DNA of 64,000 nt from an uncultured Candidatus Saccharibacteria bacterium (GTDB lineage Bacteria > Patescibacteriota > CALEFQ01): the NCBI GenBank assembly GCA_965230955.1, contig OZ246404.1, positions 225,184 to 289,183 on the forward strand, read 5' to 3'. The number at the start of each line of letters is the position of its first letter. Positions within the stretch are counted from its first letter, which is position 1. The notes under the pieces were generated by a model that did not search any database, was not told the origin of the DNA, and saw nothing but the letters and a program-made list of their open reading frames with translations. The translations under genes were made by a program, and so were the position numbers. Below are positions 1-64,000 of this stretch, piece by piece.

Positions 1-11
1 CTGGTCCGCTT

Positions 12-2843
12 TTGATTGTGGCCGGCGCCGGGACGGGTAAAACAACGGTGATTACCAGACGCATTGCCTGGCTGATTTTGCATCAGAAGCTCAAAGCCAA
101 TGAAATCTTGGCGCTTACTTTCACGGAAAAGGCGGCGGAGGAAATGGAAACGCGCGTGGATAAGCTTTTACCGCTCGGGTATGAGGACCTGTGGATCCAA
201 ACTTTTCATGAATTCGGTAAAAGAGTCTTGGCCGAAAACGCCCTGGAGATCGGACTTGATCCGCAATTCAAAATTCTGACCCAGACCGATCAGTATCTGT
301 TTTTGCGCCAGCATTTGTTTGAATTCGACCTCGATTATTACCGGCCGCTCGGAAATCCCACCAGATTTATTCAGACGCTGACGAAATTCTTTTCACGCCT
401 TAAAGATGAGGAAGTTGATGAAAAGGAATTTTTGAGGTACGCGCAAAAGCAAGGCAAAAGACAAAAGACCAAAGACAAAGTTACGGAAGAGGAAAAGGAA
501 AACATCGCGAAAACTATCGAGTTAGCGGGGGCGTACAAAAAATATCAGGAGCTGATGCGCAAAGAGAGCTATGTGGATTTCGGAGATTTGATTATGTATA
601 CTCTGCGCCTATTTCGTACCCGGAAAAGCGTCTTGGGCCGATTCCAGAGCCAGTTCAAATATATTTTGGTGGATGAATTTCAGGATACCAATTTTGCCCA
701 GTACCAATTGCTGAAATTGTTGTCGCAGAAAAACGACAATCTGAACGTGGTGGGGGATGACGACCAGTCGATTTATCGTTTCCGCGGGGCGGCGCTTAAC
801 AATATTTTAAATTTCAAAAAACACCACCCGCAGTCGCGAGAAGTCGTTTTGACCACCAATTACCGTTCACTGCCGGGTATTTTGGACGCTTCGTATGATT
901 TGATCCAGGGCAATAATCCCGATCGCCTGGAAACGCGATTGAATATCCAAAAGCAGCTCAAGATAGGGCGCAAGATCAGCGCCGCGGAGAAAAAGATTCG
1001 GCCGACGCTTTTTTGGGAGCCGACGGTGGAGCAGGAAGCGAAAACCGTGGCCGGCGAGATTGTTCGGCTGAAAAAAGAAGCGAAATATGACTGGCGCGAT
1101 TTCGCCATTCTGGTGCGGGCCAATGATCACGCCGAGCCGTTCATCAAAGTCTTGGAACGCGCCGGCCTGCCTTATATGTTTGTCGCTTCCAAGGGGCTCT
1201 ATAGCACGCCGGAAGTGATGGGCTTGATCGCGTATTTGCGGACGCTCAATAATTTTATGGACAGCGTCAGCCTCTACCGCGTGACGCATATGCCGGTGTT
1301 TGATTTTGATCCGCAGGATGTGATTCGTTTGCTTCAGCACGCCAATCGCAAGAGTATCACGCTCTATGAAGCGTTTGACGAGTCGGACGGTATCGCGGGA
1401 ATCAAAGACCAGACCAGGCAATCCCTCAAAAAATTATTGGGACTTCTGAAAAAACAGGTGGACGGCGCTCGGCAGAAAAAAGTCAGCGAAGTATTACTGG
1501 AGTTCTTGAATGAGTCCGGCTATATGGATCGGCTGAAAAAACAAGAAACCCTGGCGGAAGAACAACGTTTCCAGAATGTGGTTGAACTGTTTAAGCGTAT
1601 CCAACAATTTCAGAAAACCGACCGCGACACCCATACCGTCCAGGATTTCGTGGCCGAGTTGGAATTGGCGACCGAGGGGGGAGAGGATCCGGCGCCGGCC
1701 GAAATGCAAGAAGGACCGGATACGATCAAGGTGATGACGGTGCACAAAGCCAAGGGGCTGGAGTTCCCGGTCGTTTTCCTGACTTCGTTGGTCGAGGGCC
1801 ATTTTCCGCCTCAGGAAAAAAGCGATCCGCTGCCGATCCCGGAAGACCTGCTGGAAGAAAAATTGCCGGCCGAATCAAGGGTGCCGGAAGAACGGCGGCT
1901 TTTCTATGTCGGGATGACGCGGGCGAAGGAGCATCTCTATCTGACCGGCGCGGCTGATTACGGCGGAAAACGCCAGCGCAAACTGTCGCGTTTTGTCCGA
2001 GAGATCGAAGAAAAAATCGATATCCGTAAATCCGAAGCCGAAACCGAACTGCTCAGCCAGCAAAAGCTGTTTGTTGCGACCGGGCAGATAACGATCAAAG
2101 CGGAGCATCGCTTGCCGGCCAAATTCAGTTTCACTCAGCTGGAAGCCTTTGAGAAATGTCCGCTACAGTACAAATTCGCGCATATTCTGAAAATTCCGAC
2201 CGAAGGCTCTTTTACTTTCAGCTACGGCAAGAGTTTGCATGAGACCTTGCGCGATTTTTACACGATTGTCATGTCGGGTCGGGTGCCGGCGGAAAAAGAA
2301 TTGCTGAAAATGCTAGAGGAGAATTGGATCAATGAGTGGTATCACAACAAAAAGCATGAGCAGGAAGGGAGAAAAAAAGCCGAGCAGTCTTTGAAAGATT
2401 TCTATCGAAAAAACAAAGACAACTTGGGCCGCCCGCAGTACGTCGAAAAGGAATTCAACATGAAATTGGGCGCCTATGTCCTGCGGGGCAAAATCGACCG
2501 GGTCGATAAACTGGCCGACGGGACGGTGGAGGTGGTGGACTACAAGAGCGGGCACCTGAAAGAATACGAATCGGATACAAAAAGAATGCGCCAGCTGATG
2601 CTCTACGCTCTGGCGTTGAAACAGATTTTCAATTTAAAACCAACCAAGCTGACGCTCTACTACCTGGAAGACAACGAGCCGTATTCGTTGTCGGCGGATA
2701 AATTTGAAAAAAAACTGCCGGAGATCGAGCGGGGCGCGATCGAGGTTTTCGATGAGATCAAGACCAGTAATTTCCCAGCCAAGCCATCGGCTTTTGTCTG
2801 TCAGCACTGCGATTTTCGGATGATATGCCCATATAGGAAATGA
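12..2843 (+). CDS. UvrD/PcrA-family helicase fused to a C-terminal PD-(D/E)XK nuclease domain with four Cys (Cas4/AddB-like). 5' partial: the true start is upstream of the window.
   Basis: Walker A AGAGTGKT at the window edge. UvrD motifs are present (DEFQDT, VGDDDQSIYRFRGA, TVHKAKGLEF). The C-terminus has ...KCPLQYKF...VDYKSG...CQHCDFRMICPY. The ORF ends with TGA. Confidence 0.85.
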   Translation: MIVAGAGTGKTTVITRRIAWLILHQKLKANEILALTFTEKAAEEMETRVDKLLPLGYEDLWIQTFHEFGKRVLAENALEIGLDPQFKILTQTDQYLFLRQHLFEFDLDYYRPLGNPTRFIQTLTKFFSRLKDEEVDEKEFLRYAQKQGKRQKTKDKVTEEEKENIAKTIELAGAYKKYQELMRKESYVDFGDLIMYTLRLFRTRKSVLGRFQSQFKYILVDEFQDTNFAQYQLLKLLSQKNDNLNVVGDDDQSIYRFRGAALNNILNFKKHHPQSREVVLTTNYRSLPGILDASYDLIQGNNPDRLETRLNIQKQLKIGRKISAAEKKIRPTLFWEPTVEQEAKTVAGEIVRLKKEAKYDWRDFAILVRANDHAEPFIKVLERAGLPYMFVASKGLYSTPEVMGLIAYLRTLNNFMDSVSLYRVTHMPVFDFDPQDVIRLLQHANRKSITLYEAFDESDGIAGIKDQTRQSLKKLLGLLKKQVDGARQKKVSEVLLEFLNESGYMDRLKKQETLAEEQRFQNVVELFKRIQQFQKTDRDTHTVQDFVAELELATEGGEDPAPAEMQEGPDTIKVMTVHKAKGLEFPVVFLTSLVEGHFPPQEKSDPLPIPEDLLEEKLPAESRVPEERRLFYVGMTRAKEHLYLTGAADYGGKRQRKLSRFVREIEEKIDIRKSEAETELLSQQKLFVATGQITIKAEHRLPAKFSFTQLEAFEKCPLQYKFAHILKIPTEGSFTFSYGKSLHETLRDFYTIVMSGRVPAEKELLKMLEENWINEWYHNKKHEQEGRKKAEQSLKDFYRKNKDNLGRPQYVEKEFNMKLGAYVLRGKIDRVDKLADGTVEVVDYKSGHLKEYESDTKRMRQLMLYALALKQIFNLKPTKLTLYYLEDNEPYSLSADKFEKKLPEIERGAIEVFDEIKTSNFPAKPSAFVCQHCDFRMICPYRK

Positions 2844-2865
2844 AATTTAAAATCCAAAAACATAA

Positions 2866-2950
2866 AGTTTAAAACAAATCAAAAATCAAAAGCTAAAAGC
2901 ACCTTACATTTTAATTTTTAACTTCTTTTAGATTTTAGTTTTTAAGCTTT
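2866..2950. repeat. AT-rich imperfect inverted repeat built from short tandem units (aaatcaaaaatcaaaagctaaaag / cttttagattttagtttttaagcttt).
   Basis: Read directly from the sequence. Member of the intergenic repeat-hairpin family. Confidence 0.4.
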
Positions 2951-2961
2951 ACATTTTCTGC

Positions 2962-2967
2962 TATAAT
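2962..2967 (+). promoter_or_regulatory. -10 TATAAT box 6 nt upstream of the ATG at 2974, suggesting a leaderless transcript.
   Basis: gctTATAATgtatttATG; there is no room for an RBS. Confidence 0.3.
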
Positions 2968-2973
2968 GTATTT

Positions 2974-3342
2974 ATGTCCCTCAAGCTCTACCTTCTATTA
3001 TTGTTAGCGGTTACCCTGGTCTGCTGGGGGCTTTTCGCCTTTATCCTCTTCAGCGTTGATCCGGAAGGTGGTAAACTGCCGGTAATCGCTTTTTATGCCG
3101 TGCTGGGATTTGCGGCCATGGGGACTTTTGCCCTGGCCGGCTATGCCATTCGCTCCAAAATGAGCCGAGGCGAAGAATTATATGCCAATCTGGGGATTTC
3201 GTTGCGACAGGGTTTGCTCCTGTCGATCGGCTTGCTCGGGGTGCTCTTGCTCCAGTCGATTCGTTTGCTGAATTGGTGGGACGGGTGTCTCTTGGTCGGC
3301 TTTCTGGTTTTGTTGGAATTTTTCTTTTTGTCGAGGAAGTAG
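2974..3342 (+). CDS. small hydrophobic membrane protein (3-4 TM), function unknown
   Basis: ORF is strongly hydrophobic (LLLLLAVTLVCWGLFAFILF...). It sits directly after the -10 box. Confidence 0.45.
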   Translation: MSLKLYLLLLLAVTLVCWGLFAFILFSVDPEGGKLPVIAFYAVLGFAAMGTFALAGYAIRSKMSRGEELYANLGISLRQGLLLSIGLLGVLLLQSIRLLNWWDGCLLVGFLVLLEFFFLSRK

Positions 3343-3383
3343 ATAAGATGTAAGAAGTAAGATATAAGATATAAGATATAAGA
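3341..3383. repeat. tandem heptamer array (ATAAGAT x about 5) abutting the pheS start codon
   Basis: agataagatgtaagaagtaagatataagatataagatataagaATG. Confidence 0.5.
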
Positions 3384-4406
3384 ATGGAAGAAGAATTAAA
3401 AAAATATTTAGCTGAGGCGCTGGGGCGGATAGAGACCGCGGGGAGCGAAGACGCCTTGGAAAAACTGCGCGTGGAATATCTCGGCCGCAAAGGGCGGGTG
3501 AGCTTGCTTTTGCGCCAGGTCAAGGATTTGACGATTGATGAAAAGAAAAAAATCGGCGCGCTGGGCAATGAGATCCGCCAAAAATTAGAGGCGTCGATCA
3601 TCGCCAAGAAAAGCGGACTATCTTTGGCCAAATATAAAAATCTGGCTCAATCGGAGTGGATTGATGTGACGGAGAAGGGAACAGCGCCGAATTACGGCAC
3701 ACTTCATCCCATTTCCCAGGTAATTTATGACATGATCGATATTTTCACTTCCATGGGCTATGAAACGGTCTCGGGCCCGGAAGTGGAAACAGACTATTAT
3801 TGTTTCGAAGCGCTCAACATGCCGCCCGGACATCCGGCGCGCGACATGCAGGATACTTTTTATCTAAAAAACGGTTTGGTCCCGCGGACGCATACTTCTG
3901 CGGTTCAAATTCGCTATATGGAAAAACATAAGCCGCCATTTCGAATCATCGCTCCGGGGCGCGTTTATCGTAATGAAAAAGAGGATGCCACCCATACTTC
4001 GGTTTTCACGCAACTGGAAGGGCTGGTGGTAGGTGAGGATATCACTTTTGCTGATTTGAAAGGCACTTTGATTAAGGCGGTCAAAGCCGTGGCCGGTCAG
4101 GACAAGCAGGTCCGTTTCCGTCCGTCTTTCTTCCCGTATACCGAGCCTTCCGCCGAGATTGATATGTCCTGCATGCGTTGCGGGGGAAAAGGTTGTCCCG
4201 TTTGTAAAAACAGCGGCTGGGTTGAATTGGGGGGGAGCGGGATGGTTCATCCCCAGGTTTTCAAAAATGTCGGCTACGACCCGGAAAAAATTCAGGGTTT
4301 TGCTTTTGGTTTTGGTCCGGATCGAGTCAAGTCGATGAAGCACAGTATAAAAGACGCGCGATTATATTATCAGAACGATTTAAGATTCTTGCGGCAATTT
4401 TATTAA
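3384..4406 (+). CDS. pheS: phenylalanine--tRNA ligase alpha subunit
   Basis: Class II aaRS motifs are present (FRPSFFPYTEPSAE, GWVELGGSGMVHP). Confidence 0.95.
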   Translation: MEEELKKYLAEALGRIETAGSEDALEKLRVEYLGRKGRVSLLLRQVKDLTIDEKKKIGALGNEIRQKLEASIIAKKSGLSLAKYKNLAQSEWIDVTEKGTAPNYGTLHPISQVIYDMIDIFTSMGYETVSGPEVETDYYCFEALNMPPGHPARDMQDTFYLKNGLVPRTHTSAVQIRYMEKHKPPFRIIAPGRVYRNEKEDATHTSVFTQLEGLVVGEDITFADLKGTLIKAVKAVAGQDKQVRFRPSFFPYTEPSAEIDMSCMRCGGKGCPVCKNSGWVELGGSGMVHPQVFKNVGYDPEKIQGFAFGFGPDRVKSMKHSIKDARLYYQNDLRFLRQFY

Positions 4407-4446
4407 TAATTCAAAATTAATAATGCAAAATGCATAATTAAGCATT

Positions 4447-4824
4447 TTGTCGGGAGGGTCTATGTCTCAAAGGGGGGAGAATATTAGGTTGAGGAGTAAG
4501 AAATTTGCTCTTAATGTCCTAAGGTTGGTTAGGATGTTTCCCCGGTGCCAGGAAGGGAAAGTTATCGGACAGCAGTTGTTAAGAGCATCAATGTCGATCG
4601 GAGCAAATTTATTTGAAGCTTCGGCGGCAAGAAGTAGAATCGAGTTTTGCAGTATCTTGAACATTTCTTTGAAAGAGGGGGTAGAAACACGATATTGGCT
4701 AGAAATGGCCTTGGGCGCAGGATTGGTTAAAGATCATGATAGCGCGAAAATATCAGACGAATTGAACCAGATCTGCCGTATCATTACTACGATTGTTTTA
4801 AAAACCAAGCAACTTGCCAAATAA
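4447..4824 (+). CDS. four-helix-bundle protein of the 23S rRNA intervening-sequence protein family; the ATG at 4462 preceded by GGGAGGG is the likely start
   Basis: Matches the family signature (NIRLRSKKFALNVLRLVRMFP...QLLRASMSIGANLFEA...EFCSILNISLKEGVETRYWLEMA). Confidence 0.7.
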   Translation: MSGGSMSQRGENIRLRSKKFALNVLRLVRMFPRCQEGKVIGQQLLRASMSIGANLFEASAARSRIEFCSILNISLKEGVETRYWLEMALGAGLVKDHDSAKISDELNQICRIITTIVLKTKQLAK

Positions 4825-4859
4825 TTTTACATTTTGAATTCTGCATTTTGAATTAACCT

Positions 4860-7277
4860 ATGAAAATTGTCTACAGTTGGCTAAGAGATTACGTGGCGAC
4901 AGATAAGACTCCTGAAGAAATCAAGGAGCTTTTGACTTTTCATGTCGCGGAAGTGGAATCGGTTCAGCCGGTAGGGGCAATGGCCAATGTGGTGGTGGGC
5001 AAAGTGTTAAACGTCAGGTCACATCCCAACGCTGATAAATTACATCTGACGACGGTTGATATTGGCGGTGAGGCGCCCTTAGAAATAGTGTGCGGTGCAC
5101 CGAATGTAGCTGTTGGCCAGTTAGTCCCGGTCGCTCTGCCCGGTGCGGTTCTGCCCGGCGGATTTAAGATTGAAAAGCGGGCGGTGCGGGGAGAGATGTC
5201 GGACGGCATGATTTGCGCCGAGGATGAACTGGGCCTGGGAAAAAATCACGAGGGTATTATGGTTTTGCCGGCTACTTATAAAATCGGTGATACTTTTTCT
5301 CCGGCGGGTGGCGACACGGTAATTGATGTCTCGATCATGCCCAATCGGCCGGATCTGATGTCGCATCTCGGCGTGGCGCGCGAACTGGCGGCGTTGGAAA
5401 AGAAAGCCGTCCGCGTCAAAGATTATCCGTCGCTTCCGGGCGCGGAAAATATCCTGAACGTGAAAATCGAAGACCAAAAGATCTGCCCGCGGTATTCGGC
5501 CTGGTTGATCGGCGGCATAAAAATCGGTCCCTCCCCGGAATGGATACAGAAGCGATTAATGGCGGTCGGCTTGCGGCCGATCAATAATGTCGTCGACCTG
5601 ACCAATTATTTAATGTATGACGTCGGCCAGCCGTTGCACGCTTTTGATTTTGACAAAGTGGCCGGCGGCCGGATGGTGGTGCGCGGGGCGCGCGAGGGCG
5701 AAGTTGTCGTGACGCTGGATGGCGGAAAACGATCATTGAAAAAGGGCATGCCGATCATTCAAGACAATGAAAAACTGATTGACCTGGCCGGAATTATGGG
5801 CGGGCAAAACAGCGAGGTCGGTGATTCGACGACGACGATAGTCTTACAGGCTGCGAATTTCGACGGAATCGCGATTCGGCAGGCTTCCCGAGCGCTGGGA
5901 CATCGCACTGACGCTTCCGGTATTTATGAAAAAAACATTGATCCTAATTTGACTTGGCCGACTTTGGCCAAAGGATTTTCTTTGTTGAAAGAAATGATCC
6001 CGACCGCGACCGTGCGGCAAGTGATTGATCTGTCGGCGGTAAAAGTCGAGCCGAGGAAGATTGAGATGGAGGCTATCCGGGTCAATAAATTTTTGGGCAC
6101 GTCTTTGACGGAGCGAGAAATCGTCGAGGCGCTGACCAGCCTGAATTTATCGGTGGCGGGCGAAAAACAATTAACCGTGAAGGTGCCGACCTATCGCCGC
6201 GATTTATCTTTGCCCCAGGATTTGATTGAAGAAGTGGCGCGCTATATCGGCTACGATAAAATTCCGGCCAAACTGCCGATGGGCGAACTGGTGCCGCCGC
6301 CGAAAAATTGGGAACTATACTGGGAAAAGAAAGCCAAAAGGATTTTGGTGGGCTGCGGTTTTTCCGAGGTGGTTAATTATTCTTTCAATAGCCGGGAAGA
6401 AATCGCCGAGCTGGGTTTGGATCTGGAAGAATACTTGGAAGTCGCCAATCCGATCAGTCCCGACAACGCCTATATGCGGGCCAGCTTGATTCCGAATGTT
6501 TTGAAAAATGTCAGAAATAATCTGAAAGAATTCCCCGCCTTTTCTCTGTTCGAACTCGGCCATGTGTTTTACCAGCTGCAAAATGCGGCGGGGGAGCGGG
6601 GTATCGCGGAACAGCCTAAGCTCTGCGGTGTGATTGTCGACAAAAAAATGGAATCGCATTCGCCTTTACGCAGTCCGCTATTTCTCCAAGCCAAAGGCGT
6701 GGTGGAGTTGTTGTTGCGCCATTTCGGCTATGATCAAGATGCCGGTGATTATATGCATTTCGATATTCATTCCCGGGCATTTCACCCCGGGCGCGTGGCC
6801 GTGATTCGGGTGCCCGTCAAAGGAGATGGTGAATTGGCCGGATCGGTTCACGAGGATATCGGTTATGTCGGCGAAGTTCATCCGGCCTTGCTCCAGGCTT
6901 ACGGCATCAAGGCGGAAGTGATGCTGTTTGATCTCGATTTTGACAAGCTTAGCCGTCTCGCGACCGAAAAACGCTCCGTCAAGGATATCGGAAAATTTCC
7001 GGCAGTCACGCTGGATGTGGCGCTGGTGGTTGATCTGAAGGTGCTGACCAGCGAAATTGAAAACGCTCTCGGCGACGCCGGCGGTGACATGCTGGAAAAT
7101 GTGGAATTATTTGATGTTTATGAGGGGAAAAATTTGCCGGACGGCAAGAAAAGTTTGGCTTTCCATTTGGCTTATCGTTTGCCGGATCGGACGCTGACCG
7201 ATGAGGTGGTGCAAGCCCAACACGAAAAAGTTTTGGCGGCGGTGAAAAATAAATTCGGGGCGGAGGTAAGAAAGTAA
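4860..7277 (+). CDS. pheT: phenylalanine--tRNA ligase beta subunit
   Basis: N-terminal tRNA-binding domain (VVGKVLNVRSHPNADKLHLTTVDIG). B3/4 and B5 regions are present. Length 805 aa. Confidence 0.95.
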   Translation: MKIVYSWLRDYVATDKTPEEIKELLTFHVAEVESVQPVGAMANVVVGKVLNVRSHPNADKLHLTTVDIGGEAPLEIVCGAPNVAVGQLVPVALPGAVLPGGFKIEKRAVRGEMSDGMICAEDELGLGKNHEGIMVLPATYKIGDTFSPAGGDTVIDVSIMPNRPDLMSHLGVARELAALEKKAVRVKDYPSLPGAENILNVKIEDQKICPRYSAWLIGGIKIGPSPEWIQKRLMAVGLRPINNVVDLTNYLMYDVGQPLHAFDFDKVAGGRMVVRGAREGEVVVTLDGGKRSLKKGMPIIQDNEKLIDLAGIMGGQNSEVGDSTTTIVLQAANFDGIAIRQASRALGHRTDASGIYEKNIDPNLTWPTLAKGFSLLKEMIPTATVRQVIDLSAVKVEPRKIEMEAIRVNKFLGTSLTEREIVEALTSLNLSVAGEKQLTVKVPTYRRDLSLPQDLIEEVARYIGYDKIPAKLPMGELVPPPKNWELYWEKKAKRILVGCGFSEVVNYSFNSREEIAELGLDLEEYLEVANPISPDNAYMRASLIPNVLKNVRNNLKEFPAFSLFELGHVFYQLQNAAGERGIAEQPKLCGVIVDKKMESHSPLRSPLFLQAKGVVELLLRHFGYDQDAGDYMHFDIHSRAFHPGRVAVIRVPVKGDGELAGSVHEDIGYVGEVHPALLQAYGIKAEVMLFDLDFDKLSRLATEKRSVKDIGKFPAVTLDVALVVDLKVLTSEIENALGDAGGDMLENVELFDVYEGKNLPDGKKSLAFHLAYRLPDRTLTDEVVQAQHEKVLAAVKNKFGAEVRK

Positions 7278-7278
7278 A

Positions 7279-7332
7279 AGATATTAAGAATATTAAGAGT
7301 ATTAAGATATTAAGATATTAAGATATTAAGAG
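7279..7332. repeat. tandem octamer array (NTATTAAG x about 6) just after the pheT stop
   Basis: aagatattaagaatattaagagtattaagatattaagatattaagatattaagag. Confidence 0.6.
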
Positions 7333-7365
7333 GGCGGCGATGAGCGGCTCTCTTTTTTAACGCAA

Positions 7366-7404
7366 AAAAAAGACCGTGTGATCATCGAGGGCATGATGAC
7401 ACGG
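7366..7404 (-). terminator. intrinsic terminator for the minus-strand gene ending at 7418
   Basis: Hairpin gaccgtgtgatcat/atgatgacacggtc (one mismatch). It is followed by TTTTTTTT when read on the minus strand. Confidence 0.55.
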
Positions 7405-7417
7405 TCAGAGTGAAAGT

Positions 7418-8677
7418 TTAGCGCATGATTCGGTTGAAAATGGCGCGGAAGCTTTCTCGGTCCAGTTTGGATTGCTCGGAGCATCGCCAGAGGAGGTAAT
7501 TGGCATTACCGTTGAGGCGGTACCAGCCGGCGACGTTTCCCATGGCTGCCAGGTCGTCGGTTTCGCCAGGCAGATGTCCCATTTCTTTCATTTCTTCATG
7601 GCGGATGTCGGCGACCAGCCTGTCGACCGGGAAATTCGATCCGGTATTCCAGAATACCGCGATTTCATCAGTGCGCGGATTGTGCTGGACGAGAACACCT
7701 CGGCATTTGCGAAATTTCATTGCCTTGTGGAGATCAGGGTTGGAATGTGACAGGCACACCAGTGCGAGGCCGCGCTGTCGTGGAGTATCTTTGACCGCTT
7801 GGTCAAAGACCGCGAGGGCGAGATCGAATCGTTGTTGTCCCATGGCTGCCTGCTGGAGGAAAAACTTGATGGCGGACAGGACTTCGAAGCGTGTCTGTTG
7901 ATTGAGGTTCGGAAAATGCTGGAGTCGAGCCAGGAGTGCAGCCGGGTGGAACCCGAATTTGTCGAGGCGCCGGCACTTCCGATCGGTGGCGAAAAACCCG
8001 CCGTATTCTTGGAGCTTCTTCATGATGCGGATTGAGGTGTCGATTTGATGCTTCTCAGCCCACTGGATCAACATATGATTGAATTCCGGGATGTGGTTGG
8101 CGTGCACAGGGCGGTCTGATGGTGTGCGGGTTCGCATTTCTGCTTCGGCCAAGATAATGTTGGTCAGATGGTCAAAATAGACTTGGTCTGACGCTTCATT
8201 GTTCTTGGCTTCTTTGGCCATGTCGGCCCAGTGCCAGAAAAACGGGGCGCCGGTTTCGGCGCGGAAGTCCACGCTGTGGGTGGTATCCACCATTCGCACA
8301 TATTCCACCATTTCGTGCAGAGGCAAGTGGGCAGGAATATTGAGAAAGTTCCAGGCCAACGAGGCGGAGCACTGTTTTTCTGTTGCGTCACGATTCAGGG
8401 CGTGCTCATCGAACAGGCTTCCGCAGATCCCAACAGGAATGACGCCATCCAGCATGAGAGTTCGCCAGTCCAGTTTCGATATTTCATTGTGGCTGACGAA
8501 ATTCACCGTGGCGTTTCTGATTTCCGGGAAAATCCTATTCCCGTACCTGCTACGGAGGAGAGTACACGCCAGAATCTCATCAAAATGAGGTCCAACGTGC
8601 GTGAGTAGCGCCGTCCATTTTATGGACGACAAAGAGATCCCGAGCGCTTGTTCGAGCGCTTGTTTGGTCCAAGGCAT
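7418..8677 (-). CDS. putative metal-dependent hydrolase resembling the MYG1/UPF0160 family (tentative)
   Basis: N-terminal LTHVGPHFDEILACTLL resembles the MYG1 T-H-x-G-x-F-H-x-D-E-x-L-A-C motif, recalled from memory. RBS GGAAGGAGGA lies upstream. Confidence 0.35.
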   Translation of the reverse strand: MPWTKQALEQALGISLSSIKWTALLTHVGPHFDEILACTLLRSRYGNRIFPEIRNATVNFVSHNEISKLDWRTLMLDGVIPVGICGSLFDEHALNRDATEKQCSASLAWNFLNIPAHLPLHEMVEYVRMVDTTHSVDFRAETGAPFFWHWADMAKEAKNNEASDQVYFDHLTNIILAEAEMRTRTPSDRPVHANHIPEFNHMLIQWAEKHQIDTSIRIMKKLQEYGGFFATDRKCRRLDKFGFHPAALLARLQHFPNLNQQTRFEVLSAIKFFLQQAAMGQQRFDLALAVFDQAVKDTPRQRGLALVCLSHSNPDLHKAMKFRKCRGVLVQHNPRTDEIAVFWNTGSNFPVDRLVADIRHEEMKEMGHLPGETDDLAAMGNVAGWYRLNGNANYLLWRCSEQSKLDRESFRAIFNRIMR

Positions 8678-8878
8678 TTGTAATCCTCCTTCCTTGGAAT
8701 TTTGGTGAAGAACAAACGACTCGCCGAAGCGGGCCGGAGCGAGATCTTTCTCGCACCCCGCTGCCGATATTTCTATCTCGGCAATGGGGTGGGGAAAATG
8801 TGCCAGCCAAGAGGGTAAGTCTTGGCTGGAATGATCGACTGCTGGCGATAGGCGGGGCTCACTTTTCTGTATGGGATT

Positions 8879-9064
8879 TTAGGAGTGATCAGCCATCAGG
8901 GTGATGATAACGTATAAAGCTGATAACACTGCAACGCTACCTACTATTGCCGCACCGCTGGTATTAGCCGGCATGTCTTTGGTCAAGTAGCCAACGGTTG
9001 GTATGGCTGCTATCGCAGATACCACAAAACTGATCGTCAAAAATATTCTTGTTCTTGCCTGCAT
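8879..9064 (-). CDS. small membrane protein (61 aa)
   Basis: Two hydrophobic segments. A strong RBS AAGGAGG lies 6 nt upstream of the ATG. Confidence 0.4.
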   Translation of the reverse strand: MQARTRIFLTISFVVSAIAAIPTVGYLTKDMPANTSGAAIVGSVAVLSALYVIITLMADHS

Positions 9065-9283
9065 GATTTTCCTCCTTTCCTGAATTCAGGACTCGAAATC
9101 GTAGCACGTAATGGCCATTATGTCAATGCCAGGGCGTTTTTGTGGCTTTCGGGTCTATGCTCGCAATCCACATTTTCACCTTTACAAAGGACAAAATAGA
9201 TGCTAAATTGAAGGTAGTTAATTAGCCAATTTTTACTTTAATTTAAGCCAAAAGAGTTGGGGCGGGACTCTTTATTTTATTGA

Positions 9284-11426
<2,143 letters not shown>

Positions 11427-11435
11427 ACCGAAGAC

Positions 11436-11464
11436 TTGCCAACCATTTCAAGTTAGTCTATAAT
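11436..11464 (+). promoter_or_regulatory. sigma70-like promoter for secE-nusG-rplK
   Basis: TTGCCA - 17 nt spacer - TATAAT. RBS AAGAGGA precedes the secE ATG. Confidence 0.45.
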
Positions 11465-11514
11465 GGTCTTAGTAAGGTTTCGGGTCTCCGAGGCCTTTTA
11501 AAGAGGATAAAAAA

Positions 11515-11706
11515 ATGCCTTTATCAGAAAACAAAGTGTTTACTTTCCTGCGCGAGGCGCGGGAGGAGCTCAAAAAAGTAGTTTGGCCGTCACGCAAACA
11601 ATTGCTCCAGCACACGCTGGTGGTAATTGCGGTCAGTTTAATTGTCGCGGCAATTTTAGGCACGGTCGACATTTTATTGTCACTGGGGCTTAAAACTATT
11701 ATTTAA
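11515..11706 (+). CDS. secE: preprotein translocase subunit SecE
   Basis: 63 aa with a single C-terminal TM segment (VVWPSRKQLLQHTLVVIAVSLIVAAILG). Located upstream of nusG. Confidence 0.8.
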   Translation: MPLSENKVFTFLREAREELKKVVWPSRKQLLQHTLVVIAVSLIVAAILGTVDILLSLGLKTII

Positions 11707-11718
11707 GGAAATTGATTT

Positions 11719-12264
11719 ATGCCTAAGCAACTAGGAAAGCGGGAGCGGCGTTGGTACGTACTCCATACCTACAGCGGTTACGAAGAAAATGTCGCCCGCA
11801 ATCTGCGCCAGCGTATCGAATCATTGGACATGGAAGACAAAATCTTCCAAGTGCTGGTGCCCAAAGAGAAAAAAATTAAGATCCGGAACGGGAAGAGAAA
11901 GGTAATCGAGGAAAAGATTTTCCCGGGCTATGTGCTGGTGGAAATGATTGTGACCGACGATTCCTGGTACGTGGTGCGCAATACGCCTCAGGTCACCGGT
12001 TTCATCGGATCGGGCACGACGCCGACGCCGATTTCCGACGAAGAAATCGATTCGCTCAAAAAGCGCATGGGCGTCAAAGAGCCGAAGTACAAAGTCGATA
12101 TCGAAGTCGGCGATTCGATCAAAATCACCGATGGTCCCTTCAAGGATTTTGACGGCAAGGTCAACGCGCTGGATGAAGAGAAGGGCAAAGTCAAAGTGCT
12201 GGTCAATATGTTTGGCCGCGAGACTCCGGTTGAACTCGACTTTTTACAAGTTAAAAAAGTTTAA
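11719..12264 (+). CDS. nusG: transcription termination/antitermination factor NusG
   Basis: NGN domain (WYVLHTYSGYEENV) and KOW domain (GDSIKITDGPFKDFDGKV). Confidence 0.9.
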   Translation: MPKQLGKRERRWYVLHTYSGYEENVARNLRQRIESLDMEDKIFQVLVPKEKKIKIRNGKRKVIEEKIFPGYVLVEMIVTDDSWYVVRNTPQVTGFIGSGTTPTPISDEEIDSLKKRMGVKEPKYKVDIEVGDSIKITDGPFKDFDGKVNALDEEKGKVKVLVNMFGRETPVELDFLQVKKV

Positions 12265-12337
12265 TTTTGAATTTCGTACCTGCCTGGCTTCCGTCCGAAG
12301 GCTTTCAGCCCGAGGCTCGGCGGGCAAGTTATGAATT

Positions 12338-12775
12338 TTGCATTTAAATCTTATGGCAAAGAAACCTAAGACAATCGTCAAACTTCAAATCGCTGCGGGA
12401 GCGGCGACTCCGGCCCCTCCGGTCGGTCCGGCTCTCGGCCAGCACGGCGTCAATATCAAGGAATTCGTTGATCGCTTCAATGAGAAAACGAAGAATCAGC
12501 GCGGCGATATTTTGCCGGTAGAAATTTCTATTTTTGACGACCGTTCGTTTACTTTCATCCTAAAAACTCCGCCGGCCGCGGAATTGCTCAAAAAAGCGGC
12601 CAAGGTCAAGAAAGGTTCTGGTGTGCCGCACAAAGATAAAGTCGGCACGGTCACTGACGCGCAGGTGGCAGAGATCGCCAAGAAAAAAATGCCCGACCTG
12701 AATGCCAATGATTTGCCGCAAGCCAAAAAGATCATTGCCGGGACGGCCCGCAGTATGGGACTGGAAGTAAAGTAA
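12338..12775 (+). CDS. rplK: 50S ribosomal protein L11
   Basis: [35 protein letters not shown]. Confidence 0.95.
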
Positions 12776-12818
12776 AATAAATTTTCTCACACCAATCGTG
12801 TGAGAAAATTTATTTTAT
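12776..12818 (+). terminator. intrinsic terminator after rplK
   Basis: Stem aaattttctcacac/gtgtgagaaaattt with loop caatc, followed by ATTTTAT. Confidence 0.6.
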
Positions 12819-12888
12819 GGCCTTCGCGGCCGGGGCTCCTGAATGCTCCCCGAACCCCGGATGGTATTAACCTCTGGAGATCATTAGA

Positions 12889-13755
12889 ATGTCAGATTTA
12901 AAAACAATCTTTGGTTCCGGCCCTGTTTCAGTCGAGCAGCTGGGTGGCGGCCTGGATAAATTAAACTTTGCGGTTCATTCGCCGGAAGGTTTTTTTATTT
13001 GGCAATTATCCGCGAAACAAATCGATCGGTCTCGTTTCGACCGGCTGGAAAAATTGGCTGAATATCTGGACGGGCGCGGTATCGTCACTCGGCGTTTGGT
13101 GGCGGGGAGCCTGGTGCCTTTGCCGCAGTCATCTTTCCGCTGGTCGGCTGTTTATCGGGGTGTCCCGGGTCGCTCCCAGATGTGGTCGGCCTATTCGCCG
13201 ACTCAGATAAAAAATGCGGTCAAATATTTGGAGTTGATCCATTTGGCCGGACGTGATTTTCCCGAGCGCGCTGAATTGTGCCGGGCCGATCAGCTCTGGC
13301 GCTCTCTGAATCTGGAAACTCTTGGCGTCGAGCGGTCCGGTTATAGGGTGAATACCGAGAAGCTTCGCCGGATTATCGAGCGGTTAAACACCGGGTCGGA
13401 GAAAAACGAATTTGAGACTGTTTTGCACGGTGATTACGGTCGCGCTAATATCATTTTTTCCGATCAGCGGATCGCTGGCGTAGTGGATTTTGATCGGGCG
13501 GTAGTGGGACATCCGGTAGTTGACCTGGGGCGGTTTACGAGCTATCTTTTACTTGATACCGCTATTGCGCGTGCGACCATATTAACGGCCGTTCGTCAAA
13601 ACTATGCCGCTTGTCCCATCGCACCGGCGGATCTGGAAGCCGCGCTGCAATTGGCTTGGTTTCTGGATTGGTTGGCTTGGCGGGACACGCCGTCGGAAAT
13701 GACGCGGAAACTGATTAATCAACTTATTTCTGAACAGTTAATTTTAAAAATATGA
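12889..13755 (+). CDS. aminoglycoside-phosphotransferase-fold (protein-kinase-like) small-molecule kinase; candidate anomeric sugar kinase
   Basis: Brenner/catalytic-loop motif HGDYGRANIIF. Mg-binding VVDFD. Length 288 aa. Confidence 0.6.
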   Translation: MSDLKTIFGSGPVSVEQLGGGLDKLNFAVHSPEGFFIWQLSAKQIDRSRFDRLEKLAEYLDGRGIVTRRLVAGSLVPLPQSSFRWSAVYRGVPGRSQMWSAYSPTQIKNAVKYLELIHLAGRDFPERAELCRADQLWRSLNLETLGVERSGYRVNTEKLRRIIERLNTGSEKNEFETVLHGDYGRANIIFSDQRIAGVVDFDRAVVGHPVVDLGRFTSYLLLDTAIARATILTAVRQNYAACPIAPADLEAALQLAWFLDWLAWRDTPSEMTRKLINQLISEQLILKI

Positions 13756-14318
13756 CCCCGAAACAAATCAATGCCCGTATTTTCACCAATGAAAAAGACT
13801 TGGTCGCTTTGCAGGCCAAACTTCGCCGGCAGAAGAAAAAAATAGTTTTCACCAGCGGCAGTTTTGATTTGATCCACGTCGGACACACTCGTTACTTGGA
13901 AGAAGCCAAAGAGCGGGGCGATATCCTGGTGGTGGGGGTGAGCAGCAACAAAGCGATTCAGAAAGTCAAAGGGCCGAATAAGCCGGTTTTGGATGAAAAG
14001 GTCCGCTCGGAAATGTTGGTCTATTTGCGGGCGGTGGATTACGTGGTGATCTTGCGCCAACCGAGCTGCCTCAAAGCTTTGATGTATCTGAAGCCGGATA
14101 TTTTCATCACCGTCGGGGAGGACTGGAATCAAGGCTGTCAGGAAAGTCCGGAAGCGGAAGCTGTCCGAGACGGCGGCGGACGAGTGGTGGTCTTGCGCCG
14201 ACAATCGCCGAAAATTTCCACGACTTCGATTATTGATAATATTGTGGCGCGACAAATCATGAAGAATTTCAAGCAGGCGCTCGATCAGCATAATGGGGCA
14301 TTAAAAGAAAATGCGTGA
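13752..14318 (+). CDS. cytidylyltransferase-family nucleotidyltransferase (RfaE domain II / HldE C-terminal-like)
   Basis: FTSGSFDLIHVGHTRYLEEAKERGDILVVGVSSN...AVDYVVIL matches the (T/H)xGH nucleotidyltransferase signature and the overall RfaE-II layout. The start overlaps the upstream stop by 4 nt. Confidence 0.65.
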   Translation: MTPKQINARIFTNEKDLVALQAKLRRQKKKIVFTSGSFDLIHVGHTRYLEEAKERGDILVVGVSSNKAIQKVKGPNKPVLDEKVRSEMLVYLRAVDYVVILRQPSCLKALMYLKPDIFITVGEDWNQGCQESPEAEAVRDGGGRVVVLRRQSPKISTTSIIDNIVARQIMKNFKQALDQHNGALKENA

Positions 14319-14772
14319 CGCTTATTATCATGGCGTGATGGCCAAGCTGGACAAGTGTCCTTTTTGTGATTTAAAAGATAAGTACATTATCACCGAGCGT
14401 TCGGGTATGGTGCTGACGGTCAATCTGTTTCCTTATGTGGATTATCACCTGATGATAGTTTCCCGGCGCCATATTGAAACTCTCGGTGAACTGAAGAAAA
14501 ATGAATGGGCGGCGGTGTACTATCTGTCTAAACTGGGATTTGATTTGATTGCTCGGGTCTGGGGCGAGAAGAAAGTCAATATTTTGTATCGCGAAGGTAA
14601 AAATTCCGGAAAAAGCCTGGGCCACTGGCATTGGCATTTGATTCCTTTTGTGCAGGAATCTTTTTCTTTCAAAAAGTTTAGCGTTAAAATCGCTCCGCTG
14701 CGCTCGGCTCAGCGGCTGCGGCGTTTACTTAAAACACGTGGAAATTCAAGACGTAAAAAGAGAGCTGACTAA
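14311..14772 (+). CDS. HIT-family (histidine triad) nucleotide hydrolase/transferase
   Basis: Histidine triad HWHWHLIP. N-terminal Cys pair CPFCD. The basic C-terminal tail may be non-conserved. Confidence 0.7.
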   Translation: MRDAYYHGVMAKLDKCPFCDLKDKYIITERSGMVLTVNLFPYVDYHLMIVSRRHIETLGELKKNEWAAVYYLSKLGFDLIARVWGEKKVNILYREGKNSGKSLGHWHWHLIPFVQESFSFKKFSVKIAPLRSAQRLRRLLKTRGNSRRKKRAD

Positions 14773-15217
14773 GCATCAATTATCCGGGCACGGTAATAAA
14801 ACCGTTTTGGTCGGGATTGGCGTGCTTTACCGTGAAGGAAAATTTCTTTTGACCCGGGCGAAAAACCGCGAATACTGGTGTTTCCCAGGCGGTATATATG
14901 ATGTGGCCGGAGAAACTTTGGAAATGCTGATTGCCCGCGAGTACCGAGAAGAATTGTCGGTCGATATTGAAGTCCTCAGTCCGGTCGATAATCGCCTCGA
15001 TATCAGCAGTACCGGTAATTATTTTCGATTGTTGTCATACTATTTGGTCTGTCAAAAAGACAGTCGTACGCCCCGTTGCGTCGATAACGGCGATCCGGCC
15101 GACCTGGCTGAATTGCGCTGGGTTTCGCTTTCCGAAATCGACTCTTTGCCGACGGCGCTGGATACCAGGCGGATTGCCAAGAAGACGCAGTGGCTGGCGG
15201 AGCATGGGTTGTGTTAG
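14648..15217 (+). CDS. NUDIX hydrolase (true start uncertain; possibly TTG near 14807)
   Basis: Nudix box GGIYDVAGETLEMLIAREYREELSV fits G-x5-E-x7-RE-x2-EE. The ATG ORF start overlaps the HIT gene by 125 nt in another frame. Confidence 0.65.
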   Translation: MCRNLFLSKSLALKSLRCARLSGCGVYLKHVEIQDVKRELTKHQLSGHGNKTVLVGIGVLYREGKFLLTRAKNREYWCFPGGIYDVAGETLEMLIAREYREELSVDIEVLSPVDNRLDISSTGNYFRLLSYYLVCQKDSRTPRCVDNGDPADLAELRWVSLSEIDSLPTALDTRRIAKKTQWLAEHGLC

Positions 15218-15225
15218 TGTCGTTG

Positions 15226-15298
15226 GTCTTTTGTCTTTGGTCTTTGGCCAAATTTCAAAACCTAAAGACTAAAGACTAAAGACTAAAGACACCTCCTC
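15226..15298 (+). repeat. repeat hairpin (GGTCTTT units, then CTAAAGA x4) immediately upstream of the deaminase start
   Basis: ggtcttttgtctttggtctttgg ... cctaaagactaaagactaaagactaaagac. Arm mismatches are G-U compatible only in plus-strand RNA. Confidence 0.5.
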
Positions 15299-15300
15299 TT

Positions 15301-16236
15301 ATGCCGACAGCATTAGAATTCCCCCAAGACAAAAAAGAAATAGCCGCCTTGGCCGCTAAGCGCCCGGTGATTTTTTTTGCGGCTACGATGAGAATCAGTC
15401 CGGCTCGGTTTAAAGAATTGCTGAAAATAATCCCGCGAGGTTTTACGCCAGTTTTTGGCTTTCATCTCGAAAAAAAGATCGATCGTTTGGACGGCCCGGT
15501 GTTTTTACCGCAACGATCGTGGGCCGGGTTCAAATTACCGAAAATATCGCTGGTCGTTCAATATCGAGAAAAGGATGTCAGTGACCTAGTGGTTGCTTTA
15601 CGGCCCCGGCGTTTGGTGTTTGTTCATGGATCGTGGTGTACGGCGTTGTATTTTCGCGAGGTTTGGCATGCGGCTTTTCAAGCCAATGCTCAGCTGGCGG
15701 TGCAGGATATCAAATTGATTTCACCGTATACCAGAGCGGAAGCGGAAAAGAAAAGAGGAAAATTCGGGAATACCAGTTCGATCAAAACCAGAAAAGCTAC
15801 GATATTTGATCGACGACTTATCAGAAGTGTAGTCCAAGCGGCTTCGCAATCTCTCTGTTGGGTGCGTCAGCGCGGGGCGGTGGTGATACGCGGCCGAAAA
15901 ATTTTGGTCAGCTCGTTTAATCGTGTCTGGCCCTATGATAGTTATTGTTTGGAAAAAGGCTGTGTGCGGGAGGCAAATTTAATTCCCAGCGGACAACAAT
16001 TGGAGAAATGTTTTACCGCCCACGCCGAGACCGGTGTTATCTCTCGGGCCGCACGGCAGGGGATAAAGCTCGATGGCAGTGTCATGTATACTACAACTTT
16101 CCCTTGTATAAATTGCGCCAAGGTAATTGTCGGTAGCGGAATTAAGGAAATTGTTTTTTGGGAAGATTATGCCAATCGTGACGGCGAATTAATTCTGCGC
16201 GGCGGGGGAATCAAACTGACGAAATTGAAAATTTAA
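15301..16236 (+). CDS. dCMP/cytidine-deaminase-fold enzyme (ComEB-like) with an N-terminal domain of about 160 aa of unknown function
   Basis: C-terminal half carries zinc-binding motifs HAETGVISRAARQG...TFPCINCAKVIVGSGIKEIV and CWVRQRGAVVIRGRKILVSSFN...CLEKGC. The N-terminal 160 aa has no match known to me. Confidence 0.7.
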   Translation: MPTALEFPQDKKEIAALAAKRPVIFFAATMRISPARFKELLKIIPRGFTPVFGFHLEKKIDRLDGPVFLPQRSWAGFKLPKISLVVQYREKDVSDLVVALRPRRLVFVHGSWCTALYFREVWHAAFQANAQLAVQDIKLISPYTRAEAEKKRGKFGNTSSIKTRKATIFDRRLIRSVVQAASQSLCWVRQRGAVVIRGRKILVSSFNRVWPYDSYCLEKGCVREANLIPSGQQLEKCFTAHAETGVISRAARQGIKLDGSVMYTTTFPCINCAKVIVGSGIKEIVFWEDYANRDGELILRGGGIKLTKLKI

Positions 16237-16256
16237 TTTTGTAGGGGCGGACCTGT

Positions 16257-17747
16257 GTGTCCGCCCGCGATCATCGCCGGGCGACCACATGGGGTCGCCC
16301 CTACCAAGGCAACAATAATTTCATGCCAAAATCCAATTGGCCCAAGTATTATCACGACAAACTCTATCTCGGTGATCCGAAGTCATCGACGGCTTTGGTG
16401 ACGCTGTGGACGGTCAAAGAAGAAATTTGCCGGAAACTGCCGGCAAAAAGTTTTTGCGTGGCCGGCCAGCTCTATAGCAAGCGGGGGATCAGTTTCCTTT
16501 TGCGCAATATCTTGGCCAACCCGTCGATTCGCACGGTAATCGTTTGCGGGCGGGATGACACGAAATCGGGGCAGGCTCTGCTGGCCTTCGCCAGAAACGG
16601 CGTTGATAACGAATACCGCGTCCGTGGTACAGAAAACTTGGTGATCGACCGGGAAATTCCGCGCGATCGTTTGGAACTAGTTCGACGCCGAGTAAAATTC
16701 ATTAATTTGATAGGCATTGATGATCCGGCCAAGATTTTGCCTGCTGTCCGGCGAATCAAGCCTCAACCGCCATTCGCTCGACCGGAGATTTTCCCTCTGC
16801 CTCAGATTTCGCGCTCCCGTTGCTTGCCGGCCGAAGCCGGAATCCAAACAGTGCGCGGCCGATCGATTAGTACCGTTTGGCCGGCGATTCTGCGTCGGTT
16901 GATGCGCTTTGGGGTGGAGAGCCGACATTTTCACGGCAGCCAGGTTAAAGAGATTTTCAATTTAACCGCGGTGGTTACAGCCGAAAACTCGGCCAAGCCG
17001 AAGCTGATACCGGAATTCGGGTTTACCGCAACGGAATTAAAATCATATATCAAAAATTTTCTGAGCCCGGTCAAGGGCAAGGAAGAGTATACCTACGGCA
17101 GTCGGATGCGCGCTTTTCGAGGGATAAATCAAGTGGATGAGATGGCGCGTAAAATAAAAGGTTACGCCAATGATCGCGGAGCGCTATCGGTGCTTTGGGA
17201 TCCTACCACCGATAACGCGCCGCGCAAAGTTCCATGCTTGAGTTTGGTTCAGGCGAACGGGGAAGGCGATAAAATTAACCTGACGGCATATTTTCGCTCC
17301 AACGATATGTTTAACGGCTGGCCGCGCAATGCTTTCGCGCTTCGAGCTCTGCAGGCGGAACTTGCCAAGAAAACCGGGAAAAAGCTGGGCTGGTTGACGA
17401 CCATTTCAAATTGCGCCCATATTTATGAAAATGAATGGCCGCTGGCCGAGTCCGTGGTCAAAAAGTATTCCACGGCTTCCGCGTTCGAGCCGGATTCCCG
17501 CGGCGACGTTTTGATCGAGGTGCGCGGTAAAAAAATTGCCGTAACTCATTTATCGCCGAGCGGAGAGGTCCTGCATGACTGGTCTTTTGACGGACAAACA
17601 AAAAACGCCGCGCTCAAAATTATCAAGGATTTGCAACGCCAAGAGGTTTTTAGCGATGTTTATCACGCGGCCTATTTAGGAACCGAACTCCAGAAGGCAG
17701 TGCAGGCGATAAAACACAAAAAGAAATATGAGCAGGATAAAGAATAA
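16257..17747 (+). CDS. thymidylate-synthase (ThyA) fold enzyme with an N-terminal extension of about 195 aa: either dTMP synthase or a dUMP-modifying (hydroxymethylase-like) paralogue
   Basis: C-terminal 300 aa aligns by eye to ThyA: SVLWDP vs SAWN; catalytic PCLSLVQ vs PCHAFFQ; YFRSNDMFNGWPRNAFALRAL vs [21 protein letters not shown]; CAHIY vs DTHLY. Confidence 0.6.
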   Translation: MSARDHRRATTWGRPYQGNNNFMPKSNWPKYYHDKLYLGDPKSSTALVTLWTVKEEICRKLPAKSFCVAGQLYSKRGISFLLRNILANPSIRTVIVCGRDDTKSGQALLAFARNGVDNEYRVRGTENLVIDREIPRDRLELVRRRVKFINLIGIDDPAKILPAVRRIKPQPPFARPEIFPLPQISRSRCLPAEAGIQTVRGRSISTVWPAILRRLMRFGVESRHFHGSQVKEIFNLTAVVTAENSAKPKLIPEFGFTATELKSYIKNFLSPVKGKEEYTYGSRMRAFRGINQVDEMARKIKGYANDRGALSVLWDPTTDNAPRKVPCLSLVQANGEGDKINLTAYFRSNDMFNGWPRNAFALRALQAELAKKTGKKLGWLTTISNCAHIYENEWPLAESVVKKYSTASAFEPDSRGDVLIEVRGKKIAVTHLSPSGEVLHDWSFDGQTKNAALKIIKDLQRQEVFSDVYHAAYLGTELQKAVQAIKHKKKYEQDKE

Positions 17748-17815
17748 GATATTAAGATTTAAGATATTAAGAGTATTAAGATTTGAGATGTAAGATTTAA
17801 GATGTTGAGATATAA
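17745..17815. repeat. tandem array of TATTAAGA/ATTTAAGA octamers after the ThyA-like gene
   Basis: agatattaagatttaagatattaagagtattaagatttgagatgtaagatttaagatgttgagatataaga. Confidence 0.5.
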
Positions 17816-17949
17816 GAGGGGAAAGAAGTCGTGACTATTATTTGCCTCACTTGATTGATTGAACAGAGCGGGGTTTTTGTTTCTGATTTTCGGTTGCGGC
17901 CTTTTTAAAAAAAAGCTGCCAAACGAGTTTGGCAGCGTGAGCGATGTGT

Positions 17950-18345
17950 TTATTGTTCAGGTGGTGGCGGCGCGGGATCGGGGGTCGGTTCGAGGATCTG
18001 AAGGATCTTTTTGGCGATATTGCGGGTTTCTCGAGCCAGTTGGAAAATTCTGTATACTCGATAGGCAAACCAGGATACGGGAATCGCCATTCCTAGGAGC
18101 CAAAATTTGCCTTCCGGGATGAACAATATGCTAAACGCCAGACTTAAGCAGTAGAGGACGGCGATAGCCATTGCAGTTTGTACAGCGGTGCTTCTTCTCA
18201 TTGATTCCGTTTCTTTGAATTTCATCAGGTGCTCCCTAATCCTTCTGTGTTGTTTCATTCTTATCTCAATAAGATCGCTCATGAATTCCTCCTTTCGAAT
18301 TGTCTCTATGAGCTGTACGCTATAGAATTCTACCGAGTCTGTCAA
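17950..18345 (-). CDS. small membrane protein, unknown (real start may be the internal MSDLIEIR)
   Basis: Two TM segments and a Pro-rich C-terminus. No recognisable domain. Confidence 0.3.
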   Translation of the reverse strand: MTDSVEFYSVQLIETIRKEEFMSDLIEIRMKQHRRIREHLMKFKETESMRRSTAVQTAMAIAVLYCLSLAFSILFIPEGKFWLLGMAIPVSWFAYRVYRIFQLARETRNIAKKILQILEPTPDPAPPPPEQ

Positions 18346-18374
18346 GGCTGAGTCGAATGACCGTAACTGCCTGG

Positions 18375-19499
18375 CTAAACTCCGTCCGAGGTGCTGTTTA
18401 CATCGGCTAGACGCCGATAAACTTTTTCATAATTTCCCGACATTCGCTGGGTGGAAAAATATTTTTCCACGTGCCGACGGCAATATGATCGATCGATGCG
18501 GTCGATTTTTTTTATGGCTCGAACCATCTCCGGTACATTTTTCACGATGTAGCCTGTTTTCCCGCTGATCATAATCTCGGGAATCGCTCCGCGGCCGAAG
18601 GCGATGACCGGTGTGCCGCAAGCCAAGGCTTCAATCACGGCCAGACCGAAAGGCTCTTCCCAGGAACAAGGGAAAAGGAAGGCCTTGGCGTGCCCTAGGA
18701 AGCTAGATCGTTTCCGAGGATCGCCGATATAGCCGACATAACTGGCGGATTTCCCGAGATAGGGTAGTATTTTTTTGCAAAAATAACTCTGGGGCAGATT
18801 GCGATCATAGGAGTTGCCCGCTAGTGAGATTTTGTGTCCGGCTTTTTTCGCCGCTGCCAGCGCGAGATGCACGCCTTTCTTGGGGAGTAGACGCCCGAAA
18901 TGGATGAGGTTTTCTCCTCCTGATTTATTGAAGTGAAACTTGTGCAGATTGATGCCATTATAAACATTGGCGACAAAATGTAGGCGATGATTAGCTCGCC
19001 GCTGGTTTTTACTGATCGATACGAAATTATTTCGGCGGTTGAAATCAAGTAGTTGCTTCAGGGGGAGAGTGAGGTCGAGCGGGTCGTGAATGGTGAAGAC
19101 CGAAGGTGTTTTGATCAGCCGGCTGGAGTACATGGCTGAGCCGTTAGTCATGAAGTGATGCAGGACATCGAATTGTCCCCGTTGAGCTTGCGACATGGCT
19201 CGGGCGGTTAATTCGCTATCGGCCAGTTGTTCGTAGGTTTGCCAGGTTGATTTGAATTTTTGGCTAAACTCCAAGGCTGATACCTTTGAAGCCCTTAATT
19301 GATCATAAAAAACATGTAAATCCGGGTTGATCAGCCTGGCCTTGGTGGCCTGTCGGCTACAGGTAAAAACGGTCACTTGGTGGCCGCGCCGGATCAACTC
19401 GGAAGTCAGATCAAAAGCCAGCTCATGCGGAGCATGAATCAATTCCCGGGTGATTTCGGGGATGGTGTAGAGACTGGTCAGAAGAATTGCAATTTTCAT
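18375..19499 (-). CDS. GT4-family (GT-B fold) glycosyltransferase
   Basis: EX7E region EPFGLAVIEALACGTPVIA. N-terminal MKIAILLTS Rossmann start. Length 374 aa. Confidence 0.8.
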   Translation of the reverse strand: MKIAILLTSLYTIPEITRELIHAPHELAFDLTSELIRRGHQVTVFTCSRQATKARLINPDLHVFYDQLRASKVSALEFSQKFKSTWQTYEQLADSELTARAMSQAQRGQFDVLHHFMTNGSAMYSSRLIKTPSVFTIHDPLDLTLPLKQLLDFNRRNNFVSISKNQRRANHRLHFVANVYNGINLHKFHFNKSGGENLIHFGRLLPKKGVHLALAAAKKAGHKISLAGNSYDRNLPQSYFCKKILPYLGKSASYVGYIGDPRKRSSFLGHAKAFLFPCSWEEPFGLAVIEALACGTPVIAFGRGAIPEIMISGKTGYIVKNVPEMVRAIKKIDRIDRSYCRRHVEKYFSTQRMSGNYEKVYRRLADVNSTSDGV

Positions 19500-19641
19500 A
19501 GGATTAGCTTATACTAGCAATCGACCGTGACGGACGCAAGTCCGGCATGGCCTGTCATCCCTCTGGGGGTGATCAGCCAATTTTAACCTTAACCGTGGAA
19601 CCTTGTTTTTAAACGGGGATTATGACCACGAAGGAAATTCT

Positions 19642-20319
19642 ATGGCTAGAAGCAAACGTTATCAGGAGGAAAGAAAATTAGTGGCTGAGAAGACTTACCA
19701 GCCCCAGGAAGCGATCGCGCTTCTGAAAACAATGTCGAAAGTCAAGTTTTCACCATCGGTGGAAGTGCATATTCGCCTAAATGTTGATCCTTCCCAGAGC
19801 ACTCAGTTGATCCGCGGCTCGGTCGTAATGCCGGCTGGTACGGGGAAAGAGAGACGGGTGGCGGTATTTTGTACGCCGGAAAAAGAAAAGGAAGCCAAAG
19901 CGGCCGGAGCTGATGTGGTCGGCGGAAAAGAATTGATCAAGGAAATTAAGCTTAAAAAAACCATTAATTTCGACGCCGCGGTGGCCGAACCGGCCATGAT
20001 GCGCGAGATCGGGCCGATTGCGCCGATTCTCGGACCAAAAGGGTTGATGCCTAATCCCAAGACGGAGACAGTGACGCCGGATGTGGCTAAAGCCGTCAAA
20101 GCGTTGAAGGGCGGCAAAGTGAATTTCCGTATGGATGACGGCGGAAACCTGCATCAATTGATCGGGAAATTATCTTTTAGCGAAGCTGATCTGGTAAAAA
20201 ACCTGGAAGCTTTTCTGGAAGCTCTCAATAAACTAAAACCGGCGAAAATCAAAGGATCGCTGATCAAAAAGGCGATCGTCAAAACTTCGATGAGTCCCGC
20301 CGTAAAAATCAAGGCTTAA
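19642..20319 (+). CDS. rplA: 50S ribosomal protein L1 (the ORF-track start at 19603 is probably a 13-codon over-extension)
   Basis: MARSKRYQEERKL...SVVMPAGTGKERRVAVF. RBS AAGGAAA lies before the ATG at 19642. Confidence 0.9.
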   Translation: MARSKRYQEERKLVAEKTYQPQEAIALLKTMSKVKFSPSVEVHIRLNVDPSQSTQLIRGSVVMPAGTGKERRVAVFCTPEKEKEAKAAGADVVGGKELIKEIKLKKTINFDAAVAEPAMMREIGPIAPILGPKGLMPNPKTETVTPDVAKAVKALKGGKVNFRMDDGGNLHQLIGKLSFSEADLVKNLEAFLEALNKLKPAKIKGSLIKKAIVKTSMSPAVKIKA

Positions 20320-20341
20320 CAGCTTTGATTTTGTTTTATTT

Positions 20342-20779
20342 ATGAAAAAAGTTCGCGCTCATATTTCCGGGATTATAACTAATCTCGCACCAGACCAAAA
20401 AAAACGCTACCTCGATTTTTACGACCAACTGGCCGCGGTTTGTCGTAAGCATGGCTGGCAGACTTTTGTGCCGCATCATTTTATCGATCCTCAGCAGTTT
20501 CCGGCCTCCTCCCCGACAGAGGTTTATGAGCGGGAAATCCGCGATCTGAAGGAGGCCGATGTGGTCATTGCTTATGTCGGACAGCCTTCACTGGGAGTGG
20601 GGATAGAGCTGGAAGTCGCGCGGGCGCAAAATGCCATTGTTATTTTATTGTTTGAGACCGGCGCTGTGGTTTCGCGTTTGGTGCGCGGCAATCCGGCGGT
20701 GATTCATGAAATTGTGTTTGCCGATTTTCCCGACGCCCTAAAAAAACTGAACGGTGTTTTGGAAAAAATAGAAATCTAA
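20342..20779 (+). CDS. nucleoside 2-deoxyribosyltransferase-like / DNPH1 (Rcl)-like 2'-deoxynucleoside 5'-phosphate N-hydrolase
   Basis: EADVVIAYVGQPSLGVGIELEVARA closely resembles the DNPH1 core ADVVVAEVTQPSLGVGYELGRA (from memory). Confidence 0.55.
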   Translation: MKKVRAHISGIITNLAPDQKKRYLDFYDQLAAVCRKHGWQTFVPHHFIDPQQFPASSPTEVYEREIRDLKEADVVIAYVGQPSLGVGIELEVARAQNAIVILLFETGAVVSRLVRGNPAVIHEIVFADFPDALKKLNGVLEKIEI

Positions 20780-20786
20780 AACAATT

Positions 20787-22274
20787 ATGGAAACATTGAT
20801 CGGGCTGGAAATTCACGCCCAGCTGAAAACTAAATCAAAAATGTTCTGCCGCTGCGCCAATGATTCACAGTCGGTGCCGCCCAATACGAATATTTGTCCG
20901 ATTTGCCTGGGACATCCCGGGACTCTGCCGGTCATTAATTCTGCCGCCGTGCGTTTTACGGTATTGACGGGTTTGGCCCTGCACGGCAGAATTCCTAATT
21001 TTTCCAAATTTGATCGAAAAAGTTATTTCTACCCAGATTTGCCTAAAGGATATCAAATTTCCCAATACGATCGCCCGATCGTCGAAGGCGGGGAGATGAC
21101 TTTTACTTTTGGGGAAGAGGCGCAGCGCGTCCGTTTGCGCCGGATACATCTGGAAGAAGATGCCGGTAAACTTATCCATGCCGTCGATAAAAAAAACAGC
21201 CTGGTTGATTATAACCGTTCCGGTACGCCTTTGATGGAAATTGTGACGGAGCCTGATTTGCGGGCGCCGGCTCAGGCTCGTGTTTTCCTGCAGGAAATTC
21301 AAAAATTACTCCGAACCTTGCGAATCGCCGACGCGGATATGGAGAAAGGCCAGTTGCGCTGCGATGCCAATATCAGCGTGCGCGACGGTGATCGGACCAC
21401 GGCGATCGTCGAAATCAAAAACATGAATTCGTTTCGTTCCGTTGAGCGCGCCTTGCTATTCGAGGAAAAACGCTTAGGTGAGCTGTTTTCCGCCCAAAAG
21501 GAAGCGGAGACAGTCAAAGAGACCCGCGGTTGGAATGATGTCACCGGAGTCACGACCTCCCAGCGTTCGAAAGAAGCCGCTCATGATTACCGATATTTTC
21601 CCGAGCCGGATTTGCCGCCTTTGCGCTTTGAAGAAGAATTTATTGCCTCGGTCAAGACCGGCTTGCCGGAGATGCCGCGCGAGCGTGAAAAACGCTTGAT
21701 TGACCAACTGGGAGTAAAATCGGCTGATGCCAAGATTCTGGCGGCCGATCCGTCACTGGCTGATTTTTTTGAAGCCACGGTTTCGGAATTGGGCGCTTGG
21801 ATGGAATCGCAAAAAGAGATCGCTCCCGCCAAAATGGACAGTTATAAAAATGAATTGGCCCAGCTTTGCTCCAATTGGATCCTGAGCGAGCTGATGAAAT
21901 ACCTGAAGCGTGACGGCGCGGCGATCAATCGGATCAAAATCACCCCGGAAAATATGGCTGAGTTTATCGATCTGGTACAGCGTCAGGAAGTGAACAGTTC
22001 CGCCGCTCAGCGGGTGCTGAAGGAAATGTATTCCACCGGGGAAGACCCTTCCGATATTGTTGATAAATTGGATCTCAAGCAAGTCAGCGATGGGGATGTA
22101 ATTTCCCAGTCGGTCGATCAGGTGATAAAAGACAATCCCGGTCCGGTCGGTGATTTCAAAGGGGGAAAAAATAACGCGTTACAGTACTTGGTCGGACAAG
22201 TCATGAAATTAACCAAAGGCAAGGTCAATCCGCAAAAAGTGCTGGAGGCTCTGCGGGCTAAATTAAAAACATGA
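20787..22274 (+). CDS. gatB: Asp-tRNA(Asn)/Glu-tRNA(Gln) amidotransferase subunit B
   Basis: METLIGLEIHAQL...CPICLGHPGTLPV. Confidence 0.95.
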   Translation: METLIGLEIHAQLKTKSKMFCRCANDSQSVPPNTNICPICLGHPGTLPVINSAAVRFTVLTGLALHGRIPNFSKFDRKSYFYPDLPKGYQISQYDRPIVEGGEMTFTFGEEAQRVRLRRIHLEEDAGKLIHAVDKKNSLVDYNRSGTPLMEIVTEPDLRAPAQARVFLQEIQKLLRTLRIADADMEKGQLRCDANISVRDGDRTTAIVEIKNMNSFRSVERALLFEEKRLGELFSAQKEAETVKETRGWNDVTGVTTSQRSKEAAHDYRYFPEPDLPPLRFEEEFIASVKTGLPEMPREREKRLIDQLGVKSADAKILAADPSLADFFEATVSELGAWMESQKEIAPAKMDSYKNELAQLCSNWILSELMKYLKRDGAAINRIKITPENMAEFIDLVQRQEVNSSAAQRVLKEMYSTGEDPSDIVDKLDLKQVSDGDVISQSVDQVIKDNPGPVGDFKGGKNNALQYLVGQVMKLTKGKVNPQKVLEALRAKLKT

Positions 22275-22714
22275 TTATCAAGCACGAGGAGATCAAGCTC
22301 CGAACGAAAAAGAAGTACGATTTTTTTGATCTGACCGCGGCTGTCGATAAATTTATAAAGAAATCAGAAATCATAAACGGGCTGGTCAATATTCAGTCCA
22401 AGCATACTTCGTCGGCGGTTTATGTTAATGAAAACGAACCTCTACTCATGAAAGATTTTCAGCAGAATTGGGAAAAGCTTTTTTCGCCTTCGGCCAAGTA
22501 TAGTCATGACGATTTCAAAATCCGGACAGTCAATATGTGCAAAGGTGAATGCCAGAACGGGCATTCACATTGCAACGCAGTATTATTGGATACCAGCGTC
22601 ACGCTGAATGTGGTTGGCGGAAAATTGGATTTTGGGACTTGGCAGAGAATTTTCTTTGTGGAGCTTGATCGGGCGCGGGCGCGACAGGTATCGGTGATGA
22701 TTATCGGCCAGTAA
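22271..22714 (+). CDS. YjbQ/UPF0047 family protein (secondary thiamine-phosphate synthase family)
   Basis: HTSSAVYVNENE...GHSHCNAVLLDTSVTLNVVGGKLDFGTWQRIFFVELD matches the UPF0047 signature. Confidence 0.7.
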   Translation: MIIKHEEIKLRTKKKYDFFDLTAAVDKFIKKSEIINGLVNIQSKHTSSAVYVNENEPLLMKDFQQNWEKLFSPSAKYSHDDFKIRTVNMCKGECQNGHSHCNAVLLDTSVTLNVVGGKLDFGTWQRIFFVELDRARARQVSVMIIGQ

Positions 22715-22735
22715 AATTATTAATCTGATAAATAT

Positions 22736-23224
22736 ATGCCAGAAAAATTTATACCCGAAGAACTTGCTGGCCGCGAATCTAGCTTGCGTCCTGCCTCTAA
22801 AGAGTATCTAGTATATTTGAGTGAGGCAATTTCTGCTCCGCTGGAGGATGAAGACTATGATCCCGCTCAAGAAAAAACAGTTTCCCAATGGTTATCCAAA
22901 GCGGAAAATTTGGCCCAATCTGATCCGGCAGTTTATCGAGACAAAGCTTTGATCGACAAAATGGTTGGTTTGCGCCAAGCGCTGGAGCAGGTGACTAGTC
23001 CGTCGGTAGAAAATAGGCGCCACTGGAATGAAAAAACACAGCAACGCTTGATGGCTGTGTCCGTTTTCCTGGAAAAGCAGTTGAAGTTTTTAGCCGATGC
23101 GGAAATAGCCTCACTGCAGGCTACCGGTTTGGAACGTGAGGTGGAACGTAACGCTATATCCGCCGATAAGTCTTCCGATGAAATAATTCATGACTTGCAA
23201 GTTTGGCTTAATTCCGGAAATTAA
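22736..23224 (+). CDS. hypothetical helical protein
   Basis: ORF has plausible coding character. No recognisable motif. Confidence 0.35.
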   Translation: MPEKFIPEELAGRESSLRPASKEYLVYLSEAISAPLEDEDYDPAQEKTVSQWLSKAENLAQSDPAVYRDKALIDKMVGLRQALEQVTSPSVENRRHWNEKTQQRLMAVSVFLEKQLKFLADAEIASLQATGLEREVERNAISADKSSDEIIHDLQVWLNSGN

Positions 23225-23261
23225 ACCCAATCAACATAAAATCCCCCGTCCTGGGGGGATT

Positions 23262-24173
23262 TTAGATGAAATTACTCACTAGTTCACTGGCAGCCGATTC
23301 AGCCCGATGAGGTTTCAGCCAGTGAATTTTTTTGTTGCGCTTAAACCAGGTCAGTTGGCGTTTGGCGTATTGGTGCGAGGCAAATTTCAATTTTTGAATG
23401 CCATCTGCTTCGCTTAATCGCCGGGCGATTATCTCGCTCAGATAGCGATACTCCAGACCAAGTTCATAGAGACGGGTGTAGGAAACCCCGCTGGTGATCA
23501 ACCGGGCGACCTCGAGCTTGAGTCCCTGATCGATCATGCGATCGATAGTGCGGTCGATGCGCTGGTAGAGCTCGGTGCGCGGCCATTCGATCGCCAACCA
23601 GAGCGAATCATAGTCGCTGGTGTGTTTTTTCCGCAAGGCGGAAAACGGTTTTCCGGTCGTGAGGCACACTTCCACGGCGCGTACCAGCCGGCGCTTGTTG
23701 TGACGATCAATGGTTTTGGCCAGGCTGGGATCAAGTTTTTTTAATCGGGTAAAAAGGTCGGCGAACGATTCGGTTTGTAATTTGTCTCGTAGTTTGATAT
23801 CGGTGGAAATCCCGGGAATAACCAATTCTCCGGCCACCGAATCGATGTATAATCCGGTTCCGCCTACCAAGAAGGGCAGATGTTTCCGGTTATGGATGGC
23901 GGCAATCGCTTCCTTGGCCAACTTTTGGTATTCGCCCACGGAGAATTCGTGTTCGGGTGGGCAAACGTTGATCAGGTGGTGGGGAACCAGCGCCAGTTCT
24001 TCGGCCGTCGGTTTGGAGGTGCCGATATCCAGTTGCTGATAGACTTGTCTTGAATCGGCGCCGATTATTTCGCCGTCGAAAGTTTGAGCCAGGTTTAAAG
24101 CCAGGGCGGATTTGCCGCTCGAGGTCGGGCCACAAACGACGATAATTTTTTGTTTAGACGACGGCATGGCCAT
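23262..24173 (-). CDS. miaA: tRNA dimethylallyltransferase
   Basis: P-loop VVCGPTSSGKS; ...GADSRQVYQQLDIGTSKPT. Confidence 0.9.
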   Translation of the reverse strand: MAMPSSKQKIIVVCGPTSSGKSALALNLAQTFDGEIIGADSRQVYQQLDIGTSKPTAEELALVPHHLINVCPPEHEFSVGEYQKLAKEAIAAIHNRKHLPFLVGGTGLYIDSVAGELVIPGISTDIKLRDKLQTESFADLFTRLKKLDPSLAKTIDRHNKRRLVRAVEVCLTTGKPFSALRKKHTSDYDSLWLAIEWPRTELYQRIDRTIDRMIDQGLKLEVARLITSGVSYTRLYELGLEYRYLSEIIARRLSEADGIQKLKFASHQYAKRQLTWFKRNKKIHWLKPHRAESAASELVSNFI

Positions 24174-25425
24174 ATAGTCCCCAGCTCGTTGCGGCGGTAA
24201 GGCGCACCGGTACGAGTTGATTTAAACAATTTTGGGCAGTGGTGAATTTTACCGTTTTGAGCAGTTCGTTCTTGCCGAAATTCAGATAAATTTTCCCTTG
24301 ACGCTGTACTTTTTCGACCAGGACGGTCATGATTTGGCCGATCAGCTTTTCATTGCGTGCCATGGCTGATTGCTTAATGATCGCATCCAGGATTTTAGCG
24401 CGCCGGGCTTTCTCTTTTGATGATACATCATCGGCAACTTTCGCGGAAGCTGTCCCGGGGCGCGGGGAATAACGCGCGATATAGGCCAGATCAAATTGGG
24501 CTTTCTTGAAAAGCGCGACTGATTTCCGGAAGTCTGCCTTGGTTTCGCCCGGGAAGCCGACAATCAGATCGGTAGTGATAGAGGCAGTGGGGAGAAGTCG
24601 GCGGATGTCGGTAATTATTTTCAGGTACTGGGCCACGGTATAATGACGATTCATCTTTTTCAGGATGCGATTGCTGCCGGCCTGGATCGGCAGGTGAAAA
24701 TAAGGGCAAAGTTTCGGATATTTTTTTATCAGGTTGATGATTTTTCGAGAAAAGTCTTTCGGATGCGAGGTGAGGAAAAAAACTCTGAAATTGCCAGGAC
24801 ATTGGGCGACTCGGGCTAGTAGTTTCGAAAAATCGGTTGCCCCGCAACGGTAACTGTTGACGTTTTGTCCCAAGAGTGTGATTTGGCGGTGGCCTTTTCC
24901 GGCCAGAGAATTTATTTCCGTTAAAATGTCTTTGACCGGACGCGATCGCTCCGGTCCGCGAACGTAGGGAACAATGCAATAAGAGCAAAAATTATTGCAC
25001 CCGGTCATGATCGGCACATAGGCTTCAACGGGAGACGTGTGGGCCGGAGAAACTGACAGATAATCTACAATTTTTGATGTCTGATTTTTTGTCTGCAGCA
25101 ATTTCGGTAAGCCGGAGATTTTTGAAATATCGCAAAAAATAGCTTCTGGCCCGTATTTCTTCCGGAAACTTTTTTGTTGGGCCAAGCATCCGGTAATCAC
25201 TATTTTTTGGCGGCGTTGTTCCGCGGACCGAATTTGGCCCACGGCCCGATCTTCGGCGCTCTGGCGGACGGAGCAGGTGTTCACGATTAAAATATCAGCC
25301 AGCTTTTCGTCGGCCGGTCGGTATTTTTTAGCGTTCATCACGGCCGCGATCCTTTCCGAATCGGATTTATTCATCTGACAGCCGAAAGTCCGGATGAAAT
25401 AGGTCGGCTTTGTTTGAGTCGGCAT
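24154..25425 (-). CDS. miaB: radical-SAM methylthiotransferase (MiaB-like); start trimmed to MPTQTKPTYFIRTFGCQMN
   Basis: MTTase N-terminal motif (FGCQMN...VNTCSV). Radical-SAM CNNFCSYC. TRAM C-terminus. Adjacent to miaA. Confidence 0.85.
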   Translation of the reverse strand: MPTQTKPTYFIRTFGCQMNKSDSERIAAVMNAKKYRPADEKLADILIVNTCSVRQSAEDRAVGQIRSAEQRRQKIVITGCLAQQKSFRKKYGPEAIFCDISKISGLPKLLQTKNQTSKIVDYLSVSPAHTSPVEAYVPIMTGCNNFCSYCIVPYVRGPERSRPVKDILTEINSLAGKGHRQITLLGQNVNSYRCGATDFSKLLARVAQCPGNFRVFFLTSHPKDFSRKIINLIKKYPKLCPYFHLPIQAGSNRILKKMNRHYTVAQYLKIITDIRRLLPTASITTDLIVGFPGETKADFRKSVALFKKAQFDLAYIARYSPRPGTASAKVADDVSSKEKARRAKILDAIIKQSAMARNEKLIGQIMTVLVEKVQRQGKIYLNFGKNELLKTVKFTTAQNCLNQLVPVRLTAATSWGLYGHAVV

Positions 25426-25502
25426 ACTGGTGGTAATACTGATTAAGATGGGCGGCGTTTCGACAGTAATCGTAATGTAGCAGGGCGGGAGCAGAAATTC
25501 AA

Positions 25503-25540
25503 GCATAAAAAAGGCCTCCACATAATTGGGGAGGCCGAGT
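25503..25540 (-). terminator. intrinsic terminator (copy 1 of a duplicated 38-nt element)
   Basis: Minus-strand RNA forms stem GGCCUCC/GGAGGCC with loop CCAAUUAUGU, then UUUUUUAUGC. Lies 30 nt downstream of the 25570..26226 gene. Confidence 0.6.
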
Positions 25541-25569
25541 ACATTGAGAAAAGGTGGATTTGCCCGAGG

Positions 25570-26226
25570 CTAGACTTTAGGAGGTTCCGTCTCGACTCCT
25601 TTGTGCAGGATGAGAGTAGCGTCATCGAACGCGAAAGCTCGAGTGTTAAGGCCTATGTGTGTGATAAGTTTTTGATTGATCCAGCTTGATAAAAACGAAC
25701 CGGAGAGTTTATTTGCTATGGACTGGAGAAATTTGAGGATAGCATCAACTCGTGCTCTCAACCATATTATCTGCGCCTTTTGTTCGGCGAGGATGTTTTT
25801 CAATTCCTCATTTTCTGCTTTCAGTTCCCTGTAGCTCGGTCCGGTTTGCGGAATTGCAAGGCTGTACGTTGGTAGGATAGTCCCGCCGATAATTTTTTCG
25901 TACATTGCCCGCAGGTCTTCGAGGGTTTTAGCCTCGATGCTGATTTCGAGACAACGGCCGTAATGATTGCGCAGCGAGAGATCGGCTCTGGTTGAGTTCT
26001 CGATGTAGATCCCGGGATAACGGGAATTCACCAATTTGTGATCAGTAGTGATCAACTCCCGTAAGGTGAAGAATTCCTCCATTCCTGCGAGTTCTGGCAC
26101 TGCAACCCAGGTTAATGAAGGGATTTCTACATAGTTATGACCCCCATTATTTTCTACCCTCATTCCGATTTTTGCCGCCGCGTCGCTTCCGTCTTTGCCC
26201 AAATACATTCTTACCGTGTAATTCAT
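25570..26226 (-). CDS. hypothetical protein (218 aa) with a central coiled-coil; no recognisable domain
   Basis: RBS AGGAGA. Bracketed by its own promoter-like element and terminator. Confidence 0.5.
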   Translation of the reverse strand: MNYTVRMYLGKDGSDAAAKIGMRVENNGGHNYVEIPSLTWVAVPELAGMEEFFTLRELITTDHKLVNSRYPGIYIENSTRADLSLRNHYGRCLEISIEAKTLEDLRAMYEKIIGGTILPTYSLAIPQTGPSYRELKAENEELKNILAEQKAQIIWLRARVDAILKFLQSIANKLSGSFLSSWINQKLITHIGLNTRAFAFDDATLILHKGVETEPPKV

Positions 26227-26340
26227 CCCATTTCTCCTTTCTATACCGCTTGGACTCCGCCAGGTCTTCTTTGGCCAGGTCGCTCCTAAGTCGGCTATGG
26301 GTGAGGATGTTGATTTCCTGGTATCTCCAGGGAATCAACC

Positions 26341-26380
26341 GAAAATATCATATTGGACGATATTTGTCAAGCATAAAAAA
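26341..26380 (-). promoter_or_regulatory. promoter-like element, copy a (cTTGACAaat ... TGATATTTT)
   Basis: On the minus strand: -35 TTGACA, 17-nt spacer, extended -10 TGaTATTTT. A near-duplicate lies at 26636..26673. Confidence 0.35.
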
Positions 26381-26415
26381 GGCCTCCACATAATTGAGGA
26401 GGCCGAGGGGACGAG
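26380..26415 (-). terminator. intrinsic terminator (copy 2; 37/38 identical to copy 1)
   Basis: aagcataaaaaaggcctccacataattgaggaggccgag, located 10 nt after the stop of the 55-aa gene. Confidence 0.55.
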
Positions 26416-26424
26416 GCATCGCGA

Positions 26425-26592
26425 TTACTTCATGATGAAGATAAAAATTACGATGGTCGCGATGAATAATCCAATGAGGATTCGGCGACAGTAGCGCTTC
26501 ATTGCCGGGGAAAACCAGCGATGCTCGCCGGTGGCTTGAGGATAGAACGAGCCATGTTCGCCTGGTTTTCGAAATGATCGATGCTTGGGCAT
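26425..26592 (-). CDS. small membrane protein (55 aa, C-terminal TM), not in the ORF track
   Basis: MPKHRSFRKPGEHGSFYPQATGEHRWFSPAMKRYCRRILIGLFIATIVIFIFIMK. RBS AAGGAGG lies 7 nt upstream. Confidence 0.4.
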   Translation of the reverse strand: MPKHRSFRKPGEHGSFYPQATGEHRWFSPAMKRYCRRILIGLFIATIVIFIFIMK

Positions 26593-26635
26593 ATGTCCTC
26601 CTTTCTGCTTTCCTCAGATATACTAGTGTATTTCC

Positions 26636-26673
26636 AGCAAGAATATCATTTTTTCGGCATTTGTCAAGAGGAT
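26636..26673 (-). promoter_or_regulatory. promoter-like element, copy b (cTTGACAaat ... TGATATTCT)
   Basis: Shares cttgacaaat and aatgatatt blocks with copy a at the same spacing. Confidence 0.3.
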
Positions 26674-26736
26674 GAAGTAAAATTTTCTCGGCCCATAAAA
26701 AACAGGCTCATCATAGGGGAGTGATGAGCCCGTAAA

Positions 26737-26868
26737 AATTACCAGAGCGATGACAGTTCAAAATCTGGAAAGTTCCAGACAATAATGGTGATCAAGATCA
26801 GGCCCAAAGCGATAATCATAGTTCGCCGAACTATTTCCTGATTACTGTGCCAATTACCAGGGAAATGC
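26737..26868 (-). CDS. small membrane protein (43 aa), not in the ORF track
   Basis: MRHFPGNWHSNQEIVRRTMIIALGLILITIIVWNFPDFELSSLW. RBS AAGGAGG upstream. Confidence 0.3.
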
Positions 26869-26930
26869 CTCATAAATGCCTCCTTTCTATCCCTGAGCTT
26901 AGGATGTGCCCTAATTGTTGTCCTGTCAAT

Positions 26931-28676
26931 CTATAACTTCTTTTCTATTTTTTCCTTTAATTCGCTAATTAGTGCGGCGATGGTTTTTACACCCAAATCG
27001 CCGGCTTCCCGCGAACGAACTGCCACCTGGCCGGATTGTTGTTCTTTTTCACCGAAAATAATCATGTATGGTATTTTTTCCATTTGGGCTTGGCGAATCT
27101 TTTTGCCGACTGATTCATTTTGATGATCGACTTCCACCCGCAAATTATGCTGGCGGAGTTGGGTCGCCAATTTATCGGCGCCGTCCGTGAATTTTTCAGC
27201 TACGGGTAAGATTTTGACCTGAACGGGAGCCAGCCAGAGCGGAAAAGCGCCGGCATATTTTTCTATTAGAAATCCGATGGTTCGTTCTAGACAGCCGATT
27301 GAAGAGCGATGGATTACGATCGGGCGTTCGGGCTTTCCTTTTTCGTTGATATAAGTTAGGTCAAACCGTTCGGGCATGCAGAAGTCGTATTGGACAGTGA
27401 AAGCGGAATCTTCTTTGCCGGAGAAGTTTTTGACCTGAATGTCTATTTTGGGTCCATAAAATGCTGCTTCGTCTTTGGCTTCGAAAAATGGTGCGTTGAC
27501 TTTCTTTAATACGGACCGTAAAATTTCTTCTCCTTGTTCCCAGGAGCGATCGTCTTTATAATATTTCTTTGTGTTACTGCGATCACCTAGTGATAGACGA
27601 TATCGATAGTCAACTCCCTTGACCAGACCCAGAGAGCTTGAACAAAAATCAATGAGATCAATAGCGCCCTTTATTTCATCGGTGGCTTGGTTTTCCCGGC
27701 AAATGATGTGAGCATCGGCCAAGCAAAAATCCCGGACGCGGATCAATCCACTTAACTCGCCCGATTTTTCATAGCGATACATTTTGGCAACTTCGGCGAT
27801 GCGCAACGGAAGTTCGCGGTAACTGTGTGGTTTGTCTTTGTAGAGCATGAAATGGTGCGGGCAAGACATCGGTCGCAAAATTAGCTCCTCCTCGTCAATT
27901 TTCATCGGCGGATACATTGTATCCTTGTAGTAGGGGTAGTGACCGGAGCGCTTGTATAAATCTACTTTGGCCAGATCTTGGGTGTAGACATGCTGGTATC
28001 CGCGCTTTATCTCTTCGTCAATAACAAAACGTTCTAGTTCCCGGCGTAGTACCGCGCCTTTGGCCGTAAACATCGGCAGTCCTTTGCCGACCAGATCACT
28101 GAAAACAAACAGGTCCAATTCTTTTCCCAGTTTGCGATGATCGCGCTTCTTGGCTTCTTCCAGCTGATGCAAGTATTTGGCCAGTTCTTTCCGGTCGGCG
28201 AAAGCCGTGCCGTAGACGCGCTGGAGCATTTTGTTTTTCTCGTCGCCTTTCCAGTAAGCGCCGGCGGTTTTGAGCAGTTTGAATGATCTGATTTCTCCGG
28301 TCGAATCAAGATGAGGCCCGCGACAGAGGTCGACAAAACGTCCGGTTTTGTAAATCGAAACCTTCGGATCGGTCATTTCCTGGAGCAATTCGACTTTGTA
28401 AATCTGACCAGCCTTTTTGAAAAGTTCCAAGGCTTTGTCTCGGGAAATTTCTTCCCGTTCGAAGCGGTGATTGGCTTTGATGATTTCCTTCATCTTGGCC
28501 TCGATGTTGGCTAAGTCTTCCGGAATCAGAGTGCGCGGCAAATCCAGGTCGTAGTAAAACCCGTTGTCGATCGCCGGCCCGATGGCAAATTTGGCGTCGG
28601 GAAATAATTCATAAATCGCGGCGGCCAAAACATGGGCCGTTGAATGGCGGAGGAGGTCTAGTTTTTTTGGATCCAT
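26931..28676 (-). CDS. thrS: threonine--tRNA ligase (short form, no TGS domain)
   Basis: MDPKKLDLLRHSTAHVLAAAIYELFP...; class II core and anticodon-binding domain present. Length 581 aa. Confidence 0.95.
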   Translation of the reverse strand: MDPKKLDLLRHSTAHVLAAAIYELFPDAKFAIGPAIDNGFYYDLDLPRTLIPEDLANIEAKMKEIIKANHRFEREEISRDKALELFKKAGQIYKVELLQEMTDPKVSIYKTGRFVDLCRGPHLDSTGEIRSFKLLKTAGAYWKGDEKNKMLQRVYGTAFADRKELAKYLHQLEEAKKRDHRKLGKELDLFVFSDLVGKGLPMFTAKGAVLRRELERFVIDEEIKRGYQHVYTQDLAKVDLYKRSGHYPYYKDTMYPPMKIDEEELILRPMSCPHHFMLYKDKPHSYRELPLRIAEVAKMYRYEKSGELSGLIRVRDFCLADAHIICRENQATDEIKGAIDLIDFCSSSLGLVKGVDYRYRLSLGDRSNTKKYYKDDRSWEQGEEILRSVLKKVNAPFFEAKDEAAFYGPKIDIQVKNFSGKEDSAFTVQYDFCMPERFDLTYINEKGKPERPIVIHRSSIGCLERTIGFLIEKYAGAFPLWLAPVQVKILPVAEKFTDGADKLATQLRQHNLRVEVDHQNESVGKKIRQAQMEKIPYMIIFGEKEQQSGQVAVRSREAGDLGVKTIAALISELKEKIEKKL

Positions 28677-28682
28677 AGGTTT

Positions 28683-28765
28683 AAGTCAAAAATCAAAAGT
28701 CAAAAGTCAAAATGGGAATAGCAGATCTTTAGACTTTTGACTTTTTACTTTTGACTTTGAAAAAA
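28683..28765. repeat. repeat hairpin of CAAAAGT units (tcaaaagtcaaaagtcaaaa ... ttttgacttttacttttgactttg) in the thrS 5' UTR
   Basis: Inverted tandem heptamers lie between the T-box terminator and the thrS ATG. Confidence 0.5.
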
Positions 28766-29005
28766 CCTTTCCTGCCACAAAGTTGCAAAAGCACTTTGGA
28801 GCATGAAAGGTTTTTTCACGCGGTTCCATCCAAATTGGTTCTTGATTGCCCTGATAATGCTCAGGCGAGCAGCTCTCTTAATCGTGAATACGTTTTCGAG
28901 AACGGCGCTGTCCACTGTAAGCCAGATCCGCCCTTTGGTAAACTCCAGGACGGTATCTTCGCTTTTCTCGGACACCGGTTGGTAGCCGGTTGGCGCTGAT
29001 AATTG
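28756..29005 (-). ncRNA. T-box riboswitch-like leader of thrS
   Basis: Minus-strand AAUUUGGAUGGAACCGCG (plus coordinates 28819..28836) matches the T-box consensus AAUUAGGGUGGNACCGCG. It is followed by a terminator AAACCUUUC...GAAAGGUUUUUU (28756..28815). Confidence 0.5.
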
Positions 29006-29012
29006 TATTTAC

Positions 29013-29040
29013 ATTATAACTTATTAGAGCGACAAGTCAA
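29013..29040 (-). promoter_or_regulatory. sigma70-like promoter for the thrS leader
   Basis: Minus strand: TTGACT - 16 nt spacer - TATAAT. Confidence 0.45.
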
Positions 29041-29044
29041 TAAA

Positions 29045-29075
29045 TAAAAATCCCCAGCTCGCGGAGCGGGGGAAT
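29045..29075 (-). terminator. terminator-like hairpin after the HAD hydrolase gene
   Basis: Minus strand: CCCCGCUCCGCGAGCUGGGGA followed by UUUUUAUUUAUU. Confidence 0.35.
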
Positions 29076-29085
29076 GGGTAGACGG

Positions 29086-29712
29086 TTATTTTCGAATCAG
29101 ACGGTCGACTTCTTCGAAATCGTGTACCAAGTGATGGGGATAATTACCGGTCGGCTGTTTGAGCCGGTCGGGTCGTTGCATGTGGCAATTGATGACCAAA
29201 TTGGCCGATATGCCTTGGATTCTCACTTGGTCGAGATTTTCCGGCAGGTCATCGATGAATACCAGCGGAGCTCCGTGTTTGGTGAGCAATCTTAGCAAGA
29301 TCTCCGCCTTGGTGTGTTGCGGCGAGGCAAAGTAAACGGCCTGATAGGAGATGTTGGCCGAGATCAGTTTGGATAATTGGAAAACTTCATTTCCGGCTGT
29401 GAGTATAATTACCGGAACATCATAGCTCCAAACCGAGAAGTATTTCTCGGTGTCCTCGTAGGCGCGCAATGTTTGGTCTAACCATTCATTGAGCTGACTC
29501 GGCAGGCGCTTCGGTCTGTCCGGCCGGAGCTCTCCAATGATTCGATCGAAACTGAATTGCGCTTGGTCGATCAGTGCCTGCGTCGTTTGTCTTGCCTTGG
29601 TGTCGCTGACGCGAAAACGGGACCAAATGTCGAAAAACCCTTTTAGGTTGTCGACGAATCGCACCGTGGTATCATCCAGATCAACTACAACTGCCGTAAC
29701 GATTAATGGCAT
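29086..29712 (-). CDS. HAD-superfamily hydrolase
   Basis: Motif I VVVDLDDTTV. Motif IV FIDDL. Confidence 0.6.
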   Translation of the reverse strand: MPLIVTAVVVDLDDTTVRFVDNLKGFFDIWSRFRVSDTKARQTTQALIDQAQFSFDRIIGELRPDRPKRLPSQLNEWLDQTLRAYEDTEKYFSVWSYDVPVIILTAGNEVFQLSKLISANISYQAVYFASPQHTKAEILLRLLTKHGAPLVFIDDLPENLDQVRIQGISANLVINCHMQRPDRLKQPTGNYPHHLVHDFEEVDRLIRK

Positions 29713-29841
29713 AAACGCCTCCTTTCTGTGTCGACACTATGGCAGACGATTTTGAATTCGTCAAGGATATTGCTGTCTTGACAGCGGCGTTATTTCGGAA
29801 TATAACTGGTTAATCTAGTTGCCCTTAGAAAGGAGGACAAA

Positions 29842-30378
29842 GTGAAAAATCTAAGGTGGATCTGTTTTCTGTCAATTTGTTTGACACTGTTTATCGGCGG
29901 TCAAGGTTGCAATGATGATCCGGTCGGACCGAAAGATCCCACCCCGACGTCTGTCCCGCAATTCTCTCCGACACCGGTACCGACAGCGACCCCGTTTGTG
30001 ACGCCGACTCCGTGTCCCGGCGCCGGGGCGGTTATCGATGGCTGGGAGCGTCTGGGGAATTGCAACATCAGAATTTACGGTCGCTGCTGGGGAATCGGGT
30101 GCAATAATTTGAAGTTAGGAATTTTTATTGCCCCGACGAAACCGAACGTTTATCAGTGGTTCTACCAGGGATCGGCGACGGTAAATGAGTCGGACGGGAT
30201 GTGGACGGGCTCAGGGCATTTGGGACCAAACTGGACCCAGTGTTCCGTGGAAGAGTATTGTCTGGCCGCAATGCCCTTGGCTAAGGATTGTTCTTTTGAA
30301 GTCCGGGGACCGGCAAACTTGGAGAGCAATATTTGCCGACGGGGAGAGACGGGGTATTGGCCCTATGTCCGGTACTGA
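29842..30378 (+). CDS. secreted/lipoprotein-like Cys-rich protein with a Pro/Thr-rich linker
   Basis: Signal peptide MKNLRWICFLSICLTLFIGGQGC. PTPTSVPQFSPTPVPTATPFVTPTP linker. At least 10 Cys. Confidence 0.4.
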   Translation: MKNLRWICFLSICLTLFIGGQGCNDDPVGPKDPTPTSVPQFSPTPVPTATPFVTPTPCPGAGAVIDGWERLGNCNIRIYGRCWGIGCNNLKLGIFIAPTKPNVYQWFYQGSATVNESDGMWTGSGHLGPNWTQCSVEEYCLAAMPLAKDCSFEVRGPANLESNICRRGETGYWPYVRY

Positions 30379-30431
30379 CAAACCATGAGTATCGAAAAGC
30401 CATCTTGGTGACAAGATGGCTTTTAAACTGG

Positions 30432-31655
30432 TTATTTCATTAATTCAATTTTGATTCTGTTTTCCTGGGCCGGGACGGTCTTGACCCAGTTGGGAGTGAA
30501 TTTTACTTCCACCGCGCCTATCGGTTGAACCCGTTGGAGGTAATCTATTACTTCCGCTTCGGTCCGGCCGATCAGTTTGTCTTTTTTTATTTTATCCAAA
30601 TCGAGATTGAAAGATGTCGGGGCGGTCAATTTGACCGTGAGTGTCGCGGTTCGGCGGGGGAGGTCGTAGGTGACGATACTATATTGGAAAGCGTCGGGAT
30701 CGATAGCGGTGATTTCCTGGTCGTTTTCCAGCTCGGCCCGCAACTTGGTTTCGGCGATTTGCTTGAGAGCGGCTTCGTCAAAAATCACGGCGGTGAGCCT
30801 GATTTCAGCGGTGACGGTAAACTCGGATGCGAAGGAGTTCGGCTTGACGTTGGTGGCGGCGGAAAGTTTCTCGATGTTTATGGCCCCGTCCAGTATTTTT
30901 TCCCCGCTACGCAAGTCTTTTTGCAATTTGCTTTTTCCTTCGATCTCGAGTTTGCCTACGGCGGTTTCGATTCCGCGTTCAATCGTTTCCGGTGACACAA
31001 AATCGGTTTCACCAAAGCCTCCGGTCATGGGCTGGGTGCTATCGGCGTAAATCTTGGTTTGCCAGTCTTTCCAGAGTCCGGGAACGGTGAAATGCGACGG
31101 CCCTATTTCCCCGGCGCGCCCCGGCTGATCGGCGTAAATTTCTGCCTCGACGGTTGAATGGGCTTTTAAGTTCACATGGTCCTTGAGATGAAAGAGGGTG
31201 CCGTTATCAGCCAATAGGCGAGTCGTGGCAATCAGGGGCTGGTCTTGATCGAGATCATTGTGCAGGGTGACGGTGCCGGTAGCCGGCTTGTCGGTTTCCT
31301 GCCGGTCAACCGCGGTGATAGTTTCCGTGCCGCGTACCACGGTGCTCAGTACGCGACCGGTAATATTGTCGCCGCCGGGATTGTCGGCCACGATTTCGGC
31401 GTTAAATTCAGTCGATACCGACTGTTCTTTCGGGGAGATGGCAATGTTGGCGGCGGTGGAAGAAAGCAAAACGACAAAAACGACCAGAGCGGCGATGGCG
31501 CCGACGATAATCGCGAAGATCTTTAAGTATGGGGAGCGCTGTTGGCGCAGGCGGTAGTGATCAGGCATTGGTATGTTCAGTGAAGTTATGATAATGATGT
31601 TTGGTCCGCTTTTTCTCGGGATCGGGAGTAGAAATGACAAGCCCTTTAAACTCAT
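30432..31655 (-). CDS. membrane-anchored hypothetical protein (start possibly the internal MPDHYRL)
   Basis: Single N-terminal TM segment (IFAIIVGAIAALVVFVVLL). Long soluble domain with no recognisable motif. Confidence 0.4.
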   Translation of the reverse strand: MSLKGLSFLLPIPRKSGPNIIIITSLNIPMPDHYRLRQQRSPYLKIFAIIVGAIAALVVFVVLLSSTAANIAISPKEQSVSTEFNAEIVADNPGGDNITGRVLSTVVRGTETITAVDRQETDKPATGTVTLHNDLDQDQPLIATTRLLADNGTLFHLKDHVNLKAHSTVEAEIYADQPGRAGEIGPSHFTVPGLWKDWQTKIYADSTQPMTGGFGETDFVSPETIERGIETAVGKLEIEGKSKLQKDLRSGEKILDGAINIEKLSAATNVKPNSFASEFTVTAEIRLTAVIFDEAALKQIAETKLRAELENDQEITAIDPDAFQYSIVTYDLPRRTATLTVKLTAPTSFNLDLDKIKKDKLIGRTEAEVIDYLQRVQPIGAVEVKFTPNWVKTVPAQENRIKIELMK

Positions 31656-32658
31656 TGCCTTGCATTCCTTTCTTGGTCATATCCTTTGCTAATTTGCCGG
31701 CTAAATCAGCTCGATGGTAGGCACAGTTCCATGATTCCTCAATTCCATCTGAATCCGTGGGAAGAATTTCGGAAACGCCTAATCCGATCTTGATTCCTTT
31801 GCGATTCATTTCGGCAATAAATTTGTTCATGAAACCAACCAGGTTTTCTTCCGTATGGCTCCTGGTGATCATGGCGAATTCGTCGCCACCGACTCGAGCC
31901 AGCACATCTGATTGCCGACGGAAATTATTGCGCATGGTTTGAGCCATTTCTTTTAGAACTTGATCGCCTCGCAGGTGTCCGTATTGGTTGTTATATTGCC
32001 TGAAATCGTTAATGTCGAAGAGTATTACAAATGATTTTCCTCGATTTATCATGCGCTCATGTTCTAAATTATTTCCTTCTGCGGCGTCGACATTTTCCGG
32101 ATTGGCGGCCGATATTTTTTTGACTCGAGATACTTCATGCAAAAAAAGGCTGTCAAAATAGCGTTTGTTATATAATTCATGGCACAAGACATCGTTGGTC
32201 ACGCGTTGTTCCAGATTGGCCATTCGGGCGCAATTTAGGTTATCGACGGTGTTTTGTAGCAGCTTTTTTTCACGGTCAGTCATGGCTTGCAGTTTTTCTT
32301 GATTCGGCGGAAAATTTTCGATTAGCGACCAGGACAAGATGTCGGAATCTTCTTGGCCGGTCAGCCGCTGAACGATTTTTTCTGAATTTTGATCGAAATC
32401 GTAGTAGCCGGGGCGTTCGAGTCGATCATGCCATTCGATTAAGTTTTCCCAGAGACTGACGGCGGCCGGCGACGGTTCTCCCTCTGATAAAAGTTTTTCC
32501 CGCAGGCCATTTACTTGTTGTAAAAATTCGGCCGTTTTTTTGTCGCCTCGATTCACGCGATCGCTTTCGGATTCCGCCGCCGGCGTTTCGATTCGATCTG
32601 ACATTCCCGGATTTGGTTGCCCTGTTTCACGCATTGTTTTTTTCCTCCAGCCAATCAA
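31561..32658 (-). CDS. diguanylate cyclase (GGDEF domain) with an N-terminal sensor region
   Basis: DINDFRQYNNQYGHLRGDQVL...RVGGDEFAMI. Confidence 0.8.
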   Translation of the reverse strand: MIGWRKKTMRETGQPNPGMSDRIETPAAESESDRVNRGDKKTAEFLQQVNGLREKLLSEGEPSPAAVSLWENLIEWHDRLERPGYYDFDQNSEKIVQRLTGQEDSDILSWSLIENFPPNQEKLQAMTDREKKLLQNTVDNLNCARMANLEQRVTNDVLCHELYNKRYFDSLFLHEVSRVKKISAANPENVDAAEGNNLEHERMINRGKSFVILFDINDFRQYNNQYGHLRGDQVLKEMAQTMRNNFRRQSDVLARVGGDEFAMITRSHTEENLVGFMNKFIAEMNRKGIKIGLGVSEILPTDSDGIEESWNCAYHRADLAGKLAKDMTKKGMQGNEFKGLVISTPDPEKKRTKHHYHNFTEHTNA

Positions 32659-32857
32659 GGGCGCTTTGCGCCAATTGATTGGTTACGGTGGATTTAGTCG
32701 CTGATTGCTTTTTCAGGTAATCCGACACTGTCGGAGCCGGCTCTTTCAGGAGCAGGCTAAGTTCCTGAACTTGTTCGATAGCGGACAGCCTGGTCGATAG
32801 AGAGATTTCCTCATTGAGGACAATCTTGTCGACCAAGGCTTTTAGGTTTTCATTCAT
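32627..32857 (-). CDS. small helical protein (76 aa), hypothetical
   Basis: ORF overlaps the GGDEF gene start by 32 nt. No recognisable motif. Confidence 0.25.
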   Translation of the reverse strand: MNENLKALVDKIVLNEEISLSTRLSAIEQVQELSLLLKEPAPTVSDYLKKQSATKSTVTNQLAQSALDWLEEKNNA

Positions 32858-32858
32858 T

Positions 32859-35800
32859 TTATTTGCTTACTGTGCCCGGACCGAGCAACGCTTCGATGCT
32901 GGTTCGGAGCACGTTATTTTTTTGAACGAAAAAATTAGTTTGCAGTTTTTCGTATTTTTGGCCGGTCTTCGGCAGCAAAAGCATGACTTGATGCAATCCT
33001 TTGTCGGCAGTGAGCAAGGCTTGCTTGATTTTTTCGAAGACCTCGGGACGGCAAGGAGAGGGGATTTTAATGTATACCAGATCGTTTGGCGCAGTTGATT
33101 CTATTGTTTCGGATTTGCTCGCGGGAGGGGGCGTGTCTTCTAATTTGGTCAGTCCGATATTGGTGAGTTTTTGCGGATCCAAATCCGGGCTTAACGGTTG
33201 GGCGGAATCGACCAAAATTTTCAGCTCGTCATCACGGTCATTGAGCTTGCCGGTGAGGAGGATGGGCTGGTCTTCTTTCCACAGTCCGACGTTTTGTCTG
33301 TAAACTTTCGGGAAAACCACCATTTCCATATGGCCGCTCAGATCTTCCATTTTTACAAAGGCCATGGGCTGGTTTTTCTTGGTGGAAATAACTCGCACCG
33401 AAGTGATAATCCCGCCCAGGCGAAATCTCTTTTTGACCATTGAAACTTGGAGTTGGTTTAGCGGAGTGGTCAGCTGTTTTAAAATTTGCTTGTAATCGCT
33501 CAAAGGATGATCGGAGACATAGAGTCCGAGCAATTCTTTTTCCCAGGCCAGTTTGTCTTTTTTATCGGCCGGCGGAGTTTCGGCGAGTTGCAGTTTGGGC
33601 GAGTAGCTTTTTGTTTTGCAAAATAAGTCCGCTTGTCCGTTGGCCGTGGCTTGGTGCTGGCACTTGCCGAAATTAAGCAAAGTTTCAATGTTCGCCAGCA
33701 GGGTTTGGCGTTCGCCCATTTCATCCATGGCGCCGGACTTGATCAGGCTTTCCAGCGATTTGCGGTTCATGGCGGACGAATACGCCCGTTTCATAAAATC
33801 CTCTATGCTGGCCAATCTTTTTTCTTTGCGGGCGGCGATGATATCGGCAATGACATTGGTGCCGAGGTTTTTAATCGCGCCCAGGCCGAAACGAATGGTT
33901 TTGGAGGTGGCGAGAGTCTCATTTGGTCCGGCGACCACGGTGAAGTCTTTGAAACTCTCGTTGACTGCCGGCGGCAGGACTTTGATCCGCAGCCTTTCGC
34001 ATTCATTGACTTCCAATACAACGCGATCGGGATTGCTTTGATCGGAAGTGAGGAGGGCGGCCATAAATTCCGTCGGGAAGTGGGCTTTGAGGTATCCGGT
34101 TTGATAGGCGACCAGAGAATAAGCCGCCGCGTGAGCTTTGTTAAAACCATAGCCGGCAAACGGTTCCATCAGCTTGAATAAACTCGTGGCTTTTTCTCGG
34201 GCCAGGCCGTTTTTTACCGCGCCATTTATAAATTTTTCGCGCTGTTCCGCCATCAGTTGGGGGATTTTCTTTCCCATGGCTTTGCGAAACTTGTCGACTT
34301 TTTCCCAATCATAGCCGCCGAGATTGATGGCGATCAGCAAGACGTCGTCCTGATAGGTGATAACGCCGTGCGACTTGCTCAAAATTGGCCGCAGACGCTG
34401 ATCGATGACCCTGATTTTTTTCGGATTATTTTTGTTTTCGATATAGCTGGGAATATGTTCCATCGGTCCCGGTCGATAGAGCGCCAGCATCGCGGCGATG
34501 TCAAAGATGGTTTCTGGTTTCAGCTGCTTGAGATACTTGCGCATGCCGGCGGATTCCACTTGAAACAGGCCAGTGGTTTCGCCGCTGCTGAAAACGGTGA
34601 ATGTTTTTTTGTCTGACAAGGGAAGCTGTTTGACGTCGATCTCTTTTTCTTGCGTGTGTGATAAAATTTCGACGGTCTTTTGAATGATGTGTAAATTTGA
34701 TAGGCCCAGAAAATCCATTTTTACCAGGTTTAATTCTTCCAGGTCGGTCATTTCGTACTGGCTCAAGATCATGTTGCTGTCACTGTCGTATTGGACCGGG
34801 ACATATTCGGTCATGGGTTGAGGAGTTATGACTACGCCGGCGGCGTGGACCGACGCATGACGCGCGACACCTTCCAATTTAAAAGCAAAATCAACCATTT
34901 TTTTGACGGAGGGGTCGCTGTCATACGCCTGCTTGAAAGCGGGGATCGTGGTCAGGCACTCTTTTAGTTTTACTTTGGGCCCCTCCGGCAACATTTTGGC
35001 GACGGCGTCGACAAAATTATAAGGCAGTCCTAAGACTCGTCCGACATCGCGAATGGCGGCTTTGGCTTTCATTTTTCCAAAAGTGACAATTTGGGCGACA
35101 TTTTCTGAGCCGTATTTTTTGATGGCGTATTGGATTACTTTATCGCGTTCATTATCGGCAATATCCAGATCGATATCGGGCGGTTTGGGACGCATCGGAT
35201 TCAGGAACCGTTCAAACGGCAGCTCGAAGAAGAGGGGATTGGCGGTCGTGATGCCGAGAGCGAAAGAGACAAAACTGCCGGCGGCCGAGCCGCGGGTGGT
35301 CGTCGGTATTTTTTCCCGATGCATGAAATCAGTGAAATCTTTGACCATCAGGAAGTAAGGCTCCAGCTTTTTCTTTTCGACCACGCCCAGTTCAAAATCC
35401 AAGCGTTTTTTTTCTTCAGTATTCGGTTCGCGGTTTAGGCGTTGCTTGATCCCGGCATACGTCAGCTCGCGCAAATGGTCCGGGAGGGTGGTGGTGGCGG
35501 GGATTTTAGCTTCGGGCAGGATGAGTCCGGTTTTGGGGAATTCGACATTGCATTGCTCGGCAATTTTTACGGTATTGGCCAGGGCTTCCGGCGTTTGGGA
35601 AAAGTTCTTGGCCATTTCTTCGGGAGAAGCAAAATGAAAATCATCGCCCGACATCTTGAGTCCCCGGGCCGGATCGTCGATAGTGTTTTTGCTTTGCAAA
35701 CAGAGCAGAATGTCTTGGGCGGTGGCGTCCTCACGCTTGATATAGTGAACGTCGTTCGTGGCAACCAGTCCGATATTCAGTTTTTTGGCCAGCGCGATCA

Positions 35801-36371
35801 ATCGCTGGTTGACCACGGCCTGTTTCGGGATTTCGGCGTGATACTGGATTTCCAAGTAAAAATTTCCCGGCCCGAAAATTTCTTGATACTGCTTGGTTTT
35901 GGCTTCGGCTTTGGCCAGATCATTGATCGAAGCGTAATAGGCCACTTCGCCTTTGAGGCAAGCGGATAAGGCGATCAGGCCGGTCGCGTGGCTTTTCAGA
36001 AAATCCAAATCAACCCGCGGTTTGTAGTAGAATCCTTTCAGGTGCGCGGCGGAGGTGATTTTAATTAAATTTTTGTATCCCTCGAAATTTTTCGCCAGCA
36101 ATACCAGGTGAAACGGCCGTCGGTCTTCTTTGGTGCCGCGGTTGGACATTCCGTTCGGGGCGATATAGGTCTCAATGCCGATAATCGGTTTGATGTCAGC
36201 TTTTTTGGCGGCATAGAATAATTTGGCGGCTCCGTAAAGCGTGCCGTGGTCGGTAATCGTCACGGCCGGCATATTAAAAGACTTGGCGGCCGCGATGAGA
36301 TCGTCAATCTTGGCCAAGCCGTCGAGGAGGGAGTATTCGGAATGGACGTGGAGGTGGACGAAAGGAGGCAT
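32859..36371 (-). CDS. dnaE: DNA polymerase III alpha subunit
   Basis: PHP domain [18 protein letters not shown]. Palm, fingers and OB regions present. Length 1170 aa. Confidence 0.95.
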
Positions 36372-36519
36372 AAGAGGAGTGAAAAAGTGTAATTAGAAAT
36401 CAGGTTAATTCCGACAGGGTTCTTTCATTCTAACGAGAAAGACCCTTTTGGGCAAGCGGGGCGATCGGCAATATTGGGTAAAACAAAATTCCGCGTGAGA
36501 GGCGGAATTTTGTTTGTAT

Positions 36520-36786
36520 TTAAGCTTTCTTGAATTCTTTTTCGGCGGCGCGTACGGCGCGAGTGGCTTTTTGCTTGAATTCAATGGCTTCTTCTTTGGC
36601 GGTGTCAATTCCTTCGACGACCTTGTCTTTAACATCCATCGCTTTGTCGCGGAGAAACTTTCTGGTTTCTTTGCCCGATTGGGGGGCATAGAGCAGTCCC
36701 AGGGCGCCGCCGACCAATACTCCGATCAGCATTCCGCCCATAAAACTTCCGGCCGAGTTGTTGCAATCACACATATGATTGTTCAT
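36520..36786 (-). CDS. YtxH-like small membrane protein
   Basis: TM segment followed by LLYAPQSGKETRKFLRDKA, characteristic of the YtxH family. Confidence 0.55.
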   Translation of the reverse strand: MNNHMCDCNNSAGSFMGGMLIGVLVGGALGLLYAPQSGKETRKFLRDKAMDVKDKVVEGIDTAKEEAIEFKQKATRAVRAAEKEFKKA

Positions 36787-36812
36787 GTTTATGTTTATTA
36801 TTAATTAATCTT

Positions 36813-37199
36813 TTACTTTTTATCTTTGGTGGCCATGGTCTCTGTTTCTTCTTCGCAGTCATTTTCGTCCGGATCGGCCGGGTGCGCCGGCGGCGGATTC
36901 ATCTCACGAAATTTTTGGATCAGAGTTTGGGCGAAACGAATACCGCGGATCATGCCGTCCATCGGCTTGTTTAGAGCGTCGGTGGCTGTTTGGATGGTAT
37001 GACTGACTGATTTTACCGCTTGGGTGACGGATGTGACCGCGCCGTCAATTTTGACCATTTCCTCATTGGCCTGCTTCATGGCTTTTTTGGTTTCCTTGGC
37101 CGCCTGGCCCATTTGGTACAATGAATAAGCGGCAAACCCGGTTAGTAAACCGACACAGACAGTGATGGCGGAATAAAGCACGATAAGAATAGCTTCCAT
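36813..37199 (-). CDS. DUF948-like membrane/coiled-coil protein
   Basis: N-terminal TM segment plus helical repeats. Typical partner of YtxH. Confidence 0.4.
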   Translation of the reverse strand: MEAILIVLYSAITVCVGLLTGFAAYSLYQMGQAAKETKKAMKQANEEMVKIDGAVTSVTQAVKSVSHTIQTATDALNKPMDGMIRGIRFAQTLIQKFREMNPPPAHPADPDENDCEEETETMATKDKK

Positions 37200-37413
37200 A
37201 GATATTTTGTTATTTTTTAGGTTATTCTTATTATATCATATTATCAAAGAGGCGACAAGATAGGATGAGGGAATATCAAATAATAAATAACAAATAATCA
37301 ATAAAATCCAATAATAAATTAAAATTTCTGTGATTGAAATCCGATAATTAATTGCGGTTGGATTTTTTTGTCATATTGCTTGTCGTGGGGAAAACTGTTA
37401 TACTATAGATTGT

Positions 37414-38355
37414 ATGAAGCCAATAAATCCAAACCAAAAAACTGAACCATCCCAATCAGCGCCTGTTCATCCCGAAGTGGACAAGGAAATTGATCGTGAG
37501 ATATTCATGGTGCGCTATGGTTATCAGATTAAAGTGTGGTTTATAATCATCATTTGCGTGGCTCTTGGCGGTTTGGGAGTATATATCGGCTACCGCCTTA
37601 TTGTTCCGCCGCCGGAGTGTGTTTTGGATGAAGATTGTTCGGCCGGTTTCTATTGTCATGAAAAAACATGCGTCGCTATTCCCCAGGAGCACCCGCCCGA
37701 GGATTTGAAAATGGAAGTGACCGGTACTTATGTTTTTCCTTCCACCAGTGGTAAGGCTGATGTTTTGGCGGTTGTCCGTAATCCTAGTTCCAGTTGGGGG
37801 CTCAGGGATTTTAGCTACACTTTCATCATTAGCGATAGTGTCGGACAAGAAGTTGGGCGTTTTGAGGGGCGATCTTATATTTTACCCGGCGAAGAAAAAT
37901 ATCTTATCAAGGTGGGGCAGGCGGTGAGCGGTTCGGCTCAGCGGGTGGAAGTGGAGATTACTCCCCAAACTTGGATCAAATCGCCGGAATTACAGCAGCC
38001 GAACATCGATGTCAAAAATCTGGCTTATTCCGCTAGCGCGCCTTTGGGACAGGCTCGCTTGGATGGCCGGTTGATTAATTCCAGCTCGTATAGTTTCGAG
38101 GAAGTGGAAGTCGCGGCGATTTTGAAGGGATCAGATGACAAACCTATCGGAGTCAATTATACTACCCTGAACGCCCTTTTGGCGGGCGAGGAACGTGATT
38201 TTCGGCTAATTTGGTTTTCTCCGGTCTCGGGAGCCGTTGCATCACAAAGTGTTAAAGTCGAGGCGAACGTTTACGATACCAAAAATTTCCTCAGTCAGAT
38301 GCAGATTGAGCCTCAAAAATTTCAACAATACGACGAGCCCGCCAATAAATTATAA
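37414..38355 (+). CDS. membrane-anchored hypothetical protein
   Basis: TM segment WFIIIICVALGGLGVYIGY. Extracellular CVLDEDCSAGFYCHEKTC motif. Confidence 0.4.
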   Translation: MKPINPNQKTEPSQSAPVHPEVDKEIDREIFMVRYGYQIKVWFIIIICVALGGLGVYIGYRLIVPPPECVLDEDCSAGFYCHEKTCVAIPQEHPPEDLKMEVTGTYVFPSTSGKADVLAVVRNPSSSWGLRDFSYTFIISDSVGQEVGRFEGRSYILPGEEKYLIKVGQAVSGSAQRVEVEITPQTWIKSPELQQPNIDVKNLAYSASAPLGQARLDGRLINSSSYSFEEVEVAAILKGSDDKPIGVNYTTLNALLAGEERDFRLIWFSPVSGAVASQSVKVEANVYDTKNFLSQMQIEPQKFQQYDEPANKL

Positions 38356-38379
38356 GGTCTTCATATTTGATCAGCACTT

Positions 38380-39495
38380 ATGATTTTTCCGCGCTGGCTC
38401 CAAAAAATCGACTGGCAAATCTTGATACCAGTTTTTTTGTTGCTTGCGCTCGGCGTGCTGATGATTTACAGCGCGACTTTGGGAGAAACCGCCGCCGATC
38501 GTAATAATACCTATCGGCAACTTATCTATATTGCTGTGGGCCTAGGTTTTATGCTGGTGATCGGTTTTTTTGATTATCGAATATTCAGGAATTATTCCCG
38601 GTGGTTTTACGCGCTGATGATCATCAGCCTGATCGCCGTTTTGTTTCTCGGAACGCCGATCAGGGGAACGCGCGGCTGGTTTGAATTGGGCATCTTCAAT
38701 TTACAGCCCTCGGAATTGGCCAAGTTTTTTTGCATTATCGCCCTGGCCAAGTATTTTTCTAAAAATGCCGATGAGATGACGAGATTTCGTCACATTTTAC
38801 AATCGGGGCTGATCGTCTTGATCCCGGTGGCGCTGATTATGGTTGAGCCGGATTTCGGATCAGCTATGGTGATAATTCTCATTTGGGTGGGGATGATTTT
38901 GCTGACCCGGGTGCGCTGGTGGCATTTGGGCATGGTTTTTGGAACACTGGCGGGATTGGTGGCAATCGGTTGGCAATTTTTCCTCAGGGACTATCAGAAG
39001 GAGCGCATCAAAGTATTCCTCAATCCGGCACTTGATCCGCTGGGTCGCGGTTATAATGTCACCCAGGCAAAAATTGCGATCGGTTCCGGCAGTTGGTTTG
39101 GCCGAGGACTTGGACACGGCTCGCAGAGCCAGCTTAATTTTTTGCCGGAACAGCATACGGATTTTATTTTTGCGGTGCTGTGCGAAGAGCTGGGTTTTGT
39201 CGGCGGGGCTTTCATGATCGCCTTGTTTGGTTTTTTATTTTTTCGGCTTTTTCGTATCGGCCGGCAGGCGAAAGACCGTTTCGGCATGTTCTTGGTCGGC
39301 GGCGTGACGATTCTTATTTTAGTTCAAGTGCTGATCAATGTGGGTATGAACGTCGGTTTGCTGCCCGTGGCCGGCATTCCTTTGCCTTTCATGAGTTTTG
39401 GCGGCAGTTCAATTATAACTTTATTGCTTTGTGTGGGTCTTGTTCTTTCGGTCAGTTATCGGTCACCGCGGAAGTCAAAACCCGCGATTGGTTAG
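38380..39495 (+). CDS. SEDS-family peptidoglycan glycosyltransferase FtsW/RodA
   Basis: MIFPRWLQKIDWQILIPVFLLLALGVLMIYSAT; 10 TM segments; ...GLLPVAGIPLPFMSFGGSS. Confidence 0.9.
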   Translation: MIFPRWLQKIDWQILIPVFLLLALGVLMIYSATLGETAADRNNTYRQLIYIAVGLGFMLVIGFFDYRIFRNYSRWFYALMIISLIAVLFLGTPIRGTRGWFELGIFNLQPSELAKFFCIIALAKYFSKNADEMTRFRHILQSGLIVLIPVALIMVEPDFGSAMVIILIWVGMILLTRVRWWHLGMVFGTLAGLVAIGWQFFLRDYQKERIKVFLNPALDPLGRGYNVTQAKIAIGSGSWFGRGLGHGSQSQLNFLPEQHTDFIFAVLCEELGFVGGAFMIALFGFLFFRLFRIGRQAKDRFGMFLVGGVTILILVQVLINVGMNVGLLPVAGIPLPFMSFGGSSIITLLLCVGLVLSVSYRSPRKSKPAIG

Positions 39496-39562
39496 CATTT
39501 GTCCACTTGACCTAAAGCCTTTTCGGGTGTATAATTAAAACATTGAAAGCTAATTTATCGTC

Positions 39563-39880
39563 ATGATGCACTTGCCCCAACAAGGAAATGAGGGTGAAGT
39601 AAAGCTCGTTTCGGCTTGTCCGCTTTGTCGTAAGCAATACAAGCTGGAAGATGCTTACATTGTGGATGAGCAACGGGGCGTGTATCTGCTACACACCAAT
39701 TGCCGTAATTGCGGCAGTTCGATTGTGGCGACTTTGGTGGCCGGACGACATGCTGTCAGCTCAATGGGATTGGTTACCGACCTGACCGGGGAAGATGTCC
39801 ACAAATTCAAAGACATGGGCGAGATTAACTGTGATGATGTGATCGATTTTCACGCGCTTCTGCACGGTCTGAAGCCTTAG
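39563..39880 (+). CDS. small zinc-ribbon-like Cys-rich protein
   Basis: CPLCRKQY...NCRNCGSS. Confidence 0.3.
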   Translation: MMHLPQQGNEGEVKLVSACPLCRKQYKLEDAYIVDEQRGVYLLHTNCRNCGSSIVATLVAGRHAVSSMGLVTDLTGEDVHKFKDMGEINCDDVIDFHALLHGLKP

Positions 39881-40029
39881 TTGACATCTATCCACAGCCT
39901 GCTATAATTTCACAAGGTCATTAGGACTTTGTATTTTTTTAATTTTTTGCTTGGATACCAGGTGAAAAAGCAAACCGGCTGAAGCCCGAAACAAGAAGAA
40001 GGGCGCTCGGCGGGTATTTAATAAAGCAT

Positions 40030-40767
40030 ATGAAAACATATTCCTTAGCGGCTACGATGCGAGCCGACACCAAAGAAAAACTACCGGTTTTGCGCCGTTC
40101 GGGCAGAATTCCGGCTATTCTTTATGGGCACGCCATCAAAAATGAGTCGTTGCTAGTTGACCGGGTTGGCTTTGAAAAAGTTTTTCAAGCGGCCGGTACG
40201 AGCAACTTGCTTGATTTGACTATCGATAAAAAACCGGCGCGCCGGGTGCTGATTTCCGATATCCAATACGATCCGGTTACCGATCTGCCGATCCACGTCG
40301 ATTTTTACCAGGTTCGCATGGATGAGGAAATTGAAGCGGAAGTCGATGTCGAATATATCGGAACATCTCCCGCAGTAAAAGAGCAGGGCGGAGTTCTGGT
40401 AAAAAATTTCGATAAAATCAAGGTCAAGTGCTTGCCGGGCGATTTACCTTCGGAAATCAAGATTGATATTTCCAGCTTGAAAACTTTCGATGATGCCGTC
40501 AAAATATCCGATTTGAAATTATCGGACAAGGTCGAGATTCTTCATGACCAGACCCTCGTCTTGACCACCGTTACGCCGCCTCGTACCGAAGAAGAGCTCA
40601 AGCAACTTGAAGAAGAAGTCACGGAAGATGTGGAAGCGGTGGAAGGCGTCAAGAAAGAAGAACCGAAAGAAGGAGCGGAAGAAGAAACTGGTAAAGAAGG
40701 CGCCAAGAAAGAAGAGCCAAAGCCGGCTGCCGAGAAAGAACCCGCCGAGAAAAAAGAGAAAAAATAG
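40030..40767 (+). CDS. rplY: 50S ribosomal protein L25 / general stress protein Ctc with a Lys/Glu-rich C-terminal tail
   Basis: KEKLPVLRRSGRIPAILYGH. Confidence 0.85.
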   Translation: MKTYSLAATMRADTKEKLPVLRRSGRIPAILYGHAIKNESLLVDRVGFEKVFQAAGTSNLLDLTIDKKPARRVLISDIQYDPVTDLPIHVDFYQVRMDEEIEAEVDVEYIGTSPAVKEQGGVLVKNFDKIKVKCLPGDLPSEIKIDISSLKTFDDAVKISDLKLSDKVEILHDQTLVLTTVTPPRTEEELKQLEEEVTEDVEAVEGVKKEEPKEGAEEETGKEGAKKEEPKPAAEKEPAEKKEKK

Positions 40768-40785
40768 TAGAATCATAAAGTATTA

Positions 40786-40817
40786 AAAAGGCTAAGATCC
40801 GCTTCTTAGCCTTTTTA
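40786..40817 (+). terminator. intrinsic terminator after rplY
   Basis: aaaaaggctaagatccgcttcttagccttttt. Confidence 0.6.
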
Positions 40818-40838
40818 TTATTTAGCTTCAATAAATCA

Positions 40839-40866
40839 AAACCGCCCTCTTTATCAGGGCGGTTTT
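40839..40866 (-). terminator. intrinsic terminator for the convergent minus-strand gene
   Basis: Stem aaccgccct/agggcggtt. On the minus strand it is followed by TTTGATTTATT. Confidence 0.5.
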
Positions 40867-40886
40867 GTGACTGTTTCGGCAATCAG

Positions 40887-41180
40887 TTAGTAGTAGTAGG
40901 GGACAGTGGAAACAGCGGCGGTGAAGATTGTCGCGGCGACTATCCACCAGATGACGACCCAGATGATCGGGCCGAGGATGCCGAGGATCAAACAGATCAT
41001 ACCGAATTTCTTGGCATCTTTATCGGGTTTGATGAGATAGATGATGCCGAGGATGATACCAACGATACCAATGATGAAGGACAGGATGTAGAGACCAATG
41101 CGTGCGCCACCTTGGGGGGCGGGTTTCTCCATCGGTTGTTGCTGCATCGGAGGCTGTTGGTAGGGTTGTTGACCGTTCAT
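40887..41180 (-). CDS. DUF4190-like small membrane protein with a Gln/Pro-rich N-terminus
   Basis: MNGQQPYQQPPMQQQP... followed by two TM segments. Confidence 0.5.
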   Translation of the reverse strand: MNGQQPYQQPPMQQQPMEKPAPQGGARIGLYILSFIIGIVGIILGIIYLIKPDKDAKKFGMICLILGILGPIIWVVIWWIVAATIFTAAVSTVPYYY

Positions 41181-41212
41181 AAGTTTTTTTTACTTATTGA
41201 TAAATTATTTAA

Positions 41213-41647
41213 TTAGTAGCTAAGAAGTCCGAAAGGGAGGAAAGAGAAGGCGGTGGTGGCGAGGACAACGACGAAAATAATGACTAGTGCGGAGATCGTC
41301 AGCCCGATGAATGCCAGGACGATGCCGGTGATGGCCATACCTCGGCCGCCGGCATTCGGGTCATCGGTAGCTTTCTTTTTGCCCAAGAAGCCGAAAATCA
41401 GAGCGAGTACTGCGAGAATTATTCCTAAAATGACGGTCCAGCTTAGGAGTAAGGCAAAAATACCAATGATCAAACCGGCTACTGCCATACCGTTAGAACG
41501 CGGTTGCTGAGGGGGGACATAGCCCGGTGGCGGCGGGGTCTGATAATACTGTTGGGGGGGAGGAGGCGCCATCTGAGGAGCCGGAGCGGCCGGTGGTGGC
41601 GTCGGAGGTGTCCCGGTAGAAGGTGGTGCCGGTGGGTTTTGATTCAT
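41213..41647 (-). CDS. DUF4190-like membrane protein with a Pro-rich N-terminus (start trimmed to MNQNPPAPP)
   Basis: Paralogous architecture to the neighbouring gene. TM segments LIIGIFALLLSW... and ITGIVLAFIGL... Confidence 0.5.
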   Translation of the reverse strand: MNQNPPAPPSTGTPPTPPPAAPAPQMAPPPPQQYYQTPPPPGYVPPQQPRSNGMAVAGLIIGIFALLLSWTVILGIILAVLALIFGFLGKKKATDDPNAGGRGMAITGIVLAFIGLTISALVIIFVVVLATTAFSFLPFGLLSY

Positions 41648-41693
41648 ATTAGTTAGTTTTAAGGGAAATGCTCTAAAGCAAATCAAGTTGCAG

Positions 41694-41740
41694 TTGTCCA
41701 CAAGTATTCTCATTGTACCATATTTCTCGATTGTGGACAA
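41694..41740. promoter_or_regulatory. perfect 10-bp inverted repeat TTGTCCACAA-N27-TTGTGGACAA in a divergent intergenic region: candidate operator
   Basis: Read directly. A -10-like TATGATAAT follows at 41757. Confidence 0.3.
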
Positions 41741-41864
41741 ATATTTGGGGTATTGCTATGATAATTTTGCTTTGTAATCAAAAAAACATCTCGACGTTTA
41801 ACAAATAAAGAAGTAACCGCCGGGAAATTGTTTGCCCGGTTAGTTTACTCATATTTTTGCATTT

Positions 41865-43130
41865 ATGACTCCGAAACCTAGTTTTGACATTTCGCCCAAG
41901 AAAAAAACTTTTAATTCGCCTTCGAGTTCGCAATTGAAAACCGAAGAGAATAATAATTTTGCCAACACCATGGATACCTCAGTCAAAAAGTCGCCCGCGC
42001 TGATTATTCCTCAAAAATCCAAAAAACGTTTTTGGAAAGATTGGGATCGGCGCCAGAAAATAGTTTTCATTACCTTGCTGGCGGTTATCGCGGTGGTCGC
42101 GGGTTTGGTCTCTTGGTTTGTTTTTGCTAACCCGGAACAAATAAAACTGCCTGAGGTAAACACACCGACAGCGGAAGAACCCCAGGGCCCTTTGACCCGC
42201 AGTCCTTTGACCGGTTTGGAGATGCCGACGGCGACGGCTGAACAGACCCCGATGGCCTTGGTGATTGAGAATATGTCATCGATTCGTCCGCAATCGGGTT
42301 TGAGTCGGGCCGACGTCGTTTATGAATTTTTAGCGGAGGGCGGCATTACCAGGTTTCTGGCTATTTTCGCTTCCAGCGACGTAACTGAGCCCAATGTTAT
42401 CGGTCCGATTCGCAGTTTGCGGTCCTATATGATCCCGGTGGGCCTGGAGCTCTTGGCGCCGGTTTACCATGTCGGTGGAGCGCCGAATGCTCTGGATCGG
42501 GCGACCGAATGGGGAATGCGCGATGTTAACCAGTTTTTCTCTTCGAAGTATTTCTGGCGCGATAATTCGGTCAACGGCCAGGGCGCGCCTCACAATATGT
42601 GGACGCGGATGCCGGAAGTGAAATACGCCGTCCGTGATCACGGTTGGCCGATGGATGACGGAAAAAATATCGTCCCTTGGAAATTCCGGGATGAAGCTCC
42701 GATCGATCAGCGCGGTACGGTGGATAAAATTATGGTTCAATTTTCCTCCGGCAGTTACAACGTCGAATGGACTTATGATAAAACCAAGAATCGTTATGCT
42801 CGGACGCAAGCCGGCGTGGAACATACTGATCGCAATACCAAAGAACAGTTGACGGCGCGCAATGTCGTCGTGCAGTATTGCGAGATCGATGCCATTTCTG
42901 GTGACGATAAGGGGCGAATCGACGTGAAGAATGACGTGGGCGAGGGAGCGGCCTTGGTCTTTAATGACGGGAAAATGACGGAAGCGACCTGGAAGAAAAA
43001 AGATCGCAACAGTCGGACAATTTTCTACGACAAAGCGACAGGCGAAGAGATGAAATTTATTCCCGGTAATTTCTGGATTGAAGTTCCGCCGGTGGATAAG
43101 AAAACAACCTGGGAAGAAACTGGCAATTAA
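41865..43130 (+). CDS. DUF3048-like (YerB-like) membrane-anchored protein
   Basis: TM segment near aa 65. PMALVIENMSSIRPQSGLSRADVVYEFLAEGGITRF resembles the DUF3048 N-domain (from memory). Confidence 0.4.
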   Translation: MTPKPSFDISPKKKTFNSPSSSQLKTEENNNFANTMDTSVKKSPALIIPQKSKKRFWKDWDRRQKIVFITLLAVIAVVAGLVSWFVFANPEQIKLPEVNTPTAEEPQGPLTRSPLTGLEMPTATAEQTPMALVIENMSSIRPQSGLSRADVVYEFLAEGGITRFLAIFASSDVTEPNVIGPIRSLRSYMIPVGLELLAPVYHVGGAPNALDRATEWGMRDVNQFFSSKYFWRDNSVNGQGAPHNMWTRMPEVKYAVRDHGWPMDDGKNIVPWKFRDEAPIDQRGTVDKIMVQFSSGSYNVEWTYDKTKNRYARTQAGVEHTDRNTKEQLTARNVVVQYCEIDAISGDDKGRIDVKNDVGEGAALVFNDGKMTEATWKKKDRNSRTIFYDKATGEEMKFIPGNFWIEVPPVDKKTTWEETGN

Positions 43131-43204
43131 AGTCAATATAAAACAGGTGCAGCCCGCCGATTCGGCGGGCTGCACCTGTTTTTTGATATTGCGGAATTAG
43201 CTAA

Positions 43205-44074
43205 TTACATCTTTACCACCATCATTCTGTCTTTGCCGGCTAAGTCTTGCTTGATATCGATCGCCGCTTGCGGAAAAAGCGATTGGACGATCGGGCGGAG
43301 CAGATCTTTTTGGTGGGGGGCGATTTCCATCAGGACATCGGAGTCGCTGACTCCGTAATTCTTCAACTGTTGCCAGAAATCCCGGTAAAGCTCCAGGCCC
43401 TGCTCTCCGCCGTCGAGAGCTTCTTTTGGTTCCCAGCGCAGGCCATCATGGTCGGGACGATCTGCTTCATGGTGAGGCTGATTGAAATCCAAGTAGGGAA
43501 GATTGGCGATCACCAGTAAATTTTTCGGGGTCAAGCCGTAACCGGGGTAAAAGAGCGGTTCGAGCAAATGTCCGTGGTAAAAGGTGATGCGGGGTTCAAC
43601 CGCGTGCTTGAGCGCATTCAGGTAAGCGGTGCGCAGTGCCTTGGTGGAAAAGTCGGTGGCGAGATAAGTATGGGTCGGATCTTCTTTGGCCAGTGAAATG
43701 GCGATACAGCCGGACCCTGTGCCGACATCAATCACGTATTTTGGCTGCTCTCCGAAAAGCAGTCGCAGAGCTTCTTCTACCAGCAGTTCGGTCTCTGGTC
43801 GGGGTACCAGGACGGATTCATCAACGTAAAAATCATGTCCCCAGAATTCTCGGCGATTGGTCAGGTAAGACACGGGATAGGATTTTAGCCTTTTGTTTTT
43901 TAGCTGGTTGAGTTGATCTAACTGTGTCGCGCTTAAAGTCGCTTCGGGATGAGCCGGCAAGTATTCGCGGCTTTGCCCGAGCACATGGGCGAGAAGCAAT
44001 TCCGCGTCGAGCTCCGGAGTGGGGGAGCTTTTACTGAGTTCGTAGGTTAATTCGTTGAGTAATTGGCTAAGCAT
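43205..44074 (-). CDS. prmC: release-factor glutamine N5-methyltransferase
   Basis: VIDVGTGSGCIAISLA; NLPY variant of NPPY; downstream of prfA. Confidence 0.75.
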   Translation of the reverse strand: MLSQLLNELTYELSKSSPTPELDAELLLAHVLGQSREYLPAHPEATLSATQLDQLNQLKNKRLKSYPVSYLTNRREFWGHDFYVDESVLVPRPETELLVEEALRLLFGEQPKYVIDVGTGSGCIAISLAKEDPTHTYLATDFSTKALRTAYLNALKHAVEPRITFYHGHLLEPLFYPGYGLTPKNLLVIANLPYLDFNQPHHEADRPDHDGLRWEPKEALDGGEQGLELYRDFWQQLKNYGVSDSDVLMEIAPHQKDLLRPIVQSLFPQAAIDIKQDLAGKDRMMVVKM

Positions 44075-44075
44075 G

Positions 44076-44130
44076 AGAAAAAAGATATTAAGAGTATTAA
44101 GAAAATTAAGATATTAAGAAAAATAGAAGA
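44076..44130. repeat. tandem TATTAAGA-type octamer array between prfA and prmC
   Basis: aaaagatattaagagtattaagaaaattaagatattaagaaaaatag. Confidence 0.5.
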
Positions 44131-45195
44131 TTATTTTCGATTCAACTTTTCTAATTTCTTTTTTTGGTCGGCTTCAGTCAGGGGGAGCACAAGGCGATCA
44201 AGACGGCCGTCCATCACTTCGGGTAAATTGGTTACGGTCAGTTTTATGCGGTGGTCGGTGACGCGGTCTTGGGGAAAATTATAAGTGCGTATTTTTTCAC
44301 TGCGATCGCCGGTGCCGACTTGGGAGCGGCGCAGATCAGATTCTTTTTTGGCGCGTTTTTCGGATTCGTTCTCCGCCAGGCGCGAGCGCAAGACTTTGAA
44401 GGCTTTTTCTTTGTTTTTCAACTGGGAACGTTCATCCTGGCAGATAACGACGGTATTTGTCGGTACATGAGTTATGCGCACGGCCGAATCGGTGGTGTTG
44501 ACGCTTTGTCCGCCGTGTCCGCCGGAACGATAAACGTCAATGCGCAAATCGTTGGGATTGATGACCCAGTCTTGTTCTTCGATTTCCGGCATGACGGCCA
44601 CCGTCACTGTCGAAGTGTGGACCCGGCCGCTTTTCTCTGTTTCGGGCACTCGCTGGACCCGGTGTACTCCGCGTTCATATTTCATTTTAGCAAAAACGTG
44701 ATCGCCCGTCACTTCAAAAATTATTTCCTTGAAGCCGCCGATTCCGGTACGGCTGGAATTGATTAAATTGATGCGCCAGTGCTGATTTTCGGCATATCGG
44801 CTGTAGAGGCGAAAGAGTTCGGCGGCGAAAAGCGCCGCTTCGTCCCCGCCGGCGCCGGCTCGTATTTCGATGATGGCGTCTTTGTTGTCATCGGGGTCTT
44901 TGGGGATCAGAGCCATTTTCAGCTCTTCGTTCAGCCGGTCTTTTTCCTTTTCCAGAGTCGAAGCTTCTTCAGAGGCTTCATTTTTCAAATCCGGATCATT
45001 TAGCAGTTGTTGGGCGCCGGCCAGGTCGAGCTCAACTTGCTCGAGCCGCTTGATTTTTGCGACTGTCTCTTCGAGATCCGATTGTTCTTTGGCCAATTTG
45101 GTCAGTTTGGCGGAATTAGAAGCAACGTCCGGCGTAGCCAGCAATTTGGATATTTCTTCGTAGCGATTTTTGACGGCCTGAAGTTGGGGGAGCAT
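44131..45195 (-). CDS. prfA: peptide chain release factor 1
   Basis: GGQ motif GGHGGQSVNTTDSAVRITHVPT. PET tripeptide (RF1-type PxT). Confidence 0.9.
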   Translation of the reverse strand: MLPQLQAVKNRYEEISKLLATPDVASNSAKLTKLAKEQSDLEETVAKIKRLEQVELDLAGAQQLLNDPDLKNEASEEASTLEKEKDRLNEELKMALIPKDPDDNKDAIIEIRAGAGGDEAALFAAELFRLYSRYAENQHWRINLINSSRTGIGGFKEIIFEVTGDHVFAKMKYERGVHRVQRVPETEKSGRVHTSTVTVAVMPEIEEQDWVINPNDLRIDVYRSGGHGGQSVNTTDSAVRITHVPTNTVVICQDERSQLKNKEKAFKVLRSRLAENESEKRAKKESDLRRSQVGTGDRSEKIRTYNFPQDRVTDHRIKLTVTNLPEVMDGRLDRLVLPLTEADQKKKLEKLNRK

Positions 45196-45320
45196 GAAAT
45201 TTACCTGGGAAATTTTAGGGGCGATATCCTTGATATACCGCGCCGTGATTGGGAGAAGTTTTTTTATCCAATGAAAAATAGCCTACTTAATAATACCATA
45301 AACGAGCAGACGCCGGTAGG

Positions 45321-45602
45321 CTATTTTTCTACAATTTTTGCTATTTTCTGAGCGCGAACCTTTTCCCTCTTGGCGCGGCGGGAGCGGGTGGGACCGGATA
45401 CTTTCTTGGTTAAGCGCGCTTTGAATTTGTCTACGCGGCCGGCGGTATCAACCAGTTTCTTTTTGCCGGTGTAGAGCGGATGGCACGCCGAACACAACTC
45501 CACTTGAATACTGGGGTGAGTGGAGCCGGTCGTGAAAGTATTGCCGCAGGAGCAGGCTACTTTCGCGTCAGAATGGTATTTGGGATGAATCTTGTCTTTC
45601 AT
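45321..45602 (-). CDS. rpmE: 50S ribosomal protein L31 with a basic C-terminal extension (start trimmed to MKDKIHPKY)
   Basis: KIHPKYH...CSCGNTF...[11 protein letters not shown]. Confidence 0.8.
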
Positions 45603-45689
45603 AAAAAGCATCATAAATGGTTTGAGAAGAGAAGTCAAGGTGAAGAAAAGAAAAAGCCATGAGCGTTTGGGCTCATGGCGGGGAGATAG

Positions 45690-46860
45690 TTACCAATCGA
45701 GGAGCGGTTGATCGATCGACGGCAATTCCATGTTTGATAAATACGGCAGAATGTCGGCGAGAGAAGTTCGATTTATCAGCTCCTTTGGAATACTGTTGGA
45801 AAAGGCGGGAATTCGGCTGATCTCCAGGAGTTCTTGGTCGCAGAGTAGAGCGTAGAGTATGACGGGGGCGATACCTCGTTCATGGGCGAGGTTGGACAGT
45901 AGCTCAAAAGCTCGTTCCATCGCACTCCAGCCTGCGACAAGGCAATAGCTGACCAGCGGATAGGCATCCATCATCAAGGCGCGCAGGCGGTTGAAACGGC
46001 GAGCGGTATCGCTGTCTTCGAAAGAAACATATTTCTTCCGCGCCGATTCTTCTCCCAGGGCTAATCCCCAGTATTTCTGGAGATTCCTTTGATTGGGCAG
46101 AGAATTATCCGAAGTGAAACTTCGCAGGAGCTGGGAGACTTCTTGCCAGTGCTGGTCAAGTTGCTGGCCGAGTTGATCGGAAATCTTGGTCCGCCGGAAC
46201 TTAACGAAAATGTCAAAGATGTCCGCTGAGATGTAGGAAAACTTGTCGGCGTAGAGTACTAGGCGTTCCTCTTGAGACATTTCGGTTCCGCAGGCGAGGG
46301 CGGCTCCGCCGCGGCTGTGACGCAGGATGATTTTAAGCGTCGGCAGAGAAAGATTTAATCCCCCGAATTTTCGTCGTTCAATGAATTGAGCCAGGTAAAC
46401 ACCGAAGACTTCATGCCTGACATTCTGTCCCAGGCGTTTGAAAAATTTTTCGCTGTCATGCCCCAGGGGCAAGTGTCCCAGATCATGGCCGGCAGCGCCG
46501 GCGAGAACCAGCGACTCATTTAGTCCCAAAGCGATGGCCAGGGTTGAAGCCATACCCATTACATCGCAGGTGTGGCTTAGCCGAGTCCGGATATGCGGCG
46601 TCATTTCGAACGAACTCCCGTCCGAGTTCACCGCCCGCGTAATTACCTGGGTTTTGTCTGCCAGTCGGCGATATCCTTTCGATTCCACAATTTTGTGGAA
46701 ATCGGCTTTGTACGGCTCGCCGAAAGCCAACCGCCAGGAATCTTCATCAGCTTCCGGGGGCAGGCGCCGGCGTGCGGTTTGGGGATCATCGGGCGTTGCC
46801 AGATCTTTCAGGCAACCGTACCAATCAGGGCGTTTAATGGTTCCTTTTACAGTATGCATT
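45690..46860 (-). CDS. HD-domain phosphohydrolase, dGTP triphosphohydrolase-like (start trimmed to MHTVKG, preceded by GGAGGA)
   Basis: RLSHTCDVMGMASTLA...AGAAGHDLGHLPLGHDSE. Confidence 0.6.
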
Positions 46861-46920
46861 TCGTTCCTCCTTGGGTTGGCAAAGAACTGTTCTTTGCAGT
46901 CTAGCGCCAAAGGCGGGGAA

Positions 46921-47052
46921 GTCAAGATAAGTCAAAAGTCTTCGGCGAGCTCAGCCGAGCCGTCAAAAGTCAAAAGTGAACAGCGGCGGGCTTGCAATTA
47001 CTGTGGCATTTAGATATACTTACTTTTGACTTTTGACATTTGACTTTTTACT
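46921..47052. repeat. repeat hairpin of AAAAGTC units in the divergent region between the HD gene and rpsB
   Basis: gtcaaaagtcaaaagtgaa ... tacttttgacttttgacatttgactttt. Confidence 0.5.
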
Positions 47053-47163
47053 TAATTTCTCATGCTCTTGATCCAGCCAGACCTGCCTCTCTAAGACCCG
47101 CTCAAGCGGGGCGAAGTGGGGTCCTGGCGGAGTTGATAGGGCAGAGGCTAAAGGACACAACTT

Positions 47164-47913
47164 ATGAAGCAACCGTCTCTCGAGGAACTCCTCGAAGCCG
47201 GGGCGCATTTTGGCCACCAAGCGGCTAAATGGCACCCCTCGATGCGACCGTACATCTACACTGAACGCAACACCGTCCACATTATTGATTTGCAACAAAC
47301 TCAAAAGAAACTGGCCCAGGCCCAGGAAATTGTTGCTGATGTGGTGGCGAAAGATGGAACGGTTCTTTTTGTTGGTACGAAAAAACAGACGCAGAAGATC
47401 GTCAAAAAAATGGCCGAAGCGGTGGGTATGCCTTATGCCACCGAGCGTTGGCTGGGCGGGACTTTCACCAATTTCGACTCGATCAAAAAACAGGTCGCCA
47501 AACTCAAAGATTTGGAAGCCAAGAGACAAAGCGGTGAGCTGAGTAAATACACCAAAAAAGAACAAGTGGCTTTTGACAAAGAAATAGAGAGACTGAATCG
47601 ATTTTTTGGCGGACTGCGTACTTTGTATCGCTTGCCGGAAATGGTGGTGGTTTTCGATACGCATACCGACAAAAACGCCGTGAGTGAGGGAACGCGCAAA
47701 AAAGTTCCCACGGTAGCCTTATGCGATACCAATTCCAACGCCGACGAAGTGACTTATCCGATTCCGACCAATGATGATGCCGTGAAAGTACTGGAATTAA
47801 TGGCGCAATCGTTTCAGTCCGCCGTTGAAGAAGGCAAGAAACGCAGAGGAGCCAAGACGGAAGCGCTGGCCAAAGGGAATTCTCCTAAAATCGTTAATAA
47901 AACAAAAATATGA
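47164..47913 (+). CDS. rpsB: 30S ribosomal protein S2
   Basis: LLEAGAHFGHQAAKWHPSMRPYIYTERNTVHIIDL. Confidence 0.95.
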   Translation: MKQPSLEELLEAGAHFGHQAAKWHPSMRPYIYTERNTVHIIDLQQTQKKLAQAQEIVADVVAKDGTVLFVGTKKQTQKIVKKMAEAVGMPYATERWLGGTFTNFDSIKKQVAKLKDLEAKRQSGELSKYTKKEQVAFDKEIERLNRFFGGLRTLYRLPEMVVVFDTHTDKNAVSEGTRKKVPTVALCDTNSNADEVTYPIPTNDDAVKVLELMAQSFQSAVEEGKKRRGAKTEALAKGNSPKIVNKTKI

Positions 47914-48506
47914 TTTCAGCTAGCGAGGTCAAAAAATTGCGAGCCCAGACGGGCGCGCCCATGATGAAAGTAAAAGAAGCCCTGGCGGAAGCCAAAGGCG
48001 ATATTGCCAAAGCGATAGAGGTTTTGCGAAAAAAAGGCGCGGAGATCGCCGCCGAAAAATCTACCCGGCAGGCGCATGAAGGCGTAATCGCTTCATATAT
48101 CCACAACAATGAAAAAATCGGGGTTTTGGTGGAATTAAACTGCGAGACCGATTTTGTGGCGCGTAATCCGGACTTCAAGCAATTAGGCAAGGATATTGCC
48201 ATGCAAGTAGCGGCGATGCGACCGGAAGTGGTGAAACCCGAGGATCTGGGAGCGGCGATTTTGAATCAGGAAAAGAAAATATATCTGGAACAGCTCAAAG
48301 ATTCAAAGAAACCGGACAAGATCAAGGAAAAAATTGTCGAGGGAAAGCTGAAAAAATTCGCCGAGGAAAAAAGTTTGCTCAAGCAAAAGTTTATCAAGGA
48401 TGACAAGATTACGATCGAAACATTGATTACCGATCTGGTCGGACGGCTGAAAGAAAATATTCAAGTTAAACGTTTCATCCGTTTCGAAGTGGGTGAGAAT
48501 AAATAA
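47910..48506 (+). CDS. tsf: elongation factor Ts
   Basis: LRAQTGAPMMKVKEAL...LVELNCETDFVARN. Confidence 0.9.
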   Translation: MISASEVKKLRAQTGAPMMKVKEALAEAKGDIAKAIEVLRKKGAEIAAEKSTRQAHEGVIASYIHNNEKIGVLVELNCETDFVARNPDFKQLGKDIAMQVAAMRPEVVKPEDLGAAILNQEKKIYLEQLKDSKKPDKIKEKIVEGKLKKFAEEKSLLKQKFIKDDKITIETLITDLVGRLKENIQVKRFIRFEVGENK

Positions 48507-48508
48507 AT

Positions 48509-49225
48509 ATGGCCAAGCTGAAATTCCGCCGTGTTTTATTGAAATTGTCTGGCACGGTCTTTGCCGGTCCTGATGGTTTCGGAATTGATCCGGCGGCGGT
48601 CAGTCGAACGGCCAAGACTATTGCAGCGTTGCACCGCCTGGGGGTGCAAATCGCCATTGTGAATGGTGCGGGAAATCTTTTCCGCTATCGCCAGGTCAAA
48701 AACACGTCCATGCGACGGGTGTATGCCGATTCAGCGGGGATGATGGGGACCATGATGAATGCTTTGTCTTTGCAGGATTTTTTGGAACAGCTCAAAATTC
48801 CGACTGCCCTTTATTCCGCGGTGGAATTGCAGACGGTGATTGGGGCCTACCGGATCCGGCAGGCTCAAGCGGATCTGGTAGCCGGCAAAGTGGTATTAAT
48901 CTGCGGCGGGACCGGGCATCCTTTCTTTACCACCGATACGGCGGCGGTACTGCGGGCGCTGGAAGTCGAGGCTGATGTCGTACTCAAGGCGACGGATGTT
49001 GACGGCGTTTATGACGCCGATCCCCGGAAAGATAAACGGGCGAAGAAATACGATTTCGTGACCTATGAGGAGGTTATCGCCAAACGCTTGAAAGTCATGG
49101 ATCAAACGGCTTTTGCTCTCGCTCAAGAACATCGGTTACCAATATTGGTTTTTAATTTTTCTTCGGCCGGGGCCCTGGTGTCCGCTGTGACCGGGAAAAA
49201 AATCGGGACTCTGATCCGAGCATAA
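48509..49225 (+). CDS. pyrH: UMP kinase
   Basis: FRRVLLKLSGTVFAG...GGTGHPFFTTDTAA. Confidence 0.9.
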   Translation: MAKLKFRRVLLKLSGTVFAGPDGFGIDPAAVSRTAKTIAALHRLGVQIAIVNGAGNLFRYRQVKNTSMRRVYADSAGMMGTMMNALSLQDFLEQLKIPTALYSAVELQTVIGAYRIRQAQADLVAGKVVLICGGTGHPFFTTDTAAVLRALEVEADVVLKATDVDGVYDADPRKDKRAKKYDFVTYEEVIAKRLKVMDQTAFALAQEHRLPILVFNFSSAGALVSAVTGKKIGTLIRA

Positions 49226-49227
49226 TT

Positions 49228-50022
49228 ATGGGGAAGATCGCTAAAGTCCAATTTAATTTTTGGGATCAGCCGTATGATTTTGATACCGGCGATTTGGTTT
49301 TGGCGAAGGGGGATTGTGTTATTGTCCGGACCGAATTAGGCATGGAAATAGGAAACGTGGTTGCTTTGGTGGCCGAGCCGGAAAAGAGCGATCGTCCTCT
49401 CAAGCCGGTTATCCGAAAGGCAACCGCTGACGACCGGGCCAAAATGGCCAAGTACGAATCTCGCCGTTTGGAAATTATCAATGATTGCCGCCGTTTGATT
49501 CGGGCGCACGCACTACCGATGAAATTAGTTAACGTGTATTTTTCTTTTGAGGGCTCTCGACTGACTTTTACTTTTACGGCTGATAGCCGTGTCGATTTTC
49601 GCTCACTCGTTCGTGATTTGACCCGCAAATTCCAGAAGTCGATCCGCTTGCAGCAAATCGGATCCCGCGACGAGTCTCGGGCTTGCGGCGGATTCGGGAT
49701 GTGCGGACGTGAACTTTGTTGCCGCCGATTTTTGGGCGAGTTTGCCTCGATCACGACTGATATGGCGCGGGTTCAGCAAATGACGCACCGGGGGAGCGAT
49801 CGAATTTCCGGAATTTGCGGCCGGCTGATGTGCTGTCTGGCCTATGAGGAAAAGCAGTATCACGAATGGTTGTCGAAAATGCCGGAAGTGGGTTCGATGG
49901 TCAGAACCAAGCAAGGCAAAGGCGTCGTGTTTGATCGTTGCTTGCCCAAGCAGATGGTCAAGGTCCGGCTTGATGACAAAGAGCAAACCCAAGTGGAAGT
50001 TCCATTAGCCGATATTCGTTAA
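49228..50022 (+). CDS. PSP1 C-terminal domain protein (RicT/YaaT family)
   Basis: Cys-rich CGGFGMCGRELCCRRFL...GICGRLMCCLAYEE is characteristic of PSP1/YaaT. Confidence 0.65.
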   Translation: MGKIAKVQFNFWDQPYDFDTGDLVLAKGDCVIVRTELGMEIGNVVALVAEPEKSDRPLKPVIRKATADDRAKMAKYESRRLEIINDCRRLIRAHALPMKLVNVYFSFEGSRLTFTFTADSRVDFRSLVRDLTRKFQKSIRLQQIGSRDESRACGGFGMCGRELCCRRFLGEFASITTDMARVQQMTHRGSDRISGICGRLMCCLAYEEKQYHEWLSKMPEVGSMVRTKQGKGVVFDRCLPKQMVKVRLDDKEQTQVEVPLADIR

Positions 50023-50025
50023 AAT

Positions 50026-50991
50026 ATGTCATACACTATTATCCCTGAAATTATCGTATTTGCGGCGATTGCGGTCGTGATTATTTTGGTTTTGCGGCGT
50101 TTGCCCCAAACCAGAAAAATTCCCGACCAAGATCCTAAAAAGGATTTGCCGGATCAGCCGCGCCAAGCGCGCCGCGATATTGTTTTTAAATTGAAGAGTG
50201 AAAATTTCTCCCGCTGGCGGCAAGAACGAACTCAAAAGTTTTCCACCGCTTGGAGTGGTTTGGTCGGTTGGGTGAAGGGGTTGTTTACGCGCCGGCGTCA
50301 ATCATTGGCGGAGCCCGTCAAGGGACAGGCGCAGCATGTTGTTGAAGCCAAACGAGAAATTGCCAAAAAAACAGTAGAAAAAAAGGAAATAGCGGCGCCG
50401 GTGGCCAGTCGGCGTTTGAGCGAAGGCGATCAGGCCAAGATTAGGGATCTCAGCTGGGAAGCGCGCAAAGCGGCTAAAAAAGAGGATTACGCGGCGGCAG
50501 AAAGATATTATTTGGAAGTTTTGAAGATAGACGAAAACAACAGCGATGTTTATAAAGGCTTGGGCGCGGTTTATACTCAGCAAAAGAATTTCTCTGATGC
50601 TGCCGGAGCTTACAAGCAATCAATTCGTTTGGGTAGTCGAGATGAACAGACCTATTTGTCTCTGGGTGAAGCTCTGTTACAGAAAAAAGACTGGAAAGAA
50701 GCGATTGAAACGCTGGATCACGTGATTCGGCTCAGTCCGCAAATGGCCTCGACATATGCTTTGCTGGGTCGGGCTTATACCGGATTAAAATTGCACAAAG
50801 AAGCGCTGAAATATTTTGAACTGGCGGCCAAGTTTGATCCTAAAAATGTCGGATATTTGATGTTTTTGGCCGAAGCCGCTCAGCGACGCGGGCTGGATGT
50901 GATTGCGAAAATGAATCTCAACAAAATACTTGAGTTGGATCCAAAAAACGAGGTGGCTAAAAAACTCTTGGACAAATTGCTCCAAGAATGA
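50026..50991 (+). CDS. membrane-anchored TPR-repeat protein
   Basis: N-terminal TM segment. At least 5 TPR-like repeats (AAERYYLEVLKIDENNSDVYKGLGAVY...). Confidence 0.6.
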   Translation: MSYTIIPEIIVFAAIAVVIILVLRRLPQTRKIPDQDPKKDLPDQPRQARRDIVFKLKSENFSRWRQERTQKFSTAWSGLVGWVKGLFTRRRQSLAEPVKGQAQHVVEAKREIAKKTVEKKEIAAPVASRRLSEGDQAKIRDLSWEARKAAKKEDYAAAERYYLEVLKIDENNSDVYKGLGAVYTQQKNFSDAAGAYKQSIRLGSRDEQTYLSLGEALLQKKDWKEAIETLDHVIRLSPQMASTYALLGRAYTGLKLHKEALKYFELAAKFDPKNVGYLMFLAEAAQRRGLDVIAKMNLNKILELDPKNEVAKKLLDKLLQE

Positions 50992-51103
50992 TCTGGCTTG
51001 ACAAGGATTGTCTAAGTTGGCCAAATAGGCTACAATTCAGCTCGTAAAAGAGCTGGTGGGCTCGGGGGTTTTTAGCCCACCGAAGCCTAAGAGGCGTAGG
51101 TGG

Positions 51104-51179
51104 GCCACCTTAGCTCAGTTGGTAGAGCAATCGCTTTGTAAGCGAAAGGTCCTCGGTTCGAATCCGAGAGGTGGCTCCA
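51104..51179 (+). tRNA. tRNA-Thr (anticodon TGT)
   Basis: Cloverleaf folded by hand. Acceptor gccacct/aggtggc, D-arm gctc...gagc, anticodon loop tTTGTAa, T-arm ctcgg-ttcgaat-ccgag, encoded CCA. Confidence 0.75.
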
Positions 51180-51231
51180 GACCATTACCACTCGTTCCGC
51201 TCTGGGCTTAGGCGTGTTCAACAATTTTGGG

Positions 51232-51317
51232 GGGCAGGTACCAAAGTGGTCAAATGGGCCAGACTGTAAATCTGGCGCCTTCGGGCTTCGCAGGTTCGAC
51301 TCCTGCCCTGCCCACCA
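51232..51317 (+). tRNA. tRNA-Tyr (anticodon GTA) with a long variable arm
   Basis: Acceptor gggcagg/cctgccc. Anticodon loop cTGTAaa. Variable-arm stem-loop. T-arm gcagg-ttcgact-cctgc. Encoded CCA. Confidence 0.85.
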
Positions 51318-51381
51318 AAATTGTTGAACAAAGTATATATTCGCTTGATTCGTATTTCATCCGCATTATATTTCTATCCGT

Positions 51382-51540
51382 ATGCCACAAGAAAATCTGA
51401 TCAAATTGCAATGCAGTGAGTGTAAAAAGATCAATTACTACTCGCATCGCAATAAAAAAACTCTCAAAGAGAAGCTGACCCTAAAGAAGTATTGCAAGCA
51501 TTGCCGCAAGCGCACTTTGCATAAAGAAACCAAGAAATAA
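51382..51540 (+). CDS. rpmG: 50S ribosomal protein L33 (52 aa; below the ORF-track size cut-off)
   Basis: MPQENLIKLQCSECKKINYYSHRNKKTLKEKLTLKKYCKHCRKRTLHKETKK. Confidence 0.8.
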   Translation: MPQENLIKLQCSECKKINYYSHRNKKTLKEKLTLKKYCKHCRKRTLHKETKK

Positions 51541-51590
51541 TTAGGTTATTTGAATTTTGGTTTAGGATTTACCGCGCTCGGCGCGGTTAC

Positions 51591-51665
51591 GGGGGTATAG
51601 TTTTAATGGTAAAACGCTGGTCTCCAAAACCGGTATTCTCCGTTCGAGTCGGAGTACCCCCGCCA
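51591..51665 (+). tRNA. tRNA-Trp (anticodon CCA)
   Basis: Acceptor gggggta/taccccc. Anticodon loop cTCCAaa. T-arm ctccg-ttcgagt-cggag. Encoded CCA. Confidence 0.75.
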
Positions 51666-51741
51666 CCTGCCGGCAGGCAGGCACTTCGCCCGCCGGAGGA
51701 AGGAGTGGTTTGCGATCCTAAATGACTAAAAAATTTTCAAT

Positions 51742-52680
51742 ATGACAAAAATATTCGACACGATTGTCGTCGGTACCGGCGCGGCGGGAATGACCGCCGC
51801 CATTTACGCCAAACGCTACAATTTGGATGTTTTGATGATTGGCGAGAAACGCGGCGGCACGGCGGTGGAAGCGTATAAAATAGAAAATTATCCCGGTTTT
51901 CCCGAGATTACCGGTTTGGAATTGATGGAAAAGTTTCGGGCGCATGCCGAAAAATTATCCGTGCCCATCAAAGATCATGGCGTGACCAGGCTTTCTTCGG
52001 CCGGAGATTTGTTCAATGTTACCACCGCCAACAAAGAAAATTTTCAATGCCGGACTTTGGTCCTGGCTCTGGGCACCAAACGGAAAAAACTGGAAGTTCC
52101 CGGCGAGGCGGAATTTACCGGCAAGGGCGTGGCTTATTGCGCCACTTGTGACGCGCCGTTTTTCAAAAACAAAGTGGTGGCCGTGGCCGGCGGAGGTGAC
52201 GCCGCGACAATGGCCTCGGTCTTATTGACCCAATACGCTTCGAAGGTATATTTATTGGTGCGCTCGGAAACGCTTAAGGGCGAGCCGGTTTGGATCGAGC
52301 GGGCGACTACGCATAAAAAAATAGAGGTCATTTATAACACGCAAGTGACTAAGGTGCTGGGAACTAAAATGGTGGAAGGCGTTGAGTTGGATAAACCATA
52401 TCAAGCTAAAAAAGTTTTACCGGTGCAGGGAGTTTTTGTGGAAATCGGCGCGCGTCCGGCGACGGAGCTGGCCAAAGATTTCGGTGTGGAATTAAATGAC
52501 CGATGGCGAATCAAAGTCGATAATGAGCAACGGACTAATCTGGCCGGCGTTTTTGCATCCGGTGACGTGACTGACAAAACCGGCCATTTTGAGCAAATCG
52601 TAAATTCGGCGGCTCAGGGCGCCCAGGCGGCTTATAGCGCTTTTCTTTATTTACAGGACAAGAAAAAAACCGCCAAATAA
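51742..52680 (+). CDS. trxB: thioredoxin-disulfide reductase
   Basis: FAD motif VVGTGAAG. Redox-active CATCD. Confidence 0.85.
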   Translation: MTKIFDTIVVGTGAAGMTAAIYAKRYNLDVLMIGEKRGGTAVEAYKIENYPGFPEITGLELMEKFRAHAEKLSVPIKDHGVTRLSSAGDLFNVTTANKENFQCRTLVLALGTKRKKLEVPGEAEFTGKGVAYCATCDAPFFKNKVVAVAGGGDAATMASVLLTQYASKVYLLVRSETLKGEPVWIERATTHKKIEVIYNTQVTKVLGTKMVEGVELDKPYQAKKVLPVQGVFVEIGARPATELAKDFGVELNDRWRIKVDNEQRTNLAGVFASGDVTDKTGHFEQIVNSAAQGAQAAYSAFLYLQDKKKTAK

Positions 52681-52720
52681 AAACAGGCTGCCGATTGCGG
52701 TAGCCTGTGGCCGGATTCTT

Positions 52721-52975
52721 TTAGAAAAATTTTGATCGAATAAAGAATCCGAGTATCAGTGCCAGCCAGAGTGTTGTCAGCGCGAAAACCGGTATCAGGA
52801 CTAGCCACGGGTCGACCAGCATCAGGGAAAAAATTATCCCCAAGATCATAGCCACGGGAAACCCGATAAACCAGTCAGCCCGTCGTCTGGCAGTTGCCTC
52901 AGATCGGAACGGGTTTAAATACTCTTCTGCCTCCTGAAGAATCCTCTTCATATATTTCCCTCCAATCTGGCGCAA
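52721..52975 (-). CDS. small membrane protein, hypothetical
   Basis: Two TM segments. No recognisable motif. Confidence 0.3.
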   Translation of the reverse strand: MRQIGGKYMKRILQEAEEYLNPFRSEATARRRADWFIGFPVAMILGIIFSLMLVDPWLVLIPVFALTTLWLALILGFFIRSKFF

Positions 52976-53005
52976 TTATATCCAATTATACTAAAAAGTC
53001 AAGCC

Positions 53006-54082
53006 ATGACTGGGAATGAAGCCAAGAAAAATTTGGTAGTGTACCAGGCTCGGATCGAGAAGAGGATCCATCAGTTTTTCGAGCGGGAAAAGAAAGAGGC
53101 CAAAAAAATCGACCCATTTCTATATCACAATGTGCTGGCCTTGGAAGAGTTGGTATGTCGTTATGGCAAGCGCTTACGTCCGGTGCTAATGATTTTTGCC
53201 TATCAGGCGGCCGGCGGTAAAGATATTGCCTCGATTGAAAAAGCGGCGGTGGCGATCGAGCTTTTTCATAACTTTCTGCTGGTGCATGACGATGTTATCG
53301 ATCAGGATTTTATGCGCCACCAAGGGCCTTCGCTACACGAGGTTTATCGGCGTTATCATCTTCAACATCACTTGGTGGGGGACTCCAGGCATTTCGGCGA
53401 ATCAGTCGCTATAATCTTGGGTGATATTCTTGCTTCTTATTGCAATCGTATTTTGATTAACAGCCATTTCACCGTGCCCCAGCGGCACGCTGTTTTATTA
53501 CAAGTGAGTCAGGTCACGAAAGAAGTCGGTTATGGGCAAAATTTCGACATTTTGGCCGGGGCGAAAAAAAAGATAACGGAAAAGGAAGTTTTGCGGATCC
53601 ATTATTATAAAACGGCAAAATATACAATCGAAAATCCCATCATGGTCGGCGGTATTTTCGGCGCCATGAAGCCGTCCGTCTTGAAGCAGTTGTCCCGTTA
53701 CGCGATTCCTTTGGGGATCGCTTTCCAGATTCAGGATGATATTTTGGGTATGTTTGCCGATGAAAAAAAATTAGGCAAGCCGGTCGGTTCGGATTTGCGA
53801 GAAGGTAAACAGACTCTGTTGGTAACTCGAGTCTTGGCCGGCGGCACGGCTGCTCAGAAAAAACGTTTCCGGCAATTGCTGGGCCAGCCTCATTTGACGA
53901 TGAGGGAGATAGATGACGCCCGGGAGATAATTGTGGCTACGGGAGCACTGGAGTATTCTAAACGACTGGCTAAAAAATACGCGATGCAAGCCAAACGCAT
54001 TATTCGACGGATAAGTTTGCACGGCCGAGGCAAAGAATTTTTAGAAGGAATCGCCAATTATATCATTGAACGGGAACTTTAA
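53006..54082 (+). CDS. polyprenyl diphosphate synthase (GGPP/FPP synthase family)
   Basis: First DDxxD LLVHDDVIDQD. Second FQIQDDILG. Confidence 0.85.
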   Translation: MTGNEAKKNLVVYQARIEKRIHQFFEREKKEAKKIDPFLYHNVLALEELVCRYGKRLRPVLMIFAYQAAGGKDIASIEKAAVAIELFHNFLLVHDDVIDQDFMRHQGPSLHEVYRRYHLQHHLVGDSRHFGESVAIILGDILASYCNRILINSHFTVPQRHAVLLQVSQVTKEVGYGQNFDILAGAKKKITEKEVLRIHYYKTAKYTIENPIMVGGIFGAMKPSVLKQLSRYAIPLGIAFQIQDDILGMFADEKKLGKPVGSDLREGKQTLLVTRVLAGGTAAQKKRFRQLLGQPHLTMREIDDAREIIVATGALEYSKRLAKKYAMQAKRIIRRISLHGRGKEFLEGIANYIIEREL

Positions 54083-54918
54083 TGAAAGTAAATTTGGCCC
54101 AGAGTGCTGGTTTTTGCGCCGGTGTGAAACGCGCCGTCCAGTTGGCGTTAAAAGATGCGGCATTGTTCCCGGGCCGCATTTTTATGTTGGGTGATATTGT
54201 CCACAATGCCGTGGTGGTGGACAAATTACAGCGCGCGGGAATAAAAGTCGTGAAGTCGCTTAGTCAGATCCCGCGCGGTTCCACAATTTTGATTCGAGCC
54301 CATGGCAGCCGCCCGTCCGTATATCGGGCCGCGCGCCGGCGGGGATTGCGAATTGTTGATGCCACTTGTCCGATGGTCGCGGAAATTCACCATCAGGCGA
54401 TAAAATTACAAAAAGCGGGGTTGACCGTGGCCATTATCGGAGATGCCAAGCACGATGAAGTGCTGGGTATCGCCGGCGAGCTAAAGCATCCTTTCATTCT
54501 TTCGCGAGAGGAAGATGTCGAAAAACTTCCCCGCTCGACGAAGAAAATCGGATTGGTGGTTCAGTCGACTCAGAGCTTGGCGCAGGTAAAAAAAATCGTG
54601 AGCGCCTTGCTGGATCGGTTCGCCGATGTCCGTTTGATTAATACTATTTGCGCGCCGACGCTGGCGCACCAGAGAGAAATTTATCGTCTGCCCGGAGAAA
54701 ATGACGCGATTGTCATTGTCGGGTCCAGAAAAAGTGCCAATACCAAACGATTATTTGAAATAGCCGCTTCGCTCAATCATCGGACTTATTGGATTGAGAC
54801 CGCCTCGGATTTAAAACGTCTTTGGTTTAAAGGGGTAAAAAAGATCGGAGTAACAGCCGGCGCCTCCACGCCGGATGAAGTCATCAAGAAAGTCGTTACG
54901 ACATTGAAAGGATACTAA
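54082..54918 (+). CDS. ispH: 4-hydroxy-3-methylbut-2-enyl diphosphate reductase
   Basis: SAGFCAGVKRAV...VHNAVVVDKL...CPMVAEIH; three conserved Cys regions. Confidence 0.85.
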   Translation: MKVNLAQSAGFCAGVKRAVQLALKDAALFPGRIFMLGDIVHNAVVVDKLQRAGIKVVKSLSQIPRGSTILIRAHGSRPSVYRAARRRGLRIVDATCPMVAEIHHQAIKLQKAGLTVAIIGDAKHDEVLGIAGELKHPFILSREEDVEKLPRSTKKIGLVVQSTQSLAQVKKIVSALLDRFADVRLINTICAPTLAHQREIYRLPGENDAIVIVGSRKSANTKRLFEIAASLNHRTYWIETASDLKRLWFKGVKKIGVTAGASTPDEVIKKVVTTLKGY

Positions 54919-54919
54919 T

Positions 54920-55972
54920 ATGATCTCAAGACGCAAAACCAGGCCGGCCAGAGTGGGTAAATTGGTGATCGGCGGATCCGCGCCGGTTTCCGTTCAGACA
55001 ATGACGAATACAAAGACCAGTGATGTCGTGGCTACGGTGCGGCAGATAAAAGAAGTGGAATCGGCGGGTGCCGATCTGGTGCGCGTGGCGGTGCCGGATA
55101 TGGCTTCGGCCCGAGCCATCGGGGCGATCAAAAAGAGAATAAAAATACCGCTGGTGGCCGATATTCATTTTGATTATCTTTTGGCTCTGGAGTCAATCAA
55201 ACAGGGAATTGATAAATTGCGGATCAATCCCGGTAATATCGGTTCGCCCGACCGCGTTAAAGCTGTCGTGCTGGCGGCGAAGAAGAAAAAAATACCTATC
55301 CGGATCGGCGTCAATCTGGGATCGCTGGAACCGGCTATTCTGAAACGCCGGGGGCGCACCGCGGCGGCGATGGTACAGTCGGCTTTGGGACATATTCGGT
55401 TGTTGGAGAAATATGGTTTCCGAGACATCATTATTGCCATGAAGGCGAGCAATGTGGAGCGCACGGTAGACGCTTATGAATCATTGGCGCGCCGAGTTGA
55501 TTATCCTTTCCATTTGGGGATCACTGAGGCCGGGACAACTTTTTCCGGCACAATCAAGTCGAGTATCGGGTTGGGGAGTCTCTTGCTGAAAGGTATCGGC
55601 GATACTTTACGGGTATCTCTGACCGGTCCGCTACGGGAAGAAATTGCCGTCGGGCAGGAAATTTTACAGTCATTGGGATTACGTCAGTTTAAGGTATCGA
55701 TTACCAGCTGTCCCACTTGCGCCCGGACGACGATCGAGGTGGAAAAATTGGCGAAGCAGTTAGAAAAAAAATTATCCGGCGTGAAACGTCCGCTACATTT
55801 GGCGGTTATGGGTTGCGTCGTCAATGGTCCCGGCGAGGCGGCCGAAGCCGATTTGGGGATTACGGGCGTGAAAGGCCAAGCGGTTTTGTTTAAAAAAGGG
55901 AAAATTTATAAAACAGTGCCCGTTTCTCGGGCAATAGCATTGTTACTTGCTGAAATTAAGAAGTTGGGATAA
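54920..55972 (+). CDS. ispG: 4-hydroxy-3-methylbut-2-en-1-yl diphosphate synthase
   Basis: VGKLVIGGSAPVSVQTMTNTKT...SCPTCARTT...MGCVVNGPGEA. Confidence 0.9.
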   Translation: MISRRKTRPARVGKLVIGGSAPVSVQTMTNTKTSDVVATVRQIKEVESAGADLVRVAVPDMASARAIGAIKKRIKIPLVADIHFDYLLALESIKQGIDKLRINPGNIGSPDRVKAVVLAAKKKKIPIRIGVNLGSLEPAILKRRGRTAAAMVQSALGHIRLLEKYGFRDIIIAMKASNVERTVDAYESLARRVDYPFHLGITEAGTTFSGTIKSSIGLGSLLLKGIGDTLRVSLTGPLREEIAVGQEILQSLGLRQFKVSITSCPTCARTTIEVEKLAKQLEKKLSGVKRPLHLAVMGCVVNGPGEAAEADLGITGVKGQAVLFKKGKIYKTVPVSRAIALLLAEIKKLG

Positions 55973-56019
55973 ATTAGTTTATAAGCCTGTCACCGGATCA
56001 CGACGAGCTCGGTCTAGTC

Positions 56020-56080
56020 GCAGGCAGGTCTTTGGTCTTTCGTCTTTAGCCAAAGACCAAAGACTAATGACCAAAGACTA
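56020..56080 (+). repeat. repeat hairpin of GGTCTTT/CCAAAGAC units in the uppS 5' region
   Basis: ggtctttggtctttcgtctttagccaaagaccaaagactaatgaccaaagac. Confidence 0.5.
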
Positions 56081-56082
56081 TA

Positions 56083-56843
56083 TGGATACATTCGCCTTGG
56101 CTAAAACTGAAGCCTTCAATCTATTGCAATCCAAAGCCGGTACGCAAGCGGTTGATTTGGTGGTGCCTAAGCATATTGGGATCATCATGGATGGCAATCG
56201 TCGCTGGGCGGAAGCGCGCGGTTTGGCGCGGGCCAAGGGGCATGAAGCGGGAGCGGTGGCGCTGGAACAGCTCACCGATTATGCCGCTAGGATCGGAGTG
56301 GAGGCCTTGACGGTCTATGCCTTTTCCACTGAAAACTGGCAAAGTCGAACCAAGATGGAAATTCGCGAATTGTTCGGTCTGATTAAATTGGTGCTCCGGC
56401 GCCGTCTCAAAAAGATGCAGGCAAATGGGGTCGTGCTGGGGCTGATCGGCGATATCCAAAGATTTCCTTTGAATTTACGGCGGGTTTTGTTTCATGCCAA
56501 GGAAGTCCTGAAGAAAAACAACCGGATCAAATTAAATTTGGCTCTAAATTACGGCGGACGGGATGAAATCTTGCGCGCGTTTAAAAAAATCACCGAGAAA
56601 AAAGTTTCAGCGAAGGAAATAAATGAGGAATTACTGGCTAAACATTTGGATACCGGCGGTTTGCCGGAGCCGGACTTGATCATTCGCACCGGCGGACGTC
56701 AGCGACTAAGCAATTTTCTGGTCTGGCAGTGTACTTACAGCGAGCTGTATTTTACCGACGCGCTTTGGCCGGATTTCGGTCCGGACGAGTTGGACAAGGC
56801 GATCCTGTACTATAGTCAGTGCGAAAGAAATTTCGGGAAATAA
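56083..56843 (+). CDS. uppS: undecaprenyl diphosphate synthase (start at MDTFALAK, after the repeat hairpin)
   Basis: HIGIIMDGNRRWA...ALNYGGRDEI... Confidence 0.85.
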
Positions 56844-56852
56844 CCGAACGAT

Positions 56853-56900
56853 AACAAACCCGCCCGCCGAATCGGCGGGCGGGTTTGTTATGTTTTATTT
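56853..56900 (+). terminator. strong intrinsic terminator after uppS
   Basis: Perfect 16-bp stem aacaaacccgcccgcc/ggcgggcgggtttgtt with loop gaat, followed by ATGTTTTATTTTT. Confidence 0.65.
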
Positions 56901-57812
56901 TTCCCGATTGGACATTCGCGATTTGTCGTTTGACTGCGGCGGCATCGGTTGCGTCTGAACCGGTATTTCCGGCGAGCGTCCCGGACGCAAACTGGCACCT
57001 CGCTCCTGTTGCTGTTTCCAGTAGGGTGAGGTATTCACTTCTTGCGGGTTTTCTTGAGAGATCAGCCCGATTTGGTCTTTGAGCGTGTCTTTGCCCAAAA
57101 CCTTGAATTCTTGGCGTGTGGGGAGGTGTCCTTTGTCTTTCTTGAAACTGAGGAAGCTTTGCTTCAATCGTTCAATCTGCCTGCCCAGCGTATCTTCCGA
57201 AATTATCCGCGATCCTTTGAATATATCATTCAAATCAACGAGGCTGGCCGGTTTTTCCGGAATTTCCCCGTTGTTATTTTCCATTTCTGTGAAAAGTTTG
57301 TCCAGTGCTTGGGCTAGTTTTTCCTGCAGGTATTCGGCGGTTTGTTCGCGGGTGGCTTCGACTCTGATCGGTGCTTCGTGGGGGAGGCGAGGACGTTTTT
57401 CGGCCACCGGTTGTTCCTCGATTTTTCCTTTTTCCGGAGGTTGTCCCTCGGGAATTTCCGGCTCGGGCTGGGGCTGTCTTTTTTCTCCGGTGTTGTCCAA
57501 TTGTTGCCGAATTTCTTCTTGCTTTCCTTCCAGTTCGCGGACTTCCTCGACCGTTTGCGGCTCTTCGCTGAATTCTGCCGGCGGCTCGGGAAATTCCTGC
57601 TGGAAAGTTTGTTCCGTTTGTTCGAGATTTTGTTTGTCTTCTTGGGCGGCCGGTCGCAGATCGGTCAGTGTTTCATCAATGTAATTGGCTTGTTCTTCCA
57701 AGCGTTCTTCTTCGGTGAAAGGCGGTTCGGACGGTTTTCCCTCTTGTCCTTCGGCGGATTGTTCTTGCTCCAGGCTGTCCGGAGTTTCCGGACTGTAATC
57801 TTTTGAAGTCAT
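56895..57812 (-). CDS. highly acidic Glu/Pro/Gln-rich low-complexity protein
   Basis: 305-aa ORF with more than 25% E+Q+P, e.g. ...EEPQTVEEVRELEGKQEEIRQQL.... No catalytic motif. Confidence 0.4.
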   Translation of the reverse strand: MTSKDYSPETPDSLEQEQSAEGQEGKPSEPPFTEEERLEEQANYIDETLTDLRPAAQEDKQNLEQTEQTFQQEFPEPPAEFSEEPQTVEEVRELEGKQEEIRQQLDNTGEKRQPQPEPEIPEGQPPEKGKIEEQPVAEKRPRLPHEAPIRVEATREQTAEYLQEKLAQALDKLFTEMENNNGEIPEKPASLVDLNDIFKGSRIISEDTLGRQIERLKQSFLSFKKDKGHLPTRQEFKVLGKDTLKDQIGLISQENPQEVNTSPYWKQQQERGASLRPGRSPEIPVQTQPMPPQSNDKSRMSNREK

Positions 57813-57910
57813 ATGTTTTTGATTAGGAAAAGTAGCATCTTTATTATGTTTTAAAAAGACATCACTGTCAATCTTGGCGGAAGCATTATTAGATGCTAGA
57901 CTTCACCAAT

Positions 57911-58522
57911 ATGATGGATAAATTAATCGACAAATTGGTTGCTGACGGGAAGCTGAAAACCCCCGTTATTATTCAAGCCTGGCGTCAAATCGACCGTGTC
58001 GACTTTGTGGCTGAGGATCAGAAACTTCATGCTTACGAGGATCGGCCCTTGTCGATCGGTTTCGGCCAGACAATTTCCCAACCGACCACGGTGGCTTTCA
58101 TGTTGGAATTATTGGATCCGCGTCCGGGACAAAAGATTTTGGACGTGGGTACCGGTTCGGCTTGGCAATCTGCCTTGCTGGGTCAGATAGTGGGCGAGTC
58201 GGGGAAAGTATACGGCGTTGAAAGAATTGAGACATTGCGGGCTCTCGGACAGAGTCGCCTTAAGCGCGCGGGCGTCAAAAACGTGGAAATCAATTTAGCG
58301 GTCAATCCGGTTGGCTGGCCGGCTGAAGCGCCCTATGATCGGATCATTTGCGCTGCGGCCGCGTCCGAGGCGCCGCGTGAACTTTTGGCACAGCTGAAAA
58401 TAAAGGGCAAAGCCGTTCTGCCGATCAATAACAGTATTTTCTATTTTGAGCGTAAAACTAAAGACGATTTTATTTCCCGGGAGTATCCGGGGTTTATGTT
58501 TGTACCCTTAATTAGTCGTTAG
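57911..58522 (+). CDS. pcm: protein-L-isoaspartate O-methyltransferase
   Basis: GQTISQPTTVAFMLELLD...LDVGTGSAWQSALL. Confidence 0.75.
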   Translation: MMDKLIDKLVADGKLKTPVIIQAWRQIDRVDFVAEDQKLHAYEDRPLSIGFGQTISQPTTVAFMLELLDPRPGQKILDVGTGSAWQSALLGQIVGESGKVYGVERIETLRALGQSRLKRAGVKNVEINLAVNPVGWPAEAPYDRIICAAAASEAPRELLAQLKIKGKAVLPINNSIFYFERKTKDDFISREYPGFMFVPLISR

Positions 58523-58612
58523 TCATTGGTCTTTAGTCTTTAGCCGGCAAATACCACGCGAAACGGATTTTTGAAAGCTAAAGACAAAAGACCAAAGACA
58601 AAAGACCAATCT
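58505..58612 (+). repeat. repeat hairpin (gtcattggtctttagtctttagc ... gctaaagacaaaagaccaaagacaaaagaccaat) between pcm and the next gene's ATG
   Basis: Imperfect inverted arms of about 30 nt. It ends 2 nt before the ATG at 58614. Confidence 0.5.
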
Positions 58613-58613
58613 C

Positions 58614-59696
58614 ATGAAAATCGTCATCTTTGCCGGCGGGGCGGGTACCAGGCTGTGGCCGCTCAGCCGCAAAAAAACACCCAAGCAATTCGATCCCATG
58701 TTTGAGGGCAAATCTACGCTCCAGCTGGCGGGGGAAAGGATCAAAAAGCTGGTTAGCTGGAGTGATGTTTATATTTCCACGCTGGATCAATATGCGCCGA
58801 TCGTTCGTCAGCAACTGCCGGAAATTCCCGATGAAAATATCATTACCGAGCCGGCTCGTCGGGATGTGGCTCCGGCAATCGGTTTGGCGATGATGAAGTT
58901 GCGTGATGTCGGCTCGGAACCGGTGGCGATTCTGTGGAGCGATCATTTGATGGATCGGCCCAAAGCTTTTCGGCGGGGATTGACGGTGGCGGAAAGTTTG
59001 ATCAAAAAAGATCCAGAGCGATTTATTTTCTTTGGCGAGCGGCCGCGGTATGCCGAACAAAATTTAGGCTGGATTCATATCGGAGCGATTCAACAAAAAA
59101 ACAAAGGGATTCCTCTGCGGTCTTTTCGGGGCTGGTTTTACCGGCCGCCCTTGATCAAATGCCGGAAAATGTTCGCTTCCAAGAAGTGGATTTGGAATCC
59201 GGGGTATTGGGTGACGACGCCGAATTTTGTGCTGGAGCAATTCCGTCTCAAACAGCCGGCGATGTATCGCCAATTGCAAACTATCGGACGAGCTCTGGGG
59301 ACTTCACGCGAGGGAAAAGTTTTAAAGCGCGTTTATCCGACTCTGGAAAAAGTTCATTTTGACAATGCTATCTTGGAAAAAATGAAGCCGAGCCAGGCCG
59401 TGGTTCTGCAATTGGATATGGGCTGGAGCGATCCCGGGACTCTTTACGCCATCAAAGAAGCCCTGCAAGCGTCAAAGTTAGCCAATGTTACCCGCGGCGC
59501 GGTTTTACCGTTTAATACCAAGGATTGTCTGCTCTTTAATGATGAACCGAAAAAATTATTAGCGGCGGTCGGTTTGGAAGGTATCATTGTGGTAGAAACA
59601 AAAGATGCTCTCTTGGTTGTGCATAAGGATCGTGTCCCGGAAGTGAAAAAAATGGTAGAATCTCTGGAGCACACTTCCTGGTCTCATTTGCTATAA
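58614..59696 (+). CDS. sugar-phosphate nucleotidyltransferase (mannose-1-phosphate guanylyltransferase-like)
   Basis: MKIVIFAGGAGTRLWPLSRKKTPKQF. Confidence 0.8.
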   Translation: MKIVIFAGGAGTRLWPLSRKKTPKQFDPMFEGKSTLQLAGERIKKLVSWSDVYISTLDQYAPIVRQQLPEIPDENIITEPARRDVAPAIGLAMMKLRDVGSEPVAILWSDHLMDRPKAFRRGLTVAESLIKKDPERFIFFGERPRYAEQNLGWIHIGAIQQKNKGIPLRSFRGWFYRPPLIKCRKMFASKKWIWNPGYWVTTPNFVLEQFRLKQPAMYRQLQTIGRALGTSREGKVLKRVYPTLEKVHFDNAILEKMKPSQAVVLQLDMGWSDPGTLYAIKEALQASKLANVTRGAVLPFNTKDCLLFNDEPKKLLAAVGLEGIIVVETKDALLVVHKDRVPEVKKMVESLEHTSWSHLL

Positions 59697-59705
59697 ATTT
59701 TTACG

Positions 59706-60812
59706 ATGCTCAATCTTCCCGACACCGAAAGTCCGACGGCCGGCCCGACTCGGCGTAAGTTATTTATCTTGATCGCTGTCGTTGTAGCGATTTTTTTGGT
59801 ACTGGCGATCGGTTATCTCTGGATGGAATATGCGGTCAAGACGCCGCTTGATCAGAATAACGCTCCCACCAAAAAAATCACCGTGTCGGCGGGATCGGGC
59901 GTGGCCGAAATCGGTGATCAGCTGGTGGATCAGCAAATAATTTCCGGCACCCTGCCTTTTAAATACTACGTTTGGAAGACCGGTAAAAAGAAAGATTTCA
60001 AAGCCGGTATTTATGAAATCAGTCCCAGCCAAAACATCATTGAAATCACGGATTCATTGAGCGGCGTTATGTCGGGTGAGATCCGGGTGACTGTCGTCGA
60101 AGGTTGGTCGAACAAGGCAATTCGGACGGTCTTGAGCGAGAAAATGTCCCTGCCGGCGGAAGGACAAGCTATCACCTTAGCCCAAAGAGAGGCCAAAGAC
60201 CGAGATTTTGATGAAGCGGTCAGCGCCCAATATAATTATGATTGGCTGAATGATGTCCCGCCCTCCCAAAAATTGGAAGGCTATTTGTTCCCGGATACTT
60301 ATCGTTTTTTCCGTGAAGCGCCCATGACGGAAGTGGTGGGAAAAATGTTGCATAACTTCGACCAAAAATTAACCGATGAGCGCCGAGAAAAAATCGTCGC
60401 CAGCGGTTGGACGATTAATCAGGTGATTACTCTCGCCAGTATCGTGCAAAAAGAATCGGTTGATGAAGATATGCCGAAAATCGCCGGAGTTTTTATCCGG
60501 CGTCTCCAAGAAAACCGGCGTTTGGAATCCGATGCCACGGTCAACTATGTTACCGGAAAGGGGGAGCGCCAGCCGTCGCTTGAGGATACGCGCCTGGATT
60601 CGCCCTATAATACTTATCGCCATGAAGGTTTGCCGCCCGGGCCGATTTGTAATCCGGGTCTGACCGCGATCGATGCGGTCTTGAATCCCGAAACGACCGA
60701 ATATCGGTATTTTCTCAATGCTCCGGACGGGCGGACTATTTACAGCCGGACTTATGAGGAGCACCTGGATAACAAGAAAAAATATCTGGATCAGGCGGAA
60801 GAGATCGAATAA
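59706..60812 (+). CDS. mltG: endolytic murein transglycosylase MltG (YceG-like)
   Basis: N-terminal TM segment. YceG core ...ESDATVNYVTGK...YNTYRHEGLPPGPICNPG. Confidence 0.8.
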   Translation: MLNLPDTESPTAGPTRRKLFILIAVVVAIFLVLAIGYLWMEYAVKTPLDQNNAPTKKITVSAGSGVAEIGDQLVDQQIISGTLPFKYYVWKTGKKKDFKAGIYEISPSQNIIEITDSLSGVMSGEIRVTVVEGWSNKAIRTVLSEKMSLPAEGQAITLAQREAKDRDFDEAVSAQYNYDWLNDVPPSQKLEGYLFPDTYRFFREAPMTEVVGKMLHNFDQKLTDERREKIVASGWTINQVITLASIVQKESVDEDMPKIAGVFIRRLQENRRLESDATVNYVTGKGERQPSLEDTRLDSPYNTYRHEGLPPGPICNPGLTAIDAVLNPETTEYRYFLNAPDGRTIYSRTYEEHLDNKKKYLDQAEEIE

Positions 60813-60823
60813 ATAAGCCTTTC

Positions 60824-60851
60824 TTGACAGTGCCCGGGTATCTGTTACAAT
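60824..60851 (+). promoter_or_regulatory. sigma70-like promoter heading the rplJ leader
   Basis: TTGACA - 16 nt spacer - TACAAT. Confidence 0.45.
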
Positions 60852-60931
60852 CTACTCACAACCTACTAATCGCGTCCGTAGACCGTCGGTGTCCCTTATC
60901 TAAGGGAATAAATCCGACGCAGGCGTTGAGT

Positions 60932-61037
60932 AAGAACATTAAGAATATTAAGATATTAAGAATGTTAAGAGTTGGGTGGCCATCATAACTCCAACCTCTT
61001 AATTATCTTAATATCTTAATACTCTTAATATCTTATT
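60932..61037 (+). repeat. long repeat hairpin of TATTAAGA-type octamers (arms of about 44 nt, loop gtggccatcataact) inside the rplJ leader
   Basis: aagaacattaagaatattaagatattaagaatgttaagagttgg ... ccaacctcttaattatcttaatatcttaatactcttaatatctt. Confidence 0.55.
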
Positions 61038-61039
61038 TC

Positions 61040-61062
61040 GCCTGCGGATGCAGGCATTTTTT
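61040..61062 (+). terminator. attenuator-like intrinsic terminator in the rplJ leader
   Basis: gcctgc-ggat-gcaggc followed by ATTTTTT, about 100 nt upstream of the rplJ ATG. Confidence 0.4.
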
Positions 61063-61159
61063 AATCCACCTTCACCCCTCGATGACTCGGGGCTTCGGTG
61101 GATTTCCGCCTGAAAGTTATTATTAATCTTCGGCCCTGGGCCGTACATGCTTCAATCAT

Positions 61160-61687
61160 ATGGCTATTACCCGTCAGGAAAAAGAAGAGATCGTAAAAAA
61201 ACTAGTTGATAAATTCAACAGCGCCGAAGCGGTTGTTTTTATGGATTACGCCGGCATGACGGTGGCTGATTTCGGTAAATTGCGCAAAGAATTGCGCAAA
61301 ACCAATGGTTCCGTGCTCATCGCTAAAAATACTTTGGTCAAGCGGGCGCTGGATAAATCTGATCGTAAGGGACTCAAGATCGAGCAATTCAAAGGCCCGA
61401 TTGCGCTGGCTTTTTCCGGTGATGATGTCGTGGCACCGGCTCGTTTGATCCAAAAACTTGCCAAAGAGCAGAAGAAAAACCGCATTATGAAAGGTCTGCT
61501 GGAAAACAAGCTGATTGAGAAGACGGCGGTTGTTTCACTGGCTCAATTGCCGACCAAGCCTGAAATGCTTGGCAAACTGGTAGGTACCATTCAGGCTCCG
61601 ATTTCCGGCTTTGTTAACGTATTAGCCGGTAATTTAAGAGGTTTAGTTCAAGTCTTATCCGCAATTAAGGACGCTAAAAGCGCTTAA
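61160..61687 (+). CDS. rplJ: 50S ribosomal protein L10
   Basis: MAITRQEKEEIVKKLVDKFNSAEAVVFMDYAGMTVADFGKLR. Confidence 0.9.
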   Translation: MAITRQEKEEIVKKLVDKFNSAEAVVFMDYAGMTVADFGKLRKELRKTNGSVLIAKNTLVKRALDKSDRKGLKIEQFKGPIALAFSGDDVVAPARLIQKLAKEQKKNRIMKGLLENKLIEKTAVVSLAQLPTKPEMLGKLVGTIQAPISGFVNVLAGNLRGLVQVLSAIKDAKSA

Positions 61688-61722
61688 TATTTATTTAAGC
61701 CTTAGCGCATAATTTAAATCGT

Positions 61723-62151
61723 ATGGTAGAAGAAGCAAAAGCCGCTGCTCCCGAAGCAGCGAAGAAAGATGTCGTTGTTCCCGAGAAATTCAAAAATCTC
61801 GTGTCCGAAATCGAAAAGATGAATGTTCTCGATCTCTCGGAACTGGTCAAAGTTCTGGAAGATAAATTTGGCGTTTCCGCTTCCGCTCCGATGGCCATGG
61901 CCGCCGCTCCGGCTGGCGCTGGTGCCGAAGTTGAAGAAAAGACCGAATTCGATTTGGAATTGGCTGCCGCCGGTACCCAGAAAATTCAAGTGATCAAGGT
62001 GATCCGCGAATTGACCGGTAAAGGTTTAAAAGAAGCGAAAGACATCTGTGATGGCGCGCCGAAGATTGTCAAAGAAAAGATGCCGAAAAAAGATGCCGAA
62101 GAAGCCAAGAAGAAAATCGAAGCCGCCGGCGGAAAAGCGAATTTGAAATAA
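61723..62151 (+). CDS. rplL: 50S ribosomal protein L7/L12
   Basis: Ala-rich hinge [13 protein letters not shown]-terminal domain [16 protein letters not shown]. Confidence 0.9.
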
Positions 62152-62173
62152 CAGATTGTGTGTGGACGATAGC

Positions 62174-62208
62174 CGAAAAACCACCCCTCTTGACGGGGTG
62201 GTTTTTGT
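62174..62208 (+). terminator. intrinsic terminator after rplL
   Basis: aaaaaccacccc-tcttgac-ggggtggttttt. Confidence 0.6.
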
Positions 62209-62361
62209 CTAGTTGACATAGTTTGTCCACAGTGCTATAATTATCATGTAAAAAGAAATTGTTCTGGCCTGAATACTTTATTTGGTATTTACCTTTTATA
62301 TTAATAAGTATTTAGCCGCTATAGATGGCTTTTTTTAGCTATATATAGCCAAATTACAAAC

Positions 62362-64000
62362 ATGACAAAGCGAAACACTTACATTGTAACCGCCATTGTG
62401 GTGGCCTGCGTGGTCATCGGGGTGGTGGTTTATGCTAACTGGGATAATCTCCGAACGGCCATTGGGCTTGGTGGGGAATTTAACACCGGCTGGGTTGAAT
62501 TGCGCGACGGTACAACGGTTGCTGGCACGACCTATCAGGTGACCCAGAATCCGGCTGATCCCGATACCGAACCGGTATTGATGCCGGCCTATGCTCCGTT
62601 TAACGGCAAGATTTCCCGTTGGGATGTTGGTGAAGGAAGCTGGGCTGATCGGGAAGGTCCGATTGTCATGTCCTTAGGCAATGATTTCCCGACTGGCAGT
62701 TTCAATGTCAAAATGAAATTGAAATATGCCGGCTCGCAACCGACTCAGGCTGAGCCGTTATTGATAGAAACTCTTGATGCGGCCGGGGCTCTCAAAAGTA
62801 CGATGACAATCCGAGACGGTGAAAGTAATTGTAATCGAGATAATACCGATTGGGTTGATGTCGATTCCAATTGCAGTTCCGGCGGCGGTACGCCTTTGAA
62901 ATTAGAATTTGTGAAAAATGGAAAAATCAGATTCACCGCTACTCAAGGAAGTTTGAACATTGGTGGAATAGAAATATCCGGGCAAACCGGTTTGCAGGGG
63001 CCAAATGTTGATATTCCCAAAACTGCCGATAAATCTCAAATTCAGCCCACAGAAGACATGAAATTCACTTTTACGATCAAGAACTTGACTGCCCAAACGG
63101 CGACCAAGGTTTTTCTGTATGAGACTTTTATGGATGGAAATCTGGATGGCATGATTAACATGGATACCAGTACGATCAGCACCCCGGGTGGAACTCCAGT
63201 GACTTTAAGTAGCCTGGGTACTTGCGCCGGGACTCCTGAAGCCGGCGGCTACTGTTTTATGGATTTAGGCGGTGCTGCGGGTGTGCCCGACACGCTGGTC
63301 GCTTACTTGCCGACTTTAAATGCAAGTGCTTCAATACCGATCAATCTCACTTTCAAACCAAAAGTTGCTGGCTTTGAAGCCAAAACCTATACCAATTATG
63401 TCGGTATTACTTCCCAAGAAATGAATGCCAGCAATACCTCTTTCCCCAGCGCGATTTTAGAAGAGATTGCTCATACGAATCCCAAACCATGGACTTGGAA
63501 GACCAGTTCCGCGCCGGTTAAGGTTATTGGTGGCGTAACGCCTCCGGGCGCTCTTTTGCTCGATAAAACACCCGCGACACAAACTGTGGCGCAAGGCGCT
63601 GCCGCTATTTTCGAAGTAAAAATGGGCAATTCAACCGCGGTACCCCAAAGCCAGGTTTTCTTCTGGGATACCTGGGCTGATGATCCGTCTAATCCTAATT
63701 CCAATAAGAATTTAGATCAGCAGGTCGATTCGGTCTGGATAAACATTCCCGGTTCCACCTCAGATTATGTTCAGTTGACGGGAGCCAAACCTGATTATTC
63801 CAATTGCGGAGGAACGGCCGAATTAGCGGCTTGTTATATTGATATTGATGCTGATGGCGCCGGTGACACGATCTTGATGTATACCAATCAGGCCTTGGGA
63901 CAATTCCCGTTGACTAAAATGTTTGACCTTAAGTTTAATTTCAAAAGTACGGCCGCGCTTGAAACTTATACCAATCATGTCGGTGTGACCTCTAAAGAAA
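62362..64000 (+). CDS. large surface/secreted protein with repeated DUF11-like (conserved repeat domain) modules. 3' partial: it continues past the window end and is not in the ORF track.
   Basis: Hand translation of frame +1 from the ATG at 62362 shows no stop through 63999. N-terminal TM/signal YIVTAIVVACVVIGVVVY. Repeat ends KTYTNYVGITSQEMNASN and ETYTNHVGVTSKE resemble the DUF11/TIGR01451 terminal consensus. Confidence 0.55.
   Translation, partial: MTKRNTYIVTAIVVACVVIGVVVYANWDNLRTAIGLGGEFNTGWVELRDGTTVAGTTYQVTQNPADPDTEPVLMPAYAPFNGKISRWDVGEGSWADREGPIVMSLGNDFPTGSFNVKMKLKYAGSQPTQAEPLLIETLDAAGALKSTMTIRDGESNCNRDNTDWVDVDSNCSSGGGTPLKLEFVKNGKIRFTATQGSLNIGGIEISGQTGLQGPNVDIPKTADKSQIQPTEDMKFTFTIKNLTAQTATKVFLYETFMDGNLDGMINMDTSTISTPGGTPVTLSSLGTCAGTPEAGGYCFMDLGGAAGVPDTLVAYLPTLNASASIPINLTFKPKVAGFEAKTYTNYVGITSQEMNASNTSFPSAILEEIAHTNPKPWTWKTSSAPVKVIGGVTPPGALLLDKTPATQTVAQGAAAIFEVKMGNSTAVPQSQVFFWDTWADDPSNPNSNKNLDQQVDSVWINIPGSTSDYVQLTGAKPDYSNCGGTAELAACYIDIDADGAGDTILMYTNQALGQFPLTKMFDLKFNFKSTAALETYTNHVGVTSKE

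Follow-up and report, generated by a model that had tools for sequence, protein, structure and literature searches.

Intergenic arrays of 7-8-nt units in a candidate-phyla genome segment as possible ORF-less relatives of a four-helix-bundle stem-loop cassette

The 64,000-nt stretch of DNA analysed here (the window) carries hypervariable arrays of 7-8-nt units, and we put at about 0.5 the probability that these sites belong, as ORF-less members, to the kind of element represented by a stem-loop cassette located between pheS and pheT, which contains a gene for a four-helix-bundle (4HB) protein, the elements being slippage-prone and co-transcribed with their neighbours. The arrays are real, non-random and nearly confined to intergenic DNA.

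Census, layout and folding of the arrays

Sixteen arrays were detected in the window by TRF (period 7-8, at least 3 copies, score at least 40; Table 1). Intergenic DNA makes up 11% of the window, yet holds 15 of the 16 (binomial P=6e-14), and dinucleotide-preserving shuffles (100x) of the intergenic segments produced a mean of 0.01 arrays. The density of 0.25/kb compares with 0.011/kb in 1.31 Mb of GyrB loci from 80 other taxa (approximately 22-fold). All 12 sites listed in a preliminary description of this DNA were found to carry arrays of 7-8-nt units, by TRF and by reading of the sequence, and four more were added (the helicase-gene array, the two arms flanking the 4HB gene and the array at 37272-37304). 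The earlier statement that the arrays lie only between genes does not strictly hold: the helicase-gene array is in frame and has an AAAGTCA-type array at matching codons in the relatives L083 and L084, and at the 3' ends of gyrB, pcm and the ThyA-like gene several arrays extend into the final codons. The units are more than a set of very frequent k-mers, TAAGATA occurring 15 times in arrays and once elsewhere (rank 7303 of 7908 outside arrays).

Table 1. Coordinates of arrays, hairpins and the 4HB gene cassette in the window
Position	Strand	Feature	Basis and details
451..479	+	In-frame AAAGACN array, 4.1 copies, within UvrD/PD-(D/E)XK helicase gene	TRF; translation QGKRQKTKDK
2868..2946	.	Weak hairpin of AAATCAA/AAAGCTA-type units, between helicase stop and next promoter-like site	Sequence; fold (z -0.75 on +, -3.3 on -)
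3343..3383	+	Tandem-only ATAAGAT array, 5.7 copies, occupying the entire spacer up to the pheS ATG	TRF
4407..4450	+	Cassette left arm, TTCAAAA/TGCAAAA units	Sequence; cofold with right arm
4462..4824	+	4HB '23S rRNA intervening-sequence protein' gene, in loop between pheS and pheT	PF05635 (E=5.7e-20); TIGR02436 (E=2e-23); PDB 2rld (E=7e-17)
4825..4859	+	Cassette right arm, inverted (ATTTTGAATT/TGCATTTTG)	Sequence; cofold with left arm
7278..7331	+	Tandem-only TATTAAGA array, 6.5 copies, 3' of pheT stop; includes 18-mer ATATTAAGAGTATTAAGA	TRF
11333..11425	.	TAAGA-type hairpin between gyrB stop and secE promoter-like site 11436-11464 (11/12 positions match)	Inverted repeat 43 nt, 79% complementary; dG -34.8 kcal/mol, z -7.9
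15218..15292	.	Hairpin GGTCTTT x3 / CTAAAGA x4, occupying the NUDIX-deaminase spacer	dG -33.8 kcal/mol, z -8.0
17745..17817	+	Tandem-only TAAGATAT array, 9.6 copies, 3' of ThyA-like gene stop; shared 18-mer at 17764	TRF
28680..28760	.	GTCAAAA-unit hairpin adjoining thrS start codon (- strand); bidirectional terminator-like hairpin immediately beyond	Inverted repeat 30 nt, 90% complementary; z -7.1 on -
37272..37304	+	Tandem-only AAATAAT array, divergent spacer	TRF; absent from the preliminary description
44075..44130	-	Tandem-only TATTAAGA array occupying the prfA-prmC spacer; gene strand TCTTAATA; shared 18-mer at 44085	TRF
46918..47056	.	Inverted GTCAAAA arrays flanking promoter-like site 46992-47020 (TTGCAA-17-TATACT), divergent HD-domain gene/rpsB spacer	z -5.2
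56025..56080	.	Hairpin GGTCTTT x3 / CCAAAGA x4, ispG-uppS spacer, extending to uppS start	z -7.1 on +, -7.2 on -
58508..58612	.	Hairpin TTAGTCN x5 / AAAGACN x4; left arm overlaps pcm stop, right arm adjoins GMPP-like gene start	z -7.3 on +, -9.1 on -
60930..61037	.	TATTAAGA-unit hairpin within rplJ leader, 3' of promoter-like site 60824-60851 and directly 5' of terminator-like hairpin 61040-61055	z -8.6 on +, -10.1 on -

The predominance of an array-loop-inverted array layout was confirmed for eight of the 12 sites (given as hairpins or inverted arrays in Table 1), with stems of 25-45 bp, while the other four are tandem-only; with the array at 37272-37304, five intergenic sites are thus tandem-only and unable to make a stem. 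Arm lengths can be highly unequal (3 versus 18 units). Folding of the inverted sites on both strands gave z scores of -4.8 to -10 for seven of the eight, the exception being the weak hairpin at 2868. Among stem mismatches read on the sense strand, G.U was not favoured over A.C, either in cassettes (58 versus 55) or in the window hairpins (7 versus 7), and the sense strand was the more stable one in only three of seven hairpins, so that there is no sign of pairing selected in RNA. An origin of the complementarity at the DNA level fits at least as well.

A function in termination, as put forward in the preliminary description, would suit the three or four hairpins or arrays that lie 3' of stop codons (gyrB, pheT and the ThyA-like gene). 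The gyrB hairpin stands directly 5' of the promoter-like site of secE, and the interval between the two contains no other terminator. It is nevertheless very improbable that the hairpins act as intrinsic terminators or stabilise the 3' ends of upstream genes. Their stems are A+T-rich and were never called in a terminator scan, which separately called canonical terminators (a G+C-rich hairpin plus T-run) adjoining several arrays (7331+, 17915-17936, 28758-28818 and 61040-61055), and the array hairpins were rejected as terminators on this basis; half of the hairpins, moreover, adjoin start codons within operons, where termination would be harmful.

A four-helix-bundle gene cassette and its counterparts in other phyla

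The arms on either side of the 4HB gene between pheS and pheT cofold into an 11-bp stem (z -3.7), so that the stem of the window cassette is degraded. The relative L083 carries a 4HB gene at the same location with different arm units (GTAAAAC) and, 2.4 kb from this cassette, an ORF-less twin hairpin, the irregular unit ACGTCTTACG being common to both; the pheS-pheT spacers of L086, L088 and L089 contain no 4HB gene.

Inverted arrays flanked 15 of 16 plasmid-borne 4HB genes, distributed over five phyla. In metagenomes they flanked 27 of 37 4HB genes, the corresponding figures being 3 of 44 for control ORFs and 0 of 185 for shuffles (p=2e-7). On the same contigs, array density was 2.8/kb beside 4HB genes and 0.16/kb elsewhere. 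ORF-less array hairpins were also present on contigs carrying 4HB genes, one of them in a 16S rRNA helix tip. The units of a Bacteroidota cassette (L096) were of the TAACTGA type, and the cassettes of Nostoc and Aulosira were homologous exactly from array to array, with unrelated flanks. Altogether, the array-ORF-inverted array design brackets 4HB genes in six phyla (five on plasmids, plus this candidate-phyla lineage), and the bracketed unit acts as a discrete cassette.

The co-occurrence of arrays and 4HB genes could also mean that the arrays are periodic platforms to which a protein binds and so affects how the adjacent gene is transcribed or translated; the binder could be ribosomal protein S1, a regulator, or the 4HB/Avd-like protein itself, which is pentameric and binds nucleic acid. 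The 4HB protein is related, through a weak match, to the DGR accessory protein Avd, and arrays adjoin the start codons of pheS, uppS, the GMPP-like gene and thrS, none of which is preceded by a Shine-Dalgarno sequence, a situation matched by the Beggiatoaceae TAACTGA repeats (PMC4679880). We hold such a platform to be decidedly unlikely: units vary among the sites of one genome, but the window has a single 4HB gene, the orientation at start codons is inconsistent (four A-rich versus three T-rich arms), and many arrays lie 3' of stop codons.

Turnover at orthologous sites

Three or four families of units can be recognized, the units differing between sites and the loops being unrelated. The AAAGACN and GTCAAAA families occupy several sites each, and the exact 18-mer ATATTAAGAGTATTAAGA, which includes an irregular unit, was found at four sites (0 expected). 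Relatives at 69-90% protein identity have these families too, so that, contrary to the earlier suggestion, they are not genome-specific. Copy number and position were compared with these relatives, and the occupant of an orthologous site varies in unit type or copy number, or is missing, while the families persist across species. The gyrB-secE site has the TAAGA type in the window, a GTCAAAA hairpin in L083 and none in L088 and L089; the pcm-GMPP site has an AAAGACN hairpin in the window, AAAGATC in L097, CTCAAAA in L099 and none in L098, and the two arms always switch together. The array upstream of pheS has 3.9 copies in L083, is degenerate in L086 and is missing in L089. A hairpin related to that at 2868-2946 is present in L083 (87% identity) and none in L088, the ispG-uppS hairpin is missing in L099 (69% identity), and the rplJ-leader position of L098 has only the short stem TAAGATA-CTAG-TTATCTT. 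The right arm of the NUDIX-deaminase hairpin contains 4 copies in the window, 13 in L084 and 18 in L083, the difference between 13 and 18 coming from short-read metagenome assemblies, which are prone to miscount long arrays.

The arrays could instead be a neutral by-product of replication, whereby slippage by 7-8 nt enlarges both arms of short stems that already exist (hairpin-templated growth); they would then be functionless and the 4HB genes there by chance. In many bacteria, heptamers outnumber other long simple repeats, and polymerase slippage has been suggested as the reason (Mrazek 2007, summarised in PMC4679880). Several observations agree with this origin: the strain-variable copy number, the separate homogenisation of the arms, mismatches without sense-strand bias, a simple TAAGATA/TATCTT stem in L098 where the window has a large TAAGATAT hairpin, and the array-free occurrence in L088 of the 11-mer loop TCAAATAAGGC of an L083 hairpin. 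We consider slippage as the whole explanation doubtful, however, because the conservation of unit families between species and the exact 18-mers with irregular units at four sites call for copying between sites beyond local growth, coding DNA is nearly free of arrays, and a tight cross-phylum tie to one protein family, with cassette homology ending exactly at the arrays, would be unexpected from slippage alone.

Another possibility is that of non-autonomous MITE- or REP-like elements moved in trans by an enzyme encoded elsewhere, the arms representing terminal inverted repeats. The REP/MITE-like character proposed in the preliminary description holds in that copies are scattered over intergenic DNA and orthologous sites may or may not carry one, and fails in that there is no one consensus, with loops unrelated among copies and units dependent on the site. 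Sub-families with shared derived irregularities, the occurrence of the 4HB cassette as a discrete unit in unrelated contexts and one possible 10-nt direct repeat (GGAGTTGGGT) around the Nostoc cassette would all be in keeping with transposition. No transposase (as stated earlier), RAYT or reverse transcriptase was found among the 43 window proteins by Pfam scan, however, the window copies show no visible target-site duplications, one hairpin has a loop homologous to an array-free site in a relative, and tandem-only copies are missing the second end; we regard such elements as unlikely. The arrays are without spacers and, as previously noted, not CRISPR.

Proposed mechanism and related systems

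If the sites are indeed ORF-less counterparts of the 4HB cassette, slipped-strand mispairing would lengthen and shorten the arrays, and complete arm pairs would now and then be copied into new spacers. Their location inside operons and leaders suggests that the arrays are transcribed, forming double-stranded RNA stems of 25-45 bp, and, by analogy with the Coxiella 23S intervening sequence (IVS) and the Haemophilus hmw hairpin, such stems are probably substrates of RNase III. Cleavage would cut the polycistronic RNA at the arrays, excise the loop-borne ORF where present, and set the ends and the stability of the flanking cistrons, array length serving as a mutable dial; the arrays may thus contribute to RNA processing or stability. 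Most likely, the elements are selfish or nearly neutral, and may be tolerated because excision at the RNA level renders them harmless. Arrays stand variously at 3' ends, in 5' leaders and around a promoter, a heterogeneity that speaks against any single dedicated function. The five tandem-only sites, the unequal arms and the 11-bp stem of the window cassette speak against an IVS-type element, as do the lack of G.U bias and the strand stabilities against RNA-level pairing in it.

REP/BIME elements and MITEs (for example, Neisseria Correia elements) are likewise small, dispersed, intergenic palindromes, co-transcribed, present or absent among strains, and with possible effects on RNA processing and stability. 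When present in mRNA, the hairpins of Neisseria Correia elements undergo RNase III cleavage. The window elements differ from these in that neither consensus nor loop is conserved, target duplications and an associated RAYT or transposase are lacking, and the arms are simple-sequence arrays with a site-dependent unit. Cyanobacterial short tandemly repeated repetitive (STRR) heptamers and TAACTGA repeats share tandem 7-nt units, a strongly intergenic location, a patchy distribution across phyla, and arrays that often end a few bases 5' of a start codon without Shine-Dalgarno sequence (PMC4679880). TAACTGA direct repeats have been reported from Beggiatoaceae, Cyanobacteria and Bacteroidetes, with translational control proposed in Beggiatoaceae (PMC4679880). 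In the published accounts the arrays are direct and use one or a few fixed heptamers, MacGregor finding one indirect repeat in approximately 170 sets and mentioning no link to 4HB genes (PMC4679880), whereas in the window the inverted arrangement is dominant and the units are A+T-rich and diverse.

A further related system is the (ATCTTTC)n heptamer repeat of Haemophilus influenzae hmw1A/hmw2A, which is transcribed in the 5' leader, forms one arm of a long RNase III-processed hairpin, and varies in copy number in a manner dependent on the hairpin, transcription and RNase III (PMC12721329). It is, however, one locus of a pathogen, with a G-rich region in place of an inverted array as its right arm, and its role in adhesin phase variation has been demonstrated (PMC12721329), whereas the neighbours of the window elements are housekeeping genes. 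In the 23S IVS of Coxiella burnetii and Leptospira, an ORF of the same PF05635 (S23p/4HB) family lies in the loop of a long terminal-inverted-repeat stem; in Coxiella, two to three tandem heptamers (GACAGAT), their number strain-dependent, precede the ORF, and RNase III was shown to cleave within the stem, making its 5' cut at the first repeat (PMC4990558). The IVS, viewed as a selfish and phenotypically silent element (PMC4990558), resides in 23S rRNA helix 25 or 45, whereas the window elements occupy protein-operon spacers and mRNA leaders, are mostly ORF-less, have both arms made of tandem units, and are putative RNase III substrates. The shared architecture ties the window hairpins to a widespread yet barely described kind of stem-loop element.

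Repeat arrays and hairpins in the window

Tandem Repeats Finder recovered arrays of 7-8-nt units at every site of the preliminary description, eight built as array, loop and inverted array and four as tandem arrays only, and to these were added one further tandem array, an in-frame array inside a helicase gene and two arms flanking a small gene between pheS and pheT (see table). The window has a G+C content of about 49% with A+T-rich spacers, and its gene content is housekeeping (pheS, pheT, gyrB, secE, nusG, rplK, thrS, dnaE, prfA, prmC, rpsB, ispG, uppS, rplJ and rplL). Intergenic sequence makes up 11% of the window, yet holds 15 of the 16 arrays passing one fixed threshold (P = 6e-14); the earlier statement that the arrays lie only between genes thus does not hold strictly, the in-frame array of the helicase gene being the exception. 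Dinucleotide-preserving shuffles of the intergenic segments gave a mean of 0.01 arrays, relative to the 16 observed, and array density was 0.25 per kb in the window, as compared with 0.011 per kb across unrelated loci totalling 1.31 Mb. These were GyrB loci, one genome per species, the closest being from candidate-phyla-radiation (Patescibacteria) bacteria with 57-60% identical GyrB (best match 60%), and they were used solely as a background set because relatives at this distance are too remote for orthologous comparison. The units were not simply the commonest A+T-rich words (TAAGATA occurred 15 times within arrays and once outside), and the inverted arrangement was enriched over the tandem-only one. 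When each hairpin was folded on both strands, seven gave z of -4.8 to -10, far better than shuffled sequences, and the one at 2868 was weak.

Table. Coordinates of arrays, genes and neighbouring features in the window and in other loci (4HB, four-helix-bundle family)
Locus	Coordinates	Feature	Unit
Window	451-479	In-frame array, helicase gene	AAAGACN
Window	2868-2946	Array-loop-inverted array	GTCAAAA (loosely)
Window	3343-3383	Tandem only	TATTAAGA/ATAAGAT
Window	4462-4824	4HB gene, 120 codons, between two added arms	TTCAAAA/TGCAAAA left, inverse right
Window	7278-7331	Tandem only	TATTAAGA/ATAAGAT
Window	11333-11425	Array-loop-inverted array	TATTAAGA/ATAAGAT
Window	12279-12330	G+C-rich palindrome	
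Window	15218-15292	Array-loop-inverted array	AAAGACN
Window	16257-17747	Fusion gene (496 aa)	
Window	17745-17817	Tandem only	TATTAAGA/ATAAGAT
Window	28680-28760	Array-loop-inverted array	GTCAAAA
Window	37272-37304	Tandem, added	AAATAAT
Window	44075-44130	Tandem only	TATTAAGA/ATAAGAT
Window	46918-47056	Array-loop-inverted array	GTCAAAA
Window	46938-46960	G+C-rich palindrome	
Window	46992-47020	Promoter-like site enclosed by pair of arms	
Window	51215-51238, 51307-51330	Inverted repeat around tRNA-Tyr (51232-51317)	
Window	56025-56080	Array-loop-inverted array	AAAGACN
Window	58508-58612	Array-loop-inverted array	AAAGACN
Window	60930-61037	Array-loop-inverted array, rplJ leader	TATTAAGA/ATAAGAT
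Window	61040-61055	G+C-rich palindrome	
L083	6836-6838	In-frame TGA, helicase gene	
L083	7092-7139	In-frame array, helicase gene	AAAGTCA
L083	11089-11445	4HB gene	GTAAAAC x5 and inverse
L083	16523-16543	G+C-rich palindrome	
L084	3947-3949	In-frame TGA, helicase gene	
L084	4203-4250	In-frame array, helicase gene	AAAGTCA
L088	9836-9885	G+C-rich palindrome	
L009	16729-16830	ORF-less hairpin, 16S rRNA gene	TTTAGAT
L091	607-1096	Aulosira cassette	ATTCAAA
L092	602-1096	Nostoc flagelliforme cassette	ATTCAAA

Copies within a unit family had irregularities in common: an exact 18-mer, ATATTAAGAGTATTAAGA, which includes an odd 9-nt unit, was present at four sites (expected 0), indicating that these arrays are related by copying and not by independent slippage alone. 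Array positions were heterogeneous. Arrays adjoined start codons lacking a Shine-Dalgarno sequence (pheS, the deaminase gene, uppS, the GMPP-like gene and thrS; AGGAGG was present at many other window genes) and followed or overlapped stop codons (pheT, gyrB, the ThyA-like gene and pcm), while the rplJ leader hairpin lay between a promoter-like site (11 of 12 positions matched) and a terminator-like hairpin. A consistent arm orientation was not found at start codons (four A-rich versus three T-rich).

The anatomy bore out the earlier exclusion of CRISPR, which requires 23-50-nt repeats with unique spacers of similar length, the 7-8-nt units here abutting directly. The suggestion that the hairpins act as terminators was not upheld, as a scan for intrinsic terminators (G+C-rich stem plus T run) called none of the array hairpins but did call the canonical G+C-rich terminators adjoining several arrays. 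A REP/BIME family with one conserved palindrome was rejected, the loops being unrelated and the units falling into four or more unrelated types. A scan of 43 window proteins turned up no gene for a transposase, reverse transcriptase, RAYT or RNase III, a search of the window at Rfam gathering thresholds returned three tRNAs only and none at the hairpins, and no flanking direct repeats of the kind left by MITE target-site duplication could be read from the sequence at the eight hairpins, though their arms are inverted. The arrays do have a trait of heptanucleotide LSSR/STRR arrays, at least three head-to-tail copies beyond chance.

Several other features were observed near the arrays. G+C-rich palindromes (GCCTGCC...GGCAGGC) adjoined A+T-rich arrays in the window and on L083 and L088, two relatives' contigs syntenic around pheS, in some cases with a direct array on either side, and could represent either another small family of repeats or simply terminators. 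The in-frame array of the helicase (UvrD/PD-(D/E)XK) lay in a variable linker, with an array of another unit at the same codons in a relative of 87% identity (L083 and L084, a further pheS contig). The helicase gene of L083 and L084, two independent assemblies, also contained an in-frame TGA (…GYED*WI…) at which the window and L086 (likewise syntenic around pheS) have Leu, possible reasons being decay to a pseudogene, recoding, or an error common to both assemblies. The tRNA-Tyr gene was bracketed by a 24-nt inverted repeat (96% complementary) that adds approximately 16 bp of perfect stem outside the tRNA (TGTTCAACAATTTTG ... CAAAATTGTTGAACA), which may be a precursor processing stem. A fusion of thymidylate-synthase-like, MtrA-like and pterin-binding DUF4346 parts was kept in L088 and in L089, another of the pheS contigs.

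Turnover at orthologous sites and the gene between pheS and pheT

With pheS and the GMPP-like gene as starting points, homologues led to syntenic contigs of relatives (69-90% protein identity), and in these the unit families of the window recurred at 0.14-0.8 arrays per kb. The gyrB-secE spacer held a TAAGA-type hairpin in the window, a GTCAAAA hairpin in L083 and none in L088 or L089, while the secE promoter-like site just 3' of the hairpin position was kept in all four; the loop of the L083 hairpin, the 11-mer TCAAATAAGGC, was also present in L088 without arrays. (A second loop match, AGTTTATAGGG in the window and AATTTATAGCGG in L088, was discarded as a 7-mer that could arise by chance.) The pcm-GMPP spacer, followed on L097, L098 and L099 (contigs syntenic around the GMPP-like gene), contained AAAGACN in the window, AAAGATC in L097 (90% identity), a small CTCAAAA hairpin in L099 and nothing in L098, both arms being altered in each change of unit. 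In the rplJ leader, L098 had a short TAAGATA/TATCTT stem alone at the position of the large TAAGATAT hairpin of the window, and such short stems may be either seeds or remnants of arrays. Between the NUDIX and deaminase genes the left arm was constant at three units and the right arm had 4 copies of CTAAAGA in the window, 18 in L083 and 13 in L084, the latter two counts resting on short-read assemblies; ATAAGAT copies numbered 5.7 versus 3.9 between the window and a relative. Copy number thus differed between related strains in these short-read assemblies, as in LSSR/STRR arrays, and the orthologous sites together indicate that arrays are gained and lost around sequence that stays put. With gyrB-secE, pcm-GMPP, ispG-uppS and pheS-pheT each filled, empty or differently filled in relatives, the REP/MITE likeness proposed earlier was retained with respect to insertion polymorphism, a trait of MITEs, and not with respect to a conserved palindrome or a target-site duplication.

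The small gene between pheS and pheT belongs to the four-helix-bundle (4HB) or '23S rRNA intervening-sequence protein' family (PF05635, E = 5.7e-20; TIGR02436, E = 2e-23; PDB 2rld, E = 7e-17), weakly matches Avd, an accessory protein of DGRs, and was the only loop ORF of this family in the window, the other 13 sites having no ORF. L083 carried a 4HB gene in the same place, within a pheS-pheT spacer of exactly 453 nt in both; the two genes were only about 50% identical next to pheS genes at 87%, a comparison of sequences that points to very fast divergence or cassette replacement. The same spacer in L086, L088 and L089 measured 34-91 nt and contained no gene, and tblastn with two 4HB proteins found no further copies in the window or in 80 GyrB loci. 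On L083, 2.4 kb from the cassette (array, 4HB ORF and inverted array) and after pheT, there was a hairpin lacking an ORF whose arms matched those of the cassette down to the junction TAAAATTGG and the irregular unit ACGTCTTACG; judged by these arms, it is an ORF-less twin of the cassette. The terminal inverted repeats around the 4HB ORF formed a stem of about 30 bp in L083 (z of -6.6) and of 31 bp in a Nostoc flagelliforme plasmid locus, L092 (z of -10), the window stem being degraded (11 bp, z of -3.7).

4HB cassettes in other phyla

For a test of flanking sequence, 4HB homologues were chosen by protein similarity alone. Among plasmid homologues from Cyanobacteriota, Chloroflexota, Bacteroidota, Spirochaetota and Bacillota, 15 of 16 had a 7-8-nt array upstream and an inverted array downstream, with a different unit at almost every locus (ATTCAAA in Nostoc and Aulosira, CAAGTCG, GGTCGGA, TTAGTGA x17, CACTGGT x12, and a TAACTGA type in Chondrinema). 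At metagenome loci, inverted complementarity between upstream and downstream flanks exceeded a score cut-off in 27 of 37 non-redundant cases (p = 2e-7), a level attained by 3 of 44 control ORFs and 0 of 185 shuffles. Arrays numbered 2.8 per kb within 300 nt of 4HB genes versus 0.16 per kb elsewhere on the same contigs, the latter still 14 times the background and often in the form of ORF-less array-loop-inverted-array hairpins in spacers, beside start codons or between tRNA genes. One such hairpin lengthened the tip of helix 6 by about 60 nt in a Saccharibacteria 16S rRNA gene (L009), where the Rfam SSU alignment gives 60 nt and the model has 3 (fold z of -4.8). The Nostoc cassette was 76% identical over 499 nt to that of an Aulosira plasmid locus (L091), the homology running exactly from outer array end to outer array end between unrelated flanks, which indicates that array-ORF-array behaves as a discrete unit. 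A direct repeat, GGAGTTGGGT, was seen on both sides of the Nostoc cassette, where the adjoining short ORFs look like one split gene; in this single case, as read from the sequence, it may represent a target duplication. Three Nostoc flagelliforme cassette copies were uninformative on borders, lying within larger duplicated segments.

The 4HB genes were situated between genes of operons, often defence operons (plasmid loci L094, L100, L101, L102, L105 and L106; helicase-methylase, DUF1156-Swt1 HEPN, hsdS-hsdR and cas2-cas1 contexts), and at a further plasmid locus (L096) between an RND adaptor and an RND permease. The family is large, a single query having returned 5,673 clusters at 50% identity. 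On a broad reading, 4HB (Avd-like) genes and inverted 7-8-nt arrays would constitute one unrecognised selfish cassette system across phyla, which would insert into operon spacers, defence operons and rRNA helix tips, be removed from RNA by RNase III, and leave behind or spawn ORF-less array hairpins; the 4HB protein would help to make, copy or maintain the arrays, and cyanobacterial STRRs, Beggiatoa TAACTGA repeats, rRNA intervening sequences (IVSs) and the window hairpins would be faces of one element. That all of these parts hold jointly we consider unlikely, but should cassettes and hairpins without an ORF turn out to form a single mobile system, the finding could exceed a variant of known elements.

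Proposed mechanism and comparison with known systems

The favoured explanation, to which we assign a probability of about one half as a whole, is that the hairpins are IVS-type, slippage-prone stem-loops and putative RNase III substrates. The 23S IVS of Coxiella encodes a protein of the same family (PF05635), and its ORF is preceded by two or three GACAGAT heptamers, depending on the strain. RNase III excises this IVS by cutting in the stem of terminal repeats, at the first repeat (PMC4990558). In Haemophilus, (ATCTTTC)n upstream of hmw1A is transcribed as one arm of a long hairpin that RNase III cuts, with an effect on expression, and repeat-number change requires the hairpin, transcription and RNase III (PMC12721329). 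By analogy, the 25-45-bp stems inside operons and leaders of the window would be RNase III substrates, at which cleavage would part cistrons or excise the loop, and slippage would alter the length of array and hairpin. G.U and A.C stem mismatches on the sense strand were about equally frequent (58 versus 55 in cassettes, 7 versus 7 in the window), the sense strand was the more stable in just three of seven hairpins (no asymmetry between strands), and five intergenic sites had one arm only. These observations speak against selection at the RNA level, and arm complementarity may therefore stem from how the arms were made, by inverted copying at the DNA level. Within the favoured explanation, the RNase III step is far less certain than the descriptive parts (that the elements are real, hypervariable and of the same class as the arms of 4HB cassettes).

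Heptamer repeats of cyanobacteria and sulfur bacteria, rRNA IVSs and the 4HB family have each gone unexplained for decades and been treated separately, and in the window and its relatives they are found together in one architecture. RNase III cuts would be predicted in the stems, array length should be mutable and may tune neighbouring genes, and the cassette should be a discrete insertable unit. For annotation, the hairpins break short-read assemblies, overlap stop and start codons, and may be misread as terminators or CRISPR-like repeats. In a literature search with subscription journals outside its scope, no paper was found that describes inverted heptamer arrays as a general flanking feature of 4HB genes outside rRNA, or spacers occupied by ORF-less versions; the paper on TAACTGA repeats is silent on both (PMC4679880).

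The closest known systems are rRNA IVSs with an S23p ORF, the hmw repeat hairpin, STRR and TAACTGA repeats, and REP/MITE elements. With rRNA IVSs, the 4HB cassette shares a PF05635/TIGR02436 ORF in the loop and terminal inverted repeats forming a stem, but IVSs sit in helix 25 or 45 of 23S rRNA, whereas the window copies are all in protein-coding spacers. The hmw hairpin is a transcribed 5'-leader array, to which the rplJ leader hairpin, downstream of a promoter-like site, may correspond; other window hairpins adjoin start codons inside operons. STRR and TAACTGA repeats have a fixed heptamer, which the window elements do not, and REP/MITE elements differ in their consensus palindrome, target duplication and transposase. 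The window elements thus have features in common with each of these systems, yet fail a defining feature of every one.

Follow-up and report, generated by a model that had tools for sequence, protein, structure and literature searches.

A Patescibacteria (CPR) bacterium carries, within the 64,000-nt stretch of DNA analysed here (the window), the normally contiguous genes rplK and rplA separated by a run of genes for small-molecule and nucleotide metabolism, which raises the questions of how these genes came to lie there and what they might make together. The first-pass annotation had seen an island of nucleotide and NDP-sugar metabolism, with sugar salvage plus dTMP synthesis as its mundane reading and pyrimidine hypermodification as its exciting one. 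The features are as follows:

11515-11706 (+): secE, upstream anchor (Pfam SecE, on identical contigs)
11719-12264 (+): nusG, upstream anchor (Pfam NusG, on identical contigs)
12353-12775 (+): rplK, upstream anchor (Pfam Ribosomal_L11, on identical contigs)
12773-12817: perfect 20-bp AT-rich inverted repeat, terminator-like, directly 3' of the rplK stop
12889-13755 (+): APH-fold small-molecule kinase (PF01636, 65.5 bits)
13752-14318 (+): CTP_transf_like nucleotidyltransferase, HldC/RfaE-II-, ECT- and RibL-like (61.4 bits)
14311-14772 (+): HIT-family nucleotide hydrolase/transferase (PF01230, 43.5 bits)
14738-15217 (+): NUDIX hydrolase, 159 aa, GTG start (48.0 bits)
15301-16236 (+): dCMP deaminase (Cd) fusion, deaminase domain at residues 170-286 (53.8 bits)
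16323-17747 (+): three-domain thymidylate synthase (TS), 474 aa (MtrA + Thymidylat_synt + PterinBD-DUF4346)
17745-17817: tandem array of TAAGATAT x9.6, beginning on the TS stop codon, within a variable spacer
17950-18345 (-): doubtful ORF, sub-threshold DUF454 match only
18375-19499 (-): GT4 (GT-B) glycosyltransferase, divergent from rplA (Glycos_transf_1, 74.4 bits)
19487-19515: promoter-like site TTGCAA-17-TATACT, upstream of the rplA leader
19516-19641 (+): conserved, structured 5' leader of rplA (z -3.06)
19642-20319 (+): rplA (L1, 201.5 bits; TIGR01169, 281.6 against a cutoff of 216.3)
20342-20779 (+): predicted DNPH1-like 2'-deoxynucleoside 5'-phosphate N-glycosidase, motif QPSLGVGIELEVA (Nuc_deoxyrib_tr, PF05014, 33.5 bits)
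20787-22274 (+): gatB, downstream anchor, followed by YjbQ, with miaA, miaB and thrS on the minus strand

The ORFs lie where the first-pass annotation had placed them, with rplK ending at 12775 and rplA starting at 19642, but three start codons needed refining: those of rplK and the NUDIX gene were taken from gene calls on identical contigs, and that of TS from a 100% identical 474-aa database protein. Pfam and NCBIfam searches, with family matches judged by Pfam gathering scores, identified a family for every listed ORF except that at 17950-18345(-), formerly called a small membrane protein. Its best Pfam match, to DUF454, scores 16.4 bits where 35.1 are required, NCBIfam returned no match, the gene calls of the identical source contigs do not include it, and the closest relative (L003) has a 130-nt spacer in its place, so that we regard the gene as doubtful. 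Along the kinase, nucleotidyltransferase, HIT and NUDIX genes of the window, stops and starts overlap, by 4 bp between the first two and by 8 bp between nucleotidyltransferase and HIT.

What lies between rplK and rplA is a vertically inherited CPR cluster and not a foreign island. Relatives at 76% TS identity have the same gene order, those at 59% almost the same one, and the flanks pheT-gyrB-secE-nusG-rplK ... gatB-miaA-miaB-thrS are common to distant CPR. A core of nucleotidyltransferase, HIT, deaminase and TS is found together in most CPR loci examined: among 47 species-representative CPR loci in which 3.5 kb or more of sequence precede TS, Cd lies no more than 4.5 kb upstream of TS in 38, and the nucleotidyltransferase and HIT lie upstream in 28 each, while none of the three is found upstream of TS in 14 DPANN and five Chloroflexota loci. 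Linkage of the module to rplK(-rplA) extends over several CPR phyla. In many CPR it stands directly 3' of an intact rplK-rplA pair; in the window clade rplA stands 3' of the module, and rplJ-rplL of the window organism lies 41 kb beyond. The split is a clade-specific rearrangement, the lineage differing only in where rplA sits. The pair is adjacent in 11 of the 28 rplK-bearing loci, where the module typically follows rplA directly, and L1 is missing from the locus in 12, which makes the split, though real, less striking in CPR than had been thought; for the OD1-L1 group, a complete lack of rpL1 has been reported (PMC5220378).

Insertion of a horizontally acquired island would fit the interruption of a normally contiguous pair, the strong hairpin 3' of rplK and the variable, repeat-bearing spacer after TS. 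The terminator-like hairpin, described before as a terminator of rplK's own, is species-specific, being absent in L003, where the gap between rplK and the kinase measures 30 nt. Against insertion, base composition at 13-19 kb (GC 0.47-0.52, window range 0.43-0.54) agrees with the genome, no tRNA or mobility gene (integrase, transposase) was found beside the block in the flanks within the window, and the module and both flanks are kept across CPR phyla, a synteny that already contradicts it. On these three grounds the label of an island is unjustified, and such an origin can practically be dismissed. It had also been proposed that recurrence of this order with plain ThyA and Cd orthologues would point to ordinary dTMP synthesis: the order does recur, in every relative down to 59% TS identity, and the link of the module to rplK spans several CPR phyla, but neither protein is a plain orthologue.

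The kinase, nucleotidyltransferase and HIT protein (unit A) retain their characteristic motifs, namely the catalytic loop HGDYGRANIIF and VVDFD in the kinase, HxGH (as HVGH) and ISTT in the nucleotidyltransferase, and HWHWHLIP in the HIT protein, which also has a CxxC at its N-terminus. The nucleotidyltransferase, with orthologues across CPR, scores 129.9 bits against TIGR02199 (RfaE-II), below the cutoff of 181.5, and matches the solved structures of ECT (3elb, 70 bits) and HldC (5x9q, 68.5 bits). Since its fold is CTP_transf_like and not that of MurU/NTP_transferase, the AmgK/MurU paradigm once suggested for the locus does not apply. Gene fusions show the coupling of the predicted unit A pathway: in Microgenomates-type CPR, an APH domain, two CTP_transf_like domains and HIT form one protein of ~745 aa, found complete in three independent MAGs and as a partial fusion in two others, and its gene sits between a GT4/GT5-like gene and the Cd-TS genes in a co-directional string with overlapping codons. 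A kinase-like domain weakly similar to the window kinase (pairwise E 1e-4) is fused to the nucleotidyltransferase, in part with HIT, in L044, L052, L065 and L069, and HIT is fused to the nucleotidyltransferase in L040, L044, L052 and L065; in the window clade the kinase is a separate gene. The loci L044, L052, L065 and L069 also have a co-directional GT4/GT5-like gene upstream, these glycosyltransferases being matched by family and not as orthologues, and GT4 adjoins the module in Dojkabacteria too. Several CPR lineages with different flanks keep unit A and the deaminase-TS pair (unit B) in one operon. These fusions and gene strings bear out the earlier view of a coherent module, and do so more strongly than the window sequence by itself could.

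Beside these, the NUDIX protein, which Dojkabacteria and Paceibacteria-type loci share with the window clade, is a candidate (d)CTP or NDP-X pyrophosphatase, with M. smegmatis MutT2 as its best solved relative (E 3e-4). The deaminase has intact zinc motifs (HAE and PCxxC), preceded by an N-terminal domain of ~170 aa with a nucleotidyltransferase-like (HUP) fold that lacks HxGH and is essentially restricted to CPR deaminases of this kind (74 clusters). The gene after rplA proved DNPH1/Rcl-like, as had been claimed: its best solved relative is DNPH1 (Rcl), a 2'-deoxynucleoside 5'-phosphate N-hydrolase (E 8e-8), and the PSLGVGxE segment with the catalytic Glu is conserved, though only ~60 residues align. 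Tmk and/or DeoC take the place of this gene in other CPR loci.

The TS combines an MtrA-like domain (residues ~1-150), a methanogen-type ThyA core (~175-395) and a PterinBD-DUF4346 domain (~395-474). It has homologues in Parcubacteria, Pacebacteria, Dojkabacteria and other CPR groups, and the three-domain form also occurs in DPANN and some Chloroflexota; in relatives, a canonical Tmk often lies directly 3' of it. The best family of the core is TIGR03283 in NCBIfam (E 9.5e-44), at 149.3 bits against a cutoff of 174.55. The catalytic Cys, R166/S167 and Y94 are kept, the dUMP-specifying Asn is present at the N177 position in 49 of 50 sequences, and D169 is Asp. In comparison with canonical ThyA (E. 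coli, L. casei, T4 Td), R127 is replaced by Gly/Ala, H147 by Leu/Met and L143 by R/N/K/S, never being Leu, Asp or Glu; the N-terminal third is unalignable at the sequence level, and DUF4346 stands in place of the C-terminal tail. Because of the sub-cutoff score, the lack of R127, the L143 position and the divergent N-terminal third and tail, it is an assumption, and not a reading of the sequence, that this TS uses folate and makes a methyl product. As for MtrA, the cobalamin-binding subunit of tetrahydromethanopterin S-methyltransferase (PDB 5laa, 5l8x), its cobalamin ligands are His84 and Glu54 (PMC4915002). In the TS domain the axial-ligand His84 falls in a deleted loop, any His being there in 3 of 50 sequences, Glu54 is Lys in 45 of 50, and the GAIPF-Y/F-xEN motif is not kept. 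The predicted TS is a non-canonical one, its MtrA-like domain devoid of cobalamin ligands.

We consider it probable that the locus is a CPR-wide, vertically inherited housekeeping cluster in which a dTMP synthesis unit is tightly linked to a unit for NDP-sugar or CDP-alcohol activation; its most likely product is dTMP, made through the unusual TS. In unit B, whose roles are predicted from the protein families and the catalytic residues kept in them, the deaminase would convert dCMP to dUMP and the TS would convert dUMP to dTMP, with Tmk next in line in many relatives; the NUDIX protein might supply dCMP from dCTP, and the DNPH1-like enzyme might cleave dNMPs for sanitation or salvage. The degenerate N-terminal module of the deaminase is most likely regulatory, binding a nucleotide, and the MtrA-like and DUF4346 domains may take the place of the canonical folate-closing elements, probably holding the C1-carrier pterin. 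In unit A, the kinase would phosphorylate a sugar or amino-alcohol, the HldC/ECT-like nucleotidyltransferase would turn the phosphate ester into NDP-X, and HIT (and NUDIX) would turn over or exchange the nucleotide-linked intermediate, the neighbouring GT4 being the likely consumer. In the window clade, rplA lies on the 3' side of the module, preceded by a promoter-like site and a leader of its own. The mundane reading, in which dTMP arises through Cd and ThyA and a phosphorylated sugar or alcohol is activated to an NDP-X for possible use by a GT, is the best supported, without the AmgK/MurU route. The retention of both units in one operon across differing flanks is left unexplained by the housekeeping model and counts against it.

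The same housekeeping role could be served by a mechanistically new TS, in which the MtrA-like and DUF4346 domains give another C1 donor or reductant (bound flavin, corrinoid or non-folate pterin) independent of the folate/DHFR cycle. The missing His84 and Glu54 speak against this, and functional DHFR, SHMT and FolD are common in CPR, as would fit an ordinary folate cycle; 9iqc shares only 17% identity and is not among the best 60 sequence-search matches listed, so its high Z may reflect only the compact core. We hold such a mechanism unlikely, though of some weight. Unit A might instead serve vitamin or cofactor salvage, with NUDIX and HIT as matching pyrophosphatases: a kinase followed by an adenylyltransferase is the pattern of riboflavin to FMN to FAD (RibL-type), nicotinamide riboside (NR) to NMN to NAD, and pantetheine to dephospho-CoA. 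CPR are cofactor auxotrophs, NadM-Nudix and kinase-adenylyltransferase fusions are precedents, and the nucleotidyltransferase belongs to the PF01467 superfamily with RibL, NMNAT and archaeal PPAT, matching the RibL-like 3glv (50 bits) and, weakly, FAD-synthase and PPAT models. The latter, however, reach at most 35 bits against the 129.9 for RfaE-II, the sugar- and alcohol-phosphate enzymes ECT and HldC are best among solved structures, a glycosyltransferase recurrently adjoins unit A, and we know of no riboflavin, NR or pantetheine kinase with an APH fold; salvage appears quite improbable.

In the hypermodification reading, the TS would make 5-hydroxymethyl-dUMP or another C5 derivative from Cd-supplied dUMP, unit A an NDP-sugar, and GT4 would glycosylate the base in DNA, in parallel to the phage hmU/hmC and RB69/DLP3 5hoC-arabinose clusters. 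The parts list does resemble theirs (TS homologue, kinase/nucleotidyltransferase, glycosyltransferases; PMC13326640), several CPR lineages with differing flanks keep the components in a single operon whose codons overlap, and a DNPH1-like gene is close by. The residue at L143 correlates with methyl versus hydroxymethyl products (PMC13326640), and its never being Leu here favours the idea, but it is Asp or Glu in known hydroxymethylases and neither here; moreover, D169 is not Asn and N177 is Asn. GT4 reaches the GT4-conflict model at a borderline 26.9 against a threshold of 26, but is far stronger to the generic Glycos_transf_1. DPANN and Chloroflexota carry the TS fusion without unit A, usually beside canonical Tmk; a scan of viral contigs yielded three TS-core-only relatives and no three-domain form; and profile searches of the window gave no match to defence or phage-hypermodification families, including T4 gp1-type dNMP kinase, 5-HMUDK and phage-type DNA glycosyltransferases. 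The cell also needs a source of dTMP, and no other candidate is visible in the window. Positive support for the exciting reading was not found, and we judge it very improbable.

The housekeeping cluster may finally be set against known systems. Like the phage clusters of T4 (hmC), SPO1 (hmU) and RB69/DLP3 (arabinosyl-5hoC; PMC13326640), it co-locates a ThyA homologue, deaminase/NTP pyrophosphatase, kinase, nucleotidyltransferase and glycosyltransferase, whereas it is cellular and lineage-wide, its TS has N177 and D169 in place of the phage signatures N177D and D169N, and its loci have Tmk and not a phage dNMP kinase. The TS shares the compact ThyA fold, catalytic Cys, R166/S167, N177 and Y94 with the methanogen-type enzymes (TIGR03283, MJ0757-like short ThyA), but falls below the family cutoff and carries N- and C-terminal fusions, which, unlike that of bifunctional DHFR-TS, are not DHFR. 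With T4 Cd and ComEB the deaminase has zinc motifs and fold in common, its N-terminal domain being extra. The succession of a kinase and a PF01467 nucleotidyltransferase is shared with HldE/HldC (ADP-heptose) and with ethanolamine kinase and ECT (Kennedy pathway), HldC and ECT being the best solved relatives. The CPR nucleotidyltransferase stays below the TIGR02199 cutoff, the kinase differs from the PfkB-type one of HldE, and the HIT domain of the CPR fusion occurs in neither pathway. Choline and ethanolamine kinases have the APH fold, and the two tandem CT domains of ECT have their like in the Microgenomates-type fusion.

The rplK-rplA locus most likely represents, judging from gene order and domain content, a CPR-wide operon that combines dTMP synthesis with a pathway for a nucleotide-activated sugar or alcohol, and it contains three uncharacterised protein architectures. 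Its genes in the window are:

12889-13755, APH-fold kinase (Pfam, above gathering score)
13752-14318, CTP_transf_like nucleotidyltransferase, NT (Pfam, above gathering score)
14311-14772, HIT protein (Pfam, above gathering score)
14738-15217, NUDIX protein (Pfam; start taken from gene calls on identical contigs)
15301-16236, Cd fusion of 311 aa, with the dCMP deaminase as its C-terminal 140 residues (Pfam)
16323-17747, TS fusion of 474 aa, MtrA + Thymidylat_synt + PterinBD-DUF4346 (Pfam; 100% identical database protein)
18375-19499, minus strand, GT4 glycosyltransferase (Pfam, above gathering score)
19642-20319, rplA (TIGR01169, 281.6 bits)
20342-20779, Nuc_deoxyrib_tr-family ORF, Ndt (Pfam, above gathering score)
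61160-62151, rplJ and rplL, 41 kb downstream of rplA

All the ORFs listed by the first-pass annotation exist and each family-matched one scores above its Pfam gathering threshold, the exception being a "small membrane protein" (17950-18345, minus strand), which has no above-threshold family match, is uncalled on identical contigs, is absent from the nearest relative and is doubtful as a real gene. Stop-to-start overlaps of 4, 8 and 35 bp make the kinase-NT-HIT-NUDIX string one translationally coupled unit. The TS starts with the ATG at 16323, as does the database protein; a version starting with the GTG at 16257 has no exact-sequence match. A perfect 20-bp AT-rich inverted repeat (12773-12817) directly follows the rplK stop, and in the closest relative (L003, 76% TS identity) the rplK-kinase gap is 30 nt and lacks this repeat. 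A tandem array of TAAGATAT (17745-17817; 9.6 copies, 79% matches) begins on the TS stop codon, and the TS-GT4 spacer varies among relatives, from 130 nt in L003 to two unrelated ORFs in another related locus, L008. Elsewhere in the window lie a GGDEF-domain protein (31561-32658, minus strand) and ORFs of 200-420 aa without a Pfam match at 7418-8677, 25570-26226, 29086-29712, 30432-31655, 37414-38355 and 56895-57812.

The locus had been described as an island splitting the rplK-rplA pair. Comparison with relatives of decreasing TS identity gives a different picture, as their gene orders are:

76% TS identity, order identical to the window: pheT-gyrB-secE-nusG-rplK-APH-NT-HIT-NUDIX-Cd-TS-GT4(-)-rplA-Ndt-gatB-YjbQ-miaA(-)-miaB(-)-thrS(-)
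59% TS identity: window order without HIT, with Tmk, PRTase and PNP as extra genes after rplA
44% TS identity: flanks kept; rplK, then DUF4430, DUF6580, NT, HIT, NUDIX, Cd, NUDIX, TS, NYN, Tmk, DeoC, gatB; rplA, GT4 and the kinase absent from the locus

A survey of one genome per GTDB species by TS alignment recovered 137 relatives, with 80 loci kept, drawn from many CPR phyla as well as DPANN archaea and, in small number, Chloroflexota; database relatives of the TS likewise include proteins named Parcubacteria, Pacebacteria and Dojkabacteria, which places the organism of the window in the CPR/Patescibacteria. A tblastn synteny map took in the 47 CPR loci whose upstream sequence was long enough. 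In the 4.5 kb that precede the TS it showed Cd in 38/47, the nucleotidyltransferase in 28/47 and HIT in 28/47; the same map placed none of the three near the TS in any of 19 DPANN or Chloroflexota loci, where the TS stands alone or adjoins Tmk. A frequent order in CPR is pheT-gyrB-secE-nusG-rplK-rplA-NT-Cd-HIT-TS-(Tmk)-gatB-miaA-miaB-thrS, with rplK and rplA adjacent and the module (here the NT, Cd, HIT and TS genes) directly after them; in Dojkabacteria a GT4 gene of opposite orientation comes after NT-HIT-NUDIX-Cd-TS. The marks of a genomic island, namely deviant composition, flanking mobility genes or tRNA and patchy distribution, are all missing at the locus: the GC content of the block (0.47-0.52) lies inside the range of the window, its edges are free of tRNA and mobility genes, and its synteny is conserved. 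Even if the TS proves to be ordinary, the island view of the locus is thereby corrected.

The expectation that rplK and rplA are contiguous elsewhere is borne out in only some of the 28 rplK-bearing loci: the two are adjacent in 11, whereas in the remainder they are separated or rplA is missing, with rplA 430 bp away in one, 1.3-1.7 kb away with DUF4430/DUF6580 inserted in three, arranged as in the window clade in one and absent from the locus in 12. These last 12 agree with a report that the OD1-L1 group has lost rpL1 (PMC5220378). The linkage of rplK and rplA is thus unreliable in CPR and, since the module is common there while the placement of rplA varies, the clade-specific feature is the position of rplA and not the presence of the module. 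Given the location of rplJ-rplL, the classical rplKAJL cluster lies in three separate places in this genome. A 23S_rRNA_IVP-family ORF (71.8 bits) is found between pheS and pheT (window 4447-4824). Upstream of rplA is a promoter-like site (TTGCAA-17-TATACT) with a leader of ~125 nt (window 19487-19641), which is conserved in the clade, includes the segment GTGG(G/A)ACC ... GGGGATTATGACCACGAAGGAAATT immediately before the ATG, and has a predicted fold of -46.4 kcal/mol (z -3.06); in L003 and the related locus L010 its apical part is swapped for a longer GC hairpin. An Rfam search of the window returned three tRNAs only and no known leader. The rplA leader may be an L1 autoregulatory site.

The kinase, nucleotidyltransferase and HIT genes (unit A) are tied together by fusion in three independent Microgenomates-type MAGs. 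There one ORF of 726-745 aa encodes an APH/Kdo-kinase-like domain, a pair of CTP_transf_like domains and HIT; it is preceded by a GT4/GT5-like gene and followed directly by Cd and TS:

L044 7282-9516, four-domain fusion
L052 4207-6444, four-domain fusion
L065 5491-7671, four-domain fusion

Partial fusions join the kinase with the first nucleotidyltransferase (L069) or the second nucleotidyltransferase with HIT (L040). We considered whether the second nucleotidyltransferase copy of the Microgenomates-type loci is a degenerate Cd N-terminal domain and rejected this, as it is a bona fide paralogue. These fusions indicate that the three proteins act in one pathway, and the putative pathway is kept in one predicted operon with Cd and TS even in loci that lack the ribosomal and gatB flanks. 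In L044 the stop and start codons overlap throughout the string of GT4/GT5-like gene, fusion, Cd and TS; a GT4/GT5-like gene is also directly upstream in L052, L065 and L069, a comparison by position, as orthology of the glycosyltransferases across lineages is not demonstrable. Between the kinase of the window and the kinase domain of the fusions the match is weak (E 1e-4). A natural fusion of ~745 aa would offer a convenient single protein for biochemistry.

The window kinase has the APH catalytic loop, the HIT protein HxHxHxx, and the nucleotidyltransferase intact HxGH and ISTT motifs. The last scores 129.9 bits against TIGR02199 (RfaE domain II; cutoff 181.5), and its best solved relatives are human ethanolamine-phosphate cytidylyltransferase, Burkholderia HldC, a RibL-like protein, the Fom1 cytidylyltransferase domain and TagD; the heptose-pathway partners GmhA, GmhB and a PfkB kinase were not seen in the window locus. 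The first-pass annotation had appealed to the AmgK/MurU or NahK paradigm: the kinase fold (PF01636) agrees with it, but the nucleotidyltransferase is a PF01467 CTP_transf_like protein and not PF00483, and it is this difference from the MurU fold that sets the locus apart from the AmgK/MurU paradigm. All of these folds are known to have members in ADP-sugar or CDP-alcohol metabolism, which serve as leads to the identity of X: the kinases maltokinase, NahK and choline kinase, the nucleotidyltransferases HldC and ECT, ADP-glucose phosphorylase and AspP. The natural reading is that the kinase and nucleotidyltransferase would convert X via X-phosphate to NDP-X, HIT and NUDIX would mediate turnover or exchange of the nucleotide-linked product, and the glycosyltransferase would be the consumer of NDP-X; salvage of cofactors (FAD, NAD or CoA) is a weaker alternative for unit A.

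The TS joins an MtrA-like domain, a methanogen-type ThyA core and PterinBD-DUF4346. A confident structure model (pLDDT 87) shows the ThyA fold, and the score against the TIGR03283 equivalog for methanogen-type TS is 149.3 bits, below the 174.55 cutoff. In a census of 50 family members (E. coli numbering), C146, P145, R166, S167 and Y94 are invariant, H207 is His in 32 and Gln in 14, and Y209 is Tyr in 46; the window protein carries all seven. N177 is Asn in 49/50, including window N336, and D169 is Asp in 40/50 and Ala in 9/50. The cofactor side is divergent: across the 50 sequences the Arg126'/Arg127' partner-subunit pair of canonical ThyA is not kept (R126 is Arg in 42, R127 never, being always Gly, Ala or Met), the H147 position is Leu or Met, and that of L143 is R (23), N (14), K (7), S (5) or H (1), never Leu and never Asp/Glu. 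At the sequence level, alignments to solved ThyA span only Y94 to about Y209, leaving the canonical folate-binding region around I79/W80/W83 outside them. The canonical C-terminal tail is replaced by DUF4346, which has no informative structural neighbour. Asn at N177 marks uracil rather than cytosine specificity, a bulky hydrophobic L143 is reported to exclude water and give the methyl product, and the phage signatures are N177D, D169N for 5hoC and L143D/E for the hydroxymethylase (PMC13326640). By these signatures the TS is predicted to act on dUMP and not to be a 5-hydroxylase, while the methyl-versus-hydroxymethyl indicator L143 is in neither known state in the family. The genomic setting favours a genuine thymidylate synthase, with Cd upstream, Tmk downstream in many CPR/DPANN loci and presence in free-living Chloroflexota.

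A canonical cobalamin site in the MtrA-like domain was considered and rejected because His84 and Glu54 are missing; the GAIPF-Y/F-xEN segment is likewise lacking in this domain. In Paceibacteria-type loci (L009 5991-6996; also L013, L014, L016, L017 and L078) DUF4430 and a DUF6580 membrane protein lie between rplK and the module; DUF4430 is the transcobalamin-like beta domain, and its occurrence near a TS that includes an MtrA-like domain might be a hint of vitamin uptake. The structure 9iqc is not among the best 60 PDB matches listed in the TS profile search, and hence we claim no sequence-level link to flavin-dependent ThyA homologues. Functional folA, glyA and folD are common in CPR (PMC11974145). 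In none of the loci did a tblastn search with E. coli FolA, an approximate query, detect a DHFR less than 10 kb from the TS. Our literature searches found no enzyme-level account of dTMP synthesis in CPR/DPANN, and nothing specific on DUF4346, MJ0757, 9IQC or MtrA-like domains with thymidylate synthase. Three IMG/VR contigs (L090, L091, L092) carry a TS core related to fusion residues ~178-375, without the MtrA-like or DUF4346 domains.

The Cd fusion has the CDA fold and, for zinc binding and catalysis, the HAE and PCxxC motifs. Among 1.84 billion representatives, a profile search picked up its N-terminal domain in only 74 clusters, most of which are ~300-350 aa with the domain N-terminal, matching the Cd fusions in length and architecture, the remainder being mainly shorter sequences. 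The resemblance of this domain to the neighboring nucleotidyltransferase is claimed as one of fold and not as proven homology, the profile-profile match being weak (probability 10-25%); we infer that it is a degenerate nucleotide-binding module, probably allosteric. The best solved relative of the NUDIX protein is M. smegmatis MutT2 (E 3e-4), a dCTP/5-methyl-dCTP pyrophosphatase, weakly suggesting a supply of dCMP for the deaminase. An HD-domain protein of 411 aa encoded elsewhere in the window (45690-46925, minus strand) may bear on dNTP pools.

The hypermodification idea, taken to its furthest, would make the operon a cellular equivalent of the phage clusters for base hypermodification: the non-canonical ThyA-fold fusion would produce a C5-modified dUMP, such as hydroxymethyl-dUMP, for the kinase, nucleotidyltransferase, HIT and GT4 proteins to decorate. 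If so, modified thymine would be present in the DNA of many CPR bacteria. The component lists of the phage clusters and the operon are truly parallel and the linkage of units A and B (the latter being Cd and TS) is persistent, and these two points make up the whole of the positive evidence. Against it, the cytosine-specifying and hydroxylase signatures are both absent, the TS is found in two further phyla where unit A is missing, and the context is that of a core genome, neither viral nor mobile, where the neighboring kinase is Tmk. Moreover, viral contigs yielded the three core-only relatives and no three-domain TS, and PADLOC and PHROGs gave no match to phage-specific kinase or DNA glycosyltransferase families, the locus drawing only generic HIT, NUDIX and deaminase cross-matches from the former and generic TS, Cd, GT and NUDIX families from the latter. 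The assignment of the ORF after rplA as DNPH1/Rcl-like stands (DNPH1 match E 8e-8, PSLGVGxE conserved). The equivalent position in other CPR is taken by Tmk and/or DeoC, a neighborhood that fits deoxynucleotide salvage and sanitation better than a dedicated hmdUMP role. Hypermodification is thus highly improbable.

CPR and DPANN together account for a very large part of microbial diversity and rely on scavenging for their building blocks. Newly defined here are a putative kinase/nucleotidyltransferase/HIT pathway, linked by natural fusions and sharing an operon with dTMP synthesis, a dCMP deaminase that carries an extra, lineage-restricted domain for probable nucleotide binding, and a widespread three-domain TS whose cofactor-side residues are unlike those of every characterised ThyA.

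Follow-up and report, generated by a model that had tools for sequence, protein, structure and literature searches.

Thymidylate synthase (ThyA), a drug target, ranks with the most thoroughly studied enzymes. In the reduced genome of an uncultured Candidatus Saccharibacteria bacterium, a gene carried on a 1.14-Mb contig (OZ246404.1) encodes a ThyA-fold enzyme with a large amount of extra sequence. Is this a genuine thymidylate synthase, and what is the rest of the protein for? We analysed the gene in a window of 64,000 nucleotides of this contig. Our preferred reading of the sequence, to which we give a probability of roughly 0.6, is that this one gene encodes a genuine three-domain thymidylate synthase, in which a module flanking the truncated catalytic core completes the cofactor site of that core.

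The extent of the gene had to be settled before that of its domains. An open reading frame (ORF) of 496 codons is listed on the forward strand at 16257..17747, as given in an earlier note on this DNA, and it over-extends the probable coding sequence by 22 codons. The latter lies at 16323..17747 on the same strand (474 aa plus stop; codons checked) and matches the database gene call P0001 with 100% identity. ATG 16323, the start used in that gene call and in all homologues, is probably the true one; the homologue alignment opens at a W6-P7 motif. The GTG at 16257 was rejected because it is inside a hairpin, and the homologues and the database call use ATG 16323. This hairpin is a near-perfect palindrome of 64 nt (16241..16304) within the 86 nt that separate the dCMP deaminase gene from that of the thymidylate synthase. 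Its minimum free energy is -52.2 kcal/mol (z -6.6 against shuffles), and it creates the spurious upstream GTG start. It has no match in Rfam and is not kept in the relatives examined, except for an identical contig. Thus, the N-terminal extension is about 174 aa long, not about 195 aa as first thought. Residues below are numbered along the 496-aa ORF unless 474-aa numbering is indicated.

The catalytic part is a short, archaeal-type ThyA core at ORF residues 197–405 (16845..17471, forward strand), as judged from profile matches, HMM alignment and Foldseek. The Pfam family Thymidylat_synt (PF00303) matches residues 274–405 with 62.5 bits (cut-off 24.3), and TIGR03283 matches residues 198–395 over profile positions 2–199 of 201 with 149.3 bits, below its cut-off of 174.55. 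Foldseek gave a probability of 1.00 to many thymidylate synthase structures and E ~1e-13 to classical ThyA. The Foldseek list is headed by bifunctional DHFR-TS, a rank that comes from the N-terminal extra domain and similar total length; the superposition of the N-domain is meaningless (rmsd ~20 Å). The core is preceded by an inter-domain linker at residues 171–196 (16767..16844, forward strand), which has the lowest conservation and the lowest model confidence. Residues from about 197 to 470 had been assigned to thymidylate synthase in the earlier note; this holds for 197–405, while residues 413–494 form a separate domain, PF14251.

Core residues were mapped to E. coli ThyA by HMM alignment, and column frequencies were taken from the homologue alignment. 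The ThyA motifs quoted in the earlier note are real and map as it proposed. The nucleophile Cys327 in PC(L) (codon 17235-17237) corresponds to E. coli C146 and is invariant in 116 homologues. In YFRSNDMF-NGWPRN, Arg347, Asp350 and Asn358 (codon 17328-17330) correspond to R166, D169 and N177, and in CAHIY, His388 and Tyr390 correspond to H207 and Y209. Further active-site residues in the core include Tyr280 and Arg307; in E. coli numbering, S167, Y94 and R126 all have equivalents in the protein. Across the family, Cys305, Arg325 and Tyr258 (474-aa numbering) are invariant. The Asn at the position that distinguishes uracil from cytosine (Asn336 in 474-aa numbering) is 97% conserved, and the R126 position is Arg in 85% and Lys in 11%. 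Judged from these residues, the dUMP site is intact, including the Asn that specifies uracil, and the description of an extended ThyA-fold enzyme in a reduced genome is supported.

Other positions of the core deviate from E. coli ThyA. The R127 position is Gly or Ala, and that of F176 is Leu or Arg; for R21 and E58 the alignment gave no confident equivalents. The D169 equivalent is Asp in the window protein, but about 30% of the family have Ala or Ser in its place; the two subfamilies differing in this state are phylogenetically separate. This replacement hints at non-classical pterin binding. The position of Leu143, which in E. coli is said to exclude water, is occupied by Lys, Arg, Asn or Ser in the family and by Lys in the window protein. 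Methyl and hydroxymethyl chemistry cannot be told apart by sequence. The W80/W83 loop is shorter than that of E. coli ThyA, the region from the Glu58 helix to Tyr94 being about 16 residues shorter in a manual alignment. Furthermore, the last ~55 residues of classical ThyA are absent, and after the helix that follows Tyr209 a DUF4346 domain takes their place.

The N-terminal extension, which had been said to match nothing recognisable, is a Rossmann-type domain homologous to MtrA, the corrinoid subunit of methyl-H4MPT:coenzyme M methyltransferase. This domain (residues 24–170; 16326..16766, forward strand) matches PF04208 with E 3e-13 and 50.2 bits (cut-off 25), which establishes domain-level homology, and PDB 5LAA with E 1e-14, or 9.5e-21 when the family profile is used. 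The homology spans about 150 residues, and the topology is common to both. MtrA is no known accessory domain of ThyA. The extension is not DHFR either, as the earlier note had stated, since no DHFR family was found in Pfam, NCBIfam and phmmer searches. An ORF of 188 aa with the N-domain only (P0124) was found on a 1.4-kb contig; it may be a frameshift, and we rejected it as evidence for a split gene.

We compared this domain with the cobalamin contact residues of MtrA (PMC4915002). Positions corresponding to the nucleotide-tail binders Thr53, Gly57, Val61 and Asn64 of MtrA are kept as Ser74, Gly77, a hydrophobic residue at 81, and Asn84. Contacts to cobalt and corrin are lost: MtrA His84 and Asn82 fall within a 2-residue deletion, Glu54 is replaced by Lys75, and Asn55 is deleted. 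These losses are family-wide in the fused proteins, and no conserved His or Cys-rich motif in the N-domain substitutes for the lost ligands. The MtrA meander motif GAIPF[YF]xEN is also absent. The two cofactor loops are the most conserved parts of the fused domain, and the retained pocket is flanked by two basic residues, Lys53 and Arg61 (474-aa numbering), that are new and conserved. The MtrA equivalog profile TIGR01111 gives a score of 47 against a cut-off of 249, the domain leads into the ThyA core and not into a TM helix, and the neighbours are nucleotide-metabolism genes with no Mtr operon. With the ligands of cobalt and the residues holding the corrin gone, the fused MtrA-like domain is most likely not a B12 methyl carrier.

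The C-terminal domain, DUF4346 (PF14251, PterinBD-DUF4346; E 2.7e-14), occupies residues 413–494 (17493..17738, forward strand). It consists of three beta-strands followed by two helices and carries the conserved motifs D-x-R-G, His470, E-L-x-K-A-E and a C-terminal Q-D. The AF2 model of DUF4346 alone has a pLDDT of 90.6; Foldseek against PDB found nothing at E <= 0.001 for it, the weak ROK/ASKHA-like and ribosomal-protein matches being noise. In BLAST and HMM alignments, its first strands run together with the C-terminal strands of classical ThyA. We rejected homology between them because DUF4346 also occurs without ThyA and Foldseek gives no support.

Both accessory domains exist together elsewhere. 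In the NF002128 profile and in two proteins, one of Paraburkholderia (L084:5680-6858) and one of a Planococcus plasmid (L083:464-1837), the MtrA-like and DUF4346 domains are contiguous. This suggests that the ThyA core is an insert in a pre-existing two-domain module. The window protein scores 98.3 bits against the NF002128 cut-off of 568, its two domains being split by a ThyA core of about 210 aa. Stand-alone and fused proteins have the same two domains in the same order and share the DUF4346 motifs D-P-x-G, H-A-x-Y-L-G, E-L-x-x-A-E and Q-D. In contrast to the fused proteins, the stand-alone ones retain TENLG and GH, the cobalamin motifs, are rich in Cys in their N-terminal region and lack the ThyA insert. 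Their genes adjoin those for ArsR/MerR regulators, copper oxidase, DsbD and cation efflux. These neighbourhoods are metal-resistance-like, and no link to pterin was found in them; therefore, the Pfam name 'PterinBD' is no evidence that DUF4346 binds pterin.

The three-domain layout is found in hundreds of proteins of CPR/Patescibacteria, DPANN archaea and a few Chloroflexota. It was seen in 116 aligned homologues and at 80 genome loci. An N-domain match at E <= 1e-10 was found in about 230 cluster representatives; of the 150 listed, most are 460–550 aa long. The suspicion that two genes had been fused by annotation is therefore refuted, as the ORF is continuous through all three domains in the aligned homologues, at the loci and in ~150–230 cluster representatives. 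Mean pairwise identity is 47% in each of the three domains and 34.8% in the linker, and near-invariant motifs are found in both accessory domains across bacteria and archaea. A search of 2.9 million viral contigs yielded one three-domain match; the family is cellular. A full-text literature search found no publication on this architecture or relevant to DUF4346, and the extra domains appear to have been studied by nobody.

The AF2 model of the whole protein has a pLDDT of 91.8, falling to about 71 at model residues 160–170 in the linker, and a pTM of 0.86. The high pTM is consistent with a fixed packing of the domains. In an exploratory direct coupling analysis (DCA; ~181 effective sequences), N-domain residues 56–74 were coupled with C-domain residues 398, 443–444 and 461, and both domains were coupled with helix A of ThyA.

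The gene neighbourhood points to the dTMP pathway. Immediately upstream is a dCMP deaminase gene (15301..16236, forward strand; PF00383 at residues 170–286), whose product has an N-terminal extension of about 170 aa with no match in Pfam or NCBIfam. No neighbour is better conserved than dCMP deaminase, found at 56 of 80 loci; thymidylate kinase occurs in 22 and dUTPase in 13. Serine hydroxymethyltransferase (SHMT), ~46–52% identical to E. coli GlyA, is encoded immediately downstream in five loci, each time followed by FolD, and a sixth locus has it close by on the other strand. Overall, FolD is present in 7 of the 80 loci. No DHFR gene was found within ±8 kb at any of the 80 loci, nor in the window by phmmer --max with two DHFR sequences as approximate queries. 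Likewise, the 64-kb window and the 80 loci showed no second thymidylate synthase. A neighbouring cytidylyltransferase-like gene was considered as FAD synthase and set aside; it is RfaE-domain-II-like and not clearly FAD synthase. In a survey of CPR genomes, glyA and folD were present in ~80% and folA in 55% (PMC11974145).

Taken together, the active-site residues and the neighbours of the dTMP pathway, SHMT and FolD suggest synthesis of dTMP from methylene-tetrahydrofolate and not hydroxymethylation. The chemistry is deduced from which residues are conserved and which genes lie nearby. The product of the gene directly upstream, dCMP deaminase, would supply dUMP, Cys327 would attack its C6, and 5,10-methylene-tetrahydrofolate made by SHMT would give the one-carbon unit. 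The product would be dTMP, which thymidylate kinase would phosphorylate next. The MtrA-like domain and DUF4346 would be a module that exists alone elsewhere, with the ThyA core inserted between its halves. Our best guess is that this module packs on the truncated core and supplies what the core lacks for binding folate and closing over it: the loop with Trp80/83 and the final ~55 residues. DUF4346 lies just where those final residues would stand in the classical enzyme.

Three other explanations of the module or of the product were weighed against this. One that is possible but doubtful is that the module takes no part in cofactor binding or chemistry: its degenerate MtrA-like pocket would bind a nucleotide such as dTTP or dCTP allosterically, or it would only stabilise or oligomerise a minimal core. 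The pocket residues that are kept hold the nucleotide part (alpha-ribazole phosphate) of cobalamin in MtrA, the corrin contacts are gone, and the new basic residues Lys53 and Arg61 (474-aa numbering) flank the pocket. DCA places the N- and C-domains against helix A of ThyA rather than clearly at the active site, and dCMP deaminase, the partner enzyme, is classically regulated by dCTP and dTTP. However, stand-alone methanogen ThyA cores of ~200 aa exist without the module, so the core is not obviously in need of a scaffold, and motifs that are near-invariant from bacteria to archaea in both accessory domains suggest more than packing. Least probable is a dUMP hydroxymethylase or base modifier, as the earlier note had proposed, whose product would be 5-hydroxymethyl-dUMP or another C5 derivative instead of dTMP. 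Such an enzyme would fit the polar Leu143 position, the shortened Trp80/83 loop and the missing classical C-terminal lid, and Krone et al. reportedly found in 1994 that a related methanogen enzyme did not form dTMP in vitro. Against it, the residue at the Leu143 position is not the acidic one typical of hydroxymethylases, the family is cellular with a single match among the viral contigs, and the gene lies in operons with dCMP deaminase, thymidylate kinase, dUTPase, SHMT and FolD. These cells need dTTP, and neither the window nor the loci showed another thymidylate synthase. The other option of the earlier note, a bifunctional dTMP synthase, is speculative: no DHFR domain is present, and the MtrA-like domain has lost its cofactor ligands.

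The remaining explanation, which we regard as rather improbable, makes the module an active cofactor station and not a passive lid. It would hold one of three cofactors, namely a base-off corrinoid with no ligating His, a flavin or a firmly held pterin, which would relay methyl or reducing equivalents (hydride). dTMP formation would then release no dihydrofolate, and the cell could do without DHFR. Cobalamin ligands are retained in the module's closest relatives; the fused N-domain keeps the nucleotide-tail residues and is most conserved in its two cofactor loops; and in these streamlined genomes accessory domains and catalytic core are equally conserved. It would also agree with the replacement of the Asp169 equivalent in part of the family and with the absence of DHFR within ±8 kb of the 80 loci, where SHMT and FolD do occur. 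In addition, folA is missing from 45% of CPR genomes (PMC11974145), and ThyA-fold enzymes that use flavin instead of folate are known (PMC13326640), and two of their structures (PDB 9iqu, 9iqc) belong to the best matches by structure. On the other side stand the family-wide loss of MtrA His84, Glu54, Asn55 and Asn82, the lack of a conserved His or Cys-rich replacement motif in the N-domain, and the absence of the flavin signature D169N. CPR and DPANN organisms are mostly unable to make cobalamin, and the adjacency of SHMT and FolD fits ordinary use of methylene-THF. The module was also considered as an analogue of DHFR. No NAD(P)H motif was found in it, and FolA is common in CPR genomes (PMC11974145); this idea was kept only as part of the improbable cofactor station.

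We return to a three-domain thymidylate synthase whose cofactor site, as our best guess, is completed by the module. Nor is the variant a rarity. In both CPR bacteria and DPANN archaea, which are huge radiations of very small microbes dependent on hosts, it seems to be a common form of the enzyme. About 55% of the protein consists of domains without an assigned role. Their conservation equals that of the active site, and this in genomes that shed whatever they can. The function of the module could explain how truncated archaeal-type ThyA cores, including those of methanogens, bind their one-carbon carrier. It could also show whether DHFR is required in CPR and DPANN organisms, a question linked to the folate cross-feeding proposed for CPR bacteria and their hosts. 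If the module were a cofactor station after all, this would be a third mechanistic type of thymidylate synthase, one without need of DHFR. On the same rather improbable reading, the fusion might serve as a 'Rosetta stone' for the short ThyA that stands alone in methanogens, by pointing to its missing partner. Furthermore, the MtrA-like domain causes such genes and their stand-alone relatives to be labelled 'tetrahydromethanopterin S-methyltransferase subunit A', a label that could mislead surveys of methanogenesis markers and ancestral reconstructions that count MtrA.

Among known systems, classical ThyA of E. coli and L. casei has the same fold and shares C146, R166, S167, D169, N177, Y94, H207, Y209 and R126 with the window protein, which differs in having Gly or Ala for R127, a shorter region between the Glu58 helix and Tyr94, a polar Leu143 position and DUF4346 at its C-terminus. 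The bifunctional DHFR-TS of protozoa and plants likewise has an N-terminal extra domain on the synthase and a similar total length. Unlike DHFR-TS, the window protein has no DHFR domain and has a C-terminal domain in addition, its synthase being inserted in a two-domain module. MtrA (PDB 5LAA, 5L8X, 8Q3V) is homologous to the N-domain, in which the nucleotide-tail binders are kept, whereas His84, Glu54, Asn55, Asn82, the meander motif, the TM helix and the Mtr operon are lacking. The best match of the core is the methanogen-type TIGR03283 (thy_syn_methano), a stand-alone protein of ~200 aa; both are without the classical folate-loop insertion and the C-terminal ~55 residues. The one-carbon cofactor specificity of the stand-alone methanogen enzyme is still uncharacterised (PMC9012536). 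In contrast to it, the core in the window scores below the profile cut-off and is embedded between two extra domains in a 474-aa protein; its hosts are CPR and DPANN organisms, and its SHMT and FolD neighbours point to folate, not to the tetrahydromethanopterin presumed for methanogens. ThyA-fold modifiers carry signatures that are not absolute: N177D for cytosine, Asp or Glu at L143 for hydroxymethylation, and D169N for flavin-dependent hydroxylation (PMC13326640). The window protein has none of the three, and its family is cellular. The flavin-dependent dCMP 5-hydroxylases (AfhB of phage HY126, PDB 9iqu/9iqc; RB69 gp48) are viral proteins of short ThyA fold without accessory domains and are among the best structural matches, with target-length-normalised TM scores of 0.76–0.81. 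They have Asp at N177, Asn at D169 and an acidic residue at L143, where the window protein has Asn, Asp and Lys, and they show that the ThyA fold can exchange folate for another cofactor.

The ORF that the earlier note had placed at 16257-17747 is present on the + strand and comprises 496 codons. Its GTG at 16257 falls within a 64-nt, near-perfect, GC-rich palindrome (16241-16304; MFE -52 kcal/mol, z -6.6) between the deaminase and synthase genes. The database gene call, which is 100% identical, is a 474-aa protein, and ATG 16323 is the start in all aligned homologues. Thus, residues 1-22 of the ORF are almost certainly not made. The palindrome has no Rfam match and is conserved in none of the relatives examined except L001, the contig identical to the window; it might act as a terminator or attenuator, or be a palindromic element specific to this strain.

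The thymidylate synthase motifs quoted in the earlier note are present, and their positions match those of E. coli ThyA, as shown by profile alignment and a codon check. The E. coli sequence used aligns at the same coordinates as the E. coli ThyA chains of the PDB (profile positions 258-375 to residues 94-216). The dUMP site is intact: Tyr280, Arg307, Pro-Cys327, Arg347-Ser-Asn-Asp350, Asn358, His388 and Tyr390 (ORF numbering) correspond to Y94, R126, C146, R166-S167-C168-D169, N177, H207 and Y209, respectively. The Pfam thymidylate synthase model scores 62.5 bits (cut-off 24.3). The core does not extend to residue 470 or so, as had been proposed, and ends near residue 405 (TIGR03283 at 198-395, PF00303 at 274-405). 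It most closely resembles the short methanogen-type thymidylate synthase TIGR03283, which is matched over profile positions 2-199 of 201 with 149 bits, under its cut-off of 174.55; no NCBIfam model reaches its cut-off on this protein. The spacing from Cys146 to Tyr209, 63 residues, is identical to that in E. coli, whereas the stretch from the Glu58 helix to Tyr94, in which Trp80 and Trp83 of the classical enzymes are located, is about 16 residues shorter in our manual alignment. Furthermore, all that lies past the post-Tyr209 helix in classical ThyA, about 55 residues with the C-terminal lid closing on folate, is replaced by DUF4346. A confident full-length AF2 model (pLDDT 91.8, pTM 0.86) matched classical thymidylate synthases in Foldseek, and with normalisation by target length the best matches were the short flavin-dependent dCMP hydroxylases 9iqu and 9iqc. 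Stand-alone short ThyA-like cores without accessory domains were also observed in two IMG/VR viral contigs (L090:1276-1845 and L091:6001-6597), with 29-33% identity to the catalytic domain of the three-domain family; these are possibly nucleotide-modifying enzymes.

The N-terminal extension, which had been said to match nothing, is recognizable: ORF residues 24-170 match Pfam MtrA (PF04208, E 3e-13). In methanogens, MtrA is the subunit of methyl-H4MPT:coenzyme M methyltransferase that binds cobalamin; cobalt is ligated by His84, which is in turn hydrogen-bonded to Glu54, the corrin ring is contacted by Asn55 and Asn82, and GAIPF[YF]xEN is a conserved meander motif (PMC4915002). Thr53, Gly57 and Asn64, together with other residues, hold the nucleotide tail, which also packs hydrophobically against Val61 (PMC4915002). 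In contrast, the window protein and its family have lost His84 and Asn82 in a two-residue deletion, carry Lys in place of Glu54, and lack both Asn55 and the meander motif. The equivalents of the tail pocket are kept (Ser/Thr52, Gly55, Asn62 and Ile/Leu59 in the 474-aa numbering) and are 80-100% conserved across the three-domain family. The domain is thus a degenerate MtrA-like one and most likely no functional member of the MtrA corrinoid family. A 1360-bp JGI contig (L088:284-850) has a 188-aa ORF with the MtrA-like domain only, followed by a separate 105-aa ORF; the gene could be naturally split, or this short metagenomic contig could contain a frameshift.

ORF residues 413-494 form a separate Pfam domain, PF14251 "PterinBD-DUF4346" (E 2.7e-14). 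Modelled alone, it has three strands and two helices (pLDDT 90.6) and no significant PDB match. The MtrA-like domain and DUF4346 also occur without a ThyA core. NCBIfam NF002128 (390 positions) aligns with the N-domain at 146-277 and the C-domain at 300-369, and tblastn of plasmids revealed proteins in which the two domains adjoin, including a 458-aa protein of a Planococcus plasmid (L083:464-1837) and a 393-aa protein of Paraburkholderia (L084:5680-6858). These share DUF4346 motifs with the window protein; in contrast to it, they keep the MtrA cobalamin motifs (TENLGIE and GH) and have an extra Cys-rich N-terminal region. This large stand-alone family, also represented by loci L085-L087, has 2,938 matches, frequently mislabelled "MtrA", and is found in non-methanogens beside genes for ArsR/MerR regulators, copper oxidase, DsbD and cation efflux. 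The cobalamin motifs and gene neighbours suggest that it is an uncharacterised corrinoid protein tied to metal or metalloid handling. No pterin context was found around the stand-alone genes examined, and therefore the Pfam name is no evidence that DUF4346 binds pterin. The two accessory domains are one module, into which the ThyA core is inserted.

This architecture is not an annotation fusion of two genes, because the same three-domain protein is widespread in CPR and DPANN and occurs in a few Chloroflexota. A homology search gave 489 proteins, and nearly all of the best 120 had the same three Pfam domains in 460-550 aa, under the names "thymidylate synthase" or "hypothetical protein". Scanning one genome per species, we found 146 relatives and kept 80 loci, mostly from Patescibacteria/CPR (Paceibacterota, Nealsonbacteria, Dojkabacteria, Kerfeldbacteria, Shapirobacteria, WWE3 and others); the scan also found DPANN archaea (Woese-, Pace-, Micr- and Nanoarchaeota) and a few Chloroflexota. 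An exhaustive search with the N-domain only gave 230 cluster representatives at E <= 1e-10, the best 150 being mostly of three-domain length, and 2.9 million viral contigs yielded a single three-domain match. The family has two branches, R-S-N-D, which includes the window protein, and R-S-H-[A/D/S]. The N-domain, the ThyA core and DUF4346 have mean pairwise identities of 47.0%, 47.1% and 47.2%, respectively, compared with 34.8% for the linker. Thus, the constraint on the accessory domains is as strong as that on the catalytic core.

The strongest functional evidence comes from gene context. When neighbour genes were clustered across the 80 loci, dCMP deaminase was near the synthase in 56, mostly directly upstream as in the window, thymidylate kinase in 22 and dUTPase in 13. 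An SHMT gene, whose product is ~46-52% identical to E. coli GlyA, is found directly downstream in five loci, where FolD follows it (seven FolD loci in all); a sixth locus has SHMT close by on the other strand. Among 4,581 CPR genomes surveyed, glyA, folD and folA occur in 81%, 80% and 55%, respectively (PMC11974145). The gene neighbours and these frequencies point to ordinary dTMP synthesis from methylene-tetrahydrofolate. The deaminase gene of the window (15301-16236) encodes an N-terminal extension of ~170 aa (15301-15810) without a match in Pfam or NCBIfam; an extended deaminase of about 277-315 aa adjoins the synthase in 56/80 loci. In some relatives, e.g., at locus L008, this extension has an HxGH-like motif, FPVIHKGY, reminiscent of nucleotidyltransferases. 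Upstream of the pair, 13752-15217 encodes a conserved trio: an RfaE-domain-II-like cytidylyl/adenylyltransferase (41/80 loci), a HIT-family protein (36/80) and a NUDIX hydrolase (at least 7, as caught by clustering). The trio may form an operon for nucleotide salvage or sanitation that supplies dCMP or dUMP. Each 2-kb bin of 1-64000 has a positive GC skew and cumulative skew climbs steadily, so the window appears to lie within one replichore.

From its residues and gene context, the protein is predicted to be a real thymidylate synthase, as the earlier note had considered; the hydroxymethylase activity also raised there is very improbable, and bifunctionality is unproven. Signature residues tell ThyA-fold activities apart (PMC13326640). 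Asn at the position of N177 specifies uracil, not cytosine, Asp at D169 is not the Asn of flavin hydroxylases, and Lys at L143 is neither hydrophobic, as in methylases, nor acidic, as in hydroxymethylases. The synthase would take its one-carbon unit from methylene-THF and form dTMP through the classical mechanism of Cys addition. The module would pack on the truncated core and supply the missing cofactor-binding and closing surfaces; in the sequence, DUF4346 directly takes the place of the classical C-terminal lid.

Exploratory mean-field DCA (238 sequences, ~181 effective) recovers known hairpins, couples N-domain residues 56-74 with DUF4346 residues 398, 443-444 and 461, and couples ThyA helix A with both accessory domains. 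One coupling, 73-306 (rank 26), adjoins the catalytic Cys. These couplings support a fixed three-way assembly but are not strong enough to locate the active site. Alternatively, the module, with its kept tail pocket, might serve in regulatory nucleotide binding or scaffolding, which we consider doubtful. A bound relay cofactor, allowing a mechanism without DHF release, is quite unlikely. Neither the 64-kb window nor the ±8 kb around each locus, a small part of each genome, yielded a DHFR, a ThyX or a second ThyA.

A full-text literature search found no paper describing or testing the three-domain architecture or DUF4346. Databases already display the domain architecture and call the protein thymidylate synthase. 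The protein, widespread in CPR and DPANN, carries a strongly conserved, unstudied two-domain accessory module derived from a corrinoid-protein scaffold.
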